This document shows positions 1 through 64,000 of a DNA stretch of 64,000 nucleotides, piece by piece. A program made the position numbers and the translations under genes. Position 1 is the stretch's first letter. Each line of letters opens with the position of its first letter. Under the pieces are notes generated by a model. The model was not told where the DNA came from, ran no database searches, and saw only the letters and a program-made list of their open reading frames with translations. The stretch is from a plasmid. The stretch is taken from sequence record NZ_CP145666.1; one strand, 5' to 3'.

Positions 1-202
1 CGCAAAGCTGGTGGAGGCATTGATCGTGTCGTTCCCAAATACCTACCTCTCAACAAAGGCGAATCATATCCACCAGCGAAATTTAAGGATGCAAGCCAGC
101 GAGAACTTGCGCTTATCGAACTGTATGAAGGTCAGCTTATTTGGTTGCGTGATGAGTTACGAAAAAACCGTGCAATTCGGCAGGCACTTTCACTTCGAAT
201 AA
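1..202 (+). CDS. 3' end of a gene truncated by the window start (hypothetical)
   Basis: Reading frame is open from base 2 to the stop at 202; no recognisable motif. Confidence 0.25.
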   Translation, partial: AKLVEALIVSFPNTYLSTKANHIHQRNLRMQASENLRLSNCMKVSLFGCVMSYEKTVQFGRHFHFE

Positions 203-267
203 CTCACCTAAGAAAACAGCTTTAGAAATACAAACCGCTCTGGAGTAAACATAACGGATATACATGA

Positions 268-294
268 ATACCAGGCGATGACCTGGTATTTTTG
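268..294 (+). terminator. rho-independent terminator-like hairpin
   Basis: ATACCAGG/CCTGGTAT stem followed by TTTTTG. Confidence 0.35.
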
Positions 295-339
295 TTAGTG
301 AGCCTTCAGGCGATCTGTTAGTGAGCCTTCAGGCGATAG
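294..339. repeat. 2 x 23-bp tandem repeat GTTAGTGAGCCTTCAGGCGAT
   Basis: Two near-identical adjacent copies seen directly in sequence. Confidence 0.7.
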
Positions 340-1101
340 CGGACTTATCGCGGCGGAAATGAATCAGGATGATCGCAATATGATCGCGAGTGTTTTCGCC
401 CGGGTATGATCGGGTGGGAATGCAGCGGACTATTTCGCGGGCGCGAATATGGAAGGTAAACAAAGCGGAAGCGATAGCGTCGGTTTTCTCTATTTTTACA
501 TCGGGAGGTTGAGCATGGTAATAATCAAACCGCACGATGTCGGAGGAAAGATGAATTTCCTCCGGGGGTTTTTATGGGCAACCGGAGGTTGCCCTGGTTT
601 TAATCGCCGGGGAAAACCAAAAGTGAATAACCAACATGGTTTTCCTCCGGGGGTTTTTGTCGCGGCGAGTACCGCTTAGAAATTGTGATCGGCTATCGAA
701 ACGGACAATATGAAGTCGATACCCTCGTTCGGAATAACTTCCCTCCCGATACACGCGTAAACAAAACGAAACCATTAACAAATTATCGCTCAGATTATCA
801 AAGTGGATCATCTCCGTCTCATACCAGCCAAATTCCCTTGTAAACCGATCTGTATTCGCAAAAGGATCCGTTATTGGGATAAAACCACGCCAGAATCGCC
901 TCAGAACGATTCTGAGCTTATCCCCCTGGTATTTTCACGATCGGATTGATTAAAACGCGCCTGAGCGTTTTGAGCGCGTTTTGTAGATCGACATATCTGT
1001 AAATTTCCTGAGTATGGTTTGGCTATGCCCTGATTTTGTTCCGAACGGGGAAGCCGTTATGATTAGGTCTGAATGTAAAGCACTTGTAGAGGTGATGCGG
1101 T

Positions 1102-1791
1102 ATGAGTCACGAGCGCATTGAGGTTTTTGGTGATGGAGGCAGCTGGATAGCCGAAAGGCTTAAGTCATTCAGGTTAACGATCTTGGGTCAAAGTGAGTCG
1201 TTGTCTATCGTCAGGAACCCGACTGACAATTCTGCCTGGGTGACTCACGATGATACCGGCCTTGTTTTATGTCCCCTCCATGTTGATGGTTCGTTGGCCC
1301 CGGATATCGCTGAAGCTACTGAGACGGTGGAGAAATACATCTCCCGAGTGAGCCCTGCGGGAATATCAGCACGGATAAAGCAAGCCCGTAACCACCTGGA
1401 TAGAATTGCCGCACCGGTAGACTCACGTTCTGCGGCAGCACTGTTAAGACGTGGCGGAATCCCGATTCTCTCACTGCGAACCACGGAATATCTGAAGTGG
1501 TACGAGTTGTTAGCGAGACTGGCGAAAGGTCAGGCTCTGTCACCATCCATCTGGGTGGATAACTACCTTGCCGGTGATACACCAGAAAGTGCATGGGCTA
1601 ATGGACGCGGACTCTATGAGTTAATCAACAATGGGAATATGACATCAGCCAATACGATTTTCCCGGTCTGGTATTCTGTAGCTCTCGCACTGGGAAGATT
1701 CACAACAGAAGAACTACCTGTGATGAACGCCTGGCCGAGCTATTGTGATGGAACCCGTGTGGAGAGTTTTATCCAGTTGTATCGTGATTAA
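1102..1791 (+). CDS. hypothetical protein (229 aa)
   Basis: Long ORF; GAGGTG RBS upstream of the ATG. Confidence 0.55.
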   Translation: MSHERIEVFGDGGSWIAERLKSFRLTILGQSESLSIVRNPTDNSAWVTHDDTGLVLCPLHVDGSLAPDIAEATETVEKYISRVSPAGISARIKQARNHLDRIAAPVDSRSAAALLRRGGIPILSLRTTEYLKWYELLARLAKGQALSPSIWVDNYLAGDTPESAWANGRGLYELINNGNMTSANTIFPVWYSVALALGRFTTEELPVMNAWPSYCDGTRVESFIQLYRD

Positions 1792-1866
1792 TTCTTATTC
1801 ATATGTCATATGATTAACGCTAAAGAAGATCTGCGGTAAGTCTGGCCGTTACCCGGAACCCCGGGA

Positions 1867-1922
1867 CAGACCGAAACTTGCTTTCGGGTTGTCTCGGGGT
1901 TGGCCGAGCGAAGCGCTGGCAA
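1867..1922. repeat. ~56-bp direct repeat, copy 1 (hairpin CCGAAA..TTTCGG plus palindromic AGCGAAGCGCT)
   Basis: Near-identical copy at 2199-2255; the pair flanks a small ORF. Confidence 0.7.
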
Positions 1923-1950
1923 GCACCACACCTATTTTGAGGAGAAGCCA

Positions 1951-2136
1951 ATGTTAATTTCGTATAAGAGCAAATTGAAATTAGGATCTATCGCACTATG
2001 TTCATTTGGTGTAGGTATGGGCGTTATGCTATCAAAAACCGTTCCACTATCTTTAAGCGCTGTAGTAGTACTCGCCTTTTTCTGGTTACTCTCAATCATT
2101 TGTTTAGGGGTTGCTGCTTTCTTTTGTTCCGATTGA
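1951..2136 (+). CDS. small hydrophobic membrane protein (61 aa)
   Basis: GAGGAG RBS; two predicted TM segments; flanked by the direct repeats. Confidence 0.4.
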   Translation: MLISYKSKLKLGSIALCSFGVGMGVMLSKTVPLSLSAVVVLAFFWLLSIICLGVAAFFCSD

Positions 2137-2198
2137 AATTGTGTAGTTCATACAGTACCCCGAATAATCCCCGCCTTTGTCAGTAGATAACCGTGAGG

Positions 2199-2255
2199 CA
2201 GACCGAAACTTGTTTTCGGGCTGTCGAGGGGTTGGCCGAGCGAAGCGCTGGCAAG
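2199..2255. repeat. ~56-bp direct repeat, copy 2
   Basis: Matches 1867-1922 with 4-5 mismatches. Confidence 0.7.
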
Positions 2256-2385
2256 TACAGACCATATTGTTCCCCCTGCATTTCTCATCGCTAAATTCTT
2301 TCTTGAAATATCGTCAGATTCCCTGTTTGTCACCCACCAGCCTCATGTTGTTATTGACCTAACTGCCATTCAATGGGAAGCAACA

Positions 2386-2949
2386 ATGTTTAATTTAATC
2401 GCGAAGGCTAAAGAAGCAGGTTATCAATTCTGGATCAGTGCCTCCAAGGTACTGACAGTTACTACCGGAACCGAGATGGGGCTGACGATTATTAAAACTG
2501 TAACTGATATTAACCCTTGCTTGCTGGTGGCGGAGTTAATGAACCTTGGGATCACGTTATCCCCAGATAATAATTATTTCTGCTGGTTGGATAGCGAAGG
2601 TGTCCTTTGGGCCGTTGACCGCCACCATCTCTATCGAGGAAATACAGGGGAGCATGGGGTAAACTGGGATGTCGTCTATCATCACGGCATGGTAATTAAT
2701 ACCCCTGAGCAGGCATCCATCCTTTTCAAAATTCCCCACATTGGGCGCTTTACTGCCACTGTAATGTATAGCGCTGGCTATACACCCGACTGGGCTCTTC
2801 CAGCCTTTGTTGATTTTTCTGGTGAACCGGATCATGAAACAATACTGTCGTGGTTATCCGAGGTAGGCATTCGTAATGCAGGAATGCATCTCGAAGATAT
2901 TGAGTTTCTTTCTGTTGAAGAAAATCCCGACGCTTATATCTCTCTTTAA
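2386..2949 (+). CDS. hypothetical protein (187 aa)
   Basis: ORF with GGGAAG RBS; first gene of a tight two-gene unit. Confidence 0.5.
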   Translation: MFNLIAKAKEAGYQFWISASKVLTVTTGTEMGLTIIKTVTDINPCLLVAELMNLGITLSPDNNYFCWLDSEGVLWAVDRHHLYRGNTGEHGVNWDVVYHHGMVINTPEQASILFKIPHIGRFTATVMYSAGYTPDWALPAFVDFSGEPDHETILSWLSEVGIRNAGMHLEDIEFLSVEENPDAYISL

Positions 2950-2961
2950 TGAGGTCTCTGT

Positions 2962-3378
2962 ATGTCAAACGTTAAACCTTATTCCTGGGTAGTTCGCTTC
3001 GATGTTGCTCCTCAGTGGGTAGCTGACGGCTTTATCATGACAGATACCACAGCTCTCGAAATGCTATCTGATGTTATCAACTATGCAAACGATCACGAAC
3101 TTGCCGCATTGGTTATTTCAGCACCCGATGCAGAAAGAATTTCCGAGGAGCAAGGCTATTTGGCTTCTAACAATGCGGAGCTAATGCGTCAGGTGCTAAT
3201 CGGCTCACCGCAGGCATATGCTAAAGCATCTGTGGCAAATACCCTGCTAAAGGCTATAACCGCACTTGAGCAAACGCAGGATAATAAGCAGGTCGTTAAA
3301 GAACTGCATTCCAGCCTCGCTTTACTGACGGGCAATAAGCCTATTTCGGACATTATCTGGTTTCCAACCCCAGAATAA
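2962..3378 (+). CDS. hypothetical protein (138 aa)
   Basis: Starts 13 nt after the previous stop; co-oriented. Confidence 0.5.
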   Translation: MSNVKPYSWVVRFDVAPQWVADGFIMTDTTALEMLSDVINYANDHELAALVISAPDAERISEEQGYLASNNAELMRQVLIGSPQAYAKASVANTLLKAITALEQTQDNKQVVKELHSSLALLTGNKPISDIIWFPTPE

Positions 3379-3429
3379 TTCTTTCATAAAGAGCTTAAAT
3401 CTTTAGCTCATTTATTTATGGATTTTCTA

Positions 3430-3479
3430 TTCGTCAGCCACCCAGCGTGTGTTTAACTGAAGTTAGTAAACAAAACGAA
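3430..3479 (+). promoter_or_regulatory. conserved promoter/leader motif (TTCGTCAGCC ... TAGTAAACAAAACGAA)
   Basis: Member of a ~20-copy intergenic motif family; lies 21 nt upstream of the ATG at 3500. Confidence 0.55.
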
Positions 3480-3499
3480 AAACATACGCGGGGTGATTT

Positions 3500-3751
3500 A
3501 TGAATACTGCAATTCATCAAGTACGAAATAACGTTCGTCGCACTACATCTGCACGTCCTGTTTGTTATCCAGTTCGCCCGCAGACAGAGAAAGAACTTTT
3601 TTCTGTAGGCCGCAGCCTCTGGTATCGCTACACCACTTCATTTGGCCCGTGCCGTGAAGTTCACCATCATCATGTGCAGCAGCTTGCACACCTGGTGGGT
3701 AAATCTGTTGGCTATGTTGAACATGCCATTAATCATTACCTCACGCATTGA
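3500..3751 (+). CDS. hypothetical protein (83 aa, His-rich)
   Basis: RBS GCGGGG; first gene of a four-gene tight cluster. Confidence 0.5.
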   Translation: MNTAIHQVRNNVRRTTSARPVCYPVRPQTEKELFSVGRSLWYRYTTSFGPCREVHHHHVQQLAHLVGKSVGYVEHAINHYLTH

Positions 3752-3766
3752 ACGAGGCGGCTTAAT

Positions 3767-4039
3767 ATGTCTACTCAAATCTATTGTGCGGTGCTTCGCC
3801 ATTTCATGATGATGGCTGCATCCTCCCAGCACTCATTGATTGTGCTGAAGCAATTATATAACGCAGAGATTTCATCGAAAGCTCACCTGGCCGGTCTCTC
3901 CGTGTCCGAAGCTGAAGCGCTCCTGGCTCTACCATCCACCAGCTGGCGCAAACGCGATGATGTAATTCATGAGCTGAACATTCGCCTTAAGCAACTCACT
4001 AGCGTAGCCACACCGCCAGCTCAACAAGTCGCAAACTGA
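3767..4039 (+). CDS. hypothetical protein (90 aa)
   Basis: Tightly spaced after the previous gene. Confidence 0.5.
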   Translation: MSTQIYCAVLRHFMMMAASSQHSLIVLKQLYNAEISSKAHLAGLSVSEAEALLALPSTSWRKRDDVIHELNIRLKQLTSVATPPAQQVAN

Positions 4040-4052
4040 AGGAGTCTATAAC

Positions 4053-4436
4053 ATGCTGCCATTTCTCATTTTGCTGTTCTGCTCATCGCCTGAGACGGCG
4101 CGAATGATCCTAATCTACGCTACCGATGAATCTGCGGCCCGCCTCCAGGCGCTTGAAGATTTCGCACGTCTGAATGATTCGGGTTTTGCTGCTTCCGCCC
4201 AAACCCCATATGAGTGGGAGAATCCTCACGGTGACCAGCTCTTTATTGAGTCGGTATACCCGGTTCCATCCGGCGATTTATCTGCTATCCGCCGTATGCT
4301 CGGGGATGACGATGCCCCATATACCGACAAGCACCTTATTGCCGGTTTACCGGAGGACAGCCGACGTATCCAGATGATTGAACCGAATGCCGGTACTCTT
4401 TCTCGTATTGCTCAGGCAGAGCAGTACCTTCAGTAG
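4053..4436 (+). CDS. hypothetical protein (127 aa)
   Basis: Strong GAAGGAG RBS. Confidence 0.55.
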   Translation: MLPFLILLFCSSPETARMILIYATDESAARLQALEDFARLNDSGFAASAQTPYEWENPHGDQLFIESVYPVPSGDLSAIRRMLGDDDAPYTDKHLIAGLPEDSRRIQMIEPNAGTLSRIAQAEQYLQ

Positions 4437-4498
4437 ACTTGTGTTCCGACCGCCCACCAGCAGGTGGGCTTCGGGCTAATTTCCTGTACGAGGTATGT

Positions 4499-5203
4499 AT
4501 GCAAGGTACACCACGCTGGTGGCAGAACGGTCGTCGGGTGCAGGCCGTTCTCGCAGAGAATCAGACCGCAGATGTAAGGCTCAATATCGGCCCAGAAAAT
4601 GACTTCTGGTTTACTGATGATGGTAATAATCCTGTTGCTGTGCTTAGGGTTATCGGCCCGGTCTGTCCACTGGATCCGCTAAAATTCACCTCCAGTATCA
4701 CTGATGTCCTTCCTGAAGATGTCCATAGCTATAAAAAAGCCCTTCAGGAACACCAGATGATAAACCGGCCTGTCTCGTTCTATCTTGCACTTGCCGATGC
4801 CTGGTTGCTTGTTAACGAACAGCAGCCGGTTTACCAGTTCCGCATCCGAAACCAGTACAACGGCATGACTACTGAATGGAATTCCGTTGCCCGGGACAAA
4901 GTCATTGAAGTGATTAAGATGCAGCCGGAAACCGCTGAATTCCGGGTTCTCGTCCCATCGGCTCCTGAGCCTGCTGCGAATGCCCGGCAGTTGATCTCAG
5001 AAATTGAAGGTCTGCGTGAAGCTATTGGGAAACTCTACCCGGCAAATACTGATGTACGTCGTATTGCCAGAAACAGCGGCTGGATGCATGTATACGACGA
5101 CACCAATGCCAAAATGAACTTTGCAGACAATGCCAGAAATACCCCTTATCTCGATGCCTTTGTGACTCAACTGCATCTCTTCCTCACAGATGATCGAGAG
5201 TAG
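4499..5203 (+). CDS. hypothetical protein (234 aa)
   Basis: In-frame ATG with GAGG RBS (the track ORF starts at 4439); preceded by a CCCACC/GGTGGG hairpin. Confidence 0.5.
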   Translation: MQGTPRWWQNGRRVQAVLAENQTADVRLNIGPENDFWFTDDGNNPVAVLRVIGPVCPLDPLKFTSSITDVLPEDVHSYKKALQEHQMINRPVSFYLALADAWLLVNEQQPVYQFRIRNQYNGMTTEWNSVARDKVIEVIKMQPETAEFRVLVPSAPEPAANARQLISEIEGLREAIGKLYPANTDVRRIARNSGWMHVYDDTNAKMNFADNARNTPYLDAFVTQLHLFLTDDRE

Positions 5204-5371
5204 ATGTAAAACCTCCCTGAATCTTTCTGCTCTAACCAGCGCTGTCATATAGCATTTTTTTGACGGCGCTGCCGGTTGCGCTTTTATCAAACATGGTAAA
5301 TACATTGTTTCATGCTGTCTGGCTCCCGGGCGCGGAGTTATCGTTGATGGAACCAAGTTGAGATATTCGAA

Positions 5372-6544
5372 ATGAAAAGACCAACGGCACATAAAAATGA
5401 CCGTCTGCCGGTGCGAAGATCTAACCCTACAACGCCTCAAGCAAGAGAGCGCGTTATTGCCGGGCTGGTGGCCTCAGCTACATCTGACTTCGTCTACCTC
5501 GTTCAGTGGCTGAAATCAGGAAAGCAGAACGGTGACCCTCTACAGCTATCCAGATGGGATAGCCTGAGAAATGCAATAAGTCACCTTGAGACGCTTGATG
5601 CTGGTGTACAACCTGACTGGCGCAAAGTCCTCACCCTGGTGTCGCGGGAAATTCATACCAGCCATAATGTCCAGGCGGTTGTTACTCCTCCGTCTAAAAT
5701 CGCCGGTGGTATACTCAGCAACCTTAACGACATCAGCCAGAAGATAGCGACCGGGCTTGCTTCCCCTGACATGCTCGGCAGGCTCGATTATATGCTTCAG
5801 TTGACCGCAGGCCTGGCAGGTGGTGATGATCTGGCGCAAAGCATCCGTAAGGTTTCAGACAGTGCAGAAAAAGCCCTACGTGGTTATGACAAGCCGCAGG
5901 CAAAGGCCAAAACGCCTAAACCGGCCCCACCAGCTCCTGCATTCCGGGATGATCAGACGTTCAGGCAAGAGTGTGCGCCACTGATTGGGGTTGATGACCT
6001 CTTTGTTCTGGCTAATTGCCTTATTGCGATGTCCGCCCGCCTGGGCCGTTCTCCTGTCAGCCTAGCGAAACGCGCAGCGGGTTTAAAAGGTGTGATTAAA
6101 CCCGATATGCTGGCTGACCTGCTGGAGCTCTTACAGCAGGACGTGGATCTGACCGCCCTGGCCCCGCCACCCAGGGTTAAAGACGATAATAGCCGCAGTG
6201 ATGGAGGTAAGCTCGTCGGTTTAACCGGGGTCGTCGAAGGTGGCGCGTCAATCGGTGCTGAAGCGCAGCGTATCATCACCGCAGAACTGAAGAAGCACTC
6301 GCCGCTCACTTCGGCGCAGCGCGTATCTTTCGATACCGCCCGTGCGGGTCTGGCGCTGGAGAGCGATACATTCCGGGTTATTGAAGAGATCAGACGTATT
6401 GCAGCATCACTCAACTGGAGACCGCTGGCTGTCGCGGCCCATGCCGCGCATAAATCGCCTGGTATCCGCCCGGAGATTGCCGGGGATGTGATCACGTTGC
6501 TGGCGCAGGATGAGGCCTTAACCACCAGCAAGCCTAGCCGTTAA
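5372..6544 (+). CDS. hypothetical protein (390 aa, Ala/Leu-rich)
   Basis: Long ORF; no recognisable catalytic motif. Confidence 0.55.
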   Translation: MKRPTAHKNDRLPVRRSNPTTPQARERVIAGLVASATSDFVYLVQWLKSGKQNGDPLQLSRWDSLRNAISHLETLDAGVQPDWRKVLTLVSREIHTSHNVQAVVTPPSKIAGGILSNLNDISQKIATGLASPDMLGRLDYMLQLTAGLAGGDDLAQSIRKVSDSAEKALRGYDKPQAKAKTPKPAPPAPAFRDDQTFRQECAPLIGVDDLFVLANCLIAMSARLGRSPVSLAKRAAGLKGVIKPDMLADLLELLQQDVDLTALAPPPRVKDDNSRSDGGKLVGLTGVVEGGASIGAEAQRIITAELKKHSPLTSAQRVSFDTARAGLALESDTFRVIEEIRRIAASLNWRPLAVAAHAAHKSPGIRPEIAGDVITLLAQDEALTTSKPSR

Positions 6545-6705
6545 GTACCTGCCGCGCTGACTACAGCTTACCTCGCGATATTGCACCAGCAGCTCAGAAA
6601 TAATACCGGTATAAACGTCCGCGTTTTGCCGGTATTTTAATTCGCCCTATTTTTAGAATTAGCGATAATAGCGTTGCTTATTACGTATTTTTACACTCAG
6701 AAACC

Positions 6706-6716
6706 TTCGTCACATG
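6706..6716 (+). promoter_or_regulatory. promoter-motif copy (TTCGTCACATG) with no downstream protein gene
   Basis: Its extended flank matches the copy at 57075; followed only by start-stop and 8-11-codon mini-ORFs. Confidence 0.4.
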
Positions 6717-7176
6717 AATAGGGTATGGTTCACTGAATAGACAAAGACGTTAAATCTGGTCAGCTACAGAAAGGAGGATTTATGTAAATGCTCTCGTTAC
6801 GTTCAAACTCTTAAAAAACTGCCGCGCCTGCCTATATAAGCCAGGCTGTAGACCTGAAGTCTACAAATTTAGCGTTACTGACAATTCACAATCCAGTGAA
6901 CCGGCCCACACTAAGGAGGTTATATGCGAACGCGTAACTTTAAATCTGAGTCTATGTAATCTGATCAGCTGGCGCTGCCGAGAATGGCGGACTCCGCTAC
7001 CCCGGTGATAGACCGGGGTAGCAGGAAGAAAGAGTAACGATTTACCGGTTTTAAAACCAAATTTTCGTCAAATGGGATACAAGCGCCCAAGGCCGGTTCC
7101 CGTCTGACAGACCGAAGTTGTGATGTGTGCATCGCCCCCCTGGAAGTTGTTTTATTGAATTGCTGTGTGTAGTTTT

Positions 7177-7203
7177 GCGGGGATAATACCCCGCTTTTTT
7201 TTT
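7177..7203 (+). terminator. rho-independent terminator
   Basis: GCGGGG-ATAATA-CCCCGC stem-loop followed by T9. Confidence 0.6.
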
Positions 7204-7214
7204 GCTTATTCTTC

Positions 7215-7225
7215 TTCGTCACCCC
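7215..7225 (+). promoter_or_regulatory. promoter-motif copy (TTCGTCACCCC), upstream box only
   Basis: Intergenic, upstream of the gene at 7331. Confidence 0.35.
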
Positions 7226-7330
7226 ACCTTCCTGTGCCATCATACGTATAGAAAATAACTTTTCACTTCTGACCCTTTTTCAGTTGAAGTCTTATGATTT
7301 GATATTCCGCTAATACACACACATTAAGGA

Positions 7331-7672
7331 ATGAAAATGAGCAACGATATTCATAACAAAATTGCTGATGCTTTAGCTTCTGTTGGTTTAAAACTTTCCG
7401 ATGGATATACCCGGGCCGCACTCTTACTGAAGATGAAAGGTTCAGTTAGTCTCAATTTTGCTGTTGATGGCAAACCTGTCACTGTCACTCTCCATATGAC
7501 TGAATCGGGTGATGTTACTGCTACCACTGATTATGACGATTCAACCGCTACTGCCGCAGCAGCAGCCGCAGCCACTACAACGCCAACACAAGAGTCGGTG
7601 GAAAAACCAGCAGAAGAGTCGGTGGAAGAGCCAGAAAAAAGTAATACACGAAAAGGCCCAAGGCCTAAGTAA
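7331..7672 (+). CDS. hypothetical protein (113 aa, Ala/Thr-rich acidic C-terminus)
   Basis: AAGGAA RBS; terminator immediately downstream. Confidence 0.55.
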   Translation: MKMSNDIHNKIADALASVGLKLSDGYTRAALLLKMKGSVSLNFAVDGKPVTVTLHMTESGDVTATTDYDDSTATAAAAAAATTTPTQESVEKPAEESVEEPEKSNTRKGPRPK

Positions 7673-7720
7673 TAACTGCGCTGGAACTACATGTTGGCAT
7701 AATTATAAATATCAAAACTG

Positions 7721-7745
7721 GCGGGGTTAAATCCCCGCTTTTTTA
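7721..7745 (+). terminator. rho-independent terminator
   Basis: GCGGGG-TTAAAT-CCCCGC stem-loop followed by T6. Confidence 0.6.
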
Positions 7746-7757
7746 TGCCCGATTTCC

Positions 7758-7802
7758 TTCGTCACCTGAATACCCCGTGAGACTATAAGTAAACAAAACG
7801 AA
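7758..7802 (+). promoter_or_regulatory. conserved promoter/leader motif, full copy
   Basis: TTCGTCACCTG ... TATAAGTAAACAAAACGAA; the ATG at 7820 lies 18 nt downstream. Confidence 0.55.
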
Positions 7803-7819
7803 CAACACGGGGCAACGCC

Positions 7820-8413
7820 ATGACCACCAGCAAAGAGAAAAATGTATTCTACGTTCACTACTATGAATCCGACTCCAGTGGTGGCGAACTGCCACTGATG
7901 CGCATTGAAGCGGAGAACGAAGATGAAGCCAACCTGATCTGTCTTCGCAACCTCGCGGATGTTTATGACGTTGATCATGACGACATCAGTCTTGAAGACG
8001 GCTTCGAAGTGAACGGCAATAGCGTTTATCTGCAAGGTATCTACCCGGCGACCTCAGAGCAGGCACTGGTAGTTGATGCGGTATTTAATATGACTTCTGT
8101 AGAACCAGTCGCTGAGGCTGTGACCGGCACGGCGGAATCCGCCTGCGGTATCAGCCTGGTCTCTGATAAGGTCTGGCTGGAAAGCTGGTTCGACCTCGAA
8201 GACAAATTTGCTGATCAGATGGCCCACGTCGCTGAAGATGACAAGTCTGATACACGCTTCTTGCTCTACCGTGACCAGGTCATCGATGTGCGTGAATGCG
8301 AGACATCTTCTGTCCCAGGCTGGGATCTCCAGTTCGGCTTGAGCGGCGGTACGCAGATGCTATTCATTCGCCTTTCTGATGATGGCGATCACGTTGCACT
8401 GGGTCTCGAATAA
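7820..8413 (+). CDS. hypothetical acidic protein (197 aa)
   Basis: ORF directly downstream of a motif copy. Confidence 0.55.
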   Translation: MTTSKEKNVFYVHYYESDSSGGELPLMRIEAENEDEANLICLRNLADVYDVDHDDISLEDGFEVNGNSVYLQGIYPATSEQALVVDAVFNMTSVEPVAEAVTGTAESACGISLVSDKVWLESWFDLEDKFADQMAHVAEDDKSDTRFLLYRDQVIDVRECETSSVPGWDLQFGLSGGTQMLFIRLSDDGDHVALGLE

Positions 8414-8505
8414 CTGCTGCCTGCGCCCGGGCTTGTTTGCCCGGGTTGCTCCCCTCCCCTGAATCAAACCGAGTATCATGACATCATTCTGAGGAGTACC
8501 AGACG

Positions 8506-8772
8506 ATGAGCGAAGTAAAGCACTTCAGCATCACGAAAACCGTTGATTTTTACATCAATGAAGCATCCCCGGAAATTATTGCGGGCCGCAGGATCTATCT
8601 GGAAACCGTATTGATTCCTCGCCTTCGTACCGGCCTTGCCGTGCTCAATAAGATGGGCCTGACCGAGCGTGAAGATATGGAGCTGCGCGATGTGTACCAG
8701 CGTGGCGTGGAATTTTTTGACAAATTGTTCGATGGCCCTGTCCCGCAGGCCAATACCACCACCAGCCACTAA
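8506..8772 (+). CDS. hypothetical protein (88 aa)
   Basis: Strong GAGGAG RBS. Confidence 0.55.
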   Translation: MSEVKHFSITKTVDFYINEASPEIIAGRRIYLETVLIPRLRTGLAVLNKMGLTEREDMELRDVYQRGVEFFDKLFDGPVPQANTTTSH

Positions 8773-8808
8773 TCCGCAAATTTTGTCCTTTTTTTACCCG
8801 GCTCTGAC

Positions 8809-8853
8809 TTCGTCACCCGGGTAACCAGTGATTTAATAAGTAAACAAAACGAA
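8809..8853 (+). promoter_or_regulatory. conserved promoter/leader motif, full copy
   Basis: TTCGTCACCCGGG ... TTTAATAAGTAAACAAAACGAA. Confidence 0.55.
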
Positions 8854-8880
8854 CATACCAATAATCACTGGGGATGCACC

Positions 8881-9339
8881 ATGTTTAAAAGTCTGTCTGA
8901 ATTGATGACCAGCGTTGGCAAGACTGATGCGCATAAAGTCTCGATAGTCCAGGTTAAAACCGGTGTCACCTCGTGGGGCCGCAAAAACCAGTCATCCCGG
9001 CCTACGGCTGAATACCAGATCTGGATGGATACTCCTGACAACGACAGTCGTATCGTCCTGAAGCTGAATTTCGTGCTGAGTTCCCGCCGTAACCAGCCTG
9101 AGAAGAATGCGCCCCTGAATATTGAAATCAGCCAGTACGCTAACTGGGATACGGTGAAACGCGCCTGGGCGGAATGCGCTCCTGAACGCTATATGCGGCT
9201 GGAGAATGAAACGACAGATGAGTTTATGTCCACCAGCGGGGTCTGGGAAGAAGCATCCGTCATCACCAATGACATGCAGCCGGATTACCGCTACTTCTAT
9301 CCAGGCACGTCCTATTACGTGGCAAACGACAGCTACTGA
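8881..9339 (+). CDS. hypothetical protein (152 aa); paralogue of the 9375 gene
   Basis: Shares the V.TG(V/I)TSWG ... DxPDNxSRI ... FVL pattern with the next ORF. Confidence 0.55.
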   Translation: MFKSLSELMTSVGKTDAHKVSIVQVKTGVTSWGRKNQSSRPTAEYQIWMDTPDNDSRIVLKLNFVLSSRRNQPEKNAPLNIEISQYANWDTVKRAWAECAPERYMRLENETTDEFMSTSGVWEEASVITNDMQPDYRYFYPGTSYYVANDSY

Positions 9340-9374
9340 AGCCAGAAAACACACCATATAACCGAGGATCTACC

Positions 9375-9851
9375 ATGACCGACGCTATCCAGACTGCCCC
9401 TGAAAGCTTCAGCCTTTCTTCCCTGACCGACCTGTATCGCACAGTGCAGGCAACCGAGTCCCACGCTCTTTCAATGATGCGTGTCCAGAGGGGGATCACC
9501 TCCTGGGGGAGCCGTCGTATAACTGACCGCCGAACTGAGGGGTTCACCGTCTTTCTGGATGCGCCGGATAACGCCAGCCGTATTACTGTTAAAACGGAGT
9601 TCGTGCTGAATGCAGCAAAGACCGGCCCTGATACGTCTAATGATCTGGTGGTGGAAGCGCGTGAACATTCAGGCTGGGATGAGAGCCGGAATTGTTTCAC
9701 TGTTACCCGCGAGATCGGCGAACTGCGGGTTAATGCTGGTGGTGAAAATCATGCTGCTACACTTCGTCAGCTGTGGAAGCTGCTTCACGCGCAGGCAAAA
9801 GCCTACCAGTCCAGAAATACTGCCGGTAACGCCACCTGGCTTATGTTCTGA
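9375..9851 (+). CDS. hypothetical protein (158 aa); paralogue of the 8881 gene
   Basis: Tandem paralogue; RBS GAGGAT. Confidence 0.55.
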   Translation: MTDAIQTAPESFSLSSLTDLYRTVQATESHALSMMRVQRGITSWGSRRITDRRTEGFTVFLDAPDNASRITVKTEFVLNAAKTGPDTSNDLVVEAREHSGWDESRNCFTVTREIGELRVNAGGENHAATLRQLWKLLHAQAKAYQSRNTAGNATWLMF

Positions 9852-9919
9852 TAAGCCCCGGGCATGGTAATGTGCGTCACGACATTACGCCGTGGCGCAC
9901 TACGTTCGTTTAGAAGGAA

Positions 9920-10201
9920 ATGAAGATGAAAATAAGCCAGCTGGAAGTCGGGATGAGTGTCTGGTCGGTTAGCCGGGTAAATATGGGCAACACCACACTT
10001 AAAACAGTTGTCGTCCACCCGGTCGTGATTGTCGAAGTCCATGATAACCACGTCATAGCCACCTGGAATGGTAACGCCCCGCGTCGTTTCGGTGAGTCCG
10101 TCGTTAAGGGCTGGAAGAAAGAAAAGCCGTTGCTGATCCGTGAAGGTTTCGGGCAAATGCGCCTGGCTACCAGGGAAGAGAAAGCGCTGGCTGGTAAGTA
10201 A
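9920..10201 (+). CDS. hypothetical protein (93 aa)
   Basis: AAGGAA RBS. Confidence 0.5.
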   Translation: MKMKISQLEVGMSVWSVSRVNMGNTTLKTVVVHPVVIVEVHDNHVIATWNGNAPRRFGESVVKGWKKEKPLLIREGFGQMRLATREEKALAGK

Positions 10202-10206
10202 CCCCC

Positions 10207-10217
10207 TTCGTGACCTG
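10207..10217 (+). promoter_or_regulatory. promoter-motif variant (TTCGTGACCTG)
   Basis: One mismatch to the family core; upstream of the gene at 10316. Confidence 0.3.
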
Positions 10218-10315
10218 TATGACCCGTGGTGTAATGGCTCCGACAACCTGGCAGTTTTCGCAACGCAACACTCTGCCGCAAATCACCCTCCACGGGGCCA
10301 GACAGGGAATACACG

Positions 10316-10588
10316 ATGACCGATGCCATTCTCTCTGAAGAGCTGTACTTCAAATACCTCAACACCTACGAACGCGAAAGCAGGTTTCGCATTGACTCTT
10401 TTCGCTTTGATGGCGAGCCTCAGTGGACAACCAAATTCGGTCAAGCTCGCATCCGCCCTTCTCAGGTACGTGTACTGCTCTGCCGCTGCGGGGCAAACAA
10501 CTGGAAAGACGATGGCAGGTTCGCCAATGAGTACTGCTGCGACAGCTGCGGACAGTTCGTGGAGGTGCTACAGCATAACGACCGTTGA
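10316..10588 (+). CDS. Zn-ribbon protein (90 aa) with C-terminal CRCGAxNW...EYxCDxC; paralogue of the 29160 gene
   Basis: The C-terminal cysteine pattern is shared with the ORF at 29160. Confidence 0.5.
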   Translation: MTDAILSEELYFKYLNTYERESRFRIDSFRFDGEPQWTTKFGQARIRPSQVRVLLCRCGANNWKDDGRFANEYCCDSCGQFVEVLQHNDR

Positions 10589-10674
10589 TTCGCGTCCCGG
10601 GGCCGGAGCTGATGGCTCACTGATAAACCATTTCAGACCGACATATTCATTCTGATAATACCCGACGTATCGCC

Positions 10675-10726
10675 TTCGTCACCTGCCGGGCCCGTGTTGT
10701 ACTGGTATCAGTACAACATAAAACGA
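10675..10726 (+). promoter_or_regulatory. promoter motif plus perfect 10-bp inverted repeat (TGTTGTACTG-gtat-CAGTACAACA at 10695-10718)
   Basis: TTCGTCACCTG upstream box followed by an operator-like palindrome; precedes the helicase operon. Confidence 0.5.
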
Positions 10727-10742
10727 GATCACGGGGCGCATC

Positions 10743-11048
10743 ATGCAGACACTGACCGACGTATTCAGCGATAAGGCGAATAAAGCCTTTCATTCGATTT
10801 TCGCCGATTTCCTGCCCACCAGCGCGGATGGGGTAATCACCTTTACGGTTCGCGGCTATGGCGGAAAAACTGCCTGCATGACCGTCCCCTCTGGAACCCC
10901 GGTTTTCGTCTTTGGCACTGAAGAGCTCGCCGACTTCCATCGCTCCGCCGTGGCGGGTGAATTCTACATCGTTGATCACGGTGGTTTCCGCACCCTGAAT
11001 CAACAGGTAGAACGTGGCCGCGTCCCAGTCATCTACGACATCCTCTGA
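10743..11048 (+). CDS. hypothetical protein (101 aa)
   Basis: First gene of a four-gene operon that contains the helicase. Confidence 0.5.
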   Translation: MQTLTDVFSDKANKAFHSIFADFLPTSADGVITFTVRGYGGKTACMTVPSGTPVFVFGTEELADFHRSAVAGEFYIVDHGGFRTLNQQVERGRVPVIYDIL

Positions 11049-11060
11049 AGGGATCCGATT

Positions 11061-11354
11061 ATGGCAATCGACACAGTTTACCGCCTGCGGCTCGATTTCG
11101 ACGTGTATAACGGCGATGTCATCGACACCAAAGAGCAGGAAGACAAAGACCAGATCTCCATTGCGAAAATCACCCAATTTATCTTCGATGCCTCCGTTCG
11201 GCTCAAGCTTGATGCCTGCGAAACCAGCGATGGCGGGCCAGCACATGGGCCTTACTGTGTTCTTGAGCACTGCAACCGAGCTGTACTGGAACAGGCCGAA
11301 ACTGAAATTAAACGCTATGTGAGACGCTTTAAAGGCCATTCACTGGAAGACTGA
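11061..11354 (+). CDS. hypothetical acidic protein (97 aa)
   Basis: GAAGGGA RBS. Confidence 0.5.
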   Translation: MAIDTVYRLRLDFDVYNGDVIDTKEQEDKDQISIAKITQFIFDASVRLKLDACETSDGGPAHGPYCVLEHCNRAVLEQAETEIKRYVRRFKGHSLED

Positions 11355-11448
11355 TGAACCCGGTACATCCACCAGCATGAGGATGTACCTGACTTCGATA
11401 GCCGCTGCCGGGCTGTGCCTCCTGAGCAGCAGAGGACAAGGTACGGAT

Positions 11449-13521
11449 ATGCCAGACAATAAACCCCGGATGACTGCCGCTGAAATGACTGAGCGAGCCT
11501 ATCACTTCTTCCTGGACGCAAAGGGTCTGTCCCCTCGTGCCGGGCAGGTAGACATGATGGCGTTTTGCAGCGCAGTCGTTAACGCTACCCCCGCTGAGGA
11601 GCAGTATCGCGTCGGGGTTATTGAGGCCGGTACGGGGACAGGGAAAACACTCGGGTATTGTCTGCCGCTGATCCCCCTGGCGATGGAAAAGCATAAGACG
11701 CTGATCATCTCCACGGCAACCGTTGCGCTTCAGGAACAAATCATCTCCAAGGATCTGCCAGAAATACAGGCGAGAGCGGGCCTGAGCTTCTCCTATGCGA
11801 TGGCGAAGGGCCGTAGCCGTTACTTCTGCCAGATGCGCTGTGACGTTCATATGGAAAGCGAGATGAATGCCTATGGCTACATCCGCGATGATGTGGAGGA
11901 TATCAGCAAGGCCTTTGCTGGTGGTCACTGGACAGGAGAGCGTGATTCCTATCCTGATGAGATCAATGAGGCGGTATGGGGTCGGGTCAATGCTATTGGC
12001 AGTCAGTGCCCTAAAAAGCGTTGCCCACATTATCACCGTTGTCCGTTCTTCCTCGCCCGCGCCCTGCTGGAGTCGGTGGATGTGGTTATCGCCAACCATG
12101 ACATCGTATTGTCTGACCTGTCACTGGGAGGCGGTATTATCCTTCCCCCGCAGGAAGAGTCCATTTATGTGTTCGACGAAGGTCACCACGTTCCGCAGAA
12201 AGCAATTAACCACTTTGCGACCTCCGCCTCTCTCGATGCCAGCAGGCATTTCATGAGCGAAATCTTCGACATGGTAATGACCATGCCAGAGTCCTACGGC
12301 GGGACTATGGAAAAGCACGTGCAGCAGCTGGTGGAGCTTGCGGGCCATGCCGGTGATGAGCTCGGTGAGCTGCGGGGGACACTTTTACGCTCCCTGAACT
12401 GGCGAAACGATCACGAAATGCCAAATGGCACGGAATCGGACATCTATCGCTTCCCGGAAGGTTTCGTTCCTGAAGATATTGCGGCCCTGTTTAAGCCTGG
12501 GTTAAAGACAGTAAACGAGATGCAGAATATCGTTGTGAAAATGACGGCGATTGTAGATGAGGCCGGGCGGGATATCAGCGAGGAAGAACTGGCCCTTCAA
12601 AAGATGGCTGTCGGCGAGCTGGCAAATCGCCTGGCGGGTATGCATCAGGCTCTGGCCTCATACTGCGGGAATAAAACCGTCTCTGGTATGCCTATGGCCC
12701 GGTGGATTAACGTCCGTCGTACTAAACGCAGCACCGAAGTGGTGATTAATTGCAGTCCGGTCTATGCGGGCGAACACCTGAAATCCGAGCTCTGGTCGAA
12801 GGCTTATGCCACCATTGTGACCTCGGCAACAATCCGCTCCCTTAGCAAGTTTGACGCATTCCTGGAGCAGGCCGGTCTTCCAGTCGATACACCTACCCTG
12901 CTGGCCCGCAGCCCGTTTGATTACCAGAACAACGGCGTGTTGTTCATCCCCCGTATGCGCTCGGTTCCGACCAATCATGAAGAACATACGGCGGAGATCA
13001 TCGAACTCCTTCCCAAACTGGTGCTTCGGCTTCAGGGTTGCCTCGTGCTGTTCGCCTCCCGCAGGCAGATGGAAGAAGTCAGCAAGGCGATGCCTCAACA
13101 CATTTCACCGCTTCTGCTGATACAGGGGGCACTTCCAAAACGGGAAATACTGCTGCGCCATAAGCTCAGAATCGACCGTGGTGAGCCGAGCATTATCTTT
13201 GGTATGGCTTCTTTCAGTGAAGGGGTGGATCTGCCTGGCGTGTACTGCAACAACGTCATCATTGCCAAGCTGCCTTTTAGCGTTCCGACCGACCCGGTGG
13301 GCCAGACCCTGACGGAGTGGCTGGAGAAAAACGGGCGTGATGCTTTCCGGGAAATCTCGATACCGGAGGCCTGCCTCAAACTGACCCAGTCCGTTGGTCG
13401 GCTTATCCGCACAGAGAGCGATACCGGCGCGGTGACTATCCTGGATAAACGCCTGAAGACAAAAGCCTACGGGAAAGACATCCTCGCATCCCTGCCCCCT
13501 TTCAGGCGCGAAATTCGTTAA
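11449..13521 (+). CDS. dinG: DinG/Rad3-family ATP-dependent DNA helicase with Fe-S domain
   Basis: Walker A GTGKTLGY; DEAH box VFDEGHHV; a four-Cys cluster (CQMRC...C(x)6C...C) in helicase domain 1; conserved C-terminal motifs. Start chosen at the AAGG-preceded ATG; the track ORF starts at 11377. Confidence 0.85.
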   Translation: MPDNKPRMTAAEMTERAYHFFLDAKGLSPRAGQVDMMAFCSAVVNATPAEEQYRVGVIEAGTGTGKTLGYCLPLIPLAMEKHKTLIISTATVALQEQIISKDLPEIQARAGLSFSYAMAKGRSRYFCQMRCDVHMESEMNAYGYIRDDVEDISKAFAGGHWTGERDSYPDEINEAVWGRVNAIGSQCPKKRCPHYHRCPFFLARALLESVDVVIANHDIVLSDLSLGGGIILPPQEESIYVFDEGHHVPQKAINHFATSASLDASRHFMSEIFDMVMTMPESYGGTMEKHVQQLVELAGHAGDELGELRGTLLRSLNWRNDHEMPNGTESDIYRFPEGFVPEDIAALFKPGLKTVNEMQNIVVKMTAIVDEAGRDISEEELALQKMAVGELANRLAGMHQALASYCGNKTVSGMPMARWINVRRTKRSTEVVINCSPVYAGEHLKSELWSKAYATIVTSATIRSLSKFDAFLEQAGLPVDTPTLLARSPFDYQNNGVLFIPRMRSVPTNHEEHTAEIIELLPKLVLRLQGCLVLFASRRQMEEVSKAMPQHISPLLLIQGALPKREILLRHKLRIDRGEPSIIFGMASFSEGVDLPGVYCNNVIIAKLPFSVPTDPVGQTLTEWLEKNGRDAFREISIPEACLKLTQSVGRLIRTESDTGAVTILDKRLKTKAYGKDILASLPPFRREIR

Positions 13522-13541
13522 TCAACAGTCGAGAGGTTGCT

Positions 13542-13862
13542 ATGCATAAAATTGAATGCCCACGCTGTCTGGGTGGTAAGGGTGAGATCCGAGCGTTCCG
13601 GCACGTTCAAGGCGGTGTGTGTTTTCGCTGCAAGGGCCGGGGGTATGTCGAGGTGAAAACCATCCCGAAGCCTTCTATCCGGTTTGTTGCTATGCAGAAA
13701 TGGGCAAATCCAGAGGACGTTAACTACAACAATGGGGATTTTATCAGGACGTTCTATTTCAAGGCCCGAAGTCAGGCTGAAGCAACAAAGAAGCTTCAGA
13801 AAAAACTCGGCGCGTCAGGTCGTGAGTTTTATGCCACTCCTGCGGATGATGTCCAGCAATAA
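13542..13862 (+). CDS. DnaJ-type CxxCxGxG zinc-finger protein (106 aa)
   Basis: CPRCLGGKG and CFRCKGRGY repeats; sits 20 nt after the helicase stop. Confidence 0.5.
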   Translation: MHKIECPRCLGGKGEIRAFRHVQGGVCFRCKGRGYVEVKTIPKPSIRFVAMQKWANPEDVNYNNGDFIRTFYFKARSQAEATKKLQKKLGASGREFYATPADDVQQ

Positions 13863-13949
13863 ATGGGGGCGTTTTGTAGTGGTTTATTCACTCTGAAATC
13901 TATCACTCTGGTTATGATTGGTTTCGAAACAAATGACAGGTGGTAACAC

Positions 13950-14372
13950 ATGAAAAACCAGGCTAAAACACAACATTCTGTTTTTAAGTTCATTCGAGCT
14001 GCGATTCCGGTAACAGTTCTATCGGCTATACAGTACGCTGTCATTTCTACATTGCTGGTGGTTGGAAAAATTGACCTTCAATGGTCGGAACTCGCTACAT
14101 CACTTCCGTTATGTATTATTGCAATATTCTCAACAGCATTTGTATTTTACGACCCAAATGAATATGAGTACTTTCTTTCAGTGCTGGGAATGCTTACCGT
14201 TTGGGTTTTAGTGTTTATTGCATCAATACTCCTACTTGTAATCGCGCGAGGTTTTTCCTTCATCACAAGCAATTATGTAACATATGCTGAATTGGCTTCC
14301 TATTCCATACAGATAGGAATGATGATTGTATTTTACTTCAAGAGGGATAGTCTTAATCAACAGACCCTATAG
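13950..14372 (+). CDS. membrane protein (140 aa, ~4 TM)
   Basis: Hydrophobic segments; AGGTGG RBS. Confidence 0.5.
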   Translation: MKNQAKTQHSVFKFIRAAIPVTVLSAIQYAVISTLLVVGKIDLQWSELATSLPLCIIAIFSTAFVFYDPNEYEYFLSVLGMLTVWVLVFIASILLLVIARGFSFITSNYVTYAELASYSIQIGMMIVFYFKRDSLNQQTL

Positions 14373-14453
14373 ATACAGTATTTCGCGATTAATATTATCA
14401 TTGAACATTAACGCACAAAATTTACCCCCACGTCATACAAGGTTACCGATGCA

Positions 14454-14621
14454 ATGAAAAATAAAATTATCGATGCAAAACTTGCATTTTTTAAAGTAGA
14501 GGGAACTCCAAGTACTGGTCACGTTGTGGTTATCGGGAAACCATCATCTGGGAAAAGTTTCTGCCTTACTGATGAAATAACGCGTTTGTTAAAAGCAGGT
14601 AAAAACCACGAAAATTAATTT
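14454..14621 (+). CDS. 55-aa ORF carrying a Walker A motif (GKPSSGKS), possibly a truncated P-loop NTPase fragment
   Basis: Translated by hand and absent from the supplied ORF track; a P-loop in a protein too short to be a complete NTPase. Confidence 0.25.
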
Positions 14622-14644
14622 GAATATTGCAAGCGGGGTTTGCT

Positions 14645-15040
14645 ATGACATCAATTATTACCACTTTATATGAAAAACTTTCATTTCGTGTGCTCGCAGT
14701 TCCGCTGATTATTTTCAGCATTGAATTTTTGATATGGGCAGTGCTTATTCGAGAAAATGTTATATCCGGGGACTGGCCTTTGTATAGAACTTGTTTGTTC
14801 GCTTGTTTTTCCTCGCTGATTATAACTGGATTCACATTCCAGAATCCTGAAGGCAGTGATTTCCTAAAGGCAGCAGCAGGTCTCCTTGGATGTCTGGCCT
14901 TGGGGGGATTGATAATTATTATTTATTATATTGGCACTCTCGAATTTCCGATTATCACTGCCAAGATGGTTTGGATTTTCATGATGGCAAGCTTTACGTC
15001 TCAGCTTTTCACTTGCCTGATGAAATCGATGACTGATTAA
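14645..15040 (+). CDS. membrane protein (131 aa, 4 TM)
   Basis: In-frame ATG with GCGGGG RBS; the track start at 14627 is a TTG. Confidence 0.5.
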   Translation: MTSIITTLYEKLSFRVLAVPLIIFSIEFLIWAVLIRENVISGDWPLYRTCLFACFSSLIITGFTFQNPEGSDFLKAAAGLLGCLALGGLIIIIYYIGTLEFPIITAKMVWIFMMASFTSQLFTCLMKSMTD

Positions 15041-15221
15041 TTTGAAGTTCAGCAAAAACAATTGCAGAGCAAAGTTATTTATTCACTCATTTTGCGATCT
15101 AAGTATGCTTACGCTGAAGTAACCGAAAAGTACCTTTCTTGAAAAGTTTTTTCGGGATTTTAGGAGAAATGGATAATGGCATTCTCACTTACTTTCCATC
15201 AATACATTCTGGAGTAATAAC

Positions 15222-15413
15222 ATGTTTACTTTAGTTCTCGTGATTGGGCTTTATTCAAGTGGTCTTAATCCAAGTGGTGTCACCTCTCAGAAAATACCTG
15301 ACTACAAAACCTATGATGAATGCCAGAGTGCCGCGCCTAAAGCAAAGCGTGGGGAAACTATCACCATCTTAAGTTATTGCATTCCCCAGCCTGCGGATAA
15401 GACAAAGGCGTAA
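15222..15413 (+). CDS. small secreted protein or lipoprotein-like (63 aa)
   Basis: N-terminal hydrophobic signal-like segment; GGAGT RBS. Confidence 0.45.
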   Translation: MFTLVLVIGLYSSGLNPSGVTSQKIPDYKTYDECQSAAPKAKRGETITILSYCIPQPADKTKA

Positions 15414-15543
15414 AGGCTTCGCTATATGTGAATTATCGAAGGGGTGTCCATTTCATACCCGATTACTTCGTCAATTGTCGACCGGTGGGATAATAGGATT
15501 AAAACAGTTTTTAGCTTCACGATATTATGGAGAAACCGCCGTC

Positions 15544-16239
15544 ATGCACCCATTCGATTCGGTCAGAGTAAAACTGAGTTTTGCCGGAAAGCCACCAGCG
15601 GCTTTACTGCAAAGCGCCCTATTTCTTGAAAATCAGCGTCCCGAATCCTCCAGTTGGAGCGACCCGGGCACGGCGGGTAATACACTGCTTCGCGACATCC
15701 TCCGGTCACAACCGGTTGAACTGAGCACTCTACAAGGCGTGGTTAATCTGACTACTGGCAACCTCGGTAAAGCCGAATGTAGTGAGTTGCTTGCACTGAT
15801 GGGCCTTCGTAGCTTCGGTGAAGAAGCTGCTGAGTTAATGGTTCGCAATGCGTCAATGGTTTTTGCGAGTGGACAGGCTAATGCAAAGAACCTGATTCGC
15901 ATGGAAGTCACTAAATCACACCTTACTTCTGATAAGCAGGTCATTGTCAGTACTGAAACCCTTGAGCGGCGTATGTACGTCATGAACAGCAACGGTATCT
16001 GCTTCGTCGTTGAGCCTGAGATCTGCCTTGATGCCGAGAAACTGCCGGGCGCGGATTTCTTTATCACTGAAGACGAAATGGATGCTGCGGGCGTGAGCCG
16101 CTGGGGTGAAAACGGCAGTCAGCACTGGCGATGCATGGTTACCTGGTTCAATGGCAGTAGCACCATCATGAACGAAATGGGACACATGTACGAGCTCGGT
16201 GATGAACCTGAAATTCGGCTCAATAGCTTCGGTGGATAA
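15544..16239 (+). CDS. hypothetical protein (231 aa)
   Basis: In-frame ATG with GGAGA RBS; a TTCGTCAATTG motif variant lies at 15467. Confidence 0.5.
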   Translation: MHPFDSVRVKLSFAGKPPAALLQSALFLENQRPESSSWSDPGTAGNTLLRDILRSQPVELSTLQGVVNLTTGNLGKAECSELLALMGLRSFGEEAAELMVRNASMVFASGQANAKNLIRMEVTKSHLTSDKQVIVSTETLERRMYVMNSNGICFVVEPEICLDAEKLPGADFFITEDEMDAAGVSRWGENGSQHWRCMVTWFNGSSTIMNEMGHMYELGDEPEIRLNSFGG

Positions 16240-16261
16240 AGCCCACCAGCGAGGAAATACG

Positions 16262-16459
16262 ATGAGACACGATAACGTCAAGCCCTGCCCTTTCTGCGGT
16301 TGTTCATCTATCCGGGTTCGGGAGATTTCGAATAATTTTCGCGCCTGCTGCAATTCCTGTGAGGCCACGGTGGCGTTTCAGGACTCCGAACAAGCCGCTG
16401 TGACGCGCTGGAATACCCGCGCTGAAGAGAAACAATCTGGCGGACTCCAGTCAGCATAA
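16262..16459 (+). CDS. lar: Lar-family restriction-alleviation protein
   Basis: About 65 aa; CPFCG...C..C zinc ribbon; A..W..R tail typical of Lar/RalR-like proteins. Confidence 0.7.
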   Translation: MRHDNVKPCPFCGCSSIRVREISNNFRACCNSCEATVAFQDSEQAAVTRWNTRAEEKQSGGLQSA

Positions 16460-16511
16460 ATTAAGCCCCGGGCTGCTCTGGGCCTGAATACCGATAAGAG
16501 GAAACACCGAC

Positions 16512-16970
16512 ATGAAATTTTACATCAGCGACGTTTTATGGAAATCCGGGCAGGCATTCATTTTCTCGTTTGTCACTGCTCCGGCAGTTGCGTTACTGCT
16601 CATTCTGTTCTGCACAGTTCTTACCAGTTCACCATCCAAGGTCTTCCTCGATCAGGCCCGTAGTCTGGTTGGAAATGCCACCAGCACCTCGGTCATGGTT
16701 TGCCCTGAAGAGAAAGCAGTGTTTGCCGCGTTCCGCTCCTCAGAATGCCAGCGACACGTGGTGAATGCCGATGATGCCATTAAACAATGGGACTCGCTGT
16801 TGCTCAAAGGCTACCTGATAGTGGCGGGTATCGCTCTTATCTGCTGGATGGTAAGCGAGGCAGTTAACTACCGCAGAAAGCCGTGGCGCTATGGGATCCG
16901 TCCCTCTGATATGACATTTAGCTATACAAAACTCGTGCCGAAAGAATCCGATGATGACGCGGATAAATAA
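16512..16970 (+). CDS. membrane protein (152 aa); paralogue of the 17903 gene
   Basis: Shares 2-TM topology and an MVC.EE motif with the ORF at 17903. Confidence 0.5.
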   Translation: MKFYISDVLWKSGQAFIFSFVTAPAVALLLILFCTVLTSSPSKVFLDQARSLVGNATSTSVMVCPEEKAVFAAFRSSECQRHVVNADDAIKQWDSLLLKGYLIVAGIALICWMVSEAVNYRRKPWRYGIRPSDMTFSYTKLVPKESDDDADK

Positions 16971-17024
16971 CCACTCATTTAGCACGGCAGACAGCCGGTC
17001 AATGCCAGCAGCACAGGGGGCAGT

Positions 17025-17258
17025 ATGGGTAGACCTACAGGCAATATCGTCAGACTCACAAAATCAACAGGCCGCAGCAGCGACTTTTTCGGGCCATGTG
17101 AGTTGTGTGGAAAACATATGTCAGAAGCATTCCGTACCCGAAAAGCGCGTGAGTGGCAGCGTGAAAATGGCGAACTCTATTACGGCCATGATTCCGCCGT
17201 CATGTATGCACATGAAAAATGCATTCTGAATCTGGAAAGCAAATTTACCTCAAATTAA
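17025..17258 (+). CDS. hypothetical Cys-containing protein (77 aa)
   Basis: RBS GGGGGC; CxxC...C. Confidence 0.45.
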   Translation: MGRPTGNIVRLTKSTGRSSDFFGPCELCGKHMSEAFRTRKAREWQRENGELYYGHDSAVMYAHEKCILNLESKFTSN

Positions 17259-17273
17259 CGACTGGTGAGATTT

Positions 17274-17906
17274 ATGAAAATACCTCTGGGTAAGACGTTC
17301 CCAATTTTTTTTATCTTATTGGTGGTGGTGCTGGGGGGCGCTATCGCCGAGAAACTGCTATGGGAGGGACACCTCTATCCCGATTTTCTTATCAGTGATG
17401 CCTATGTGGCGAAAGATACTCAATTGCAGGCCAGTAACGACACAACACTGTTGAAGCAGTGCTACGCTCAGCACTTAACTGGATGTGAAAAGTATTATAG
17501 AAGCTTCAGCCAACTGGAGGTCAGGGGTAACGATCTCAAGTCGCTGTGTAAAGTCCTGACAAATAACACTGATCTGGACGTCTTTCAGAGTGATGCTCAA
17601 TTGCTGGTTCGTTGCTCACGATGGAATGTTTTCCGTGTAATTCCATTTAAACCTACAGATAACGCAACTGATAAATTTAAGCCAATGGTCGATATGGTTG
17701 GGAGCTGGATGGCCTACAACCGGCTCTCAAAAGAGCTACTTCATGAAGATCCGGTCGATATCTTTTTTGTTGGACTGGATGAGGGAAAAAAGCAACTATC
17801 CCTGAAATATTGCTTTACCGGGGTTGATCAAATTCCTCCTCAAGTAGCTTTCCAGCGATGTGACACCGAGTCGGATACGACTAAAACCCAGAGTGACAAA
17901 TCATGA
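17274..17906 (+). CDS. secreted Cys-rich protein (210 aa)
   Basis: Signal peptide MKIPLGKTFPIFFILLVVVLGGAIA. Confidence 0.5.
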   Translation: MKIPLGKTFPIFFILLVVVLGGAIAEKLLWEGHLYPDFLISDAYVAKDTQLQASNDTTLLKQCYAQHLTGCEKYYRSFSQLEVRGNDLKSLCKVLTNNTDLDVFQSDAQLLVRCSRWNVFRVIPFKPTDNATDKFKPMVDMVGSWMAYNRLSKELLHEDPVDIFFVGLDEGKKQLSLKYCFTGVDQIPPQVAFQRCDTESDTTKTQSDKS

Positions 17907-18313
17907 TGACATTTCTCGCTAATTTGCATCGCCATACTACGGCCTGCCGCAGCTTCGCATTCTTCACTCTGGTCTCCGGCCCGGCGATTGCTTTATTTAT
18001 CACGTTCATCTGCATGAACTATTCAGGTTCACCTTCAGCGCATCTGGTTAGTGCAGCCAGGGCTGTCATTGATGGTGCTCCGGTCGGCAAACTAATGGTA
18101 TGTACCGAAGAGCCACAATCCACGACTCCCCCGACACTTATCGAATCTCCCTGCGTTCGCGAGGCGGTCGATGAATCAATAGTAACCGCGAAGTGGGATT
18201 CAAACTTCCGAATGGTTTACGCAATGCTTGCTCTGCTTTCTTCTGTTATCTGGTGTCTAGTGAGCGCCACACGAGCGAACATATTCAAGGACGCTAAACC
18301 CCCTACTCGATAA
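17903..18313 (+). CDS. membrane protein (136 aa); paralogue of the 16512 gene
   Basis: Overlaps the previous stop by 4 nt; paralogous pattern to 16512. Confidence 0.5.
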   Translation: MMTFLANLHRHTTACRSFAFFTLVSGPAIALFITFICMNYSGSPSAHLVSAARAVIDGAPVGKLMVCTEEPQSTTPPTLIESPCVREAVDESIVTAKWDSNFRMVYAMLALLSSVIWCLVSATRANIFKDAKPPTR

Positions 18314-18363
18314 GCCTGTCAATTCTCAAATAAAATGATGAAAAGTTGTGAAATTAAGGAGTG

Positions 18364-19038
18364 ATGATGAACATAAATTACAGTATTAATAACAGTGTGC
18401 TCATGATGATGAGTGAGTTTATGATTACAGCTTTTGTAATCGTAATACTTTTTGTGATTGTATTAGTATATAACAAAGCGTTTAAGTCTGAATTAAGCAT
18501 AAAAATATTTTGTTTTAGTCAGTTAACAGCCATTTTCATTTCCGTATTAGAAATAACAACAAAAAGAACAAATGCTGGAAGTATCAGTATTACATGGAGT
18601 GACGGCATCCATCAGTTTTATACTCACGTTTTTCTGGGGTTTGCTTTTTCTTTCTTACTTTTTTTGCTTGGTCTTTATGACTACAAAATGAAAGGCAACA
18701 AAGATGGTTTAAAGGATTGCAAAAAACATGTTTTACCGTGTTTCATAGGGAGTTGGTTCGTATTAATAATATTCTTTTTCTCCGCTTCGCCTTTGCGCTA
18801 TGAGGAGAATTTGATTACGGATGCTCGCGTCGTAGCTTCGGATCCCAATCGAACCACAATTATCTATGCTGATGGGTTCTACTGGCTATTTGATATGGAT
18901 AGAAATGAATTTGATAAGTCTATATCCAGAGAGATAGTCAGAGGCAACTACAAGATGTTATGTACTTCAGATACACCAGCTACCTGCTGGGCGGGCAGAA
19001 AATTCCCCAAAAACACATCACTGGATAAAGTTTTATGA
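18364..19038 (+). CDS. polytopic membrane protein (224 aa)
   Basis: AAGGAG RBS; multiple TM segments. Confidence 0.5.
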   Translation: MMNINYSINNSVLMMMSEFMITAFVIVILFVIVLVYNKAFKSELSIKIFCFSQLTAIFISVLEITTKRTNAGSISITWSDGIHQFYTHVFLGFAFSFLLFLLGLYDYKMKGNKDGLKDCKKHVLPCFIGSWFVLIIFFFSASPLRYEENLITDARVVASDPNRTTIIYADGFYWLFDMDRNEFDKSISREIVRGNYKMLCTSDTPATCWAGRKFPKNTSLDKVL

Positions 19039-19499
19039 AAGATTGTAACGCTGAGAAATATAGCTATTCATGTCTTTTCGCAGCGGTATTTAGACCAGGT
19101 GAAATGCCTGTCATTTCCGCGTTCCGGGCGCGGTATTGGGCTCTAATCATTCGATGGGCATTGCGTTTCGGTTACACCGTTTGCCTGATTGGCAGCACTG
19201 GAACCGGAAAAAGTTACCTCATCGAAAGAACGCTACCAGGACGGATCATTGATGCCCGACTGTTACTGGTAAAGAATGATTGGCATGGCCCTGTGCCATT
19301 CAGTTTGCGCGGTGCAAAGCCCGGCCCAGTTGGCATTGATGAGTCGTCCAGCTTTTCAGAGGAAACGCTGCGTCAGAACGCGGAGAACCTGAAAGAAAGA
19401 GGGGTAGTGTATACAGCACAAAGCATTGATAAAGCAGCTAAAGTTGCAGCCAACCTGCCAAACAGGCGTGTGTTGCTTATCATGATTGGAAAAACGTAG
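19035..19499 (+). CDS. small P-loop NTPase (154 aa)
   Basis: Walker A GSTGTGKS; Walker B-like VGIDESS. Confidence 0.5.
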   Translation: MKDCNAEKYSYSCLFAAVFRPGEMPVISAFRARYWALIIRWALRFGYTVCLIGSTGTGKSYLIERTLPGRIIDARLLLVKNDWHGPVPFSLRGAKPGPVGIDESSSFSEETLRQNAENLKERGVVYTAQSIDKAAKVAANLPNRRVLLIMIGKT

Positions 19500-19597
19500 C
19501 CTCTGCGGTCTAGGCCATCTGACCTGCTGAACTGACGCAGTAGACTCTCTCGGAGGCAAACAAATTTGCTGGTGGGATAAAATGGGCGCATACTTAA

Positions 19598-19627
19598 AGC
19601 ACGTGTAATCGACACGTGCTTTTTTAT
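19598..19627 (+). terminator. rho-independent terminator
   Basis: AGCACGTG-TAATCGA-CACGTGCT stem-loop followed by T6. Confidence 0.6.
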
Positions 19628-19637
19628 TGGAGGACAC

Positions 19638-19877
19638 ATGCAGGCTACAGCTGCTCGCCAGAAAAAAACCGTCAGTGTCACCCTTGAGCCAATGCTCGTA
19701 CAGCAGGCAAAAGACGCTGGGATTAACTTGTCCGCCACGCTGGCAGAAGCGCTTCAGAGCAAACTGAAGGCCAGTGCAGCGGAAGAATGGAAACGACAGA
19801 ATCGTGCTGGTATTCAGGAGTTGAACCGCATCACTGAAGAGCATGGGTTACTGTCTGACGAATACAGGACGTTCTGA
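19638..19877 (+). CDS. ccdA: CcdA-family antitoxin
   Basis: 79 aa; similar to F-plasmid CcdA (RHH-type N-terminus, ..W...N....EL C-terminus); 2-nt gap before ccdB. Confidence 0.75.
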   Translation: MQATAARQKKTVSVTLEPMLVQQAKDAGINLSATLAEALQSKLKASAAEEWKRQNRAGIQELNRITEEHGLLSDEYRTF

Positions 19878-19879
19878 TA

Positions 19880-20188
19880 ATGCAATATACCGTTTACCGC
19901 AATCCCGGCAACAGCCAGGCATACCCTTACCTGCTGGATATACAGAGCGACATCATTGGCGAGTTAAATACCCGCCTGGTGATCCCCCTTCATCGGCTTA
20001 AAAAAGGAGCCTCGGCCCCGGTTGCGCGATTAACTCCGGTCATACAGGTGGAAGGGAATGACGTTATCCTGATGACGCATGAAATGGCTTCAGTCCGCGT
20101 GAAGCAGCTCGGTCAGGCGGTCATGGACGCATCTCCGTTCCGGCACACTATCAAAAGTGCGGTGGACTTCCTGCTGGATGGTTTCTGA
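19880..20188 (+). CDS. ccdB: CcdB-family gyrase-poison toxin
   Basis: Starts MQYTVYRN...; carries DIQSDII, VIPL and a C-terminus like F CcdB (MQFKVY...VDVQSDII...). Confidence 0.85.
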   Translation: MQYTVYRNPGNSQAYPYLLDIQSDIIGELNTRLVIPLHRLKKGASAPVARLTPVIQVEGNDVILMTHEMASVRVKQLGQAVMDASPFRHTIKSAVDFLLDGF

Positions 20189-20196
20189 CAGAGATA

Positions 20197-20367
20197 ATGA
20201 GCGAGAAAATGATGAAGCAAAATGAACTGCTGGAAGTGGCAAAAGCCATGCGCGATTATATTGATGCCCTCCCTACCGATGTCGTTGCAGCATTACCGGT
20301 GATGCCGGGATTTGATCGAGACTGGGCCGACGAAGTCATTTACGAAGCCGAATCCGCCAGCAAATAA
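20197..20367 (+). CDS. 56-aa acidic ORF downstream of ccdB
   Basis: Translated by hand (below the 60-aa track cut-off); weak RBS. Confidence 0.3.
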   Translation: MSEKMMKQNELLEVAKAMRDYIDALPTDVVAALPVMPGFDRDWADEVIYEAESASK

Positions 20368-20459
20368 CCCCCCGTCTGCGCCCGTTTCATCTGAATTCGG
20401 GCCGTCACAATCTTTCTGATTTTATTGAGAAAACAGCCTCTTTTTGTCCCCTTTTTTCC

Positions 20460-20467
20460 TTCGTCAG
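20460..20467 (+). promoter_or_regulatory. promoter-motif copy (TTCGTCAG)
   Basis: Upstream of the gene at 20522. Confidence 0.35.
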
Positions 20468-20521
20468 CAGACTCAGTCGTTCGATAATAAAAACAGACCA
20501 ACACAACCACTGAGGTGTTTC

Positions 20522-21076
20522 ATGTTAGCGATTATCCCGGCAGCAGGCACTGACAAGGTTTTTAAAACCTCCCTCAAACACGTGCTCGATGAGGACTTCC
20601 TGTTTGCAATGGCTTCAAAAGCAAGCGCGACGTACATTTCATCCCATATCAGCGATGACGGTGAGGGCACAGTGTTTTTCAGTCTGAGCGACTGGGATAA
20701 CCTCAAGCCTTCCTTATCGGCTGATGGCTGGGATGGCGATACGATGCCCGGCTTCATTGATTTGCTGGATGCAATCGCAGCGCAGGGCTATAACACCGTC
20801 GAATTCCACATTTCTCACCCACTGGTGGTTGGCGCGGTCTGGTTCACCGATGAGTATTACTTCACGGTTACCCCGCTGGCGTATGACCTTGCCACGCTGG
20901 ATGGTCAGTTTGTTCTGCCGGATGGCTCTTCCTACCGGCTGGATGACCTTGATGAAGTCAGCTATGACGAAATGACCGACTACTTTGACGGCATTATCGA
21001 AGTCGATGGCGATACCATGCTGGGTGTAAAGCGTAACGACGATGACACCGTAAACGTCAGCAAAATCGAAAGCTAA
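20522..21076 (+). CDS. hypothetical acidic protein (184 aa)
   Basis: In-frame ATG; the track ORF starts at 20444. Confidence 0.5.
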   Translation: MLAIIPAAGTDKVFKTSLKHVLDEDFLFAMASKASATYISSHISDDGEGTVFFSLSDWDNLKPSLSADGWDGDTMPGFIDLLDAIAAQGYNTVEFHISHPLVVGAVWFTDEYYFTVTPLAYDLATLDGQFVLPDGSSYRLDDLDEVSYDEMTDYFDGIIEVDGDTMLGVKRNDDDTVNVSKIES

Positions 21077-21145
21077 CCCCTCCTCCCCGGTGTCGGTATC
21101 CGCCGCGCCGGGCTATTTTCCTGCCATCATCCTCTGGAGTGTTTC

Positions 21146-21763
21146 ATGAAAGACCGTTTTTATCTGGTCAGCTTGCGTGACACCGTTGGTAGCAATACCG
21201 CTTTTCATAGCCATCACGGCAGAGGTTACAGCACCGATCAGCGTAATGCCCGGGTTTACACCCGCGAGGAAGCACAACGCGCATGGAATACGGGACGGGA
21301 GTTTGACCTGCCGGTTGATGCCGATGCAGTCGACCGCCATCTCGTGTTTCATGTTGATCATCAGTTTGTACCGGGAAAAACCATTCTCTCCGAAAGCGCC
21401 ACCAAATATGTCGGCTTCGTTAATGGCCAATGGGACGGAAACGATCTGTTCTGGCTGGCTGATGCGGGTACTACCACGGATTTTTCCCTTGCCAGAGTTT
21501 TTGACTCACCACAGGCAGATAGACCTGATGTCGTCTGGTTACCCCATCACATCCCTGACGCTGCAAAGCGCCCTACCTTCAGTGTTGAGCGGATAGACCG
21601 CCGTAAAATGACGCAGGGGGCCGGTCTGCTGATGCCTGCCTGGCTGAAACGCCAAAATCGCCGACAGTCAAAGGGGCTGACTCGCTGGAATTGCCCCGGG
21701 TGTGGCCGTATTTCATGGCAACAGAATCCGTATGATTTTGATGGTTGCCGGTTCTGCATATAG
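21146..21763 (+). CDS. hypothetical protein with C-terminal Zn ribbon (205 aa)
   Basis: CPGCG...CRFC at the C-terminus. Confidence 0.5.
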   Translation: MKDRFYLVSLRDTVGSNTAFHSHHGRGYSTDQRNARVYTREEAQRAWNTGREFDLPVDADAVDRHLVFHVDHQFVPGKTILSESATKYVGFVNGQWDGNDLFWLADAGTTTDFSLARVFDSPQADRPDVVWLPHHIPDAAKRPTFSVERIDRRKMTQGAGLLMPAWLKRQNRRQSKGLTRWNCPGCGRISWQQNPYDFDGCRFCI

Positions 21764-21785
21764 TCAACTACCGCGAGAGGCCTCT

Positions 21786-22316
21786 ATGTTCCGATTATTA
21801 CAGAAGTGGTTAGTCAGGTTTACCTGTCAGGACGATATAGATTGTATGTCGACCCGGCGCTCTGCGGGCGAGTTCTGGCTGGAAATAGATGCCCGTCGTC
21901 ACTGGATTTTCCTGGACATCGACGGTGTACTCCACCGGGCGGAAAACGGGTCACTGGAGTTTATGCCTGTGCTGGATCACGTGCTGACGCAATGCCCGCA
22001 GACGGGAATTATCCTTTCCACAAACTGGCGTACCGGCGTACCCCGGGAGATGGTGCTGAGTCATTTCCCTGCGGGTATACGCGATCGGATTGCTGGACTC
22101 AATCCCGATCTGGATGGGCTGGTGAATAACCACGTGCGTTATCACGAATGCATGGCGGTCGTTAAACGGTTCGGCCTACAGCATTACACCTTCGTGGACG
22201 ATACCGCTCGACTCTTTCCAACTGACTGCCCTGCCCTGTTCCTGACTCACCGGCACGAGGGGCTGAATGCAACGCAGGGTAGCGCTTTGATAGACCGGAT
22301 TCGGTTAATGAAATGA
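21786..22316 (+). CDS. HAD-superfamily phosphatase-like protein
   Basis: HAD motif I, FLDIDGVLH. Confidence 0.5.
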   Translation: MFRLLQKWLVRFTCQDDIDCMSTRRSAGEFWLEIDARRHWIFLDIDGVLHRAENGSLEFMPVLDHVLTQCPQTGIILSTNWRTGVPREMVLSHFPAGIRDRIAGLNPDLDGLVNNHVRYHECMAVVKRFGLQHYTFVDDTARLFPTDCPALFLTHRHEGLNATQGSALIDRIRLMK

Positions 22317-22617
22317 CCGGTTTAAGGCTGAATACAAATTATTAATGAGGATGCGTTATGAATGAAATCCCACAATACGTCTATGACCTGATCGGTATTT
22401 GCCTCTTTGTTGGAATGTGGGTCGGAGGCGTTCTGCTTATTTGGTTTATTTTCTCTAATGGAGAGAGCGACGAATAGCCAGGCAACTGGCGCAACTGATG
22501 TTGCAGGATGGCCCCAACAATATCTTACCTGCTTACGCTCTGATTACCCGCGCAACGCTTCGTCAGAAGCGGAAAGCTGGGATAATGAATATATCCCGTA
22601 TACACCAGGCTATCCCA

Positions 22618-22905
22618 ATGAAAATTACTGTGTTTACTGCCCCTGATTGTCCGAAATGTCGCATGACGCTTACCCGCTTTTCTCTGGCTGGGGTGGACGT
22701 GAATGAGATCCCGCTGGTGGACAACGCAGATCTCGTTCGCCTGACACAAAATACCGGTGCGCCGCTGGTGGTGGTGGTCAACGATTCGGGCCGTGTGACG
22801 GGTTGGGGTGGGTTCCGGCCAGATCTTATTGCGACAACTGCCAATGGCTGGAGTGTCGGGTCACTCGATATCCCCCCGTCGCTGGTTAATCACGTCCTTC
22901 ACTGA
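22618..22905 (+). CDS. nrdH: NrdH-like glutaredoxin
   Basis: MKITVFTAPDCPKC active site and a GGFRPD motif (NrdH has SGFRPD). Confidence 0.75.
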   Translation: MKITVFTAPDCPKCRMTLTRFSLAGVDVNEIPLVDNADLVRLTQNTGAPLVVVVNDSGRVTGWGGFRPDLIATTANGWSVGSLDIPPSLVNHVLH

Positions 22906-22915
22906 GGTAAACGCC

Positions 22916-23314
22916 ATGCACAATATCTCTGTCGAAATCCCTGCGGCCCTCGGCGTACATCCTCCTTCAGGAGCGGATGTCGTGCTTATAGACGATCTGA
23001 ATAACGCCCTCGCCGGTGCTGGCTTACCGCAACTGAAGATAGAGCCGATAACGTGGACACCGCCATCAGGCCGACCGGTGATCTACCGGTCTGAGGTTCC
23101 CGATATCCTGCGCATTGCAGGTATAAACCCTGACACCTCTGACATGGTGAAAACCTTCTGTTCCGGGCCACTGCCGATTGACGATAACGAGCTGGATGCC
23201 CTTCTGGAGATGCGCGAACGGGACGGTCATAGCGAAAGCTTCAGGATCGCGCTCTGTGGGGCGCTGGACGCGATTCTCATTCGACTCTACTCAGCAGAGC
23301 GTCAGCTTCGTTGA
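22916..23314 (+). CDS. hypothetical protein (132 aa)
   Basis: GAGGT RBS; in-frame ATG inside the track ORF. Confidence 0.5.
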   Translation: MHNISVEIPAALGVHPPSGADVVLIDDLNNALAGAGLPQLKIEPITWTPPSGRPVIYRSEVPDILRIAGINPDTSDMVKTFCSGPLPIDDNELDALLEMRERDGHSESFRIALCGALDAILIRLYSAERQLR

Positions 23315-23397
23315 AACGCCAGTAAAGACGCTGGTGGCCTCATATGAGGTATCAATCGGCTCGGTTCCGTCTCAATAATTTAAAGAGAGCACGGTAT

Positions 23398-23724
23398 ATG
23401 AGTCCTGAAGAAGAAAAAGTGCTGCATCAGCGGCTGATACAGCTTGGCGATATGATGGGGGATGGCCTGCACTATGAGCGCGACGGTCAATGGATCACCC
23501 GGGAGTACAAAGCCACGTTGCGGGCGCTGGGGCTTTTGAAGGCTCCCAAGCGTAAGCATAACCCGACCAAAACACTCGCTGTGGATGAGCGAATGGCACA
23601 ACGTGTGAAGGACGTAGCCTGTACCCAGTGCGCCGGGAAACTGAAACAGGTGCGCTCCGGGTCTCTGAAAGCGCAATGCACCCGGTGCAAAACCAAGTTC
23701 ACCCTCCTGAAAACCATTAAGTAA
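23398..23724 (+). CDS. Zn-ribbon protein (108 aa)
   Basis: CTQCAG...CTRCKTKF. Confidence 0.45.
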   Translation: MSPEEEKVLHQRLIQLGDMMGDGLHYERDGQWITREYKATLRALGLLKAPKRKHNPTKTLAVDERMAQRVKDVACTQCAGKLKQVRSGSLKAQCTRCKTKFTLLKTIK

Positions 23725-24029
23725 CTATACCCGCAGCTGGTGGTCACCCCACCAGCATAAAATATACCCGAAACTGTGACACCTGCGCTTGCCTGCCTCA
23801 ATGTCGTGATAGCTGACAACCCCCACGAAGAAAACAAACCTCACACCTGCGATCGTCGTGATGCAACGATTTTGTCGAGCCAATTATATGAAGAGACTGT
23901 TATGAAAGACTTCCATTTCCTGTATGTCGAACTCCTGGTCGAATTGCTTCGACTGGTCAATTTTCTTCTGCCGTTGTGGTTTGGTAGTTGAAAATAGCAG
24001 GTAATACCCGGGCAAGACCTTCCCGTTTT

Positions 24030-24058
24030 TTTAAAATAAAAGGGCGCACATAGCGCCC
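24030..24058 (-). terminator. rho-independent terminator for the minus-strand gene
   Basis: GGGCGC-ACATA-GCGCCC stem-loop with a T-run on the minus strand. Confidence 0.5.
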
Positions 24059-24086
24059 TGTCAGAAAGGTATTTTGAAGCAGCAGA

Positions 24087-24425
24087 CTACTTACGAAACT
24101 CCCATTGTTTAATCAGCTTTTTGACAAACGTCTCGCCATAGATCTCATGTGACTCCATGTATGCACAAAGCTGTATCAGGGTCATCATGCCATCGCGAAG
24201 GGTATCGCATGACTCGTTACGGCAATAGGCCGTGAGTTTGTACATATTCGCCCCGCAAACGTCCGGGTTGTAGAGATTAACAATCAGGCTTGCCGCGAAT
24301 TTCTTTCTCTCTGCGATAGCGCCCAGATAAGCCAGCTCCCTTTTCAGGTCTTCCGGGATAGGTGTGACAGCACACGCTCGCGGGTTCAGGTTTATCTGGA
24401 TATGGTCAAAGTCGAGTTCCTGCAT
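24087..24425 (-). CDS. hypothetical protein (112 aa)
   Basis: Minus-strand ORF with RBS and terminator. Confidence 0.45.
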   Translation of the reverse strand: MQELDFDHIQINLNPRACAVTPIPEDLKRELAYLGAIAERKKFAASLIVNLYNPDVCGANMYKLTAYCRNESCDTLRDGMMTLIQLCAYMESHEIYGETFVKKLIKQWEFRK

Positions 24426-24600
24426 TGTCCTGGTTCCTTCTGCTGATATTCGGTATCCGTCTGCCGGGCCACACGATTCTGCATGTAATGCCCTTCATAT
24501 CACCATTGTACCGGATACCTGCAATTTGCCCCGTAACTACCGGTGCTGATGATAAAAAATATCTTTATTTTGCGAACGATATACACCAGTCCGTCCTGAT

Positions 24601-24611
24601 TTCGTCAGCTG
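24601..24611 (+). promoter_or_regulatory. promoter-motif copy (TTCGTCAGCTG)
   Basis: Upstream of the gene at 24663. Confidence 0.35.
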
Positions 24612-24662
24612 AATTGTGCCGGGTAAGCTGGTTGCCATGTGAGTGACCTAATGGAGAACACC

Positions 24663-25106
24663 ATGCAGCACACTGCAACCACACACCCGCAACCGGCTAA
24701 CACCGTGAGTATCGTCAGTACGACCTACGGTCAGACGCTGGTGGTACTGAACGGGAAATGTCTCTACTGCGCACCACCAGAGCGAGGAGACGAAGCCCGG
24801 CAGCTGGCATCAACCACTGCCGGGGCACTCAACGTGCCGGTCGATGTCGTCCACCTCGATACATTTGCTACCGATACAACCGAAAGCCAGCTGATGGCCC
24901 GCTTTGAAAACCAGAATGCCGGGCCGTGGTATAGCCATGCGTTTACCATCGCGTTCAGTGTTGAATACCCGGCGAAGAGTAGCGATGACATTCCACCAGC
25001 GGAATTACACCGTGCATTGATGAAGCGGGCCAGAGAGTTTACCGGTGATCTGGATGCGCTGGTGGAAGCCTGCGGGGCATCTTATGACAGTTATCAGATG
25101 GGGTAA
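24663..25106 (+). CDS. hypothetical protein (147 aa)
   Basis: ATG with GGAGA RBS; the track start at 24639 is a GTG. Confidence 0.5.
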   Translation: MQHTATTHPQPANTVSIVSTTYGQTLVVLNGKCLYCAPPERGDEARQLASTTAGALNVPVDVVHLDTFATDTTESQLMARFENQNAGPWYSHAFTIAFSVEYPAKSSDDIPPAELHRALMKRAREFTGDLDALVEACGASYDSYQMG

Positions 25107-25224
25107 CTCCTGCTGGAAATGACCGCATTCTGCTGGCGTTTTCAATGAGATATCGCCAGCCGCTTTGGTAGAGTTTTCCAGATAGCAAGCGAACATCATA
25201 GCCAGTGGCAAGAGGTAAACCTAT

Positions 25225-25566
25225 ATGAATTCTGTCTGTCTTGATTACGAGAAAGTGGATTTTCTGGCGAATCTCCTGATCCCCACCCTCGCCAGACACC
25301 CCATCAGTAACAGTTTCCCGGAGCGCGGCCTCGCACTTAAGGAAAAGCACCCTGAGCTGGTGGGCTGGCCCGAGCGCAAACTGGGTGAAGTGGAAAATTA
25401 CCAGAATGCACTGTCCAGACAGCTACCGAGCCTGAACAGCATGTCCTTGCCGGAGTTTATCGACTTCATTCTCACCCCGCATGTCGCGGAGTATGTTCTT
25501 GAGCAGGTTGGCACTCCGCTTGCTGAAGAAACCATGCAGCTGTTTATGGCGAAAGTGAAGGCATAA
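25225..25566 (+). CDS. hypothetical protein (113 aa)
   Basis: AGAGGT RBS; terminator downstream. Confidence 0.5.
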   Translation: MNSVCLDYEKVDFLANLLIPTLARHPISNSFPERGLALKEKHPELVGWPERKLGEVENYQNALSRQLPSLNSMSLPEFIDFILTPHVAEYVLEQVGTPLAEETMQLFMAKVKA

Positions 25567-25598
25567 CGCGGTTTTCAGCCCCATATACTCCAGATCAT

Positions 25599-25627
25599 AA
25601 CCGGCCTTAATGGTCGGTTTTTTTTGT
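25599..25627 (+). terminator. rho-independent terminator
   Basis: AACCGGCC-TTAAT-GGTCGGTT stem-loop followed by T7. Confidence 0.6.
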
Positions 25628-25648
25628 GAATTTTCTGCCCCGAAAGCC

Positions 25649-25697
25649 TTCGTCACCTGCGGGGAGCGTGGTTAACTGGTTATGTAAACAAAACGAA
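25649..25697 (+). promoter_or_regulatory. conserved promoter/leader motif, full copy
   Basis: TTCGTCACCTG ... TATGTAAACAAAACGAA. Confidence 0.55.
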
Positions 25698-25724
25698 CAA
25701 CACACATAACTACAGGGGTCTACC

Positions 25725-26279
25725 ATGTTAAATCCAGCTATCTGCGCCATGTTCATGTTTCAGGGCTTCCAGCATGAAGTCTCCCGTCTGACCGCATTAT
25801 CAGTGGCTAATCCTATCCCCCTCACCTTCAACTGTGACAGCATACAGACAATGATCTGTGAAACGCTGGCTGGTGGCGAAATTGAATGTGCTCACTGGAT
25901 GTTGGATGCCGCAGAGCAGATCTGTAAAGCCTGCGAACCTGCGTATCAGGCATCTGAAGAACCGGGAGTCTGGTACTACGACATTGCTGAACGTCTGGGC
26001 GCTGAAGTGGCCTGCCGTTGCGTAAAAGGTGATATCAGCACTGACCAATTGGTCGCTGTTGCAGTTAACCTCACTGAGTCATGGAACACGCTGAGCGAAG
26101 ACAGCAATCAGGAGCCTGATTGCGGATCATATGAAAATACCGTCAGGACGTTGGTAGAACGTGCTGATACAGCAGAAGCGGCTTGCGTAGAAGCAGTCAG
26201 AATCCTTGATGGTGGTGAGCGGCAGGCGTTATCAAAGGCGATAGCAATTCTTCGCCCTGTGGCCGCAACGTTGCAGTAG
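25725..26279 (+). CDS. hypothetical Cys-rich acidic protein (184 aa)
   Basis: ORF downstream of a motif copy. Confidence 0.5.
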   Translation: MLNPAICAMFMFQGFQHEVSRLTALSVANPIPLTFNCDSIQTMICETLAGGEIECAHWMLDAAEQICKACEPAYQASEEPGVWYYDIAERLGAEVACRCVKGDISTDQLVAVAVNLTESWNTLSEDSNQEPDCGSYENTVRTLVERADTAEAACVEAVRILDGGERQALSKAIAILRPVAATLQ

Positions 26280-26322
26280 ATAGTGGCAGAACACCAATAC
26301 ACACAACACTCACTACAGGAAA

Positions 26323-26595
26323 ATGACCATGAAACTCACCGTATCGACTCGCCCGGTAAGAATTGAAGGGAATTATGTCTCTGTCGTCTTTAATCGTTCC
26401 CATAACTCCATGCCGGAAACAGCAGAGGTTAAAAATGCCGATCAGGCGCGGGCATTCATCAACGATTACATCGCCCGTAATATCAACGAAACGCCGATGC
26501 ATCTGGTGCTGACAAAAGAGGGCCGGGCATTTGGCGGGTTCGACGCGCTGAATAGTAGCCTTCCGCCCGCGATTGAATCATCAACCCGTTTGTAA
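26323..26595 (+). CDS. hypothetical protein (90 aa)
   Basis: CAGGAAAA RBS. Confidence 0.5.
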   Translation: MTMKLTVSTRPVRIEGNYVSVVFNRSHNSMPETAEVKNADQARAFINDYIARNINETPMHLVLTKEGRAFGGFDALNSSLPPAIESSTRL

Positions 26596-26662
26596 TGACT
26601 GACTGGTGGCGCTCAGTGAGGAGCGTCACCCGGCATCACGGAGGGAGTTGCAAGAGTTCTGA

Positions 26663-26893
26663 TTAGCCTTTCCTGACCCACGCCCAAAGCATCGCACCCG
26701 CCAACACCGTCAGCATCAGAGCAAACACGGAACCAACCAGACTCGCATCGCCATTCTTGCCGGAGTAACCGCAGGTTTGAGATGCGTCACCAACTGCCTG
26801 ACAAATTGAATCGGGATCAAGTCCCCAGTAGACAAAGGCGAACAAGGCAATTACAGAGATAAACGCTTTAGCGACTTTCGCTTTCTGAATCAT
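26663..26893 (-). CDS. small Cys-containing membrane protein (76 aa)
   Basis: GAGGTG RBS on the minus strand; two hydrophobic segments. Confidence 0.45.
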   Translation of the reverse strand: MIQKAKVAKAFISVIALFAFVYWGLDPDSICQAVGDASQTCGYSGKNGDASLVGSVFALMLTVLAGAMLWAWVRKG

Positions 26894-26936
26894 CAGAGAC
26901 ACCTCAGTTCGTCAATGCCGGGGAGTTGCCTGTGTG

Positions 26937-27395
26937 TTATTTCAGGCGGGAATCAAACCGGAACGGAATTTTCTTAACCGTAGCCATCAGGTCAAAGAGT
27001 TCAGGGTGTGCCGGATTCAGCAAGTAGTTAAATTCAACCGGAGACAACGCACTTGGAATACGCAGCGCGATAGAAGAACCGCTTTCAGCCCAGTTATCAC
27101 CGTAGAGCGCCAGCTCAGCAGGAGCATCCTCACTCGCCCAGTTATCAGGGAGACGGCTCATGTCGAAGGTCTGGATCTGATCATCCGGTACATCAAGACT
27201 CAGCAGTGTAAAGTCGTCCAGTAACTGCGGCGCGTGAATGTGTACCAGCGTTTCAAGCATGGTAAGGCTGGCCGTTTCAGACAGGTAGACCATTGCAGTG
27301 CCTACGCTGTTCCAGCGGCCCCCCGCTTCTTTCGCACCCAGACCAGACCACGCAGTCATCAGATAACGGGTCTTGGTCAGTCGGTAAAGGATCAC
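26937..27395 (-). CDS. RES-domain toxin
   Basis: LYRLTKTRY...GGRWN...YLSET..LEV pattern typical of RES-domain toxins; overlaps the upstream antitoxin stop by 4 nt. Confidence 0.75.
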   Translation of the reverse strand: MILYRLTKTRYLMTAWSGLGAKEAGGRWNSVGTAMVYLSETASLTMLETLVHIHAPQLLDDFTLLSLDVPDDQIQTFDMSRLPDNWASEDAPAELALYGDNWAESGSSIALRIPSALSPVEFNYLLNPAHPELFDLMATVKKIPFRFDSRLK

Positions 27396-27838
27396 GAGTA
27401 TACCCCGTGCTCAATACGCGTAATCAGGCGCATCACTTCAAGCGCACCTGTCTCAGAAGAAACAAGCTCTGCCGGTGATTTCCAGCTCAGACCACGGTTC
27501 GCTTCGTTCAGCCATTTGTGCGCCGCTTCTTTGTCACCTTCAAACAGCTCTACAGCGCGTTCAATTACGCGGATAATGCGCACCAGACGTTCGCTCTGAT
27601 CGGCAGTGAAACGGTCTTTGATGCTACGATTAAACGTCGTATTAGGTATACCCGACATTTTGCGCAGCTCAGACGGCGTGATGTTAGCCCATTCAGAAAT
27701 GTGCTTAGCTACTGTGCCATCGAGACCGTGATTGATTTTATCCATCAGCGCGATACCGTCATTATCCAGCCCAGCAACCTGCCATAAGCAGTGCTGATTC
27801 GTTTTGGTAACGTCTGGAGAAAAAACTTTCATCGTCAT
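27392..27838 (-). CDS. Xre-like (DUF2384-type) antitoxin partner of the RES toxin
   Basis: GGGAGGG RBS before MTMKVF; the C-terminal region resembles the antitoxin of RES-Xre pairs. Confidence 0.65.
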   Translation of the reverse strand: MTMKVFSPDVTKTNQHCLWQVAGLDNDGIALMDKINHGLDGTVAKHISEWANITPSELRKMSGIPNTTFNRSIKDRFTADQSERLVRIIRVIERAVELFEGDKEAAHKWLNEANRGLSWKSPAELVSSETGALEVMRLITRIEHGVYS

Positions 27839-27922
27839 AACTAGCCCTCCCATTTGGTAATTCAATTATACCATATGGAACACTAACGGCAATCTTTTAA
27901 CCATCAGACAACCTCAGCGCCC

Positions 27923-27930
27923 TTCGTCAC
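27923..27930 (+). promoter_or_regulatory. promoter-motif copy (TTCGTCAC)
   Basis: Upstream of the gene at 27987. Confidence 0.35.
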
Positions 27931-27986
27931 CAGCCCCACCTGCCAGATAATAGGTCAATAACGACAAAACTATGACAGGGGGCATC

Positions 27987-28304
27987 ATGCCGAATCTCTT
28001 ACGTTATGACCAACTGGACTCCTCACGTCAGCCAGCAGCGCGGGCATCAGCCGCTAGTGGCGAATTATGGTGTGCCCGCAACAACGTAAAAAAGCAGGCG
28101 GCAGCGTCAAAGGCCGCAATTCACCAGGCAATCAATGATCAGCACCGCATTACCCGGCTGCGAAACACCTTTTCGCTCGCGAAGGATATGCGTGAAAAGC
28201 CGGTCGTCTGGATTGAAAAGCGCATCCTCGAAAATCTGTGCATGTTCAATGAGCAGGGCGATATGTACCTGTTCACGCAGCAGAACTTTGTCAGCAAACT
28301 CTGA
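27987..28304 (+). CDS. hypothetical protein (105 aa)
   Basis: AGGGGG RBS. Confidence 0.5.
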   Translation: MPNLLRYDQLDSSRQPAARASAASGELWCARNNVKKQAAASKAAIHQAINDQHRITRLRNTFSLAKDMREKPVVWIEKRILENLCMFNEQGDMYLFTQQNFVSKL

Positions 28305-28345
28305 ACCTCCGGCCCGGCTCGTCGGGCCATTAAAAGGAAACCGAT

Positions 28346-29188
28346 ATGACAGACTTCATTGATAAACTGGCAGCGAATGGTGTGGCCTTTACCCTTCAGG
28401 ACGGACGAATCATCGTTGAAGGCGATCTTCGTGTCGGGTTTACGCTTGAGCCAGAAGATCCGGCAATTCCCTGCGACTATATTCCCGCGAATCTGACCGT
28501 GACGAACACCCTGACCATTCTGTCGGGCATTCATAGCATCCCTGCCGGGCTGGTGGCCCGCAATCTGTTTATCAGCTACTCTGAGCTGGAATCTCTCCCT
28601 GACAACCTGACCATTACCGGTACGCTCATGGCGAATTCTTCACGTCTTAAGTATCTGCCGGAAAATCTGACGGTGGGCCGCGTTCTGGACATCATGTGTA
28701 CTGATATCGCCTATCTGCCGGATACGCTGAAAGTAGCTGGCAGTATGATGCTGTCAAACACCCGTATTACCACTTTGCCGGATAACCTGCATCTTGAAGA
28801 AAATCTGGCCCTCGAAGCCATGCCGTTGCAAGCGTTGCCAAAAAACCTGAAAGTGGGCCACAGCCTGTATCTGGATGCTGTGGCTCTGAAGCGGATCCCT
28901 GAGTGTATATCGTGCCCCGTGATTAACCTGGTTAACCCTGGTAATTTTGAAAATGTCGCGTCAGTCACCGGTATCGGCGGAAAGCCTAACCGCCATGTCT
29001 ATGCGCTACGTACAGCGCTTGGCGTTCGCGTATGCATGTACGATTTGTCTGTAGACCCGGAAATATTTGGTCTGCTGGTACGTGGCATCTATGATGAACC
29101 CACGGCTGAACTACTTGATAAGGCCGCACAACAATGTATTCAGCGTCTGGAGGATATGTATGCTTCTGAAAACGCAGTTCGGCACTGA
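28346..29188 (+). CDS. leucine-rich-repeat-like protein (7 x 19-20-aa LPxNLxVxxxLxL repeats)
   Basis: Tandem repeats IPANLTV.../LPDNLTITG.../LPENLTVGR.../LPDTLKVAG.../LPDNLHLEE.../LPKNLKVGH... Confidence 0.55.
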   Translation: MTDFIDKLAANGVAFTLQDGRIIVEGDLRVGFTLEPEDPAIPCDYIPANLTVTNTLTILSGIHSIPAGLVARNLFISYSELESLPDNLTITGTLMANSSRLKYLPENLTVGRVLDIMCTDIAYLPDTLKVAGSMMLSNTRITTLPDNLHLEENLALEAMPLQALPKNLKVGHSLYLDAVALKRIPECISCPVINLVNPGNFENVASVTGIGGKPNRHVYALRTALGVRVCMYDLSVDPEIFGLLVRGIYDEPTAELLDKAAQQCIQRLEDMYASENAVRH

Positions 29189-29438
29189 CTCGGGTATGAT
29201 TTATACCCGGAAGGTGTATCTGCATTACACCGACACTGACGGGCATTCACGCAGCAAGCTGATAAAAGGTTACTACTACCCGGGCGAAGTCCCGGTTGAG
29301 TCGTTTTCAGAGCGGGCACTTGCTCCTGGTATGCGCCAGCTGTTGAGTTGCCGCTGCGGCGCAATAAACTGGGTCGCAACTGGTGGTATCAACGAATACC
29401 AATGTGACTGCTGCGCAAAGGAAATAACCGTTTACTGA
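29160..29438 (+). CDS. Zn-ribbon protein (92 aa); paralogue of the 10316 gene
   Basis: CRCGAINW...NEYQCDCC; GGAGGA RBS; overlaps the upstream gene end. Confidence 0.5.
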   Translation: MLLKTQFGTDSGMIYTRKVYLHYTDTDGHSRSKLIKGYYYPGEVPVESFSERALAPGMRQLLSCRCGAINWVATGGINEYQCDCCAKEITVY

Positions 29439-29497
29439 CGGTCTGCACGGGGATACCGTTCGACCGGCATACCCATGACAATAAGAGCAGGTGCTAA

Positions 29498-29941
29498 ATG
29501 ACAAAAGAAGAATCACAATTTTATGCTGGTGCAATCTGGGCCGCATCGACCATTTACCGGATGCATTCTGACTCGGTGGTAGCGAAAGATTTTCTCCGTG
29601 AAATTAACGATCTGGATGTGGCAGCAAAATGTGGTGCTGAGTACGACGTTCTCCCATTACGCCTGTTTGTTTTGCGCGATTTACCATTGGGCCACGATGC
29701 GGATTATGAAGCCATCAGCTTCGGGCCGGTAGACCGTCACGGCAATATCATCTGCGATCACTCTCAGACTTCGGTCACCGATATCTCCGGCCAGCGAGCG
29801 TATGGGGTTTATGCCCGCCGTGCGGGTGAGTCGAATCTGACGCTCATCGACAATCTTGATGATGAAGAAGAAGCCGAACCACTGGCGAAGGTGCTGGCTG
29901 AACAGCTCCAGCAAATCAAAGAAGGTCGCTACGATATTTAA
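29498..29941 (+). CDS. hypothetical acidic protein (147 aa)
   Basis: ORF with RBS. Confidence 0.5.
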   Translation: MTKEESQFYAGAIWAASTIYRMHSDSVVAKDFLREINDLDVAAKCGAEYDVLPLRLFVLRDLPLGHDADYEAISFGPVDRHGNIICDHSQTSVTDISGQRAYGVYARRAGESNLTLIDNLDDEEEAEPLAKVLAEQLQQIKEGRYDI

Positions 29942-29973
29942 GCGTTAGACCACGTACTGCTGGTGGCAATACA

Positions 29974-29998
29974 CTGGCGATTAAGGGGGTTAAGTGAC
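29974..29998 (-). repeat. lone inverted copy of the 25-bp core of the par-associated 61-bp repeat
   Basis: CTGGCGATTAAGGGGGTTAAGTGAC is the reverse complement of the core at 33880-34242. Confidence 0.6.
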
Positions 29999-30154
29999 TT
30001 AAATGATCCACTGACCTGTCTGTGTAAAGCCTGTTTATCCCAAAGCCGTCTGGTTCACCAGGCGGTTTTTTTATGCCCGGAATAGCAAGCACAACACAAA
30101 ACGAAACCGATATTATCTTTCTGAAAATACAGGGCTTTTTATGCCCTGGTTTTC

Positions 30155-30165
30155 TTCGTCACCTG
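30155..30165 (+). promoter_or_regulatory. promoter-motif copy (TTCGTCACCTG) after a terminator hairpin
   Basis: A CAGGGC-TTTTTAT-GCCCTG hairpin at 30131-30149 precedes it. Confidence 0.4.
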
Positions 30166-30227
30166 AGTCACTCACCAGATACTGGATACAGAAGCCACAA
30201 CATGTAACCCGTTATCAGGAGCGACCC

Positions 30228-30392
30228 ATGAAAGCACAAGCTGTTCGTAATCACTCTTTTGGCTCACTGAAGCTCAGCGCAAGCAATGCGGCAGCAGCCG
30301 CGCTGGCGCACCCGGTAACCCATTTCTTCATGCTGTTCGCCATCGTGATGTACCTGGTCTATGGCGGTGTAGTACTCGGCATTAAGCCGTAG
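30228..30392 (+). CDS. small membrane protein (54 aa)
   Basis: AGGAG RBS; one TM segment. Confidence 0.45.
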   Translation: MKAQAVRNHSFGSLKLSASNAAAAALAHPVTHFFMLFAIVMYLVYGGVVLGIKP

Positions 30393-30577
30393 CATTCCCT
30401 GTGGCCGGTCGCCCAACCGGCTTTGCCTCCAACCCTTCTGGAGGTAGTTGTTAACTTCCCCGGTAAACCGGGGATTTTTTTACCCGTAGTTCCAGCGTTC
30501 GCCACTGGAGCTAAAACCCACCAGAGCGAATTCCGTAACATAAGCGCTTCTTCTACGTCCGATCAGTACCTTACCCT

Positions 30578-31003
30578 ATGAGCAACCCGTCACACTCTGC
30601 TAGCCTTCCTCCCGGAATGAACGACACTCTGATGTCCCTATATATCGAACCGGATATGCCTGGTATCGATGATCTCGTTATAACAATTATTCGGCTTCGG
30701 CGTGAGGGCTGGACAGCATCTGAACTGACTTTCCGTATACTTTCGTCAGTTGCATATCAGGTGATTCCTCCAGAGGCGTTTACCGACCCTAAGCATCACC
30801 TCCTGAAAGAGTATGTCAGTTTGTCCCGTGAGTTCGGCCTAGTAAGCGGGGCAAGACATAATGCTCACCTCCGTGGTGTCATTCGCAGAGGGATAATGTC
30901 GGGAATAGATAGAGCAGAGGTAATACGCCGCGTTCTTTTCTCCCCGCACTATTCAGAACATGAGGAAGATAACCAATCTGATTCGTTCCCTCGTTCGTCG
31001 TAA
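30578..31003 (+). CDS. hypothetical protein (141 aa)
   Basis: ORF; weak RBS. Confidence 0.4.
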   Translation: MSNPSHSASLPPGMNDTLMSLYIEPDMPGIDDLVITIIRLRREGWTASELTFRILSSVAYQVIPPEAFTDPKHHLLKEYVSLSREFGLVSGARHNAHLRGVIRRGIMSGIDRAEVIRRVLFSPHYSEHEEDNQSDSFPRSS

Positions 31004-31802
31004 CAACCGGGTGGCATTAACGCTTTTTCCCCGAATGTTCCGGTACAAAGCCTTTGGCGTGGTTGAAACAGGATCTGGTTATCCGCGACGGCCTGAACAT
31101 CAGGAATCCAAAGTTTGTCTACTGGCAGGATATCTCAGAGTCCAGGAAGAAATTCGTGCTTCTCAGGCCCGTCTGGCTTTACTAAATACTGAAATCGAAA
31201 AGGAGAATGCTCAGGAGTACGCACGTAACAAAATTCCGGCATCACGGTTGGCTCACTTCAGGCTCTGGTTCACTCGCCGATTTGGTAATGACACATCCCG
31301 TTTGATTGAGTCCGTGGACACCTACTGCGAGGAGCAGAATCCAGTAATGGATGAGCAACCGGCTGTATTGCCATTACCACGCGGTCACCTCCCCCATGCA
31401 GATATCCGTATGCGCTCCCCGAGCTTCCGCCGAGAGGTTAGCGTTCGCGATGTGCATGTCCAGTCTCAGTTCCGTGAGTTGGTGGATAAGAATTTCGGAA
31501 GCCTGTGCGCGGTATCGGGCAAACACCTCAACGGTGTGCTGGAGGCAGCACATATTGAACCAACATCCGTAGCAGGCTGCTATAACGCCAGTAACGGCAT
31601 TTTGCTATCACCAACATTCCACAGGCTGTTTGACACAAACATGATGGGTATTGATCCTGATACACTACAGATTCACTTCGCCAGCGGTATAGAGTTCCCT
31701 GAGTATGAAGGGGTCTGTATAAAACCGTTGTTCTACAATCTGGATAAAAACAGGCTCGGGGCAAGATGGCTTGAATTTAAAGTGAAATCACCTGCGGAGT
31801 AA
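30960..31802 (+). CDS. HNH-nuclease-domain protein; paralogue of the 58813 gene
   Basis: VSGKHLNGVLEAAHIEP...SNGILLSPTFHRLFD matches the HNH pattern in the 58813 ORF (C..AHLIEH...NGLWL..DIHRLYD); start uncertain. Confidence 0.55.
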   Translation: MRKITNLIRSLVRRNNRVALTLFPRMFRYKAFGVVETGSGYPRRPEHQESKVCLLAGYLRVQEEIRASQARLALLNTEIEKENAQEYARNKIPASRLAHFRLWFTRRFGNDTSRLIESVDTYCEEQNPVMDEQPAVLPLPRGHLPHADIRMRSPSFRREVSVRDVHVQSQFRELVDKNFGSLCAVSGKHLNGVLEAAHIEPTSVAGCYNASNGILLSPTFHRLFDTNMMGIDPDTLQIHFASGIEFPEYEGVCIKPLFYNLDKNRLGARWLEFKVKSPAE

Positions 31803-32223
31803 GCCCTCTCCCCTCTTCCATCTCCCTGCCCTATCCAATCTATTTATTGGAAAGGCATAGCAGCATGGAGATAAGTAGCACACAAGTAACTCACCGATAA
31901 TTCACATAAAAACCATATCAAAACAAATCAATCAGTTTATCGCATTTCCTAGCGCACTTTTAATTCACATTTTATGGACTTTTAATCCAATCCTCTCCTG
32001 TTCACTTTGAATTTAAGTGATATCAGTGAATGATAAGGTACGAATAATTCACTAAATAACAACTATGTAAATTCAACAGCATAAAAACCAGAGCGCTATC
32101 TTCGGACTGGTTCCAGTAATTGATGGTTTGAGTCCGGCCCGCATGTCATACTGATTTATATCTTTCGTGTAGCCCTGCGGTAGGCACGATTTCATCCCAA
32201 TACATCCAGTGGCATGTGACTAT

Positions 32224-32475
32224 ATGATCGACCAAGCAGAGTTAATGAAGAGTGTTTTAGCGGTTCTGCAAGCCAGAAACGTGTCATTATCAGAGAGCCC
32301 TACGCGAATTCTGATGATGCTTCCAACACGGTTACGCGTGAATGTCACTGTAATCGATGCTCAAAATGAACCGTTAACCGCGACACTGATGCTGGATCAG
32401 GAAGGTCAAGTGACCTGTAAGCTGGCAACAGACCCCGCTGATACCGTCGTTGATATCAGTCGATATAGAGTATGA
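32224..32475 (+). CDS. hypothetical protein (~83 aa)
   Basis: ORF; start uncertain because the track start is a GTG. Confidence 0.35.
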   Translation: MIDQAELMKSVLAVLQARNVSLSESPTRILMMLPTRLRVNVTVIDAQNEPLTATLMLDQEGQVTCKLATDPADTVVDISRYRV

Positions 32476-32870
32476 TTTAAATCTTCGCGTTCCAGCCAGC
32501 CGTTCCCAGCTTCGTTGTAGAATATTGCAATAAGCCAATCCCCAGCCAGCCCTGTAATGTAACCGAAGAAAATCGTGCGCAATGCGCACGTAAAAATGTC
32601 TGCCCGCCACGCGGGCAATCGCCGTCCAAAAGCTTCGCTCTCAAGCGAAGCAGGCACGACATGTAAATTCGAATAGAGCCCTCACGGGGCGATTAGGCGA
32701 ATTCGCGGCCCGCTAGGGCAAAGTCTCAAAGCGTATGGGGGTTAACACCCCCAAAACGCTGTGGAGACTGTTGTGGCTTTTCGGAACTACGATCCCGAAG
32801 TACTGACTAAGGGTTGCGGCTGCCACCAGCCCGGCTATCAGGCGACCCAACAATTATTTCTCCGTATCAC

Positions 32871-32881
32871 TTCGTCACCTG
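32871..32881 (+). promoter_or_regulatory. promoter-motif copy (TTCGTCACCTG)
   Basis: Upstream of the gene at 32931. Confidence 0.4.
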
Positions 32882-32930
32882 CTCAAGGTGATTGAAAATA
32901 GAATCACAATTAGAAAGCGGGGAACACACA

Positions 32931-33452
32931 ATGAACACTCAGACAAGAATCAAATTGAAAGGCCTCAAAATCTATACTGGCATGAGCCAGGAAACAGTCT
33001 GCTTTAACGCTACTGTCCTCTTCGACGGGCTGAGCATAGGTACAGCTGATAATGATGGGCATGGTGGCGAAACTCGCGTACTGTTCGAACCAGGAAAAAA
33101 AGAGCTGTTCCGCCAGGCCGAATCATATGCGAAGGGTCTTCTGCCAATCTGCCTTGGCGAACACAATGGCAAGCCATTTCTCATAGACTCAAACCTGATT
33201 GAAGTAATCGACCAGCTTGTCAGTGACGAGGAGCGTAACCGGAAAACTAAATCAAGTTTCAAGAAGGTTTACCGCAAGAAAATCTGCGTCTTACGCGAAG
33301 GTAGACTTTGGACAGTGGGCTACAAAAGCCAGGCTCAATACGCTTCATACATCGCACAAATCAAAAAAGAACATGGCCCTGATATCGTTATCCTGGACGA
33401 TTTGGAACATGATGAAGCTTTCGAGCTGTACAGTAAGCACTTATACGCCTGA
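32931..33452 (+). CDS. hypothetical protein (173 aa)
   Basis: GCGGGG RBS; the track start is a TTG. Confidence 0.5.
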   Translation: MNTQTRIKLKGLKIYTGMSQETVCFNATVLFDGLSIGTADNDGHGGETRVLFEPGKKELFRQAESYAKGLLPICLGEHNGKPFLIDSNLIEVIDQLVSDEERNRKTKSSFKKVYRKKICVLREGRLWTVGYKSQAQYASYIAQIKKEHGPDIVILDDLEHDEAFELYSKHLYA

Positions 33453-33498
33453 CCATCAAGCGTGGTAGAATTGGATAATTCTAGCGCAGAGGATCACT

Positions 33499-33768
33499 AT
33501 GAAAGTTAAAGAGCTTATCGCCCAGCTTCAGCTACACGACCCTGATGCTGTTGTCGTAATTGCCGGATTTGAAACCCAGAGTACTGGACTGGTTGCCGAG
33601 GCCGATACTATTAAAGAATGCGTGACAGTTCCTGTCCAAGCGGACAGCATGACGGGTGACCGTTCGTTGGCAAAGGAGGGTTCACCTTCTGTCTGGTTGG
33701 GATGGGGGAATGATTACCGCACGGAGTTCTTCGTTAGTGCCATCAACGACCCGGACGAATTAGCCTAA
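33499..33768 (+). CDS. hypothetical protein (89 aa)
   Basis: CAGAGGA RBS; terminator downstream. Confidence 0.5.
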   Translation: MKVKELIAQLQLHDPDAVVVIAGFETQSTGLVAEADTIKECVTVPVQADSMTGDRSLAKEGSPSVWLGWGNDYRTEFFVSAINDPDELA

Positions 33769-33786
33769 CTATATCGAATACCCAAG

Positions 33787-33812
33787 AGCCTCTACTTCAG
33801 AGGCTTTTTTAT
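33787..33812 (+). terminator. rho-independent terminator
   Basis: AGCCTCT-ACTTC-AGAGGCT stem-loop followed by T6. Confidence 0.6.
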
Positions 33813-33879
33813 TTGATGGGTCTTACGGGAAACCTTGTCATTCATTTACCAATAGTTGCAGGGCGTATCCTCCAGCGCT

Positions 33880-34242
33880 AAGTCACTTAACCCCCTTAAT
33901 CGCCAGCCAGCATCTCCGGGTTCTGCCCGACCCGTGGATTACTTAACACCCTTAATCGCCAGTCAGCCTCTCCGGGTTCTGCCCGTACCGTGGGTCACTT
34001 AACCCCCTTAATCGCCAGCCAGCCTCTCCGGTTTCTGCCCGTACAGTGGGTCACTTAACCCCCTTAATCGCCAGCCAGCCTCTCCGGTTTCTGCCCGTAC
34101 AGTGGGTCACTTAACCCCCTTAATCGCCAGCCAGCATCTCCGGGTTCTGCCCGACCCGTGGGTTACTTAACCCCCTTAATCGCCAGTCAGTCTCTCCGGG
34201 TTCTGCCCGCCCCGTGGATTACTTAACCCCCTTAATCGCCAG
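33880..34242 (+). repeat. ~6.4 tandem copies of a 61-bp repeat just upstream of parA (candidate centromere or operator array)
   Basis: GTCACTTAACCCCCTTAATCGCCAGCCAGC(A/C)TCTCCGG(G/T)TTCTGCCCG..GTGG repeated head-to-tail with a few substitutions. Confidence 0.7.
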
Positions 34243-34422
34243 AAGAGAAAGATGATGTGTCATTGAACTGCATTTCGAGATCGCAAAATGAAGAAAAAAC
34301 AAAATAGAATGTTAGCGTCTCAATCTGATTGCCGTTACAATTATACGCATAGAGCGTCATTTTACGCATTATACGTAAAGTATACGCATATGCGTTTAAA
34401 TTCATAATTCAGGTTTGAGGGT

Positions 34423-35685
34423 ATGACGAGAATGAATCTAATAGATAAAATTGCCCTTGTCGGGCAACGCATGAAGTCCGAACAAATTTCATTGAAAGAA
34501 TCGTTACTGGCTTCTTCCCGGGTATCTGTATCAGATGACAGTGTGGAGGGGGTAGATCGCCTTATCTATAACCACTGCCTGAATAAAAAAAATCTCTCCG
34601 ACTTCTTTGGAAAATCTCGAGTTACCTTCAATAAAATTCTCGCTGATCTCGAAGAAAAAAGGCTGGTGGGTCAACCTATTTATCAGAACAAAAACCACCT
34701 TTATACCCGCTGGGATGTCCAGAATATTATGGATGCCCTGGGTTATCCGCGCTATAGAGATTACTACCAGAGCCGAACAATCATTGTTCAGAATCATAAA
34801 GGTGGGACAGGAAAAAGCACGACCTCAGTGGCTCTGGCTGTAGCAGCAGCACTTGATCTCCAGTTGAATGCCAGAGTTTTAGTAATTGAATGGGATCCGC
34901 AAGGCTCTATTGGTAGCGGTATGATTCAAAGCGTATCTGAAGACGACGTATTCCTGACTGCAATCGACGCAATCCTGGGCGTGTATGAAGAAGGTTCTGA
35001 ATATAAAAAATACCTCGACATGGGTTACTCTGAGGCTGAAATCATTGAGAATATGCCGTTCTCAACCCATCTGCCAAATCTTGATGTAATTACTGCGTTC
35101 CCAACCGATGCGAGATTCAAAGATAAATACTGGCAGTGCAGTAAAGAAGAGCGCACTCAGTTGTTGCTACGATTCAAAGAAGTGATAATGCCAGTCCTGA
35201 AAGCTAAGTATGACCTTATTATCTTCGATACCCCTCCAGAAGACTCGCCAATTATCTGGGCCGCTGATGAGGCCGCTGACGGTATTCTTGTCGCAGTTTC
35301 TCCGCGAGAATACGACTATGCATCCACAACTGATTTTATGCTGACGATCAGTGAGCGATTCCGTCAGTCTCCCAATAAAGGTGAAAATATTAAATGGTTT
35401 AAAGTACTGGCCGTTAACGTCGATGATAAAAGCCCATACGAAAAAATAGTCCTCGATAAGTTAATTCGAACCGTTCAAGACCTGTTTATGGCAACCAATA
35501 TCAAAAACTCTGAAGCATTCAAAGCAGCTGCGTCACGGGGTAGGTCGGTTCTCGATATTAAGAAATCTGAAGAGTTATGTTCACCAAAGCAGCTGGATAT
35601 TGCCGAAGAATCCGTAATGTCCGTATATCAACAGTTTATTAATGAGATAAAGAGTTTTTCAGCGAAGGAAGGAGTTAACGCATGA
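34423..35685 (+). CDS. parA: ParA/SopA-family partition ATPase, type Ia
   Basis: Deviant Walker A HKGGTGKSTTSVALA; about 400 aa with an N-terminal extension; parB follows with a 4-nt overlap. Confidence 0.9.
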   Translation: MTRMNLIDKIALVGQRMKSEQISLKESLLASSRVSVSDDSVEGVDRLIYNHCLNKKNLSDFFGKSRVTFNKILADLEEKRLVGQPIYQNKNHLYTRWDVQNIMDALGYPRYRDYYQSRTIIVQNHKGGTGKSTTSVALAVAAALDLQLNARVLVIEWDPQGSIGSGMIQSVSEDDVFLTAIDAILGVYEEGSEYKKYLDMGYSEAEIIENMPFSTHLPNLDVITAFPTDARFKDKYWQCSKEERTQLLLRFKEVIMPVLKAKYDLIIFDTPPEDSPIIWAADEAADGILVAVSPREYDYASTTDFMLTISERFRQSPNKGENIKWFKVLAVNVDDKSPYEKIVLDKLIRTVQDLFMATNIKNSEAFKAAASRGRSVLDIKKSEELCSPKQLDIAEESVMSVYQQFINEIKSFSAKEGVNA

Positions 35686-36686
35686 GTGATGAACAGCATA
35701 TCGGAAACGATAAATCGCGTTATCTAAATACGCCAAAGCGAACCGATGTAGGCCACCGTTCCGGGTTAGCTAACCTTAAGAGTCCCCCTCGCATTAAGAA
35801 ACTCTTTACCCTTCATAACGGGCGAAAACTTGAAGCTGAGCACGTCACTGTAGCAGCTGAAAATGTCGCTACTGAGACCGCCGTTCACCCAATGAACCCG
35901 CGAAATCAGGAAGCGCTTACCACAAACGCAGTACGAGATATCCTGCAACAAATTGAGTCAAGGGGTGTTGATACTGAAGGTGTTGCCGTTAAACGTGATG
36001 GCGTGTACCTGCTTATTGAAGGTAGCCGCAGACGTTTTTGCTGTATTGCGGCTCAAAAAGATCTGCCTTTATGGGTGCTACCAGATGATCTATCAGCTGA
36101 GGACATCAAGGCGATTATTACCGCTGCACAAACATCACGCCGATTCTCATACCGAGAGGTTGGGCTTCAGTATCTGGAACTAATGCAGGAAAAAGGATTC
36201 ACCAAAAATGAAGAGCTTGCCCTCTTTCTTGGCATAAGCCATGTGTCAGTCTTTAAACGTATTCAGGCGGCGCGTATTGACGGTTCGTTGATAGCTCTGT
36301 TCCCGGATTATGAAGGTATACCAAACTCCTTCTACAGCCGGTTGTCCAAACTTCAGAAATACGTAGAGAGCAACCTTTTCATTCTTGCAGATGTAGTTGA
36401 TAGGGTGAAAGAAGAAATTGCTAATCTGGACATCAGTGACATCCCGGAAGCGCAGAAAATTGTCATGGCGCAGATCACAAAGGCGGTTGAATTACTCGAT
36501 CAAAAGCCACCTGCAAAAAGTTGGGAAACCCGTGATCTGGCTAATTTTGCTAATAAGGACAAATACGCCCGTATCAGCAAAAATGCATCAGGCCGTAAAG
36601 TTCGCTTTGAATTTAACCGAATGAGTACCGAGCTCATGGCAGAAATTGAAGCATTTATTACGGATAAACTGAGTAGCGAAAAATAA
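35682..36686 (+). CDS. parB: ParB/SopB-family partition protein
   Basis: GSRRRF ParB-box motif and HTH region; GAAGGAAGGAG RBS. Confidence 0.8.
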   Translation: MSDEQHIGNDKSRYLNTPKRTDVGHRSGLANLKSPPRIKKLFTLHNGRKLEAEHVTVAAENVATETAVHPMNPRNQEALTTNAVRDILQQIESRGVDTEGVAVKRDGVYLLIEGSRRRFCCIAAQKDLPLWVLPDDLSAEDIKAIITAAQTSRRFSYREVGLQYLELMQEKGFTKNEELALFLGISHVSVFKRIQAARIDGSLIALFPDYEGIPNSFYSRLSKLQKYVESNLFILADVVDRVKEEIANLDISDIPEAQKIVMAQITKAVELLDQKPPAKSWETRDLANFANKDKYARISKNASGRKVRFEFNRMSTELMAEIEAFITDKLSSEK

Positions 36687-36713
36687 CAATTCGCCATTGC
36701 TTGATTATCGAAA

Positions 36714-36740
36714 CTGCACCTCCTGGTGCAGTTTTTTTTT
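36714..36740 (+). terminator. rho-independent terminator after parB
   Basis: CTGCACC-TCCTG-GGTGCAG stem-loop followed by T9. Confidence 0.6.
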
Positions 36741-36809
36741 GGCCGCAAACCTATTCGTCAGGAGGAGACACCGGTTGATAATAGGAAAAAAACAGCTCAT
36801 GAGGTGGCT

Positions 36810-37211
36810 ATGCTTTCGGAAAAAATTGTAACCCTGTTTTCAAATGACGCATTAAAGCGTTTCACGATTCTTGAGGCTTACGCCGAGCTAAAACGTCAGG
36901 GTACTTTTAGCGTTTTCCTTTCGTTCATCGATCCTCGTACTGATTGTCTCGTAGAGGGTAACTTTCAATTCTACCCGAACCCCGTTAAGACCTACTCAAA
37001 CATGGGAGTATGCTATCTCACTGAACATCTTGGGCTAACGTTAAAAATCCCAAGCTCTATGGAATGGTGGGCTACACATGAAAAGTCAACATTTCATAAC
37101 CAAGACATCACCTATCTGAAGGAGGGTGAATACGTAAAGGCAACCATTAAACTGGAAATAGGCTCGCGGATCAGAGTTCCTAATGCGTTCGAAGTTGCCC
37201 CTTCCATGTGA
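36810..37211 (+). CDS. hypothetical protein (133 aa)
   Basis: GAGGTGG RBS; the track start at 36726 is a GTG inside the terminator. Confidence 0.45.
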   Translation: MLSEKIVTLFSNDALKRFTILEAYAELKRQGTFSVFLSFIDPRTDCLVEGNFQFYPNPVKTYSNMGVCYLTEHLGLTLKIPSSMEWWATHEKSTFHNQDITYLKEGEYVKATIKLEIGSRIRVPNAFEVAPSM

Positions 37212-37251
37212 ACTTAAGGCATATCAAAGTAAATTACTGACGAGGACGGCT

Positions 37252-38883
37252 ATGGCACTCACGATAAAAACAGAAACACTAAAAGCTACCACAAGCCCAA
37301 CATTTGAGGCTTTACGTAATCGTTATAGCCACCGTAGTTCTGACGATGAGATTGCCGTCGATCCGCTATGTTTATCTCGGGATGATCTGAATGAACTTTT
37401 ACAGGCATGTCGTGGTGATGGAGAGTCAAAAAATCGACGAGCTCTTGAATCGATCATCACTGCACTGGAAGGTGATTTCGATAAGCCTGTGAGCAGTTTT
37501 CCGGCATTCGGTCGTGTGTTACTACAGTATCTGAAGTCAAATCGAATTGATGGCTGGATATACCGACGCGGTCATGACGGCAACCTGTACCCCGGTCTTG
37601 TTACAGCAATAAAAGAAGTAAAATCAGAAAAAAACTCTGACCGTCCCCCATCACTATTGTTACAAATCAGCTGGTATGGGTTCGGCGAATATTCGCACTC
37701 CAAAAAGGTTTACGGAACCCAGCTTACCGCCCTGAATTTCGAGCCTAATGAGGTGGCGCGGCGCAGTGTCGCTAAGACACTGGCCGACCGTGATATCTAC
37801 CATGAAACGCATGAGCTGAAACAAGAGTACCTGGAACAACTAACGCGGTTTAAGGAAGTGGTCGACGGGCAATTTGGCAATCAGTTTAAAGCAACCGGCA
37901 GGGCTGTCAGAATGGAATCGTATAGCTACAGCGACCGGAATCTGGAAATAGCAGGGCATAAACTGATACACGATTTGCCTGATAGTGAGTGCGATGCCTA
38001 CGGTGCAGAAGTGGAGTCGCCTCTTTTTGAAGATGACCAGTTTGGCCTTTTACCCGAAATTCCTGTGCAGCGTTATTTTGATCTCTCGCTGCAAGACTTT
38101 ATCTGGATACATGCCAATAACGTAGAACCATACAAGTATGATAAAGAACTGCCAAAAAAGATGGTTTTGCCGGAAGACCACCGTGATTTACTCGATATAC
38201 TGACCACGGATATCAGCGCTTTCACCAGCGATATTGTTGAAGGGAAAAGCGCGGGTAACATCATCATGTGCGTGGGCTCACCCGGACTTGGGAAGACATT
38301 AACTGCTGAAGTGTATGCAGAGGTCATTGAACGGCCCCTGTACTCAATTCATGCTGGCGCACTGGGAACCAACGCCGATGACATTGAGAAAAATCTGCGG
38401 ACGATTCTGACCCGGGCTAAACGCTGGAACTGTGTCCTGCTTCTGGACGAAGCCGATGTGTTTGTCATGCAGCGTGGAGCATCACTGACTCAAAATGCCA
38501 TCGTTGCGGAGTTCCTCCGTACACTGGAGTATTTCGATGGGTTGATGTTCATGACAAGCAACCGGGGTAGTGACATCGATGAGGCTATCATACCAAGATG
38601 CGCTGCAATCATTCACTATGATGTGCCGGAGAAATCAGATGCCCAAAAGATCTGGAAGATTATGGGTGAGAACTTTGGCGTGAACATTCCTGATGAACTG
38701 GTCAGATCACTTGTAAACACTTACCCAGAACTTCCACCACGTGACATCAAGATGTTGCTACGGCTCACGTTGCGAATGAGCGTGAAAGAGCAGGGGAGTG
38801 GTAGCATCCCGACACTGGATATTGTGCGGAAATGCGCGATGTTTCGTGGGATAGAACGAAAGGGAAAAGAAAAAGCCCTGTGA
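37252..38883 (+). CDS. AAA+ ATPase with a ~300-aa N-terminal domain of unknown function
   Basis: Walker A GSPGLGKT; Walker B LLLDEAD; sensor-1 TSN; Arg-finger region. GAGGA RBS. Confidence 0.7.
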   Translation: MALTIKTETLKATTSPTFEALRNRYSHRSSDDEIAVDPLCLSRDDLNELLQACRGDGESKNRRALESIITALEGDFDKPVSSFPAFGRVLLQYLKSNRIDGWIYRRGHDGNLYPGLVTAIKEVKSEKNSDRPPSLLLQISWYGFGEYSHSKKVYGTQLTALNFEPNEVARRSVAKTLADRDIYHETHELKQEYLEQLTRFKEVVDGQFGNQFKATGRAVRMESYSYSDRNLEIAGHKLIHDLPDSECDAYGAEVESPLFEDDQFGLLPEIPVQRYFDLSLQDFIWIHANNVEPYKYDKELPKKMVLPEDHRDLLDILTTDISAFTSDIVEGKSAGNIIMCVGSPGLGKTLTAEVYAEVIERPLYSIHAGALGTNADDIEKNLRTILTRAKRWNCVLLLDEADVFVMQRGASLTQNAIVAEFLRTLEYFDGLMFMTSNRGSDIDEAIIPRCAAIIHYDVPEKSDAQKIWKIMGENFGVNIPDELVRSLVNTYPELPPRDIKMLLRLTLRMSVKEQGSGSIPTLDIVRKCAMFRGIERKGKEKAL

Positions 38884-39011
38884 TAACGATGCCGGGTTCG
38901 CCCGGCATACAACCTGCTGGCCCAGCCCAAAGCAATCCGAGTTCTTCAGCAAAAGCAGCAGCGTGTCGGAAATAACTGTGTTATAACAATTCAGGTGATC
39001 ATGATGAGAAG

Positions 39012-39245
39012 TTGATAACAATGTTTAAGCTAAGTCCCATAAGAAAAAAAACAAACAAGCTGCATAAACTCCTTAATAACGGCTATCGTTTCGTAATCAT
39101 GCATGAAGATGAAATTATTGAACCCTTCCGCTACGAAATAGAAGCCAGACGAAAACTATTCTTTGGCAGAAAACTCCTTTCTATTTCCGACCTCATCGAC
39201 TCAATAAACGATAGTGTAAAAACCCAAGCAAAACGCGCCCCTTAA
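39012..39245 (+). CDS. hypothetical protein (77 aa)
   Basis: ORF with RBS. Confidence 0.4.
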   Translation: MITMFKLSPIRKKTNKLHKLLNNGYRFVIMHEDEIIEPFRYEIEARRKLFFGRKLLSISDLIDSINDSVKTQAKRAP

Positions 39246-39248
39246 CTA

Positions 39249-39259
39249 TTCGTCACCTG
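39249..39259 (+). promoter_or_regulatory. promoter-motif copy (TTCGTCACCTG)
   Basis: Upstream of the gene at 39310. Confidence 0.4.
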
Positions 39260-39309
39260 AATAACTCCAGCTATGATAAACATTATTATCAAGCTTAAAG
39301 GTGATACTT

Positions 39310-39483
39310 ATGAAACCGTTTGGGATTTTCTATTCAGTAGAAGGCTGCACTTGTTCACTGTGCCGCTCGCGTGGCTATCGTAAAAACAATGCATACGATA
39401 GATCTCTTCGTGTAAGCAAACACCGCGCCCGTCAGCAGGCCAAGCGTGAAATCCGCTCCGCCGTATTCAGCATCGACAATTAA
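39310..39483 (+). CDS. small basic Cys-containing protein (57 aa)
   Basis: AAGGTGA RBS; CTCSLC motif. Confidence 0.4.
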   Translation: MKPFGIFYSVEGCTCSLCRSRGYRKNNAYDRSLRVSKHRARQQAKREIRSAVFSIDN

Positions 39484-39524
39484 GAAAGGTTGATGATAAA
39501 TAAGAAGAATAACGAGGATAACAA

Positions 39525-39842
39525 ATGACTGATGAAAACCAAATAAAGGTGCTGTTTTGCATTCTGCGTCGTCGATTCGTGGATTATGTCCCTGAGTTTG
39601 AAAACTGTGTAGAAGAACGGGAAGTCATCAATGAAACGCCGAAGGGTTACCGTATGTCCGTCTCCTACGGCACATCAGTTTACCTGCACGCGGATTATGA
39701 GTTTTTCGAATCACGTCAGGCAGCGTATCAATGGTGCGCCCGCCGTGTGACCGCTAGCATTGAGAAGATGAAACAAAAAATGCAGGCGGCAGAAGCAACA
39801 AAAATAAAACTGATAGAAGCATCCGGGAACTGTGGCGAATAA
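39525..39842 (+). CDS. hypothetical protein (105 aa)
   Basis: GAGGATAAC RBS. Confidence 0.5.
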   Translation: MTDENQIKVLFCILRRRFVDYVPEFENCVEEREVINETPKGYRMSVSYGTSVYLHADYEFFESRQAAYQWCARRVTASIEKMKQKMQAAEATKIKLIEASGNCGE

Positions 39843-39843
39843 G

Positions 39844-40593
39844 ATGACACCACGTCAAATTATCCTCTCACATATTACAGCTGAGAAAGCACTCCCACGA
39901 GGAACGCTGATCTGGTTATTCTACGAGAATGCCGATGATTTAATCAGCCTGAATGAAGTGGGCGATAATCTTGAAAGGTGGCATCAACGAGTTGGGTCGC
40001 CTGAAGAAATTCAGGTGATACTGGATATGCCTGATGACGATTCAGAAGTCTGGCTATTCAGCCCAACAAAATTATTCTCCCCACGGGTAAAAACCCCCGT
40101 TCTGACAGCCAGAGATAGGGCAGTTGCTCGCTATGGCGTTTCTCGCGTTATGACGGCGGAGAAAGTTGTTTTTCTGTATTCAGGGTATCTTCTGCACCTC
40201 TATAGACAGGCATATGGTTTCACCGGCCCTGCGCCTGAAGTTCGGGTCAACTGGAGTGCCAAACATTCATGGGGCGGCAGGAGCTCAATCACTATTTCAC
40301 CATCGTCCATTTATCCTGACAGTGATACACCGCGCTATCGCTACCATGAGTACGCACATATAGAGCAGCGTAAGGACATCGGAGCATTTTATTCAATCAA
40401 TCAACTGGATCATATCAAAGGCGTAGTGGCACATGAGCTTGCGCACTTTTGCCAGCGCCACACTGGAAAAGATAATTTTAAATTTGGTTTTCCGGTACTC
40501 CCTGAAAAAGATTTCAGAACGGCTCATGGTGATGGGTGGCAGTTCTTGTATGCATTTTTCAGAACAGAATTAAATAAAAGAATTCAGCGATAA
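39844..40593 (+). CDS. SprT-like zinc metalloprotease domain protein
   Basis: HExxH motif (VVAHELAHFCQRH) in an SprT-like context. Confidence 0.45.
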   Translation: MTPRQIILSHITAEKALPRGTLIWLFYENADDLISLNEVGDNLERWHQRVGSPEEIQVILDMPDDDSEVWLFSPTKLFSPRVKTPVLTARDRAVARYGVSRVMTAEKVVFLYSGYLLHLYRQAYGFTGPAPEVRVNWSAKHSWGGRSSITISPSSIYPDSDTPRYRYHEYAHIEQRKDIGAFYSINQLDHIKGVVAHELAHFCQRHTGKDNFKFGFPVLPEKDFRTAHGDGWQFLYAFFRTELNKRIQR

Positions 40594-40613
40594 CCCAAAA
40601 AAAGGCATAACCA

Positions 40614-41300
40614 ATGTACCTTCTTTCCATTTTATTATTTACATTTGTTTATCTGTTATCCTTTAATTCTGTTATAGAGGAAAATAGAGACCGCTATTCC
40701 ATACAGACTTTTGCAATAGTGATGATCACGATATTCCTGATATCAATGCCAGTAACAACAACTTTTGTGTCGTTGATGCTTGAAGAAAACCAGAGAGAGC
40801 ATCGTGATTTGATTTCCTTCCTGCAAATCAATTCCGTTTGGTTCGCAGGAGCCGGGGGGCTGGTGGCTATCTTCTTGTCAGCCCTGACAATGGTTCGCCT
40901 GAAGCAAAAACGTATCCGTCACAAAACATCGAACCTTAACCTCATCGTTGTGGGCCTTTTCGCGGGCGTAGTCTCTTTTGCCAGCGCGTATAAGCATCTA
41001 GCTTTCTTCAGTGGGGATGATGCGGGAGTGTTTTTATATGAGGCTATACCAGCCATCGATGACATCGACTGTAACGCGCCAATACTCCTGGTGAAATGGG
41101 AACCTGACTCAAAGAAGCCAACTGCATGGCGATGCCCTACGGGCGTTGCATTCAATATCAATAGTCCTACTCCATTCCTACCTTGGGGTTCATATGAGGA
41201 AGGGGAGAGTTCAAAACTAAATGAAGTGATGACAATTTTGATGAAAAATGCGGTCAAAATCGAAAAACGTCGCCATCTTGATGTCATCATTACGAGCTAA
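40614..41300 (+). CDS. membrane protein (228 aa)
   Basis: Four TM segments; terminator-like hairpin downstream. Confidence 0.5.
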   Translation: MYLLSILLFTFVYLLSFNSVIEENRDRYSIQTFAIVMITIFLISMPVTTTFVSLMLEENQREHRDLISFLQINSVWFAGAGGLVAIFLSALTMVRLKQKRIRHKTSNLNLIVVGLFAGVVSFASAYKHLAFFSGDDAGVFLYEAIPAIDDIDCNAPILLVKWEPDSKKPTAWRCPTGVAFNINSPTPFLPWGSYEEGESSKLNEVMTILMKNAVKIEKRRHLDVIITS

Positions 41301-41374
41301 GGCCTTGTAATCACTGGATTACAGGGCTTTTTTATGTACCCGAAAAAAAAGAGACATTTTGTCCCCAAATACGC

Positions 41375-41385
41375 TTCGTCACCTG
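41375..41385 (+). promoter_or_regulatory. promoter-motif copy (TTCGTCACCTG)
   Basis: Upstream of the gene at 41459. Confidence 0.4.
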
Positions 41386-41458
41386 TTTGGTGTGTGTTTA
41401 ACTGGATTTACAGCAAGCAACGAACCTCGCGACACAATAACTAAAGCGGAGAAACACC

Positions 41459-42634
41459 ATGAACACCGACGTTAAAGCTATCTTCGAACAAAGCCGTACC
41501 CTGGAAAATCTGGAAGGCGCTGCGGTACTGATGCGCAGCTTAGACAAAGCGCCATCATCACTCCGAGCACTGAGCGATTTCGTAACCAAAGCGCGTAAAA
41601 GCGGCAATACGGAACAGTTCGAAGAAGCCGATATCGGGCGTAACAACGTCTTTGCGGTGAGCCCGTACTGGTTGTTTGTGGAAGAGGGACTGAACCTCCG
41701 CGACGTAAATTATGACCGTGCGGTAATGTTCAAACACGCTTATCTGGAACGTCCTCAGTCAGTGCCTGTCATCCGCGTTAAACCAGTAGTAGTGGAAGGC
41801 GTAACCCGCCTGAAAATCATTGATGGCCACCACCGTTTTGCTGGCCTGATGATGGCGATTGCTGAGGGCGCGAGCTTCCAGAAAATCACCGTCGAGGAAT
41901 TTGAAGGCGGCAAGGACGAAGAAGTCTACAACATGATCGAGAGCGCCAACTCCCTTCAGTTGAAGATGGTGGAACGCGCTGAAGGCTTCAAGCGCCTGAT
42001 TGGCTGGGGTCACACCATTGAGTCGATTGCTCAGCGTCTGGGTGTCTCTCTGGTCACCGTTCGCCGCAGTATCGTGCTGGCAAACGCTGACTTCAGCATC
42101 AAGATGCTGGTGAAAGAAGATAAGGTATCTGGTGACGTTGCCGTTGACGTTATTAACGAATGTCAGGGTACTGACCGCGACCCGTATGAAGTCCTGATGG
42201 AATCCCTGAAAAAGGCAGAAGGAGCTGGGAAAACCCGCGTCACTGCCAAATTCGTGAGTTCCAAGAAAAAGACTGGCCTGAAACCGAAAGTTATCCGTAA
42301 AACCTTCGACAGCCTGTTGCCAACCCTGAGCCAGCTGCGCGACCAGATCCCGCCGCAGCCGGAAGGTGAGCATGAAAATCAGATCGAAATTACGGAAACC
42401 GTGCCGGAAGAAGTCGTCTTACGCCTGACTCCTGAAATGGCCCGTACTCTGATGGCTACCCTGGCTGAACTGGAATCAGCAAAACAGGCAGAAGATGCTG
42501 AAGCTAATGGTGACAACGACGGTGATAGTGCTGAAAACAACGGCGGTGCTGACGATGCGACTGATGCCGATACCGATGGCGCTAACCAGCAGAATGGTGA
42601 AACTGAAGAGACTCAGCTGCACCCGGTGTACTAA
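41459..42634 (+). CDS. ParB-like nuclease-domain protein (IbrB-like) with acidic C-terminal tail
   Basis: IIDGHHRFAGL motif of the ParB N-terminal/sulfiredoxin fold; D/E-rich C-terminus. Confidence 0.6.
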   Translation: MNTDVKAIFEQSRTLENLEGAAVLMRSLDKAPSSLRALSDFVTKARKSGNTEQFEEADIGRNNVFAVSPYWLFVEEGLNLRDVNYDRAVMFKHAYLERPQSVPVIRVKPVVVEGVTRLKIIDGHHRFAGLMMAIAEGASFQKITVEEFEGGKDEEVYNMIESANSLQLKMVERAEGFKRLIGWGHTIESIAQRLGVSLVTVRRSIVLANADFSIKMLVKEDKVSGDVAVDVINECQGTDRDPYEVLMESLKKAEGAGKTRVTAKFVSSKKKTGLKPKVIRKTFDSLLPTLSQLRDQIPPQPEGEHENQIEITETVPEEVVLRLTPEMARTLMATLAELESAKQAEDAEANGDNDGDSAENNGGADDATDADTDGANQQNGETEETQLHPVY

Positions 42635-42753
42635 CCTCCCAGCAGGTCTTTAACAGACCTGCATAAAATTCCTTTTCATTCTGATGGGCCGGATAAACCG
42701 GCTCATATTTTTGCACATATAAATGGCCGCATTTTGCTGTCTTAAATTTTTCG

Positions 42754-43329
42754 ATGATAGACAGGAGCGCATTAAAATATCAGGGTTATAGACTTTTTTG
42801 GATAGCAATGGGGGTCGCGTTGAATATTCAGACTAATTATATCGAGCTGCAAAATTGGCTCGAAAAGGCAAAAAGTATTTATTCCTCCGCAGGATGCCCG
42901 CACGAAAGAGTTGATGATGGCATTTTAAAAATTGCAATGCAGGTAGCGGCTATTAGAAAAACAAAACCAGATATGCTGCATGTATTCCTTCAGGAGTTAA
43001 TTACTGAGTTCAAGGGTTATAAACTCATTCAGTGCCGATTCAATAAATCCAATTATGAGCATTTTGTTATGACCCCGGAAATTCAGATTCTGATCGGTGG
43101 TCTTATGGATAAAGCGTCAGAGGGAATAATGCTGGCTTCTATCTGCCACATGCTACAGGTAGATACGTTATCCGAACTTCTAAGCCTAATCCCAACGGGA
43201 ATGCCAGACACCGATGTACTGGATGCGCTATGGCGTGATCAGAAGACGCCCGCAGGACTGAACCTGCTTGATGACTTCGTACTTCTGGATACCGTTGCGC
43301 TGGCTAATAAGCGGGGGATTGCTGCATGA
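42754..43329 (+). CDS. hypothetical protein (191 aa)
   Basis: ORF; weak RBS. Confidence 0.4.
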   Translation: MIDRSALKYQGYRLFWIAMGVALNIQTNYIELQNWLEKAKSIYSSAGCPHERVDDGILKIAMQVAAIRKTKPDMLHVFLQELITEFKGYKLIQCRFNKSNYEHFVMTPEIQILIGGLMDKASEGIMLASICHMLQVDTLSELLSLIPTGMPDTDVLDALWRDQKTPAGLNLLDDFVLLDTVALANKRGIAA

Positions 43330-43694
43330 ATGTATCGGCGTTGATTAGTAGCCTCTATGTGACCGTTATCGCCGGGCAGGAGCTGGAAGCAAAAGCTCTG
43401 GAGCATCACGAACGCCGTACAGCTGGTCGATTTTGCCGAAAAACACTTTCTGTCCACGCGGTGAAGCGCAAGCCCGGGGTGGAATTTCTGGCGCGGCTGA
43501 AAGTCAATTACGCCCGCGCCAACCTGACAAACTGCGACCCCGGTACAGTAGCCGAGCTGAGGCTGGTGGGCCGCTCTGATGAAGCGAATGAGCTCTCTGA
43601 AGCAATTCTAAAGGCAATAGCATCCAGTTACCCGGAGTTGGTATCGGAATGCGCACGACAATTACAAAAACAAAAGCTATTCCAGAACCTCTGA
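43326..43694 (+). CDS. hypothetical protein (122 aa)
   Basis: Overlaps the previous stop by 4 nt. Confidence 0.45.
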   Translation: MNVSALISSLYVTVIAGQELEAKALEHHERRTAGRFCRKTLSVHAVKRKPGVEFLARLKVNYARANLTNCDPGTVAELRLVGRSDEANELSEAILKAIASSYPELVSECARQLQKQKLFQNL

Positions 43695-43702
43695 GGCCAC
43701 TT

Positions 43703-45121
43703 ATGACTATGGCGGACATCTCGTTTACCGAAACAGGTGAGACAAAGCAAACAGCTGAATACAGCTTAAAAACCCCTCCGCAATCGATAGAAGCGGAACA
43801 GTCCGTGCTGGGCGGGTTAATGCTTGAAAACCAGAGATGGGATGATGTGGCAGAAATCGTTAGTGAGCAGGATTTTAGTTCTCGACCGCATCGCTCAATT
43901 TTCTCTGCAATGAGATCGCTCGTTGCGAATCAATTCCCGATTGATTTGATAACCCTCGCTGAGCACATCGAAAACGAGGGAGAAGGTAAGCTGGATAGTC
44001 TCGGCGGTTTCGCCTATCTGGCAGAACTGTCAAAAAATACGCCCAGTGCGGCAAATATAATTGCCTACGCGCAGATCGTCAGGGAACGTGCCGTAATCAG
44101 GGAAATGATAAAAGTTGCCAACGAAATAACCGAGGCCGGTTACAACCCGGAAGGTAGGACAAGTGACGAATTGCTTGATCTTGCAGAAAGCCGGATTTTC
44201 CAGATTGCAGAGCAAAGGGGAAATAAAAGCGGTGGGCCGGAAAATATCAGCAGCATTCTGGACAGAACCGTTACCAAGATTGAAGCCTTGTTCCAGCGTC
44301 CCCATGACGGGGTCACTGGAGTTGATACCGGCTACGTGGACGTGAACAAGAAGACAGCCGGTCTACAGCCCTCGGATTTGATTATTATCGCTGCCAGACC
44401 CTCAATGGGGAAAACTACGTTTGCAATGAACATCTGCGAGAATGTATCGCTGACAAACGATAAGCCCGTCATGATTTTCAGCCTGGAAATGCCTACGGAA
44501 CAGCTCATGATGCGCTCACTGGCATCGCTATCACGCGTCAACCAGACCAGCATCCGAACCGGACAGCTCGATGACGAGGACTGGGCCCGGTTATCCGGCA
44601 CAATGGGACTGCTGCTGGAAAAAAAGAACATTTACATTGATGACAGCTCTGGCCTAACACCTATGGACGTTCGCTCCCGGGCGCGTCGATTGTCCCGCGA
44701 ACACGGTGGGCTTAGCCTCATTATGATCGACTACCTTCAGTTGATGCGTGTACCGTCGTTATCTGACAACAGAACTCTGGAAATTGCTGAAATCTCCCGA
44801 TCTCTGAAAGCACTGGCAAAAGAGCTGAATGTACCGGTAATCGCTTTATCGCAACTAAACCGCTCGCTTGAACAACGTGCCGATAAACGTCCGGTAAACT
44901 CAGATTTGCGAGAGTCAGGCTCCATTGAGCAGGATGCTGACCTGATCATGTTTATTTACCGTGATGAGGTCTATCACGAAAATAGCGATATGAAAGGTAT
45001 AGCCGAAATTATCATAGGTAAACAGCGCAACGGGCCTATAGGGACAGTACGTCTCACATTTAATGGTCAATGGTCTCGATTTGATAATTATGGTGGCCCT
45101 GAGTATCATGATGACGACTGA
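43703..45121 (+). CDS. dnaB: DnaB-family replicative DNA helicase
   Basis: 472 aa; Walker A GKTTFAMN; FSLEM; IMIDYLQLM; SQLNRSLEQR; RESGSIEQDAD. Confidence 0.9.
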   Translation: MTMADISFTETGETKQTAEYSLKTPPQSIEAEQSVLGGLMLENQRWDDVAEIVSEQDFSSRPHRSIFSAMRSLVANQFPIDLITLAEHIENEGEGKLDSLGGFAYLAELSKNTPSAANIIAYAQIVRERAVIREMIKVANEITEAGYNPEGRTSDELLDLAESRIFQIAEQRGNKSGGPENISSILDRTVTKIEALFQRPHDGVTGVDTGYVDVNKKTAGLQPSDLIIIAARPSMGKTTFAMNICENVSLTNDKPVMIFSLEMPTEQLMMRSLASLSRVNQTSIRTGQLDDEDWARLSGTMGLLLEKKNIYIDDSSGLTPMDVRSRARRLSREHGGLSLIMIDYLQLMRVPSLSDNRTLEIAEISRSLKALAKELNVPVIALSQLNRSLEQRADKRPVNSDLRESGSIEQDADLIMFIYRDEVYHENSDMKGIAEIIIGKQRNGPIGTVRLTFNGQWSRFDNYGGPEYHDDD

Positions 45122-45243
45122 CCATAAAAGCTACTGACCTTATCCTGATATTTAATTAAAGGTTTTCGACTGTTTAATTTCGCCAGCTGATTGGCCCGAT
45201 AGATAATGGTTCTACGGACAGCAATCTTTTATATAGGTGTAAA

Positions 45244-45444
45244 ATGAAAACGATACTCTCAGCTTTATTATTCGTTGTTTCATGGAATGCACTGGCACAG
45301 GATGAGGGAAATAGTGGTGATAAAAAGCAACAGGCAACGGCAACTATTCAAATTTCGATTACAATTTTACCCGAACCGGTAAAACCAAAGATCACCAAAG
45401 AACAGGTGAGTGATACGCTAACCGTCATTTCTTATGAATGGTAG
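45244..45444 (+). CDS. small secreted protein (66 aa)
   Basis: Signal peptide MKTILSALLFVVSWNALA. Confidence 0.45.
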   Translation: MKTILSALLFVVSWNALAQDEGNSGDKKQQATATIQISITILPEPVKPKITKEQVSDTLTVISYEW

Positions 45445-45505
45445 CATCCAGACAACCAACGGTTAAGCCTGCTCCAGCAAAGAAAAGTATCTTTCTGAAC
45501 ATCAC

Positions 45506-45550
45506 TTCGTCACCCGAATGCCTCGTGATTTAATAAGTAAACAAACCGGA
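45506..45550 (+). promoter_or_regulatory. conserved promoter/leader motif, full copy
   Basis: TTCGTCACCCG ... TTTAATAAGTAAACAAACCGGA. Confidence 0.5.
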
Positions 45551-45570
45551 CAATATTCACGAGGTGTTTT

Positions 45571-45936
45571 ATGACAAATGAAACTCAGAACAACGCATCC
45601 GCACCTGAAGAGTTAATCACGCGTATATCGCAGGTCATTAAACGCAAGGATGGATCTGAAGTGAAAATTACTGCTCAGGCTGCGTTCGGTGCAGGGTTAA
45701 CTCGCTCTATCGATGTATATGTTCTTCGTCGGGATAATGCTGATTCAAACTGGCAAGGTTGCAGTAATCGACCAAAAGCAGGATGGCGGAATATGTCTGT
45801 AGATGAATATATCCGTGAAGGGCGCTCTGAAATGCTTAAGGCAGTTACGCCGGGAGAAATTCTAAAGCTCACAAATGCCATTGGCAAACCAATGAGTTGT
45901 CTTGATCAATTATTTCCATCCCCGATTACTAAATAA
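45571..45936 (+). CDS. hypothetical protein (121 aa)
   Basis: CACGAGG RBS. Confidence 0.5.
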   Translation: MTNETQNNASAPEELITRISQVIKRKDGSEVKITAQAAFGAGLTRSIDVYVLRRDNADSNWQGCSNRPKAGWRNMSVDEYIREGRSEMLKAVTPGEILKLTNAIGKPMSCLDQLFPSPITK

Positions 45937-45962
45937 ATCATTAAATAATACCGCTGGCCTTA

Positions 45963-46007
45963 TTCGTCAGCTGGTACGCCCGTGTTTAAATAAATATACA
46001 AAACGAA
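45963..46007 (+). promoter_or_regulatory. conserved promoter/leader motif, full copy
   Basis: TTCGTCAGCTG ... TATACAAAACGAA; lies 19 nt before the ATG of the 811-aa gene. Confidence 0.5.
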
Positions 46008-46025
46008 TAAATAAACAGGTGAACC

Positions 46026-48461
46026 ATGCAACAGGTAATCGACTTTGGCACATCAGAACCGACCCTTGCCCCAATCCTTACCGGGGATAAATGGGATACG
46101 GTTTGGCAAACACTGGCTAATGACGAAGACCTGAATTATGTCGATGCCAGCACTGGCACGAGCATGGCCAATCTTATCACCACCGGCACAAACGCCATTT
46201 ATAAAGCGCTTACTGACGGCTGGACTATGAGCCTGGCGTATTCATCAGGAAAGGACTCTGAGTGCGTTCTGCACCTCTTCCTGATGGCGCTGGTAAGGGC
46301 TACCCGCAATGGCACAAACATCAGCCAGCATCACTATGTGATCCACACCGACACGGGCATCGAGAATCCAGCCGTCCGCTGGCTGGCAGACACAAAACTC
46401 GCCGAACTTGAGGCATTCGTTGAAAAGCACCAGTTACCGCTGAGCATTGTAATTGGTAAGCCTGGACTGACATCTGGGTGGACTGGCCGCATCCTTTCAG
46501 GGCGAGGATTGCCAACATTTTCAAATAGTTCCGCCAGACAGTGCTCGATCGACTTGAAGGTCGATCCTGCACGTCGGGCCCGTGCCGAGTACATGCGAGG
46601 ACTGCCTAAAGCCGTTCGTCAGCGCGTTTGTCTGCTGCTGGGTTCCCGTGATGCAGAGAGCACAACCCGTGCCATGAACATCGAAAAAAAAGGCGGGAGC
46701 GCTGAAGACGTTAAACAGACAAAAGAGGGCGGTGAGCTCTATCCGATCCGTCACTGGCATCAGGGGAACGTATGGGAATTCCTGCTATCGTCCGGGGATG
46801 AGGCTCGTTTTGCGTTACCCAGTTACCTGCCTAACAATAATGAAACTGCTGAGCTCTACAAAGAGGCTACGGGCGAATGTGTCTGGACGGGTTCTGAAAA
46901 AGCAAAAAGCGCCTGTGGTTCACGATTTGGCTGTTACCTTTGCCAGGCTGTAGGGCTCGACCGCTCTATGGAAAACCTGCTGAATGCCGACCCGGAGAAA
47001 TATGGCTATATGGCTATCCTGAACCGGCTTCAGCGTTTCATTGCCAAACGCCGTTATGCCTGGGAAGACCGCCATCCAGTGGGCCGCACGGTATACGAAG
47101 GTGGGTATATTAAGATCCAGCCAGATGTATACTCGCCGAAATTCCTGGAACGTCTGTTACACATCTGCTGTAGCGCCGACTACGTAGAGCAGCAACGCGC
47201 CGATGACGTTGCCGAGAAACTCGCTTACGGCTTGCTGGAAGACAATGCGCATAACCGTCGCATGTCCCGGCCTCAGTTCCGCATCGTCAGCGAAGAAGCC
47301 GTTGTGCATGTCGATTTCATGTGGGCTTTCCATCATTTCAATGACAAGCCTTTTAGGGCACTGGAGATCTACCACCGCGTCTGGGCCCACGGCGAGCTGG
47401 ATCTGTTGACTGATGAACCGACGATGCCTGTAGTCCCTCAGTCCCCAATCCCTAAAGCAGTCTGGCTGAAGGTGGGGAAATTTGGCGATGACTCACTATT
47501 TGATGGGCTGGCTGATCCTGTTGCGGAAATGACCTATTTCGACGGCGGAGATGACGAACGCGCCGCACGTGTCATCAAGACAAGAGACGGCCACCGTCGT
47601 GTTGTCAGTTTCAGCGAAGATAACGAAGTTACCGTAGATGAAGGGTCTGCAAGCTTTGTGTTATGGGTGGAATACCCACGCCTTAAATCTGCTATTGAGA
47701 GCGGGGCGTACACCGCTGGGAGCGCGGCGCAGTTCTACCTGCGTTTCGGCACGGTATCTCTGTGCAAAGGTAAGTCAGCCTTGTATCACAAAATGATGCA
47801 GCGTGGTCAAACCTACCATCGACTCGGCCTGACCGGATTCCAGTCGATGGAAGGGATCACAGCTCGAAAAGACCTTCGCATCCTCTCGACCGAGAAATAC
47901 CAGCATGTTCTGAAAAGAACGCTGGAGGCCCGGATCATTCGTTTTAAATGGTGGGCTAACCTCGCTTTCACCATCCAGTACCACATGACCCGCATGACAG
48001 AATTTGGGTTCTGGCTGCATCGCGTCTTACGCCAGGAAAGCCATAACGAGCTTATGGACGAGAAAACGCTGTGCAAAAACAGCCTGGAAACTGTCCTGAT
48101 CAACCAGACCAATGCCTGGTGTCTTGTGATGAGTGACGTGGGCAACAAACCTGATACATCAAATGCGCTGCGCCGCTACTGGAGACAGGAGCGGGCCCGA
48201 GCTTTCGCGCACTGTGCTTCAGTACCGGAAGTCCTTAAATCGCTGGTGGCTCGTGAGATGTTCAATATTTATCGACGTGCGCTTTATGAACTCAATAGCC
48301 ATAAAGAGTTGAGCCTTGGCCTGATACACATACAGGAACTGGCAACTCAGAACGCGGACGCGTTACGGATCCATATCAAAATAATGATGCGGTTAATCAG
48401 GCTGTGGCAATTGTCAGGTTTAACAAGCATTGGTCAGAGTGAATTTTGTGAGGCGGCTTAA
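46026..48461 (+). CDS. PAPS-reductase-family (PP-loop ATP pyrophosphatase fold) protein with a large C-terminal extension (IbrA/DndC-like)
   Basis: PP-loop SSGKDSECVLHL near residue 75, as in CysD, DndC and IbrA; 811 aa in total. Confidence 0.6.
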   Translation: MQQVIDFGTSEPTLAPILTGDKWDTVWQTLANDEDLNYVDASTGTSMANLITTGTNAIYKALTDGWTMSLAYSSGKDSECVLHLFLMALVRATRNGTNISQHHYVIHTDTGIENPAVRWLADTKLAELEAFVEKHQLPLSIVIGKPGLTSGWTGRILSGRGLPTFSNSSARQCSIDLKVDPARRARAEYMRGLPKAVRQRVCLLLGSRDAESTTRAMNIEKKGGSAEDVKQTKEGGELYPIRHWHQGNVWEFLLSSGDEARFALPSYLPNNNETAELYKEATGECVWTGSEKAKSACGSRFGCYLCQAVGLDRSMENLLNADPEKYGYMAILNRLQRFIAKRRYAWEDRHPVGRTVYEGGYIKIQPDVYSPKFLERLLHICCSADYVEQQRADDVAEKLAYGLLEDNAHNRRMSRPQFRIVSEEAVVHVDFMWAFHHFNDKPFRALEIYHRVWAHGELDLLTDEPTMPVVPQSPIPKAVWLKVGKFGDDSLFDGLADPVAEMTYFDGGDDERAARVIKTRDGHRRVVSFSEDNEVTVDEGSASFVLWVEYPRLKSAIESGAYTAGSAAQFYLRFGTVSLCKGKSALYHKMMQRGQTYHRLGLTGFQSMEGITARKDLRILSTEKYQHVLKRTLEARIIRFKWWANLAFTIQYHMTRMTEFGFWLHRVLRQESHNELMDEKTLCKNSLETVLINQTNAWCLVMSDVGNKPDTSNALRRYWRQERARAFAHCASVPEVLKSLVAREMFNIYRRALYELNSHKELSLGLIHIQELATQNADALRIHIKIMMRLIRLWQLSGLTSIGQSEFCEAA

Positions 48462-48484
48462 CTGCCTGGAATAAAGGGAAAATA

Positions 48485-48859
48485 ATGAAAATCATGCTTT
48501 CACTAGGCTCTGTTGCTATTACGACAGTAGCATCTATGTTGTTGCTGTGCAGCCAGGCTAATGGCAGCAACGGGAACAGGCCTTTACGGATCAACGAACC
48601 TGTTCAGATTACTATCGAACAAGTGATGTATCGCATTGCAAATGGTAACCAGAATATCGGCATGAAAATGCGTGAAAACCCAGTGCTGTTTTCGGGTCAT
48701 GCCGGAATCAGTGTAGAGCTAAGTGATTTTCCGCCCGGGTCAAAATCCGCGCCCGTACCCGGAACTACCGTAATGCTGCGTACCGCTTTGTCTGGTCAGA
48801 CAGAGGCCTGTTATCAGCAGCACTGCTACTCAGCCGAAGTGACCACGTACAACGAATAG
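48485..48859 (+). CDS. secreted protein (124 aa)
   Basis: Signal peptide; AAGGGAAAA RBS. Confidence 0.5.
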   Translation: MKIMLSLGSVAITTVASMLLLCSQANGSNGNRPLRINEPVQITIEQVMYRIANGNQNIGMKMRENPVLFSGHAGISVELSDFPPGSKSAPVPGTTVMLRTALSGQTEACYQQHCYSAEVTTYNE

Positions 48860-48869
48860 AGGTCTTGCT

Positions 48870-49217
48870 ATGGCAGACAGAACTGATGGAATGAAAGGAA
48901 GAGCACTGATTAGGCAGTTGTCCGGTATGCCACCCGGCGTTAACCCATTAAACGTTCCTCAGCCGCTTAAGCGAACCGTGTGCCTGGCAAAAGGCATAGT
49001 GGATACATGGGATAGTTTTCCATCCGAAAACAACCTTGCAATCGCCCTGGAAAACGCCGCTGCAATATCACGGCTGGCGATAAGCCTCCTGCAAGAACGG
49101 GAAGTACTGTACCGGCAGCTGGCATCTCTTGGAGTAGAACCAGAGAAAATGAAACAATCCGTCGAAGCCATCCCGATGGAAACGCTTTTAAAAAGCCTTC
49201 CAATGAGGAAAAAGTAA
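48870..49217 (+). CDS. hypothetical protein (115 aa)
   Basis: GAGGT RBS. Confidence 0.5.
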   Translation: MADRTDGMKGRALIRQLSGMPPGVNPLNVPQPLKRTVCLAKGIVDTWDSFPSENNLAIALENAAAISRLAISLLQEREVLYRQLASLGVEPEKMKQSVEAIPMETLLKSLPMRKK

Positions 49218-49467
49218 CTTTCTAGCGTTTTTTGTTTCCGCTGTAAGAAGACACCTTTTTTGGTGCTCAATAGCAGTATTTTTTTAACAGATAAACTAAA
49301 CGAATTCAATATTTCTTAAATTCAAGCACATTTTGTCTTCTTTTAAATTTCGTCGTAGGTTTAATGCAGTTAATAATGTTACTCACGGATTAATTTTTAA
49401 AAAATACAGAGCCTAATCAGGCTATACGGGTTTTGTAATTGCTATCATTAAAGTCACGAGGAAAACC

Positions 49468-49818
49468 ATGAGTGCATACGTCGAGCAGGTATTTAATGAT
49501 GTTGAAAAAATGCGTGGCAAAGTTCTGGCCGACCGATTCCGCATGGTATTCAAAAAAATCCAGCTTGTGAAGAACGACGACTCAGACGAGGCCTACAACC
49601 TGAAGCAACAGGAAAACCTAGCCGCTGTCACTGAACTTCAGAATGCTGGTGGTTTCATTGATTGGGACATCAAGGTCACTAAGTATAGCAACACATCCAC
49701 TCAGGTTGAGTTGCGGCATAAGGTAGATGGTGTGCTGGTATGGCGCGATTTTACCTTCGTAAGCGATTTTGTATTCGAACTCGCTAAAAACGTTGTCTAT
49801 TCAAAAGAGACGGTCTGA
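49468..49818 (+). CDS. hypothetical protein (116 aa)
   Basis: ACGAGGAAAA RBS. Confidence 0.5.
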   Translation: MSAYVEQVFNDVEKMRGKVLADRFRMVFKKIQLVKNDDSDEAYNLKQQENLAAVTELQNAGGFIDWDIKVTKYSNTSTQVELRHKVDGVLVWRDFTFVSDFVFELAKNVVYSKETV

Positions 49819-49850
49819 ATTCAATTATTGCATTAATAACCGGTGGAAAA

Positions 49851-50150
49851 ATGGAGCAACTGACACCTGCAAAACTCGACTCGATGATTACTGAGACTAC
49901 AACTGAACTGCTATATGCGCAGAGGGCACTTATCAGCCCAAGCCGAGCTGATGCGATGGAAAAGAAAGCGTCTCAATTACTCAGCATATTATTGGAGTTA
50001 AAGGAACTAAGAAATAAAAGCCCACAAAAAATCATACTGCCACCCCCTGCATGTTGCTTTGCAGATCATAGTTATCCTGCATATTCCAGAGACCAAGTTA
50101 TTGCAATACTTGATTCTCTTGGACATAAAATTATTGAAAAGGAAAATTAA
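49851..50150 (+). CDS. hypothetical protein (99 aa)
   Basis: ORF; coupled to the next gene by a TAATG overlap. Confidence 0.45.
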   Translation: MEQLTPAKLDSMITETTTELLYAQRALISPSRADAMEKKASQLLSILLELKELRNKSPQKIILPPPACCFADHSYPAYSRDQVIAILDSLGHKIIEKEN

Positions 50151-50974
50151 TGCGCCAGACAAAAATCGTAAATATATTCTATGCCAGTGCTGAAGAGCTT
50201 CAGCTAGGCATTAACGAGATAGATACTGAGATTACGACCGCTTTGCAGAACGGCAATATGGAAGCCGTCAAAAAAGCAACGTTACTTAAAAACACCATGA
50301 TTAGTCTGCTGGACAACAAACAGAAGGGCGAGCTGGTTCAAGAAACGTGTACGTCAGGCGAAAAGGCTGATTCATCGGTAGAAATAACGGACGCAATGGC
50401 CTACGCGTTCCACGCGGCATCTGGTGAGGGTGCAATTGGTTCCGATGATGTTGAAGAGATAAAGCGTGGTCTGCGGGTAGTTATCAATGAGTGTGGCCTC
50501 ACAAATCACCTCGTAAAGATCCCTGCTGGTTTACACGATGCAACAGCTCAGCTTGTAGTTAACTTCGCCTCTGAGATGGCGGGTAAGCTTTACCGGGCCC
50601 AGGAGAAGTATGGTCGTGGGGCTGAATGGGCAAAATCTGACTGGAAGGATGAATGCCTCAAAGAGCTCCACCGACACCTTTCAAAAGGTGATCCACGTGA
50701 TGTAGCAGCCTACTGCATGTTTTCGTGGCATCACGGTTGGCTGACCCACAGCGAACAACCTGCTATAGCGGGGCTCAGCGAAAGAGTTCTGTTCGATAGC
50801 TTTATGAAAGATGATTACTCACCTGATTCAAGTGGTTCAGTATCAGAGGAAGAAGAAAGGGTCTTTCTTGAGGTGCTCTTTCACATATGGCAAGGCCGGG
50901 CCGCAGTTCAGAATGGATTAACTCAACAGGAAATGGATATCGTAATGAAGTACCGGGAACAAAATCAGAAATAA
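50150..50974 (+). CDS. hypothetical protein (274 aa)
   Basis: AAAGGAAAA RBS; start overlaps the previous stop. Confidence 0.5.
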   Translation: MRQTKIVNIFYASAEELQLGINEIDTEITTALQNGNMEAVKKATLLKNTMISLLDNKQKGELVQETCTSGEKADSSVEITDAMAYAFHAASGEGAIGSDDVEEIKRGLRVVINECGLTNHLVKIPAGLHDATAQLVVNFASEMAGKLYRAQEKYGRGAEWAKSDWKDECLKELHRHLSKGDPRDVAAYCMFSWHHGWLTHSEQPAIAGLSERVLFDSFMKDDYSPDSSGSVSEEEERVFLEVLFHIWQGRAAVQNGLTQQEMDIVMKYREQNQK

Positions 50975-51035
50975 CATTACTGCGTTCTGACAACCAGTAA
51001 ATTAACTCGATGCGGTATTTCAGAAAGGAAAAATT

Positions 51036-51695
51036 ATGATCGTTCTCAAATACCCTCCTTACCCATCGCCCTTCTGGTTCCGGGGGGAAAAAGATAAAAC
51101 GGGTGTGGTTACCGAGGTTGGAACAGTTTATGTGGAAGCAACAAAGGATAACCTGCTGCTGGTGGAGGGCACACTCCCTCCGGTAGGTGCGACTTTGTTT
51201 CTTACACCTGACCGGTTCGATATTAAAGCTGAAACTGAGATTGATAGCCGGGCCCGACGAGAGGAACAGGCCAGACAACGTCTGACACGGCAAGAAGAAG
51301 AACGACAGCAAAAGGCCGCTCTCGATATGAAGCTGATGCAACAGGCGCAAGAGCGAAACGCTCGTTTGTATCTTCCGGTACGATGGACAAGCGGATTCAA
51401 ATCGGTGATTTCCGGGCTGACGGAAAACAGTAGCGGTAACGGTATAAACCGGCGAACTGTGATTCACGTGCTTTTACTTGAGGACATACGTGATGGGCGC
51501 CTGGTCAGAAATGAAGGGGATTTTCTTTGCACCGCCGCAGGTGGAAGTAACGGCAAGCTTTGGGTTAACCCAGCCACCCATAGTGATGGTGAGTACGGGC
51601 CTTACGTATGTGAAATAACGTGTAAGCAGTGTATTAAGGCTGCTCTACGTTGGCAGGATAAAAATAAGGCCGTCCCACCGGAATGTGTTCCGTAG
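51036..51695 (+). CDS. hypothetical protein (219 aa) with a charged coiled-coil-like middle region
   Basis: AAAGGAAAA RBS; RREEQARQRLTRQEEERQQK stretch. Confidence 0.5.
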   Translation: MIVLKYPPYPSPFWFRGEKDKTGVVTEVGTVYVEATKDNLLLVEGTLPPVGATLFLTPDRFDIKAETEIDSRARREEQARQRLTRQEEERQQKAALDMKLMQQAQERNARLYLPVRWTSGFKSVISGLTENSSGNGINRRTVIHVLLLEDIRDGRLVRNEGDFLCTAAGGSNGKLWVNPATHSDGEYGPYVCEITCKQCIKAALRWQDKNKAVPPECVP

Positions 51696-51737
51696 GTATC
51701 AGGCGAACCGATCACCACGCTATAGAGAGAGGGGACA

Positions 51738-51989
51738 GTGAACATGCAAGTTGCTAAAAACAAGTACGCCGTTCTGGACAGTGCGATCATGAAAATACTC
51801 GGCAAAGAGCCGGTTCCATTTTCACTGATTATGCTTCCAGACGTAGCTGGTGAGTGTTCCCGACTCGCTGATGAGGAGAGGAATAAGCCGATGCCATTCC
51901 GCATTCTTGACCGGCGGTTACAGGCGCTAAGAAAGGCTGGCAAAATTCAGTTCGTGACCGGAAAAGGCTGGGTAAACCCTCTTTCCTGA
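51738..51989 (+). CDS. hypothetical protein (83 aa)
   Basis: GAGAGAGGGG RBS. Confidence 0.5.
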   Translation: MNMQVAKNKYAVLDSAIMKILGKEPVPFSLIMLPDVAGECSRLADEERNKPMPFRILDRRLQALRKAGKIQFVTGKGWVNPLS

Positions 51990-52062
51990 CCACCCGCAAT
52001 TCGTACTGCATCTTCCTTTTCGTAAAAGGCAACTCTTCGTTGCCTTTCATCCCCCAGAGCTA

Positions 52063-52073
52063 TTCGTCACCTG
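52063..52073 (+). promoter_or_regulatory. promoter-motif copy (TTCGTCACCTG)
   Basis: About 120 nt upstream of the 1125-aa gene. Confidence 0.4.
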
Positions 52074-52192
52074 CCCCCCCAACGATAAAATCAAAGTATC
52101 ACAAACAATATGTCCCCCATTTAAGCCATTAGAAACACCATGTCCTAGTACAATAGCGGCAACATGGCTAAAGCCGGGGGAAGGAGATCATA

Positions 52193-55100
52193 ATGACGGG
52201 TATCGTGCGCATTGAACAACCGGTAGAGCGAATTGAACGTTTCCATTCTCTTCAAGGCGGTCAGTACTGGCGGGCAAATGAAGCCATTGCTGAAGAGAAC
52301 ATTGCCGCTTCCGAAGTACTGCTGATTGAATCGCTGCGTTGGGTCGACAACAAACTGCATACGGTCATTCTGCGCACCCACCCATCAAAACATGGCCAAC
52401 ACATTCGGTTTGAATATACCGATGAATCTGGCCGCACTTGTGGCACTACCCGTAGCTTCACTCAGCACCGCTTTTTGTTTGATGACTTCGTTAACAAATT
52501 CACCTTTGCTGCTGACTCGAAAGAAGTCCGCGAAAGTGAAGTGCAGGCCTGCCAGCAGTTGGCTCAGAAGCTGACCGTTGAACTTTCCGAGGCGATGACA
52601 AACCCTGAACGCATGAAAGAGATCATTGCGGAACGCCTTGAAAAAGAGCAGACAGAAAAAAGCGAGAACAAACTCAATACTCTACCCGCGACGATTGACC
52701 AGTACACAAACCTCGCCACCGGCCCGTTAGAAAATGCGCTGACATCCGGTGTCAATGAGGAAAGCATTAAGGGAATGATGGAAGCGGCTCGGCATGGACA
52801 TAAACTGGCCGTCATACAATCTGAATGGCTACAAGGTAAGAATAACGAAATTACCAGGGCCGTTCAGGCCGTCGTACCCTATTACCAGGAAATGGCTGCG
52901 GCGCAGCTGGCCGCATTCGAAGAGAGCAGGGAGAACGTTGAATCGCTGATGAAAGGGATTGCGTCTCTGGATCTTTTCATCGGCAAAGATGTTGTCGTCA
53001 ACACGATAATCAAAGGCAATTCAGCCCCGAGCGACATTCCTCTGACATTTGTCCAGAAAAAGCTACTGATGGATGAGGAGCTCGCTGTCTATCTGGATCT
53101 GGGAGACTGGTTCGATTTCACCAAAGCAGATTTATTCGACCAGGCACTGCAAAAACACCCGGGCCTAATCGAGCAGATTTTCCCGACCCAACGTTGCGTA
53201 CTGGTTATGGCCGTCACCAGACGGCACGTCAATTATCAGGATCCGTGGGAGGCTGCGGCCAAAGACTTTCAAAACAGATGTGTCTTCCTGCTGGTACGAG
53301 ACGGCGAAAATATTTACCAGGTATGCAGCCCGGTTGAATCTCATCTGGGCGCTCATACGCTGTTCCCTGAACGTGACGAGCAGGACGCGCTTTTTCGCGG
53401 TTTTGACGGTTCTCGCATCACCTTCCGCGATGTAGCTTACACTGACCGGCTGCGGGCGCATGAAAAGATGGCGCTGCACTATAAACGTTTCCTGATCCTT
53501 TGCTGCGGGCTCGACCAGCGTGAGCGCCTGTTTGGCGAATTCTATGATCGCAGTAGTAACATTAATTTCATCTCGATGGACTTCCAGGAGAAATATTGCC
53601 GCTTTATTCATGACGCAGATGGAACCGGTCTGTTGAGTGACCCGGAGGCCGATACCAGACCATCGCTGGAGTCCTACATTAAGCAGGCGAACCAGCACCT
53701 GCGTTCTGGTTCACGCGTCTTTTGTGAGTGGAGACAGGTCGTTAATCCGGTTACCGCACCCGGGGCAGCTAAGGATGATTCAGGTAACGGCTACCGGGGA
53801 CATTCATTCACGGTTGATTTCGTTAAAAGCCGTAGTACCAGCGTGGCATACCAGAAGAATGAAGAGATCTACGTTGATGTGCCAGTCGTTCAGCACACCT
53901 ACAGCCGTAATGCGAAGTCAGACAAACGAGAATTCAATGCCAAGGTATGCCTCTCAAAATTCAGAACCTCTGATAGCCTTGGCTATCTTTGCCTGGACAC
54001 GGTGAAATCCGCCGATCTCGAATATTACATTCACAACCGGCGTATCCGGGCTAACCATCTTTATTACATCCGGCTCTTCAAAGAACTTGCGGCACTGCTG
54101 AAGCTGGAAGAAACGCATGAAGAACAATACCGAAGCAAAATGCTGGCGGCTTTAAACGCCGGGAACATCGGTGACGAAAATGACCGGGTTGCGGCTGTAG
54201 ATAAAACGATTCAGACGTGGCGCTGCGCAAACCGAGGTGCATCCCTCCAAAGTGGTCTGGAAGATGAGAAGCAATGGAAAGCGCTCCTTGCCATGATGGA
54301 TTTAATTGCATGGCGAGGTCATGCAAGCATCCCGCAAATTGAATGCTACTGTGAGCAACTTGGAAACTCTCCTCTACGGCTTGTGGTAATGCCAAACGGC
54401 AAACTGGGCCTGTATGTAGCCCCACGAGCTGAAGAACGAAACGATGCAGCTGAGAAACACAAATGGGCTATACGTGTGGTATTGAGTCTGACGCGTACCG
54501 GTGTGAAAGAGGTATCTCGCTCATGGGCTCTGGTTAACGAACTGAGCGTATCTGAATGCACCCTCAAAGAATGGCCGCTGGTGGATGAGTGGAAAGGGTT
54601 AAAGTCTGTATTTGAAAGCTACGACCGGAAACTTAAAGCTCTGGCAGACATTGAACTGGGCCGTGAGACTCTCAAGCGTCTGAATCCCAGCAACCAGGAA
54701 GGTCTGAGCGAGCTGGCAGAATTGTGGATTAATGCTTTTGAAGAAATGAACTTCTACCGACCGACTGGCGGGATCGTTCAAAAGCCAGTAATGATGATCC
54801 CGATTGGTCTTATTGTCGACCGTGAGGAGTGGTCATACTTATATCTTGGTACACGCGGCTCTGCGGTCGAGTATATCTATCAGAATCTGAATGATAAGGC
54901 ACTCAAGGCCCGGGTAGCCCACCGTCTGATTTCAAATTACGAGGTCAAAGAGGGTAAGCTCGATAATCTTGCCAATAAGAAAACAAGTCTGGGTCTCTTT
55001 TGCACAAAACAGCGCCCGGACATGGCCCCTTTTAGCGCAGACCGAAACATAGAGACATATGGGCCTGATTTCGGCGTTAACCATGCTGTGCTTACGCATA

Positions 55101-55570
55101 TGGTATCGTTTAAATCGCAGATAGCGCTGATTCAGCAAGAGGCAGATCGCGGCTTACACCGTCGCTTCACGATAGCCAGCAACCTGGTCAGTTCAGCCGG
55201 GGAGTTGCTTATCGATCAACTGCTCGGCGATGCGGCGCGAGATGCAGATGAGCCGGTAGATATTCTTGAGGTGGTTATTAACCCAGCGCCAACCGGTGAA
55301 CCAGGGGCGAAGCTGAAGAAGAATGGTGAGACATTCTGGCATAAGCACTGGTGTGATTTGTGTAAGCCAGGAACCGAAGAAAGCCTGGCACTCTCCCACA
55401 TTCACGCGCCGGATCACGTCATTACGCGGACTTCGTTCAGTTCCAAGGAGGATGCCATCCTCTTCGTACTCAAGACGATGCCGCAGGCCAGAAAATACGA
55501 AAAGGATTTCTTCCGCGACAATGATTTCGATGTACCTGATGGGATTATTGAACGGTGGATAGACCGTTAA
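52193..55570 (+). CDS. very large hypothetical protein (1125 aa)
   Basis: Uninterrupted ORF with GGAAGGAGA RBS and its own terminator; no recognisable motif found by reading. Confidence 0.65.
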   Translation: MTGIVRIEQPVERIERFHSLQGGQYWRANEAIAEENIAASEVLLIESLRWVDNKLHTVILRTHPSKHGQHIRFEYTDESGRTCGTTRSFTQHRFLFDDFVNKFTFAADSKEVRESEVQACQQLAQKLTVELSEAMTNPERMKEIIAERLEKEQTEKSENKLNTLPATIDQYTNLATGPLENALTSGVNEESIKGMMEAARHGHKLAVIQSEWLQGKNNEITRAVQAVVPYYQEMAAAQLAAFEESRENVESLMKGIASLDLFIGKDVVVNTIIKGNSAPSDIPLTFVQKKLLMDEELAVYLDLGDWFDFTKADLFDQALQKHPGLIEQIFPTQRCVLVMAVTRRHVNYQDPWEAAAKDFQNRCVFLLVRDGENIYQVCSPVESHLGAHTLFPERDEQDALFRGFDGSRITFRDVAYTDRLRAHEKMALHYKRFLILCCGLDQRERLFGEFYDRSSNINFISMDFQEKYCRFIHDADGTGLLSDPEADTRPSLESYIKQANQHLRSGSRVFCEWRQVVNPVTAPGAAKDDSGNGYRGHSFTVDFVKSRSTSVAYQKNEEIYVDVPVVQHTYSRNAKSDKREFNAKVCLSKFRTSDSLGYLCLDTVKSADLEYYIHNRRIRANHLYYIRLFKELAALLKLEETHEEQYRSKMLAALNAGNIGDENDRVAAVDKTIQTWRCANRGASLQSGLEDEKQWKALLAMMDLIAWRGHASIPQIECYCEQLGNSPLRLVVMPNGKLGLYVAPRAEERNDAAEKHKWAIRVVLSLTRTGVKEVSRSWALVNELSVSECTLKEWPLVDEWKGLKSVFESYDRKLKALADIELGRETLKRLNPSNQEGLSELAELWINAFEEMNFYRPTGGIVQKPVMMIPIGLIVDREEWSYLYLGTRGSAVEYIYQNLNDKALKARVAHRLISNYEVKEGKLDNLANKKTSLGLFCTKQRPDMAPFSADRNIETYGPDFGVNHAVLTHMVSFKSQIALIQQEADRGLHRRFTIASNLVSSAGELLIDQLLGDAARDADEPVDILEVVINPAPTGEPGAKLKKNGETFWHKHWCDLCKPGTEESLALSHIHAPDHVITRTSFSSKEDAILFVLKTMPQARKYEKDFFRDNDFDVPDGIIERWIDR

Positions 55571-55595
55571 TCATATGCAGTATGAATAAAAAAAA

Positions 55596-55627
55596 GCCCG
55601 CTTTAGTCGTTGCAAGCGGGCTTTTTA
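55596..55627. terminator. bidirectional rho-independent terminator
   Basis: GCCCGCT...AGCGGGC stem flanked by an A-run and a T-run. Confidence 0.6.
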
Positions 55628-55791
55628 TTTCTTCGCGTTACAGCTGTGGCATCAATTACAAAACGGAACGGCTTGGTGCCGGGGCGAAGAACGGAGAAAG
55701 GGATAGGCACGAGGTGGTGATAATGTTGCTATTCATATGGGGTATGAATAAGAAACAGCCCACTTGCGAGTACTAAGTGGGCCATTGAGGG

Positions 55792-56115
55792 TCAGGCATA
55801 AGACTCAGACAGAGCAGTAGCGGCTTCAAGCGCCGGTTCAAGCGACAGGCTGTTATCGCTGATAACATTCCATCCCTCATTGCCGTAAACAAAATGGACG
55901 TAACCTGCACGTTCAGTTTCTTCAGGGCGATAAGCATAGAAGTAGTCTTCATCAGTAGAGAACATGGCTTCAACAATACGTTCTACGTTCGTAGAGCGCT
56001 TCAGCACAATCTCTTCTGAGTCGAATACCGAGATGCTATATCCTGCTTCAATCAACCCGGTTGCTGCTGCCCGGGCAATTTCCTGCTCAATACGTTGCCG
56101 CTGATCTACGTTCAT
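55792..56115 (-). CDS. hypothetical acidic protein (107 aa)
   Basis: GAGGAG RBS on the minus strand (internal ATG of the track ORF). Confidence 0.45.
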   Translation of the reverse strand: MNVDQRQRIEQEIARAAATGLIEAGYSISVFDSEEIVLKRSTNVERIVEAMFSTDEDYFYAYRPEETERAGYVHFVYGNEGWNVISDNSLSLEPALEAATALSESYA

Positions 56116-56206
56116 GCCTGCTGCTCCTCGATGGGAAGTGAAGTCGAACACACGAGAAAGCATGAACTATAGTTCACATTTAATCAATAAAAAAGGGAAC
56201 TATACT

Positions 56207-56398
56207 TCACTTATTCTTGGTTTTTTTTAATACTGGTAGTCCTGCAAGCGCATCGTTCCAATGCTGCTCGCGTTCCTCATTACCTGAAATATTACTTATC
56301 CATCTTTCGGACTTGCCCCAGCGCTGTGCCAGCGCCTGCCGCGTCCAGCCTTTGCGTTTCATCTCTGCTTTAAATTCATCGCTGGTGGGTTTGTACAT
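56207..56398 (-). CDS. small putative DNA-binding protein, possibly Ner/Nlp-like (63 aa)
   Basis: KGWTRQALAQRWGKSERWISNI resembles an HTH of the Ner family; weak RBS. Confidence 0.35.
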   Translation of the reverse strand: MYKPTSDEFKAEMKRKGWTRQALAQRWGKSERWISNISGNEEREQHWNDALAGLPVLKKTKNK

Positions 56399-56541
56399 AG
56401 GTTAATCCACGTGAACTATAATTCACCTGATAGTACGGTAAGGCTGGTTAAGTAACAACGGGATATCGACGGTCATCTTCCGTTCCCGCACACGGGCCAG
56501 TGCTCCTGGCTATACTGAGTCAAAAATGCGGAGGACACATT

Positions 56542-57066
56542 ATGTTTGAACGTATAAGCAGGTTTTTCGCTGGCGCAACAAAACAGGAGAGGGCGGAACC
56601 GTCAGTCTCTATACCTGAACCTGTTACTCTTGAGGGTGATAACGCGCCATCAGCTATCGAACATGACAGAAAAATAGTCCATGACAGCAGGGTATTTATA
56701 CATAGGTCTTTAGGCTTTATACTTATGGTATATTCTCCCGAATTATTCAGAAAAGCCATTAATCATGACATATGTCTTGGCTATATATATGGTTATATCA
56801 TAGCGGCAATAGGTGACGACGAAGAGTTATGTAAAGCATCGGAAAATCGTCGATGGGATGTTGTCGCTGCCTATTATCGAAGTTTATTGGATTATTCAGC
56901 TGAAGCTTACTATGAGAAAACTGTAAACGCGATGGATAATTACCACTTCAAACAAGCAAGAAATGTAAGCGTAATGGATTATCACAAAAACAAAATCAAT
57001 CCTGATGGCGATAATCATCATTTGCGTTTTCTAATGACCGAAATAATTGAAGATAGGGTTGAATAA
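56542..57066 (+). CDS. hypothetical protein (174 aa)
   Basis: GGAGGA RBS. Confidence 0.5.
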   Translation: MFERISRFFAGATKQERAEPSVSIPEPVTLEGDNAPSAIEHDRKIVHDSRVFIHRSLGFILMVYSPELFRKAINHDICLGYIYGYIIAAIGDDEELCKASENRRWDVVAAYYRSLLDYSAEAYYEKTVNAMDNYHFKQARNVSVMDYHKNKINPDGDNHHLRFLMTEIIEDRVE

Positions 57067-57074
57067 ATACACGT

Positions 57075-57128
57075 TTCGTCACATGAACGACCTATGGTTT
57101 ACTGAATATAACGACAACGAACCATAGG
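57075..57128 (+). promoter_or_regulatory. promoter motif (TTCGTCACATG) plus 9-bp inverted repeat CCTATGGTT-N20-AACCATAGG
   Basis: The extended sequence is shared with the copy at 6706; precedes the gene at 57138. Confidence 0.45.
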
Positions 57129-57137
57129 CCAGAAAAA

Positions 57138-57683
57138 ATGACACTTCAAAAAGCCAACGAAAAACGTATTGAAAACTTCCTAGCCAAACAAATTCGTCAT
57201 AACGGTAAGATTTTATCAATGCGTGAATTTATGGATTCACTCATTGCTGACGGCTATAGCCCACGTGCAAAAGCGGAACAGAAAGTAGGACACCCCAGCA
57301 GCCGTCAAACCTTTCGCTGGAACAACGAGCAGCAAAGGGAGCACCAGATTAAGCGAGCTCTGGGGGGTACTGTTCTGAAATATTCAATGGTGTCATCTGA
57401 CGGCTCATTTTATGACATTGAAAAAATTGCCTATGATTACGTCATTGAAAAAATGGGCGGGGTTAACGTTAAGCCGGAAACGATGTGTTTTGCGATTTTC
57501 AACAGCCCTTCATCATTGCGGGGCGGGAAGAGAGAGCGCTGTGTAGCTGTCTATAGCCGCACTGTGGCAACAGAGGAACAACGGGTCAGGAGCATGTTAT
57601 CTACTGACTTCACGCATTATGATCTGGTCTGGTTCGGTGAAGCCACTTCCCAGAAGGAAGCGCTGGAACTAGCCGAGGGATAA
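57138..57683 (+). CDS. hypothetical protein (181 aa)
   Basis: ORF with a terminator-like hairpin downstream. Confidence 0.5.
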   Translation: MTLQKANEKRIENFLAKQIRHNGKILSMREFMDSLIADGYSPRAKAEQKVGHPSSRQTFRWNNEQQREHQIKRALGGTVLKYSMVSSDGSFYDIEKIAYDYVIEKMGGVNVKPETMCFAIFNSPSSLRGGKRERCVAVYSRTVATEEQRVRSMLSTDFTHYDLVWFGEATSQKEALELAEG

Positions 57684-57755
57684 TATCAATTAGCCACCAA
57701 GGAAATAACCGGGGTGGCTTTTTTGTTTTAAACGATTAAAAATAAGCCAAATCAC

Positions 57756-57766
57756 TTCGTCACAAG
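57756..57766 (+). promoter_or_regulatory. promoter-motif copy (TTCGTCACAAG)
   Basis: Upstream of the gene at 57820. Confidence 0.35.
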
Positions 57767-57819
57767 CATGTGGGTGGTAATATAGACATATAGGCAATCA
57801 CATTCAACTGGAGGCTAAT

Positions 57820-58122
57820 ATGTCAGATTTAATTGCAGCAAGATATGATGAAGTATCAGCTTCCGAGTTTGAAGATGATATGGTTGTCATTGTCATTACC
57901 GATGAACAGAGTGAAGATATTGAGGTTATTTCAGACCTTGATGATCTTTTCGTTAATACTGAGGTTGTGGTTATTGATGGTGACGCTTTAGAAGTCGACT
58001 ATGATAACGCTGGATATTTTTCATCAGAGAATAGCTATGAAGTTTCAGTAGACGATATGTTATTCGACAATACCGTTGGTGAGCAACTTATGGATTGTGG
58101 TTTTTTCGGCACTCAAAGCTAA
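57820..58122 (+). CDS. very acidic small protein (100 aa)
   Basis: GGAGG RBS; D/E-rich; a possible DNA mimic, which is speculative. Confidence 0.5.
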   Translation: MSDLIAARYDEVSASEFEDDMVVIVITDEQSEDIEVISDLDDLFVNTEVVVIDGDALEVDYDNAGYFSSENSYEVSVDDMLFDNTVGEQLMDCGFFGTQS

Positions 58123-58233
58123 TAGATACTCGTTATTTATTATCGCGTCCCAATCGTCATGCAGGTGTGGTTATTTATTTACTGAAAAGCCATGTTTTAA
58201 ATAACAGGCAACGATAATCTAACAGGAGCGGCT

Positions 58234-58659
58234 ATGAAACTCGAAAACATTAACAAAGAGCAGCAGCTCTATGTTCTTAAATGTGGCTCTATTCTATCAA
58301 GCTACGGATTTGATCTCCTGCATACAAAAGCAACCGCCGTAGCTGACTGGATGGACGTTGAAGCACCAGTAGCTGCACTGGGTACAGAAGAACATTTTGA
58401 ACAATGTGCAGAACTCATGCGGCGCGGGCAGGTATATGCTAACGCTTCCCGGAAATGCTGCCCCGGTAATCTTTCCCCCCAACTAATTGGGCTTGAAGGT
58501 TGTCGTGTTAGAGTCACTACCGATGACGGTGAGGAACGCTGTTTCTGGGTTGCAAAAACGACCGGATGGATGCCGGGTCACCTCGAAGTTCCACGCTCGA
58601 ATACGGCTTATGGCCACCCTGCACAAGCGCATTACAAGTCAGTTCAGACTATTCGATAA
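58234..58659 (+). CDS. hypothetical protein (141 aa)
   Basis: ACAGGAG RBS. Confidence 0.5.
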   Translation: MKLENINKEQQLYVLKCGSILSSYGFDLLHTKATAVADWMDVEAPVAALGTEEHFEQCAELMRRGQVYANASRKCCPGNLSPQLIGLEGCRVRVTTDDGEERCFWVAKTTGWMPGHLEVPRSNTAYGHPAQAHYKSVQTIR

Positions 58660-58812
58660 GTCACCGGTGCTCCGATTTCGACATGATGCATACCAACCAG
58701 ACTCACTACTGTTGTCATCGACAAGAATGACAACAGTAGTGAGTATCTATGGCTTATCCTCGGAAAACAGCCCATTATTCATGCCTCCCTCTTCCGGTAT
58801 GGCATAGCTCAC

Positions 58813-59532
58813 ATGGCTTCAGATAAAAATCAAACCGATAAACTCGCCCGCGATATTAAAGACAAGGTTCTCGCCAGGCCTGCTGGCTCATCAGGAGAAC
58901 CAGTGGAGTACCGGAGTGTCCATGAATTTATGACACTAACCCGCACGGGAACCCCTGCTGATGCCCGCCAGTTCCGGCTGGCTGTTAAAGCTAAGGGAAT
59001 AGCTATCTGGCCTGATGATGACCCACGCGTAGGGCAGCAATTTGCACGTGACGGCATTCGCTGGGAAGTTCGTCTGAAGACCTTCCGGCCTGAGAGTCAG
59101 GATTCATTTGACGATGACCTGGATGAGAAAGTCTCACCAAAACGCTTTGGATATCGCCGGTACGGTGCGATGTCCCGTCCTGATCAGAAGAAATTCAGCG
59201 ACAGGGTATACTTCAACTGCATGGAGCGGTGTGTCGTCACCGGTGTGAAGACAAAATGCAGGGGAGAAGCAGCACATCTGATTGAGCATCATAAAGCGGG
59301 CTCTGACCACTGGAGTAATGGCCTGTGGCTTCGGGCAGACATACATCGGTTATACGACAACGGCCTGTGTGTGATTAATCCCAGCACCCTGACAATCCAT
59401 TTCCACCCCACTATCCTGGCTAAGGATGACGATCTCATCGCGTATGAAGCTCGGCCAATATTACCGACAAGAAAACCTGTAAACCCTGCCTGGTTAAAAT
59501 CCCGGTGGGATGAACTTACCTGGCCGAAGTAA
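58813..59532 (+). CDS. HNH-nuclease-domain protein; paralogue of the 30960 gene
   Basis: VVTGVKTKCRGEAAHLIEHH...NGLWLRADIHRLYDNG. Confidence 0.55.
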   Translation: MASDKNQTDKLARDIKDKVLARPAGSSGEPVEYRSVHEFMTLTRTGTPADARQFRLAVKAKGIAIWPDDDPRVGQQFARDGIRWEVRLKTFRPESQDSFDDDLDEKVSPKRFGYRRYGAMSRPDQKKFSDRVYFNCMERCVVTGVKTKCRGEAAHLIEHHKAGSDHWSNGLWLRADIHRLYDNGLCVINPSTLTIHFHPTILAKDDDLIAYEARPILPTRKPVNPAWLKSRWDELTWPK

Positions 59533-59539
59533 GCATCGT

Positions 59540-61000
59540 GTCTGACAACGGTAGTGAGGCCTAATCATTACCGTTGTCGTAGCAAACGGGCTTCAATGCT
59601 TGGCTCATTATCGTTGTCACCAGTCTGGTCAGCTCATAACTATTGCCATCGGCACTGAGATGCCGTCCTGCGCATCGAACTCACATCCATTGTCACTCGA
59701 TTTTTGAATCTGCCGGGAGTGTAACCAGTGACAATGGTAATGATCACCTTCACATAATTAACGAACCGTTACTACTGGTAAGAGGGTGCATGGTCGACAA
59801 CGGTAATGACAATTAAGGAAAGTACCTTTCTGTAATGACAACGGTAGTGACTTAATGGTTAACCCTTGTCTGGTTACCGGCAATCAAGTACAGGAACTAT
59901 GACAATGGTAGTGAGTCATTACCATTGTTATGGCTCATCATACTATCCCTATATACAGCAAGTAGACGGCGTTGCTCACTACCATCGTCATTGGTTGCAT
60001 GGGTAGCAGAATGTTAGATGACAACAGTAGTGATTCTGGTGCTTCACCATCCGCCTGGTGACAACGGTAATGAGTGATCGAGATCACTATCGTTGTCGCA
60101 GCGTTCGGTATGGCTACAACCGGCAAGTTGTGCCTCGACAATGGTTGTGATCCCGCACTCACTTGATTCGTCATCGCCGGAACGACCCCACTGAAATGTA
60201 CTTGGAAACGATGACAATGGTAGAGACTTGAAAAAATCACATCCATTGTCATTGACCAATCAGGTTAGCTACGACAGCGGTTGGACTCATTTCCATTGTC
60301 ACCGACAGGCCATGTATTCATACAACGACAACGACAGGGAGTGACGCGGTCACTACCACGGTCATTCATCCCGCCCCTCAAGTACGAGCAGACAGTACGG
60401 CGAGTGAATCCTTACCATAGCTACCTGAAAGGCCTGATTAACCTGGAATGCATATGACAACGGTAATGACCAACAGAACTCATTTCCGTTGTCATTGTGC
60501 TGGTGGAGCAGTAAGAACTTGGTCTGAATCATGAATGACAACGGTAGTGAGTATTCTTAGTCAATACAGTGGTCATTCAAATGCGCCGGGAGCAAATGAC
60601 AGCGGTAGTGAGTCAAATCACTCATTACCGTTGTCATTGTGTCATGGGAATCAGCGATAAATCCGTACTGACGATGCCGACAATGGTAGTGAGCGGTATG
60701 AGGTCTTCTCCGAGAAGCTGCTCTGGAGAGTTGTCGATGATGACAACAGCAGTGAGCTGCCAAGACTCATTGCCGATGTCATGGTGTCATGGGTATCAGC
60801 GATTTGTCTGTACCGGCGATTCCGACAATGGTAGTGAGCGGTGTAAGACCTTCCCTGAGAAGCTGGTCTGGAGAGATGTCGATGATGACAACAGTAGTGA
60901 GCTATCTAGTCTCATTACCATTGTCATGAGTGGTCACCCCGCAATGACAACAGTAGTGACCGCGTCACTCAATACCGTTGTCATTAAGCTAAACAGGATT
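59540..61000. repeat. iteron array: ~35 copies of TGACAA(C/T)GGTAGTGA in both orientations, often as inverted pairs, including two ~150-bp tandem units (copy-control locus downstream of repA)
   Basis: Counted directly in the sequence; the same 14-bp core recurs upstream of repA. Confidence 0.8.
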
Positions 61001-61060
61001 CTCTGACGATGTGCAGGGAGGGAGGGTTCCAGGCCGTCATCTGACAGCCCGGAGGGAATG

Positions 61061-62179
61061 CTAGCTGGCGGGATTGTTCTTTTTCTGGCTTCTAAGGCTG
61101 CGAATGTAGTGAAGTTCTTCAGCTGTTAAGTCATGGATGGTTAACGTTTCATCCCCATCAATGGGCTCATCTGGTGGGCACAATTCACCTTCCAGTGGCT
61201 CACCATTATTTTTACCCGACGTGCCATTGTTCTCCTCATCAGCATCACCCTCGCCATCACCATCAGGTGGTGGTTGGATATTGTTCAGATTCAAATCAGG
61301 ATCGCGTTTGTGGATCTGGAAATAAACCTTCCCATCTTTTTTTACTTCGGTGTACTGAAGGTAACCAATGGATGCCAGCTCCTCCAATGCCTTACGTACT
61401 GTGGCGTTCTGGCTGTTGGCACGGGTCTTAAGATTTAATCGGTTCTTAAGTCTCGTTAAGGAGATCGGGATTGGATTTGGTGGAAGTGACTCAATGAACG
61501 TGTAAAGCGCCTGTGCGCTCTCTTTTTTCGCCAGTTCCTTGATAGCCTTCAGCTGCATCAAAACCTTGTGGTCGTACTGATACAACTCGAATATCTTAGG
61601 GTCTATCTGTAGCTCTACCTGATCAGAGTCCGGGTCAAGCAAGGCAGACTGCACCAGGTGCGTCGTATACACCTTTGACGAGTGGGTGCTGGTGAAGGAC
61701 AACATCACGGATGCCAGCCTGCGTAACGACGCGTCGATACGCTTACGGGATGCGGTAGAGGAACGATAATTTTCAGGGTTACAGAGCTTCAGAAACTCAG
61801 TAAATTTGAGGCTGATCTTATCGTTATCAATCGGATGGTTAGCTAGCGTTCGGATGATTCCCATCCACGTTTTGAAGTCAACAGACATATCGAGGCGCTG
61901 ACCCACGATCGAGATATTGGTGAAACCCTCGCTCTCCATCAAAGAAAGTGTCTGTAGTTCTTTCGTGGCATCAAAGCCAACAGTTTTGTATTCACGACTC
62001 TGACGGCCAACGCTTTTTGGTGATGGCACAAACAACCCAAGGCGCATGAGCGCGATAGACTGAACCGTCCTGCTGCTATTAGGACGTAAAATAATTTCTT
62101 TACCTGTCTCTCTCTCTGTTACAGAGAAAGCCCTGGTAACCATCTGGCCTTGCTGCTCAGAATCTTTCTCATTGGTCAT
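61061..62179 (-). CDS. repA: plasmid replication initiator (RepA-like, iteron-binding)
   Basis: 372-aa minus-strand ORF flanked on both sides by iterons and AT-rich or GATC-rich origin-like DNA; start uncertain (62179 or 62143). Confidence 0.65.
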   Translation of the reverse strand: MTNEKDSEQQGQMVTRAFSVTERETGKEIILRPNSSRTVQSIALMRLGLFVPSPKSVGRQSREYKTVGFDATKELQTLSLMESEGFTNISIVGQRLDMSVDFKTWMGIIRTLANHPIDNDKISLKFTEFLKLCNPENYRSSTASRKRIDASLRRLASVMLSFTSTHSSKVYTTHLVQSALLDPDSDQVELQIDPKIFELYQYDHKVLMQLKAIKELAKKESAQALYTFIESLPPNPIPISLTRLKNRLNLKTRANSQNATVRKALEELASIGYLQYTEVKKDGKVYFQIHKRDPDLNLNNIQPPPDGDGEGDADEENNGTSGKNNGEPLEGELCPPDEPIDGDETLTIHDLTAEELHYIRSLRSQKKNNPAS

Positions 62180-62400
62180 AGTGGTTTATCGACTGTATTA
62201 ATCAACAGATTATTGAATACTATCGCCCAAAGCCCTCAGTGTCACTTAAGGGATCTCTGCGACGATCTCAGATTGTGCATAAGTCCAGGCTAAAAAAACG
62301 CCACGACTAAATATAAAACTCTGAAATTCACATAAAAACAAATACATACGTAGTTTATCAACAAAGGATCAATTCCGGTGAAAAAGATCCTTTAAAAAAT

Positions 62401-62500
62401 CACTACCATTGTCGCCGCAATCACTACCGTTGTCAAAAAACTCACTACTACCGTTAAAAAACTCACTACCAATGTCAAAATAATCACTACCGTTGTCACC
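62401..62500. repeat. five phased iterons (CACTACCGTTGTCA-like, ~21-bp spacing), origin-proximal set 1
   Basis: ATCACTACCATTGTCG / ATCACTACCGTTGTCA / CTCACTACTACCGTTA / CTCACTACCAATGTCA / ATCACTACCGTTGTCA. Confidence 0.75.
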
Positions 62501-62817
62501 GATTGGCTTCCAGGCCTTGTGCCGTCTGGCTTCCGAGCTGCGGGGATCTCTTGTGATCTATGGGAACTCGTAAGGTACTAATTATTGGAACTACCTTGTG
62601 GAAAATGGGGATAAATTCTCTCTTCGAGTTAAATCAACATCGAATAGCTAAATTGTCGAAAATATGTACGGGCATGAAAGGAAAATGCGTATAGAAAACA
62701 GTGGATAAGATTTTAATAATTTTGTTTCATCATACAGGTGATAGATGGTATCTATATGAATTATAATAGAAATATACTCAAAACTCTTTAAGAGTTATAC
62801 CTTCAGATCACACAATA

Positions 62818-62925
62818 AAACTCACTACCATTGTCACAAATACTCACTACTAACGTCGAAATAGTCACTACCAATGTCATTTTAATCATTACCAATGTCA
62901 AAAAAGTCATTACCATTGTCATAAA
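62818..62925. repeat. five phased iterons, set 2 (a duplicate of set 1 plus the adjacent GGGATCTCT...TTGGAACT segment)
   Basis: The same iteron consensus is followed by a paralogous GATC-containing segment. Confidence 0.7.
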
Positions 62926-63042
62926 ATGCCCTTGAGCCCAGTAACCATGCGGCTTGCAGCGTACAGGGATCTCTTTTGTACTCCGTTGCACCTTTGGGAT
63001 CTCTTTATTGGAACTGTCCTGTGGAAAAGTATCTTTTTTGCC

Positions 63043-63090
63043 TTCGTCAGCTACTGACTCGGTGCTTTACTGATTGTGTAAACAAAACGA
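63043..63090 (+). promoter_or_regulatory. conserved promoter/leader motif, full copy
   Basis: TTCGTCAGC ... GTAAACAAAACGA; the ATG at 63105 lies 15 nt downstream. Confidence 0.5.
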
Positions 63091-63104
63091 TAAGAGGCAC
63101 TCAC

Positions 63105-63353
63105 ATGTACGCAACTGCAAAAGAAATTATCGCAAAGCTGCAAAAAATGAACCCTGACGAAAAGGTGCTAGTCCGTGTCTGGTACAAGTCTGATGTTCAG
63201 GAGTTAGCAATAGACCGAAACATGCCGCAGGTTTCAGCTAGCGAAGCTGAGTCGACCTTAGCGTTGATAGACCGAACTCACGATGGTGATATCGGTATCA
63301 ACTGGGATGTTGTTCAGAGTGGTATTGAGACAGTTCGTAGTGGCCAAATTTAA
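63105..63353 (+). CDS. hypothetical protein (82 aa)
   Basis: AAGAGG RBS; the track ORF start at 62976 is a non-ATG codon inside the origin repeats. Confidence 0.5.
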   Translation: MYATAKEIIAKLQKMNPDEKVLVRVWYKSDVQELAIDRNMPQVSASEAESTLALIDRTHDGDIGINWDVVQSGIETVRSGQI

Positions 63354-63924
63354 GCAACCGAGTAACAAGGACGTGACTCAACTAATCCACATATCCACCG
63401 GGTAGATCAACAGATCGATCCAGATTAAGACCAAATAGAACCAAAAAGATCCCCGCTCCCGCAAACCCGCAGCTGGTAAGCTCTGAAGACCTGCCCCGGT
63501 GGGGTTGAGAGGGAAAAAAGTGAGCTCTGAAGGGCTGTCGGTGGGGTTAGCCTGGTAGCTGGTGGTGTTCAAAGGGAATAACGGTGGGATTGGAAGGGGA
63601 AAGGAACTTAATTATCAACATCTGCTGTGCTAATGAAAACATCAAATAAAAACATAATCATACGTAACAAATCTCAAAAATAGGTGATCGGTATTCATTT
63701 TTTGTCCACACTGGCAGCAGATCAAAAATTTGATGTCAACGACATTTATCCGATTCATCTCTGAAATAACGTATTGATTTAGTACAAATAAAAACCAATA
63801 CCCGATAAATGGGGACTAAATGACCCCTATTTCTCATGATCAATAAAAATCACCGTGATACATTCGCCCGGACTGGGCATTCCAAGATACCCGGAAAATA
63901 ACAATAAAACTGGGGGATCCACAC

Positions 63925-64000
63925 GATGAACTCGAATGAAGTTCTTCTTTTCAAGGACGCTATTCCCGACTTCAATCAGCCGTCGACTGGAAAGCTGACG
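63925..64000 (+). CDS. 5' end of a gene truncated by the window end
   Basis: GGGGGA RBS followed by ATG; the frame is still open at the window end. Confidence 0.3.

Follow-up and report, generated by a model that had tools for sequence, protein, structure and literature searches.

What reads a short sequence that stands, always in the same orientation, in front of gene after gene on a resistance plasmid? The source replicon is a large Citrobacter resistance plasmid, 227 kb in full, and our window, the whole 64-kb stretch of DNA that was analysed, corresponds to the third next to oriT/mobI of an IncT-like (Rts1-related, MOBH) conjugative plasmid, not of the phage-plasmid or island that an earlier sequence-only reading had supposed. 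One type of promoter module recurs on it ahead of about 25 genes or small operons, and its conserved box is probably bound by a plasmid-encoded regulator, a candidate only. By analogy, the arrangement appears much like the global control circuits already known from other conjugative plasmids.

Exact copies of TTCGTCA(C/G)C(T/C)G number 13, every one on the + strand, where shuffles give an expectation of 0.14, and a second sequence, GTAAACAAAACGAA, occurs 13 times at up to two mismatches (12 on the + strand; 0.6 expected). Scanning with a 40-nt weight matrix, refined by iteration, yields 26 + strand matches and one or two weak ones on the - strand. By RefSeq gene models, 24 of the 26 are intergenic, against an intergenic share of 23.7% of the window (binomial P = 2e-13); for 20, the annotated start codon follows at a distance of 59-84 nt. 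Examples, all on the + strand like every module below and with matrix scores in brackets, are 30155-30227 ahead of gene 30228-30392 (33.4) and 57756-57819 ahead of gene 57820-58122 (18.7). The motif described by the sequence-only reading therefore exists and is clearly commoner in intergenic DNA, and every position that it gave carries TTCGTCA or the variant noted there. To these we add 36754, 45179-45243 (variant TTCGCCAGCTG with GATAAT, ahead of gene 45244-45444; 28.2) and 22559-22617 (59 nt before the ATG of gene 22618-22905; 18.1). The listed upstream box at 7064 is the heptamer alone; this copy and the exact 11-mer at 9763-9773, within CDS 9375-9851, are doubtful because neither has a -10-like hexamer. 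The motif occupies 23 of the 50 + strand intergenic gaps of at least 55 nt, so the claim that most accessory genes form one regulon was overstated, and "most" is not demonstrable.

The layout is plain at 3430-3499 (31.8), 70 nt before the ATG of gene 3500-3751, which four more genes follow: the box TTCGTCAGCCA at 3430-3440, TGnTTTAACT at 3450-3458 and GTAAACAAAACGAA at 3466-3479. Across copies, a -10-like hexamer, frequently preceded by TG, lies exactly 17 bp past TTCGTC, and this fixed distance places the box where a promoter has its -35 element. With the box at positions 1-11, the -10 starts at 24, after a gap of 12 bp. G22 (19/25) and T21 (14/25) form the TG one base ahead of the hexamer, in which T at position 6 occurs in 22 of 25 copies and A at position 2 in 12; A27 and T29, at constant spacing from the box, are conserved too. 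Seven box bases are invariant in all 25 copies beside a random spacer, and the sequence upstream of the box has no conservation. A promoter-type module ahead of genes, as had been proposed, is thus borne out. Further downstream, GTAAACAAAACGAA, the GTAAAC box, marks a subset, including 25649-25724 (box 25684-25697, ahead of gene 25725-26279; 35.6) and 63043-63104 (box 63078-63091, ahead of gene 63105-63353, past the rep gene; 29.4). The proposed bipartite set needs one correction, as 10675 has no such box within two mismatches.

Could the host's sigma-70 read these promoters alone, with the copies alike through common descent or through selection for a given promoter strength? TCGTCA matches four of six bases of the -35 hexamer and stands 16 bp from an extended -10, and many copies have TG ahead of the -10. 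TCGTCA-16-TATGAT, found at 39249-39309 (ahead of gene 39310-39483; 27.8), and TCGCCA-16-GATAAT both scored as sigma-70-like. The GATAAT class, with 20460-20521 (ahead of gene 20522-21076; 33.0), 27923-27986 (gene 27987-28304; 31.7) and 15467-15543 (TTCGTCAATTG, ahead of gene 15544, then Lar and others; 20.0), agrees with the sigma-70 -10, whereas the TTTAACT class does not. In about half of the copies (TTTAACT, TTTACT) there is no A at -11, a base on which sigma-70 normally depends; the -10 at 24601-24662 (gene 24663-25106; 22.6) is poor, and a simple consensus scan recovers only two copies. Moreover, 25 of 25 copies have a non-consensus C as the second base of the -35 element, for which sigma-70 favours T. 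Such conservation, together with the invariant bases beside a random spacer, goes beyond what sigma-70 needs, as the sequence-only reading had argued.

Related plasmids bear on the same question. The box also precedes orthologous genes in pPROV024-OXA and Rts1, and is kept at orthologs of 28-68% protein identity; between the window and pPROV024-OXA it is 100% identical and the spacer 26%. Almost every Rts1 copy has TTCGACC instead, a change of TCA to ACC at about 25 sites, with the consensus cGTGnGATAAT at the same 17-bp spacing and mostly GATAAT hexamers. TTCGACC precedes the Rts1 orthologs of genes 8881-9339, 15544 and 20522-21076, and TTCGGCA that of 27987-28304. The box is kept in both relatives ahead of the 1125-aa gene 52193-55570 (module 52063-52192; 27.2) and of the orphan ParB-like gene 41459-42634, which heads a dnaB operon (41375-41458; 37.1), and also ahead of the orthologs of 63105-63353. 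For the DndC/PAPS-reductase-like gene 46026-48461, followed by seven more (45963-46025; 34.1), it is kept in pPROV024-OXA and missing in IncC and pVPS91. Because the box changes in concert, lineage by lineage, with TTCGTCA here and in pPROV024-OXA and TTCGACC in Rts1, a plasmid-encoded DNA-binding factor is favoured; the comparison argues for the element-encoded regulator already suggested as the best reading. TCGTCA and TCGACC each match TTGACA at four of six bases, so sigma-70 alone might use both, but neither drift nor selection for sigma-70 affinity would give TTCGACC across the whole Rts1 set, and we consider plain sigma-70 promoters unlikely.

Pfam and NCBIfam scans of the 89 window proteins and neighbouring regulatory genes revealed neither a sigma factor nor a MotA/AsiA homolog, nor any obvious global repressor. 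This emptiness suits sigma-70 acting alone. An anti-sigma factor, another earlier suggestion, has no support. We nevertheless find it fairly probable that the copies are self-contained starts of transcription units and that the box is the putative docking site of a co-regulating plasmid protein. The invariant TTCGTCA(C/G)C(T)G would fill about -36 to -26, the usual place of the -35 hexamer, with a sigma-70-type -10, (T/G)WTAAT, often with an extended TG, 17 bp past TTCGTC. By geometry only, transcription would begin about 36 nt after the first box base, giving an A/C-rich leader of 25-45 nt that in a subset would open with GTAAACAAAACGAA. The notion of a conserved 5' leader RNA does not hold for the TTCGTCA box, since it lies upstream of this putative start; only the GTAAACAAAAC box of the subset would be transcribed.

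Several units are set apart from their upstream neighbours. Of the 26 copies, 6 have a terminator-like hairpin with a T-run in the 70 nt preceding them, compared with 5.6% of random positions, so copies do sit right after terminators as had been described. The terminator at 7177-7194 directly precedes 7215-7336 (weaker, TTCGTCACCCC, ahead of gene 7337-7672; 21.8), and that at 7720-7739 directly precedes 7758-7819 (GTAAACAAAACGAA box 7789-7802, ahead of gene 7820-8413; 37.2). Terminators directly 5' of the boxes leave no room for another promoter. This counts against an alternative in which the motif belongs to a 5' leader riboregulator transcribed from further upstream, with a helix between spacer and Shine-Dalgarno (SD) region as the default OFF state, and a protein or small RNA acting on the loop (UAACUGG, GUAAACAAAACGAA) or on the UUCGUCA box to open it.

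About half of the copies allow base-pairing between the C-rich spacer and the SD region of the same gene; complementarity averages -12.2 kcal/mol for self pairs and -8.8 for cross pairs, and none of 5000 permutations reached the self mean (p < 0.0002), although it is partly generic pairing of C-rich with G-rich sequence, and in Rts1 and pPROV024-OXA there is a trend only (p about 0.07 each). At 7758 the spacer CCCCGTG is complementary to CACGGGG at the SD, and at 8809-8880 (GTAAAC box 8840-8853, ahead of gene 8881-9339; 37.2) the partners are CCAGTGAT and ATCACTGG. The variant module 10207-10315 (TTCGTGACCTG, TGnTGTAAT, ahead of gene 10316-10588; 31.3) has a predicted spacer/SD duplex of -23.3 kcal/mol. 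Both dyads noticed earlier are real, and are cases of this wider spacer/leader complementarity: a 9-bp perfect hairpin at 10695-10718 covers the -10 and start region of module 10675-10742 (ahead of gene 10743 and an operon including dinG; 37.2), and 7-bp arms CCTATGG/CCATAGG lie within 57091-57128 in module 57075-57137 (ahead of gene 57138-57683; 35.4). In the predicted structures, a helix of 6-13 bp closes a loop of about 28 nt that contains the -10 and the start region, and the box remains unpaired.

Since the spacer pairs with the SD, RNA reading through from upstream is predicted to be poorly translated. In read-through RNA the predicted extra cost of opening the ribosome site is 3.7 kcal/mol, compared with 0.84 in 57 control genes (p = 5e-4), and the predicted cost rises by more than 2 kcal/mol in 13 of 22 units against 13 of 57 controls (p = 5e-4). 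At 3430 the predicted read-through fold (-26.9 kcal/mol, z -4.1) buries both SD and AUG; at 45506-45570, the top-scoring module (ahead of gene 45571-45936; 40.8), a predicted 13-bp helix buries the SD (z -2.75); and at 32871-32930 (ahead of gene 32931-33452; 33.6) opening the SD is predicted to be 6.4 kcal/mol costlier. The riboregulator draws on this predicted site-specific burial and on the conserved GTAAAC box sitting in the loop. Yet several boxes begin 9-19 nt after a strong terminator, which leaves no promoter upstream, the -10-like hexamer keeps its fixed spacing, about 40% of copies have no pairing, and an Rfam 15 scan of the 64-kb window gave no match at or above the gathering score. 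On balance we regard this riboregulator as rather improbable.

Under the docking-site reading, a plasmid-encoded DNA-binding protein at the box would co-regulate about 25-30 promoters running from oriT/mobI to the maintenance and replication region. The upstream terminator would insulate many units, and in about half of them the spacer would hide the ribosome site in read-through RNA, while locally started RNA would leave it free. We lean slightly towards a repressor rather than an activator, the sign being our interpretation. Under repression, the genes would be expressed in a burst when the plasmid enters a naive cell and would then be shut off, compare KorA/KorB or ArdK; activation would make the box MotA-box-like or the site of a class II activator. 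The box is asymmetric, with one copy per promoter, and for dimeric repressors a single asymmetric site is unusual.

In T4 middle promoters, a MotA box centred near -30 replaces the -35 element, alongside a sigma-70 -10 often with TG. The modules resemble these in having an asymmetric box of 9-11 bp with the -10 about 12 bp downstream, and their spacing is of the T4 type (box near -30, 11-13 bp from the -10). They differ in sequence, TTCGTCAC here and TGCTT in T4, in the lack of a MotA/AsiA Pfam match among the 89 window proteins, and in their setting, a plasmid, not a phage. The T4 genes e, soc, 49 and I-TevI have ribosome sites occluded in read-through transcripts (PMC3014915). As in gene e, the promoter here would overlie or fall within the 5' arm of a helix pairing with SD and AUG, and only locally started RNA would be translatable; here, however, this is a prediction for about 13 of 22 units of a whole promoter family, not for single genes. 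It is conceivable, though improbable, that the box is the target of a plasmid activator that redirects host RNA polymerase by sigma appropriation in the style of T4 MotA/AsiA. In that case, conjugative entry might set off a phage-like early-to-middle temporal programme: a few box-less genes next to oriT would come first, their product would turn on the roughly 25 box promoters, and ribosome-site occlusion would limit translation to transcripts that the programme had initiated.

Plasmid biology offers closer settings. The KorA/KorB operators of IncP-1 and the IncW R388 repressor network are wider parallels. In the CUP elements of IncN pKM101/R46, going by the summary in PMC6289460 (citing Delver and Belogurov 1997), a repeated promoter sequence answers to one plasmid regulator, ArdK. 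As far as that summary goes, the likeness lies in a short conserved sequence in many leading- and maintenance-region promoters, with establishment genes under one regulator. Unlike in all these systems, the box sequence here is unrelated, it is single, asymmetric and exactly at -35 rather than a palindromic operator or a repeat of about 150 bp, and its copy number (about 25-30) is higher than in systems of the CUP/ArdK type. Among relatives of ArdK, KorA and KorB, none save the orphan ParB-like protein was recognised by models that included no ArdK-specific one.

The promoters with AcaCD/SetCD boxes in IncC plasmids and SXT/R391 elements also lack a canonical -35 and place many operons under one factor (PMC4207636, PMC5058578), within the same wider MOBH plasmid family. 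Our plasmid encodes FlhC-family and AcaB-family genes, and if its FlhDC-type master activator, an AcaCD/SetCD homolog beside traN, bound the boxes, their genes would belong to the transfer regulon. On the full plasmid, though, copies of the motif fall within 173-226 kb and 57-70 kb; the tra blocks are free of it save for one opposite-strand copy at 165485, beside the FlhC gene, and it is missing from the regions read upstream of mobH, traL, traK, traN, traF and traA. The box is much shorter than AcaCD/SetCD boxes and precedes a different gene set. Identity with the IncC AcaCD box was rejected, as its core GCCCAAAATGGGC (PMC5058578) is unrelated to our box and absent from the modules, and nothing ahead of the box is conserved. 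We give this activator very little credence.

Leading regions often carry Frpo elements (PMC11541004), and the modules adjoin oriT/mobI, with uniformly oriented genes and cargo of the leading-region type (Lar, ccdAB, ssb; in Rts1 psiA). They might then be Frpo- or ssi-like single-strand promoters or priming signals, acting on the transferred strand before complementary-strand synthesis. Hairpins are present; however, they loop out the -10 and start instead of rebuilding a double-stranded -35 and -10, and the elements span more than 78 kb, reaching past the replication gene. An Frpo-like identity was rejected, as no long imperfect hairpin of that kind was found, and such a role seems highly unlikely.

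Two modules touch on gene annotation. Module 36754-36809 (25.4), right after parB and its terminator, lies within the 5' end of CDS 36726-37211 as annotated; the true start of this gene is probably the in-frame ATG at 36810, with GAGGTGG 5 nt upstream. The copy at 6706-6745 (box and TGnTTCACT; 30.7) has no annotated gene after it; an SD and an ATG-TAA mini-ORF follow, inside the gene-free stretch 6545-7336.

The shared promoter or leader motif noted in the sequence-only reading of the window is real, and statistically overwhelming. Its box, TTCGTCA(C/G)C(T/C)G, occurs in exact form (TTCGTCASCYG) 13 times, always on the + strand, against 0.14 copies expected, and a second box, GTAAACAAAACGAA, occurs 13 times with at most two mismatches (12 on the + strand; 0.6 expected). 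Refinement on these sites gave a 40-nt weight matrix that recovers 26 copies on the + strand and one or two weak ones on the - strand. All but two of the 26 + strand copies (24/26) lie in intergenic DNA, which makes up 23.7% of the window under the RefSeq gene models (binomial P = 2e-13); the motif thus shows the intergenic excess that the earlier reading required. In 20 of the 26 copies, an annotated start codon follows 59-84 nt downstream.

The sites originally proposed were mostly sound, with some corrections. The copy at 10675 lacks the second, GTAAAC box, the matches at 7064 and 9763 are bare boxes without a -10 element and are doubtful, and three weight-matrix copies on the + strand (22559, 36754 and 45179) had been overlooked. 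Behind the module at 36754 lie GAGGTGG and then an in-frame ATG (36810). The annotated GTG start of CDS 36726-37211, which places this module inside the coding sequence, is therefore probably wrong, and the ATG at 36810 is the likelier start. For the broader claim that most accessory genes form a single regulon, the upper bound is 77 of the 82 + strand window genes: these follow some copy without an intervening gene on the opposite strand, a figure that is a maximum because terminators and other promoters intervene. The motif occupies 23 of the 50 + strand intergenic gaps of at least 55 nt, so that a regulon of this breadth is not demonstrated. An Rts1-type variant (TTCGACCGGC) at 29440-29497, before gene 29498, and ATCGTCA variants before genes 2386, 17118 and 58234 are possible degenerate members outside the count of 26. 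The gene-free stretch of about 800 nt at 6545-7336 contains three TTCGTCA heptamers (6706, 7064 and 7215), the first followed by a Shine-Dalgarno sequence and a minimal ATG-TAA reading frame; this stretch may represent a non-coding RNA or a decayed gene.

When copies are aligned on the box and numbered from its first T, there is essentially no variation at positions 1-7 (TTCGTCA) and strong conservation at positions 8-11 (C/G, C, T, G), followed by a variable, C-rich segment at positions 12-20. Conservation resumes at T21 and G22 (G22 in 19 of 25 copies) and in the hexamer at 24-29, (T/G)(A/T)(T/A)A(A/C)T, with A27 in 21 and T29 in 22 of 25. The distance from TTCGTC to this -10-like element is exactly 17 bp, which puts the box where a -35 hexamer would be, and the -10 is often of the extended TGn type. 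It comes in two flavours: GATAAT-like elements that fit sigma-70, and TTTAACT- or TTTACT-like elements without the usual A at -11. A simple sigma-70 consensus scan recognised only two copies, TCGTCA-16-TATGAT and TCGCCA-16-GATAAT. A run of T is common at -18 to -12, and at least six of these runs form the tail of a terminator hairpin ending 9-19 nt before the box. Position and architecture thus make the reading of the module as a promoter well supported. The alternative of a leader riboregulator transcribed from further upstream is contradicted, mainly because the abutting terminators leave no room for other promoters, and also by the fixed place of the -10; an Rfam scan at the gathering threshold returned no match. 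Transcription would start near +36, giving an A/C-rich leader of 25-45 nt.

The sequence-only reading had looked to phage-plasmids for relatives. A megablast of window positions 1-20000 against a phage collection found no matching record, and the same 20 kb are shared at 100% identity by more than 90 Citrobacter, Klebsiella and Enterobacter plasmids, one of them pCFA1707-1 (NZ_CP110911.1, 227 kb, MOBH relaxase). By annotation, the window starts inside mobI(A/C), passes ccdAB, Lar, dinG, parAB, a second ParB-like gene, dnaB and a DndC-like gene, and reaches a RepB-type replication gene. Immediately upstream lie ParM/StbA, SLT, an FlhC-family regulator and a traN/G/H/F cluster, and further off an AcaB-family gene and F-type tra genes. 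The IncT plasmid Rts1 parallels this gene order and content, a 2024 study placed Klebsiella and Citrobacter 'repA(pKOX)' plasmids beside Rts1, and the Rts1 oriT has been mapped between orf251 and mobI/orf252 (PMC10838148). On these grounds of sequence and gene order, we assign the window to an IncT-like conjugative plasmid, of which it is the part next to oriT and mobI, and not to a phage-plasmid.

To follow the motif beyond the window, pCFA1707-1 was reassembled from six segments and scanned. All strong + strand copies fall within 173.5-226 kb and 57.5-70 kb, two stretches that form one continuous backbone, running from mobI past the replication gene and split by the resistance island. Beyond the island, this backbone carries ssb, dnaN, dam, rdgC and DUF4942, and copies immediately precede the ssb, dnaN and DUF4942 genes. 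Within the tra blocks (105-165 kb), the only copy is on the opposite strand, ahead of a 256-aa gene that adjoins the FlhC gene. The possibility that the boxes are sites for an FlhDC-type activator fails, as their sequence bears no relation to such sites and the tra promoters lack them. The AcaCD box of IncC plasmids, with its core GCCCAAAATGGGC (PMC5058578), was likewise rejected: it is unrelated in sequence, and TTCGTCA is absent upstream of mobH, traL, traK, traN, traF and traA on this plasmid.

The GTAAAC box (GTAAACAAAAC) accompanies about seven copies and begins at +32 or +36/37, which indicates a separate module around the start site, at no fixed distance from the TTCGTCA box. For the same reason, and because copies in the Providencia plasmid pPROV024-OXA lack the CG, we rejected an inverted-repeat operator (TTCGT...ACGAA) formed by the two boxes together. 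Boxes of the GTAAACAAAACG type also occur without TTCGTCA in the non-coding stretch after mobI (245-258, 456-469 and 757-770), and the form GTAAACAAAACGGATG lies upstream of traK, traF and an AcaB-like gene in pCFA1707-1 (128056, 154990 and 140743 on the - strand); none was found at the Rts1 tra promoters. This box may be the site of a second regulator.

A protein search with the DndC-like gene turned up divergent plasmids. Plasmid pPROV024-OXA (64% identity) has the same architecture, with TTCGTCAGC(G/T)G, an equally spaced -10 and GTAAACAAAAC. In Rts1, a variant, TTCGACC(C/T)C, is present in about 25-28 copies, with the consensus TTCGACCCCC-N-cGTGnGATAAT, the same 17-bp spacing, and again a location outside the tra block; a few TTCGTCAG copies occur in a duplicated segment at 36-46 kb. 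Across plasmids, the box stands before orthologous genes with 28-68% protein identity, including those at window positions 8881, 15544, 20522, 27987, 41459 (ParB-like), 46026, 52193, 57138 and 63105. Comparing the window with pPROV024-OXA at six orthologous promoters gives 100% identity for box positions 1-7, against 36% for the upstream flank, 26% (random) for the spacer and 65% for the TG/-10 segment; the comparison with Rts1 reveals a systematic difference at box positions 5 and 7. The pattern TTCGTCACCTG-N9-GTG was too unspecific for a wider survey, with single chance matches only, in unrelated taxa, across 596 Gb of genome contigs.

Two side observations concern these relatives. In Rts1 (NC_003905), 33-50 kb and 70-105 kb are paralogous backbone segments (dnaN, dam, rdgC, DUF1064, DUF2726, DUF4942), the first with TTCGTCAG-type and the second with TTCGACC-type boxes, suggesting that Rts1 is a cointegrate whose two parent lineages differed in box variant. 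On pPROV024-OXA, a repeat containing CCCCTGCAAACATGC, present in about 20-29 copies on one strand, is possibly iteron-like. The box is absent from the IncC plasmid pAM04528 and from pVPS91, which have a repeated module of their own, about 60 nt long and ending in GTGCGATAGCTGGTCGCCAAAAACAAACAGCA. These intergenic modules are of two types, ending (G/T)GCGATAGCTGGTCGCCAAAAACAAACAGCA (pAM04528 1470-25790; pAQU-like pVPS91 680-30090), contain small hairpins such as CTCT-TCGG-AGAG, and look like an analogous, apparently undescribed promoter family.

The concerted change of the box in one lineage contradicts the view that the copies are plain sigma-70 promoters needing no further factor. Sigma-70 would neither require nor maintain seven invariant bases, including a C for the preferred T, and neither drift nor selection on promoter strength would shift about 25 sites jointly from TCA to ACC. 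The simplest explanation, and a strong inference, is a putative plasmid-encoded DNA-binding protein with lineage-specific specificity. Pfam searches of the 89 window proteins, and Pfam/NCBIfam searches of the candidate and neighbouring regulators, yielded no sigma factor, MotA/AsiA homolog or recognisable global repressor. The few matches were to MobI, DinG, Lar, CcdAB, RES-Xre, HNH, ParA/ParB, DnaB, a PAPS-reductase/DndC-like protein, AAA ATPase and HAD; because the window proteins were scanned as linked polyproteins, Serglycin matches are an artefact of the GS linker. To our knowledge, none of the consensus sites of CRP, FNR, CpxR, PhoP, sigma-E, -28, -32 or -54 fits the box. An orphan ParB-like protein with an HTH_ParB domain (41459-42634), kept in all three lineages and always behind a strong box, and a 63-aa HTH protein on the - strand (56207-56398) are no more than leads. 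The box is not palindromic, unlike the usual ParB/KorB sites, and a PDB sequence search with the ParB-like protein gave no match. Two further candidates were discarded: P1-type boxA/boxB centromere half-sites for ParB, as the boxes are not clustered near parAB, and the first three genes after mobI as an immediate-early regulator, as they have no Rts1 homolog.

As to the sign of control, we lean slightly towards a repressor seated on the -35 position, since the extended -10 copies, especially those of Rts1, should work without a -35. Expression would then burst upon entry into a new host and be shut off afterwards, the usual plasmid logic. An activator is kept in play by the copies without A at -11 and by the exact geometry of T4 middle promoters, the closest known in this respect, whose box is centred near -30, 12 bp from the -10.

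The variable spacer (positions 8-24) shows complementarity to the 28-nt segment just ahead of the start codon of the gene it serves, the 3' arm being the Shine-Dalgarno (SD) region. Examples are CCCCGTG/CACGGGG at 7758, CCAGTGAT/ATCACTGG at 8809, CCTCGTGA/TCACGAGG at 45506 and CACCCAGCG/CGCGGGGTG at 3430. Own pairs have a mean duplex energy of -12.2 kcal/mol and mismatched pairs one of -8.8; the own-pair mean was reached in 0 of 5000 permutations, although the effect is partly generic, the spacer being C-rich and the SD G-rich; in Rts1 and pPROV024-OXA, site-specific pairing is a trend only (p about 0.07 each). The two 'operator-like dyads' of the sequence-only reading are indeed present, as instances of this general pairing. 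We modelled the cost of exposing the SD and AUG in read-through RNA from upstream and in RNA starting at +36. Read-through costs 3.7 kcal/mol more for 22 motif genes versus 0.84 for 57 controls (p = 5e-4), and the increase exceeds 2 kcal/mol in 13 of the 22. Among the predicted folds are a 13-bp helix (45506, z -2.75) and an extended one (3430, z -4.1); each encloses the -10 and leader in its loop, and the matching short RNAs are unstructured. Frpo-like single-strand promoters fail as an explanation, given that these helices enclose the promoter instead of forming it and that the copies spread over more than 78 kb. Translational discrimination between the two RNAs is a plausible prediction of the modelling for about half of the units. 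In T4 genes e, soc, 49 and I-TevI, long RNAs hide the ribosome site, and translatable RNA comes from a promoter within the 5' arm (PMC3014915), an arrangement that recurs here by prediction only.

We regard the motif system as a global plasmid promoter/operator regulon, of a kind already known from other conjugative plasmids. Closest in function are their repeated promoter/operator elements: the IncP-1 KorA/KorB operators, the R388 repressor network and the CUP elements of IncN plasmids. The CUP elements are bound by ArdK (PMC6289460). Full-text searches for the motif strings returned unrelated papers and primers, and searches on Rts1 promoters fared likewise, so the motif appears undescribed; earlier mention, for example in the 2002 Rts1 genome paper, is possible. 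Resistance genes of clinical importance are carried by these plasmids and by more than 100 near-identical relatives in Citrobacter, Klebsiella and Enterobacter, and about a third of the backbone consists of uncharacterised genes, to which one cis element before about 25 units offers a direct experimental handle. If the factor is a repressor, its removal or titration might turn the plasmid into a burden; an activator remodelling RNA polymerase would amount to a mechanism so far undescribed for plasmids. Tying translatability to promoter choice, as predicted, would carry the T4 trick over to conjugative plasmids.

Several minor features of the window deserve record. Right behind mobI lies an 876-nt gene-free stretch (226-1101) with a tandem 21-nt repeat, GTTAGTGAGCCTTCAGGCGAT, at 294-314 and 317-337, along with several hairpins that carry a T-run; the next three genes (1102-3378) have neither the box nor Rts1 homologs. 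The 91-aa hypothetical protein at 9926-10201 bears the PLSDB label 'Brucella suis mprF, defensin resistance' (RGI, 100% identity), which looks like a spurious database entry and not a resistance gene. With 29 copies on the + and 17 on the - strand, where about 0.8 would be expected on each, the Chi site GCTGGTGG is over-represented more than any other 8-mer in the window. Chi is also in excess in Rts1 (64/44), IncC pAM04528 (15 on the + strand) and pVPS91 (11 on the + strand), and this excess may protect against RecBCD.

Follow-up and report, generated by a model that had tools for sequence, protein, structure and literature searches.

A P1/RepHI2A-type iteron replicon with two oriR-like modules and a long downstream iteron array on an IncpKPC-CAV1321-type megaplasmid

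Introduction

The window analysed here, a stretch of 64,000 nucleotides from a plasmid (sequence record NZ_CP145666.1), carries at 59.5-63.05 kb a putative initiator gene with arrays of short repeats on both sides, and the locus raises the question of what type of replicon this is and which of the repeats would serve initiation and which its control. An earlier note, made from the letters alone, had likened the layout to the incC-repA-incA arrangement of phage P1. Megaplasmids of the pKPC-CAV1321 type, to which the window is assigned below, carry blaKPC, blaIMP-26 and mcr-9 and are hosted by clinical, animal, plant and wastewater Enterobacterales (PMC12363196, PMC9769852); their replicon anatomy is undescribed in the literature searched. 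Here we establish the homology of RepA and of the origin modules to P1 and the anatomy of the repeats, and show that both modules, like the iterons of the downstream field, are under purifying selection. We conclude, with a probability of about 0.85, that the locus is a P1 / RepFIB / RepHI2A-type iteron replicon whose downstream array is its copy-control locus.

Results

The initiator gene and its plasmid

61061-62179, minus strand: repA, a 372-aa iteron-binding initiator of the P1 RepA / RepFIB / RepHI2 family (assigned by homology)

Over residues 31-298, RepA and P1 RepA share 42% identity (tblastn, E 4e-61). Identity is about 50-57% with RepFIB RepA and, over 371 residues, 85-86% with the RepHI2 protein of more than 1100 IncHI2 plasmids, where it is annotated as 'IncHI-type plasmid replication initiator protein RepHI2'. 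When contigs were scanned with RepA, all loci recovered were of the IncHI2 type at 86%, with no graded relatives, and the outgroups were taken individually. The P1, P7 and SSU5 relatives were detected by protein-level search only, and a megablast against phage genomes gave no match.

RepA itself has no Pfam match at E<0.01 and no NCBIfam match at E<0.1; direct family assignment thus failed, and membership was established through homologues and fold comparison. Rep3_N is matched by 19 of 22 aligned RepA homologues and Rep3_C by 14. Searches of PDB sequences (phmmer, profile search) gave nothing meaningful, and no significant sequence similarity of RepA to RepE or RctB was found. The best PDB matches to its AF2 model, which is of moderate confidence (mean pLDDT 64; 70-94 in the core), were RctB domains 2-3, the RepE dimer and a Rep WH1 domain. 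Homologue matches and modelled fold together predict the Rep_3 two-winged-helix (WH1-WH2) architecture, with the WH1-WH2 core spanning residues 65-293 or so, then a linker (294-351) that is disordered, acidic and rich in proline, and a terminal helix over 353-367.

The region is present at 99% identity or more in 106 plasmids, the reference plasmid CP011611 (PMC12363196) among them, and the version in the window is 100% identical in all 25 plasmids among the matches listed. Plasmids with the region are typed pKPC-CAV1321 or are untyped, and not IncHI2 (PMC5604787, PMC12363196); the PlasmidFinder type is likewise pKPC-CAV1321 and not IncHI2 (PMC9769852, PMC12363196). The plasmid family is IncpKPC-CAV1321. 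An IncHI4 (pNDM-CIT-like) identity was considered and dropped, as the only rep gene in the inspected part of pP10159-4, its first 12 kb, encodes a different Rep of 291 aa; that record is typed IncHI1B and is absent among the 25 matches listed for the region.

The repA region is flanked by an HNH gene on one side and by an 82-aa ORF and a second rep gene on the other, the latter belonging to a further P1-type replicon that adjoins this one and has its own origin region. This conjugative megaplasmid of the IncpKPC-CAV1321 type has two basic replicons side by side, of which the locus is one, and with such a neighbour it could be auxiliary, even silent in some hosts.

Two oriR-like modules upstream of repA

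62400-62498, minus strand: proximal five-iteron block in 21-bp phase, same orientation as repA, the incC equivalent (repeat search, TRF)
62499-62614, minus strand: proximal origin core with GC-rich spacer, GATC-heptamer region and tandem DnaA boxes; aligns with P1 oriR
62620-62819, minus strand: AT-rich inter-module spacer, GC down to 23%
62822-62921, minus strand: distal five-iteron block in 21-bp phase, paralogue of the proximal block (repeat search, TRF)
62922-63028, minus strand: distal oriR-like core with conserved GC-rich spacer, GATC at 62968 and 62998, the heptamer GTTCCAATAA and one DnaA box

In each upstream block TRF reports a 21-bp period in five copies, with four of the five iterons matching at three mismatches or fewer and one degenerate (62442 in the proximal block, 62844 in the distal). 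Each module aligns with the annotated P1 oriR in the same elements, namely tandem DnaA boxes, a GATC-heptamer region, a GC spacer and five 21-bp-phased iterons. The proximal core has GATC at 62545 and 62555, its other heptamers being degenerate (GTTC/GTAC), and ends in the tandem predicted DnaA boxes TTTTCCACA (62597-62605) and TTATCCCCA (62606-62614). The distal core has a single box, TTTTCCACA at 63020-63028, which is degenerate in two sister lineages, and the lineage whose RepA is 94% identical lacks one of the distal GATC sites. Each block has one more GATC on its opposite flank (62386 and 62806), and GATC occurs nine times in 62180-63100 against 3.1 expected.

The earlier note had described two modules, each of five iterons of about 21 bp followed by a GATC-bearing segment, and a duplicated origin core. 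This description holds: a GC-rich spacer and then two GATC sites follow each block, with one more across it, and the duplication proves to be ancient, conserved in three lineages. The TTTTCCACA and TTATCCCCA boxes inside the modules had gone unrecognised there, and TTGGAACT, which it quoted, is the complement of a degenerate GATC heptamer. Its likening of the locus to P1 is also upheld, by the 42% identity of RepA, the match of the modules to oriR and the position of the downstream field, which is that of incA; on the RepA and module alignments, the resemblance to P1 is one of true homology.

Leader and promoter

62250-62399, minus strand: leader and AT-rich segment from the proximal iterons to repA, with GATC at 62252, 62264, 62367 and 62386
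62217-62245, minus strand: promoter-like site GTGACA-17-TAGTAT upstream of repA (consensus match only)

The leader has a GC content of 29% over 62300-62399 and carries two predicted DnaA boxes, TTATGCACA at 62274-62282 on the minus strand and TTATCAACA at 62355-62363 on the plus strand; TGTTGATAA and CTTATGCACA are invariant in the leader alignment. Two DnaA-like 9-mers had been picked out in the earlier note, and both are present a few bases from where they had been placed. One is TTATCAACA; the other, TTGTCCACA at 63702-63710, lies in the origin region of the adjacent replicon and so belongs to that neighbour.

The rep promoter of P1 is embedded in the origin iterons, for autorepression; here a consensus scan, in itself a weak test, put its best site at 62245-62217, about 155 bp from the nearest iteron and clear of the iteron blocks. 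The sequence AGTGACA at the -35 of this site is invariant in three lineages. A weaker consensus match at 62436-62408 does fall within iterons, at a distance of 230 bp from the ATG. An inverted-repeat operator of the RepE style was looked for at the repA promoter and not found.

Conservation of the modules in three lineages

The layout recurs in two sister lineages, with RepA identities of 94% and 85%, the latter being IncHI2, and the offsets of the iterons from the ATG are identical in all three. Each module has its own orthologue in IncHI2, proximal matching proximal and distal matching distal, and the duplication predates the split of the three lineages. Across lineages the proximal iterons are 84-87% identical, against 42-61% at repA 4-fold sites; the proximal origin core reaches 85-97%, including a 46-bp block with the DnaA boxes that is invariant in all three, and the distal block 75-77%. 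Between the window and IncHI2, non-coding identity is 85% in the proximal DnaA part, 84% in the proximal iterons and 74-75% in the distal spacer and iterons, the neutral references being 42% (repA 4-fold sites) and 40% (inter-module spacer). Both modules, far better conserved than the 4-fold sites, are by these alignments under purifying selection. Divergence in the inter-module spacer is at the neutral level, save for one DnaA-like box, TTATCCAC(T) at 62700-62708, that is invariant.

Most likely the proximal module (62400-62614) is the origin, and it alone has invariant tandem DnaA boxes. The distal paralogue (62822-63028) is probably functional too, whether it serves as a second or auxiliary origin or is an additional partner in handcuffing and regulation. 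That both modules fire, alternately or cooperatively, as RepA-dependent origins some 420 bp apart is possible but, in our judgement, on the unlikely side. It would fit the age of the duplication and its identical offsets, the 74-77% conservation of the distal spacer and iterons against 40-42% at neutral sites, and the very AT-rich spacer between the modules (23% GC) with its invariant DnaA-like box. However, a purely regulatory iteron cluster would be conserved as well, and two upstream iteron clusters also occur in SSU5 and in a Morganella plasmid; moreover, the distal module has no invariant tandem DnaA boxes, the one present in the window being degenerate in both sister lineages, and the 94% lineage is missing one distal GATC.

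The iteron field downstream of repA

59543-60983, both orientations: downstream iteron field, an incA-like control array with 32 copies of aTGACAAYGGTAGTGAgt
60620-60928: tandem duplication inside the field, 145-bp period, 2.1 copies, 83% matches (TRF)
58703-58742: outlying divergent iteron pair, TCACTACTGTTGTCA N10 TGACAACAGTAGTGA

At three mismatches or fewer, TGACAAYGGTAGTGA has 47 matches in the 64-kb window, a number reached by none of 100 shuffles (mean 2.63, maximum 8). The field holds 32 of these matches, or 35-36 at up to four mismatches, so that an earlier count of roughly 35 was a fair one. By information content the iteron is 17-18 bp long. Relative to the sense of repA, 15 field iterons are in '+' and 17 in '-' orientation, and they form ten convergent pairs, eight of them with 24-26 bp from start to start. 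The gap inside these pairs is 9-11 bp for 15-mers and about 6 bp for the 17-18-bp iteron, which agrees with the inverted pairs 5-10 bp apart reported previously. Two tandem units of about 150 bp had been placed at 60640-60940; the duplication is real, and its register was slightly off, the 145-bp units lying at 60620-60764 and 60765-60909, with 84% identity by repeat search and three iterons each.

The outlying pair is separated from the field by the HNH gene and is kept in the 94% lineage; a promoter scan around it, upstream of the HNH gene, gave nothing convincing. Rfam returned only sub-threshold miRNA-hairpin chance matches on palindromic iteron pairs. GATC is not enriched in the field of any of the three lineages (4 against 5.6 expected, 2 against 5.3, and 9 against 7.4), and a regular Dam site in the IncHI2 81-bp unit, considered for a time, was accordingly dropped.

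Between lineages the field is unalignable beyond about 180 bp past the stop codon. It nonetheless holds 28 and 39 iterons in the sister lineages (39 in IncHI2), with 38-39 in each of eight IncHI2 loci from different hosts, and in all three most of the iterons form convergent pairs at the conserved distance of 25 bp. By this comparison the iterons and their pair geometry are held by selection while the DNA between them drifts.

Other explanations of the field fare poorly against this pattern. One is that an amplified iteron unit left behind tandem repeats that now decay without function, so that only the upstream part of the locus counts; this is suggested by the neutral evolution of the field spacers and by the way in which the regular 81-bp array of IncHI2 appears scrambled in the window to spacings of 61, 63, 81 and 145 bp. 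We consider it very unlikely, as unselected 15-mers would have decayed at the divergence seen in the 4-fold sites (42-61% identity), yet 28-39 good copies and the 25-bp geometry remain; copy number is constant in the eight IncHI2 loci, and the near-identity of the window's version across the 25 and 106 plasmids given above also speaks against decay. A centromere-like or plasmid-pairing partition site, unconnected with replication control, is a highly improbable reading: large low-copy plasmids need such a site, and some parS/parC centromeres resemble long inverted-motif arrays, but the field repeat is the same 15-18-mer as the origin iterons of the adjacent initiator, its position is exactly that of incA in the homologous P1, and no par gene flanks the field, ParA/ParB being encoded elsewhere in the backbone at a distance of more than 20 kb. 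As for coding capacity, a 145-aa ORF is present at 60569-61006, with its 3' part annotated 'hypothetical protein' in CP026282. Its product, however, consists of translated iterons with a recurrent MTTVVS, ORFs overlap on both strands, the stretch is unalignable with the 94% lineage, and most records leave the region unannotated; the chance that the field encodes protein is negligible, and the ORFs inside it were rejected as genes.

Discussion

The replicon is a genuine P1/RepHI2A-type replicon with a control array, a kind of element that is essentially known already. Its closest counterpart is RepHI2A of IncHI2 (R478). The two RepA proteins are 85% identical from end to end, the long C-terminal tail included, and both replicons have a pair of five-iteron modules upstream at matching ATG offsets, the same iteron consensus and, downstream, a field of kilobase size with convergent pairs 25 bp apart. 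According to PMC8490738 and PMC4980987, which cite Page 2001 and Gilmour 2004, RepHI2A of R478 has twelve 80-81-bp 'long iterons' that were functional in cloning experiments. The two fields differ in that IncHI2 has a regular 81-bp tandem array (about ten copies), with 39 iterons over 1.8 kb, whereas the window has 32 over 1.44 kb at irregular spacings of 61, 63, 81 and 145 bp; some 81/82-bp spacings occur in the latter, and its only tandem repeat is that of 145 bp. No alignable spacer sequence is common to the two, and IncHI2 is flanked on both sides by genes for Ig-like domains, in place of the HNH gene on one side and the 82-aa ORF and second rep gene on the other.

With P1 the locus shares a homologous RepA, the order and partly the sequence of the oriR elements, and control iterons of mixed orientation directly downstream of repA. 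In contrast, P1 has one origin module with 5+9 iterons of unrelated sequence, and the window replicon two modules with 10+32 (and two outlying). In P1 the promoter of repA sits inside incC, some 57 bp away from the ATG; in the window, iterons and repA are kept apart by 220 bp of AT-rich leader, which has additional DnaA boxes and GATC sites. Only two of the five P1 GATC heptamers keep GATC in the window module, so Dam dependence may be weaker, and the tail of about 75 aa on this RepA is absent from that of P1. RepFIB replicons (F/P307, IncFIB, SSU5-type phage-plasmids) also have iterons on both sides of a 50-57% identical RepA, which shares the C-terminal motif LTxEELxxLxxxRxxKK, and the SSU5 and Morganella plasmid relatives have their upstream iterons in two clusters; unlike the present replicon, they have only some 7-18 iterons in total and a downstream intergenic region of 75-600 bp, with no kilobase-scale field. 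The remark in the earlier note that control iterons are far more numerous than in P1 is correct against P1 (14 in total), RepFIB (7-11) and SSU5 (about 18) alike. These totals make the expansion of the array specific to the RepHI2 clade, for which a large array is the norm and not a peculiarity of the window. By analogy only, F ori2/RepE and Vibrio cholerae chromosome-2 RctB/ori2 have the same WH1-WH2 initiator fold (the top fold matches) and likewise combine phased origin iterons with separate negative-control sites. V. cholerae ori2 is Dam-dependent.

RepA binding, origin firing, handcuffing and Dam dependence are taken here from the precedent of P1, F and R478. On that precedent, RepA would bind, through its WH1-WH2 domains, the five iterons of an oriR-like module, phased every two helical turns, and DnaA the tandem boxes adjoining it; the AT-rich, GATC-bearing DNA beside the DnaA boxes would then open and the host helicase be loaded. 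As in P1, Dam methylation and sequestration by SeqA would act on initiation through the clustered GATC sites. The 1.45-kb downstream block, with at least 32 further predicted RepA sites, would be the copy-control and incompatibility locus equivalent to incA. RepA bound there is expected to pair with origin-bound RepA, by looping in cis or in trans between sister plasmids (handcuffing), and the array would also titrate the initiator. Such pairing and titration, by analogy with P1 and F, would keep a 200-400-kb plasmid at very low copy number.

It is rather doubtful that control in the RepHI2 clade differs from that of P1 in kind, with the dual modules acting as two origins, or as origin and obligatory cis partner, in addition to a pre-paired array. 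If so, the convergent tail-to-tail pairs at 25 bp may hold two RepA molecules with their WH1 faces apposed as a 'pre-paired' sink, and such a sink may sequester or dimerise the initiator in cis, and not simply handcuff monomer-bound iterons. The outlying divergent pair by the HNH gene may be a RepE-operator-like dimer site that ties the neighbouring gene to the level of RepA.

The general picture of iteron plasmid control is unchanged by this locus. For the pKPC-CAV1321-type megaplasmids, the P1 / RepHI2A placement, with the modules, boxes and array now mapped, gives a basis for replicon typing and for the design of mini-replicons and curing vectors, while the common iteron consensus and the 85% identity of RepA give one for predicting incompatibility with IncHI2 plasmids. 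The comparison of three lineages is a clean natural experiment on selection for iterons and pair geometry, and the conserved duplicated origin offers a system in which to ask what role a second oriR copy plays in a P1-type replicon.

Iteron organisation of the repA region

From its sequence, the repA region reads as a genuine iteron replicon of the P1/RepHI2A type, in which the control array is expanded and the origin core duplicated and conserved; the observation made in the earlier note was confirmed and its interpretation supported in essentials. With up to three mismatches allowed, the motif TGACAAYGGTAGTGA has 47 matches across the 64-kb window; shuffled sequence gave 2.63 on average and 8 at most. 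Repeats of this one motif embed repA between 58.7 and 63.1 kb.

Features of the repA region
58703-58742, outlying divergent iteron pair, about 70 bp upstream of the HNH_2-domain gene
58813-59532, HNH_2-domain gene, between the field and the outlying pair
59543-60983, both orientations, downstream field of 32 iterons (15 '+' and 17 '-' in repA sense)
60620-60928, tandem duplication within the field (145-bp period, 2.1 copies, 83-84% identical)
61061-62179, minus strand, repA (372 aa)
62274-62282, DnaA-like box TTATGCACA
62355-62363, DnaA-like box TTATCAACA
62400-62498, repA orientation, proximal block of five iterons in 21-bp phase
62597-62605 and 62606-62614, tandem DnaA boxes TTTTCCACA and TTATCCCCA, proximal module
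62700-62708, DnaA-like box TTATCCACT, within the 23%-GC inter-module spacer
62822-62921, repA orientation, distal block of five iterons in 21-bp phase
63020-63028, single DnaA box TTTTCCACA, distal module
63105-63353, plus strand, 82-aa ORF between the two replicons

The conserved iteron unit, whose consensus recurs in IncHI2 RepHI2A, comprises about 17-18 bp (aTGACAAYGGTAGTGAgt), outside of which the information content is zero. Ten convergent iteron pairs occur in the field, eight of them with start-to-start distances of 24-26 bp. After each upstream iteron block come a GC-rich spacer and two GATC sites; GATC is enriched across 62180-63100 (9 against 3.1 expected), and no such enrichment was found in the downstream field (4 against 5.6 expected). 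The repeat layout had been described beforehand to within a few bases.

In CP026282 a 'hypothetical protein' is annotated inside the field (window 60737-61006; 9438-9707 of locus L002), almost certainly spuriously. A protein-coding reading of the field was rejected, the frame consisting of translated iterons with a recurrent MTTVVS.

The RepA initiator

RepA by itself fell below every Pfam and NCBIfam threshold; among 22 aligned family members, 19 matched Rep3_N (WH1) and 14 matched Rep3_C (WH2). RepA shares 94% identity with its counterpart in a sister lineage (P0002/L015) and, along its whole length, 85% with RepHI2 from over 1100 IncHI2 plasmids. Identity reaches about 60% with closer relatives from Morganella and Xenorhabdus, about 50-57% with the RepFIB-type RepA of plasmids and SSU5-like phage-plasmids, and 42% with phage P1 RepA (E 4e-61). 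The AlphaFold2 model (mean pLDDT 64, core 70-94) had RctB domains 2-3, the RepE dimer and a Rep WH1 domain as its nearest PDB folds. The C-terminal part (residues ~294-372, window 61061-61300) consists of an acidic, proline-rich linker of about 55 residues (294-351) with predicted disorder, and a conserved terminal helix (353-367), whose motif LTxEELxxLxxxRxxKK is common to RepFIB-like proteins and absent from P1 RepA.

Two upstream modules homologous to P1 oriR

The P1 record annotates, in order, an 18-bp double DnaA site, five Dam sites, a spacer, five 21-bp incC iterons, repA and nine incA iterons. Both window modules could be aligned with P1 oriR, window ATTTATCCCCATTTTCCACAAGGTAGTTCCAATAATTAG...TAGATCACAAGAGATCCCC corresponding to P1 ACTTATCCACATTATCCACTGGATAGATCCAATAATCAG...TAGATCCATATAGATCCCT, and it was this alignment of both modules, together with the homology of RepA to P1 RepA, that bore out the proposed P1-type layout. 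By the same alignment, the 'TTGGAACT' picked out in the earlier note is complementary to a heptamer whose GATC has changed to GTTC. Of the five GATC heptamers of P1 oriR, no more than two retain GATC in the window, a loss which suggests that dependence on Dam and SeqA is reduced or differently tuned. In the heptamer regions of both modules (62545-62596; 62967-63019) the other three have turned into GTTC or GTAC variants, and this holds for each of the three lineages compared, namely the window type (pKPC-CAV1321), the sister lineage and IncHI2. Unlike in P1, the best repA promoter-like site (62245-62217) lies outside the iterons, and a 220-bp leader, in which further DnaA boxes and GATC sites occur, separates the iterons from repA.

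The proximal module is orthologous to the proximal module of IncHI2 and the distal module to the distal one; as each has its own orthologue, the duplication is older than the split of the lineages. The duplicated origin core thus stood up, and is conserved in three lineages, in which the iteron offsets from the repA ATG (-742, -721, -700 and -657, then -319, -298, -256 and -235) are base-exact. Four-fold degenerate sites of repA served as the neutral yardstick, giving 61% identity between the window and L015 (the sister locus) and 42% between the window and IncHI2. The corresponding values were 97% and 85% for the proximal DnaA/heptamer part, 87% and 84% for the proximal iterons, 77% and 74% for the distal spacer, 77% and 75% for the distal iterons, and a neutral 58% and 40% for the AT-rich DNA between the modules. 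A 46-bp block holding the tandem DnaA boxes was invariant in three lineages. Since the modules are more conserved than the four-fold sites and this block is invariant, both are, by this yardstick, under purifying selection, stronger for the proximal. In the distal module, the DnaA box and one of the GATC sites are not conserved.

The downstream field in related plasmids

BLASTN alignment of the three lineages breaks off about 180 bp beyond the stop codon of repA. A kilobase-scale field is nevertheless kept in every lineage (32, 28 and 39 iterons) and the 25-bp geometry of convergent pairs is common to all three; the IncHI2 field takes the form of a regular 81-bp array, with 38 or 39 copies in eight loci from different host species. 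As iterons and pair geometry persist while the intervening DNA cannot be aligned, selection targets the iterons, their number and their pairing, and not the DNA between them.

One identical de novo k-mer search, applied to each outgroup replicon, gave about 11-14 iterons in P1, about 7 in an E. coli IncFIB replicon, about 18 in SSU5 and about 9 in a Morganella relative, and downstream intergenic regions in these outgroups measured only 75-600 bp. On these counts the expansion is confined to the RepHI2 clade; the far larger number of control iterons that had been claimed holds against the outgroups, though it is the norm within the clade. A large array is already known in kind from R478, for which twelve 80-81-bp iterons close to repHI2 are reported, with cloning in support of their function (PMC8490738 and PMC4980987, which refer to Page et al. 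2001 and to Gilmour et al. 2004).

A second replicon and neighbouring genes

The DnaA box near 63.7 kb that the earlier note had counted with the repA origin (TTGTCCACA, 63702-63710) belongs instead to a second, adjacent replicon, as does a GATC cluster at 63405-63448. This replicon spans window 63354-64000 and continues in L002 (12050-13900). Copies of its own 19-bp iteron, CGGTGGGRTTGAGAGGGAA, precede its rep gene and also follow it, there in both orientations; DnaA-like boxes lie at 63383, 63612 and 63702. The rep gene starts at 63927 and extends past the window edge; its 288-aa product shares 45% identity with P1 RepA and 37% with the first RepA. The two are paralogous P1-family replicons of differing iteron specificity, 1.7 kb apart.

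The 82-aa ORF had no Pfam or NCBIfam match. In the sister lineage it shows 71% amino acid identity, and codon positions 1 and 2 (83%) are far more conserved than position 3 (40%), so that it appears to be a genuine gene; the IncHI2 counterpart lacks it. IncHI2 carries an extra convergent pair with 21-bp spacing about 260 bp beyond its distal module (L004, an IncHI2 locus, 3997-4032); the pair has no counterpart in the window, where the 82-aa ORF occupies the equivalent position.

The HNH_2-domain gene and outlying pair are arranged alike in the window and the sister lineage, whereas IncHI2 lacks an HNH gene at the field, which is continuous. The HNH gene may have been inserted into the array, or the outlying pair may serve as an operator for RepA; a promoter scan around the pair gave no convincing consensus match. 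p705SK3_1 carries an IS21 insertion (L001 3296-5265) immediately upstream of the HNH gene.

Distribution

The 4.1-kb region was 100% identical in 25 of 25 plasmids listed and at least 99% identical in 106 overall. These are MOBH-type plasmids of 190-400 kb, mostly from Citrobacter, and include pKPC_CAV1321-244 (CP011611), the reference for the 'IncpKPC-CAV1321' type (PMC12363196); PlasmidFinder was originally unable to type this group (PMC5604787). Our literature search turned up no account of how the replicon of pKPC-CAV1321-type plasmids is organised. The backbone around the replicon codes for ParA/ParB, a DnaB-like helicase and toxin-antitoxin pairs.

Proposed mechanism and alternative readings

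By analogy with what is established for the P1, RepFIB and F replicons, RepA monomers would bind the five phased origin iterons and DnaA the adjacent boxes, whereupon the neighbouring AT-rich, GATC-bearing DNA would open; Dam and SeqA would then set a refractory period after initiation. The downstream field would bind further RepA, pairing with the origin iterons in cis or in trans (handcuffing) and titrating the initiator. With control sites about three times as numerous as origin sites, a very low copy number would result, suiting a plasmid of 200-400 kb. The origin iterons are two helical turns apart and therefore on one face of the helix, while spacings of 25 bp and 56 bp place the field iterons on different faces, which would fit pairing better than wrapping. 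An invariant AGTGACA at the -35 position gives only a hint of a route for RepA autoregulation.

The field could be read as a partition site, which is unlikely given that its motif is identical to that of the origin, that its position matches incA and that the par genes are located elsewhere. It is also unlikely to be junk DNA, its iterons persisting despite near-saturated neutral divergence. As for the upstream modules, both may act as origins, though this is the less likely reading.

By sequence comparison this replicon, probably controlled through its field, is a new addition to the known P1/RepHI2A family.
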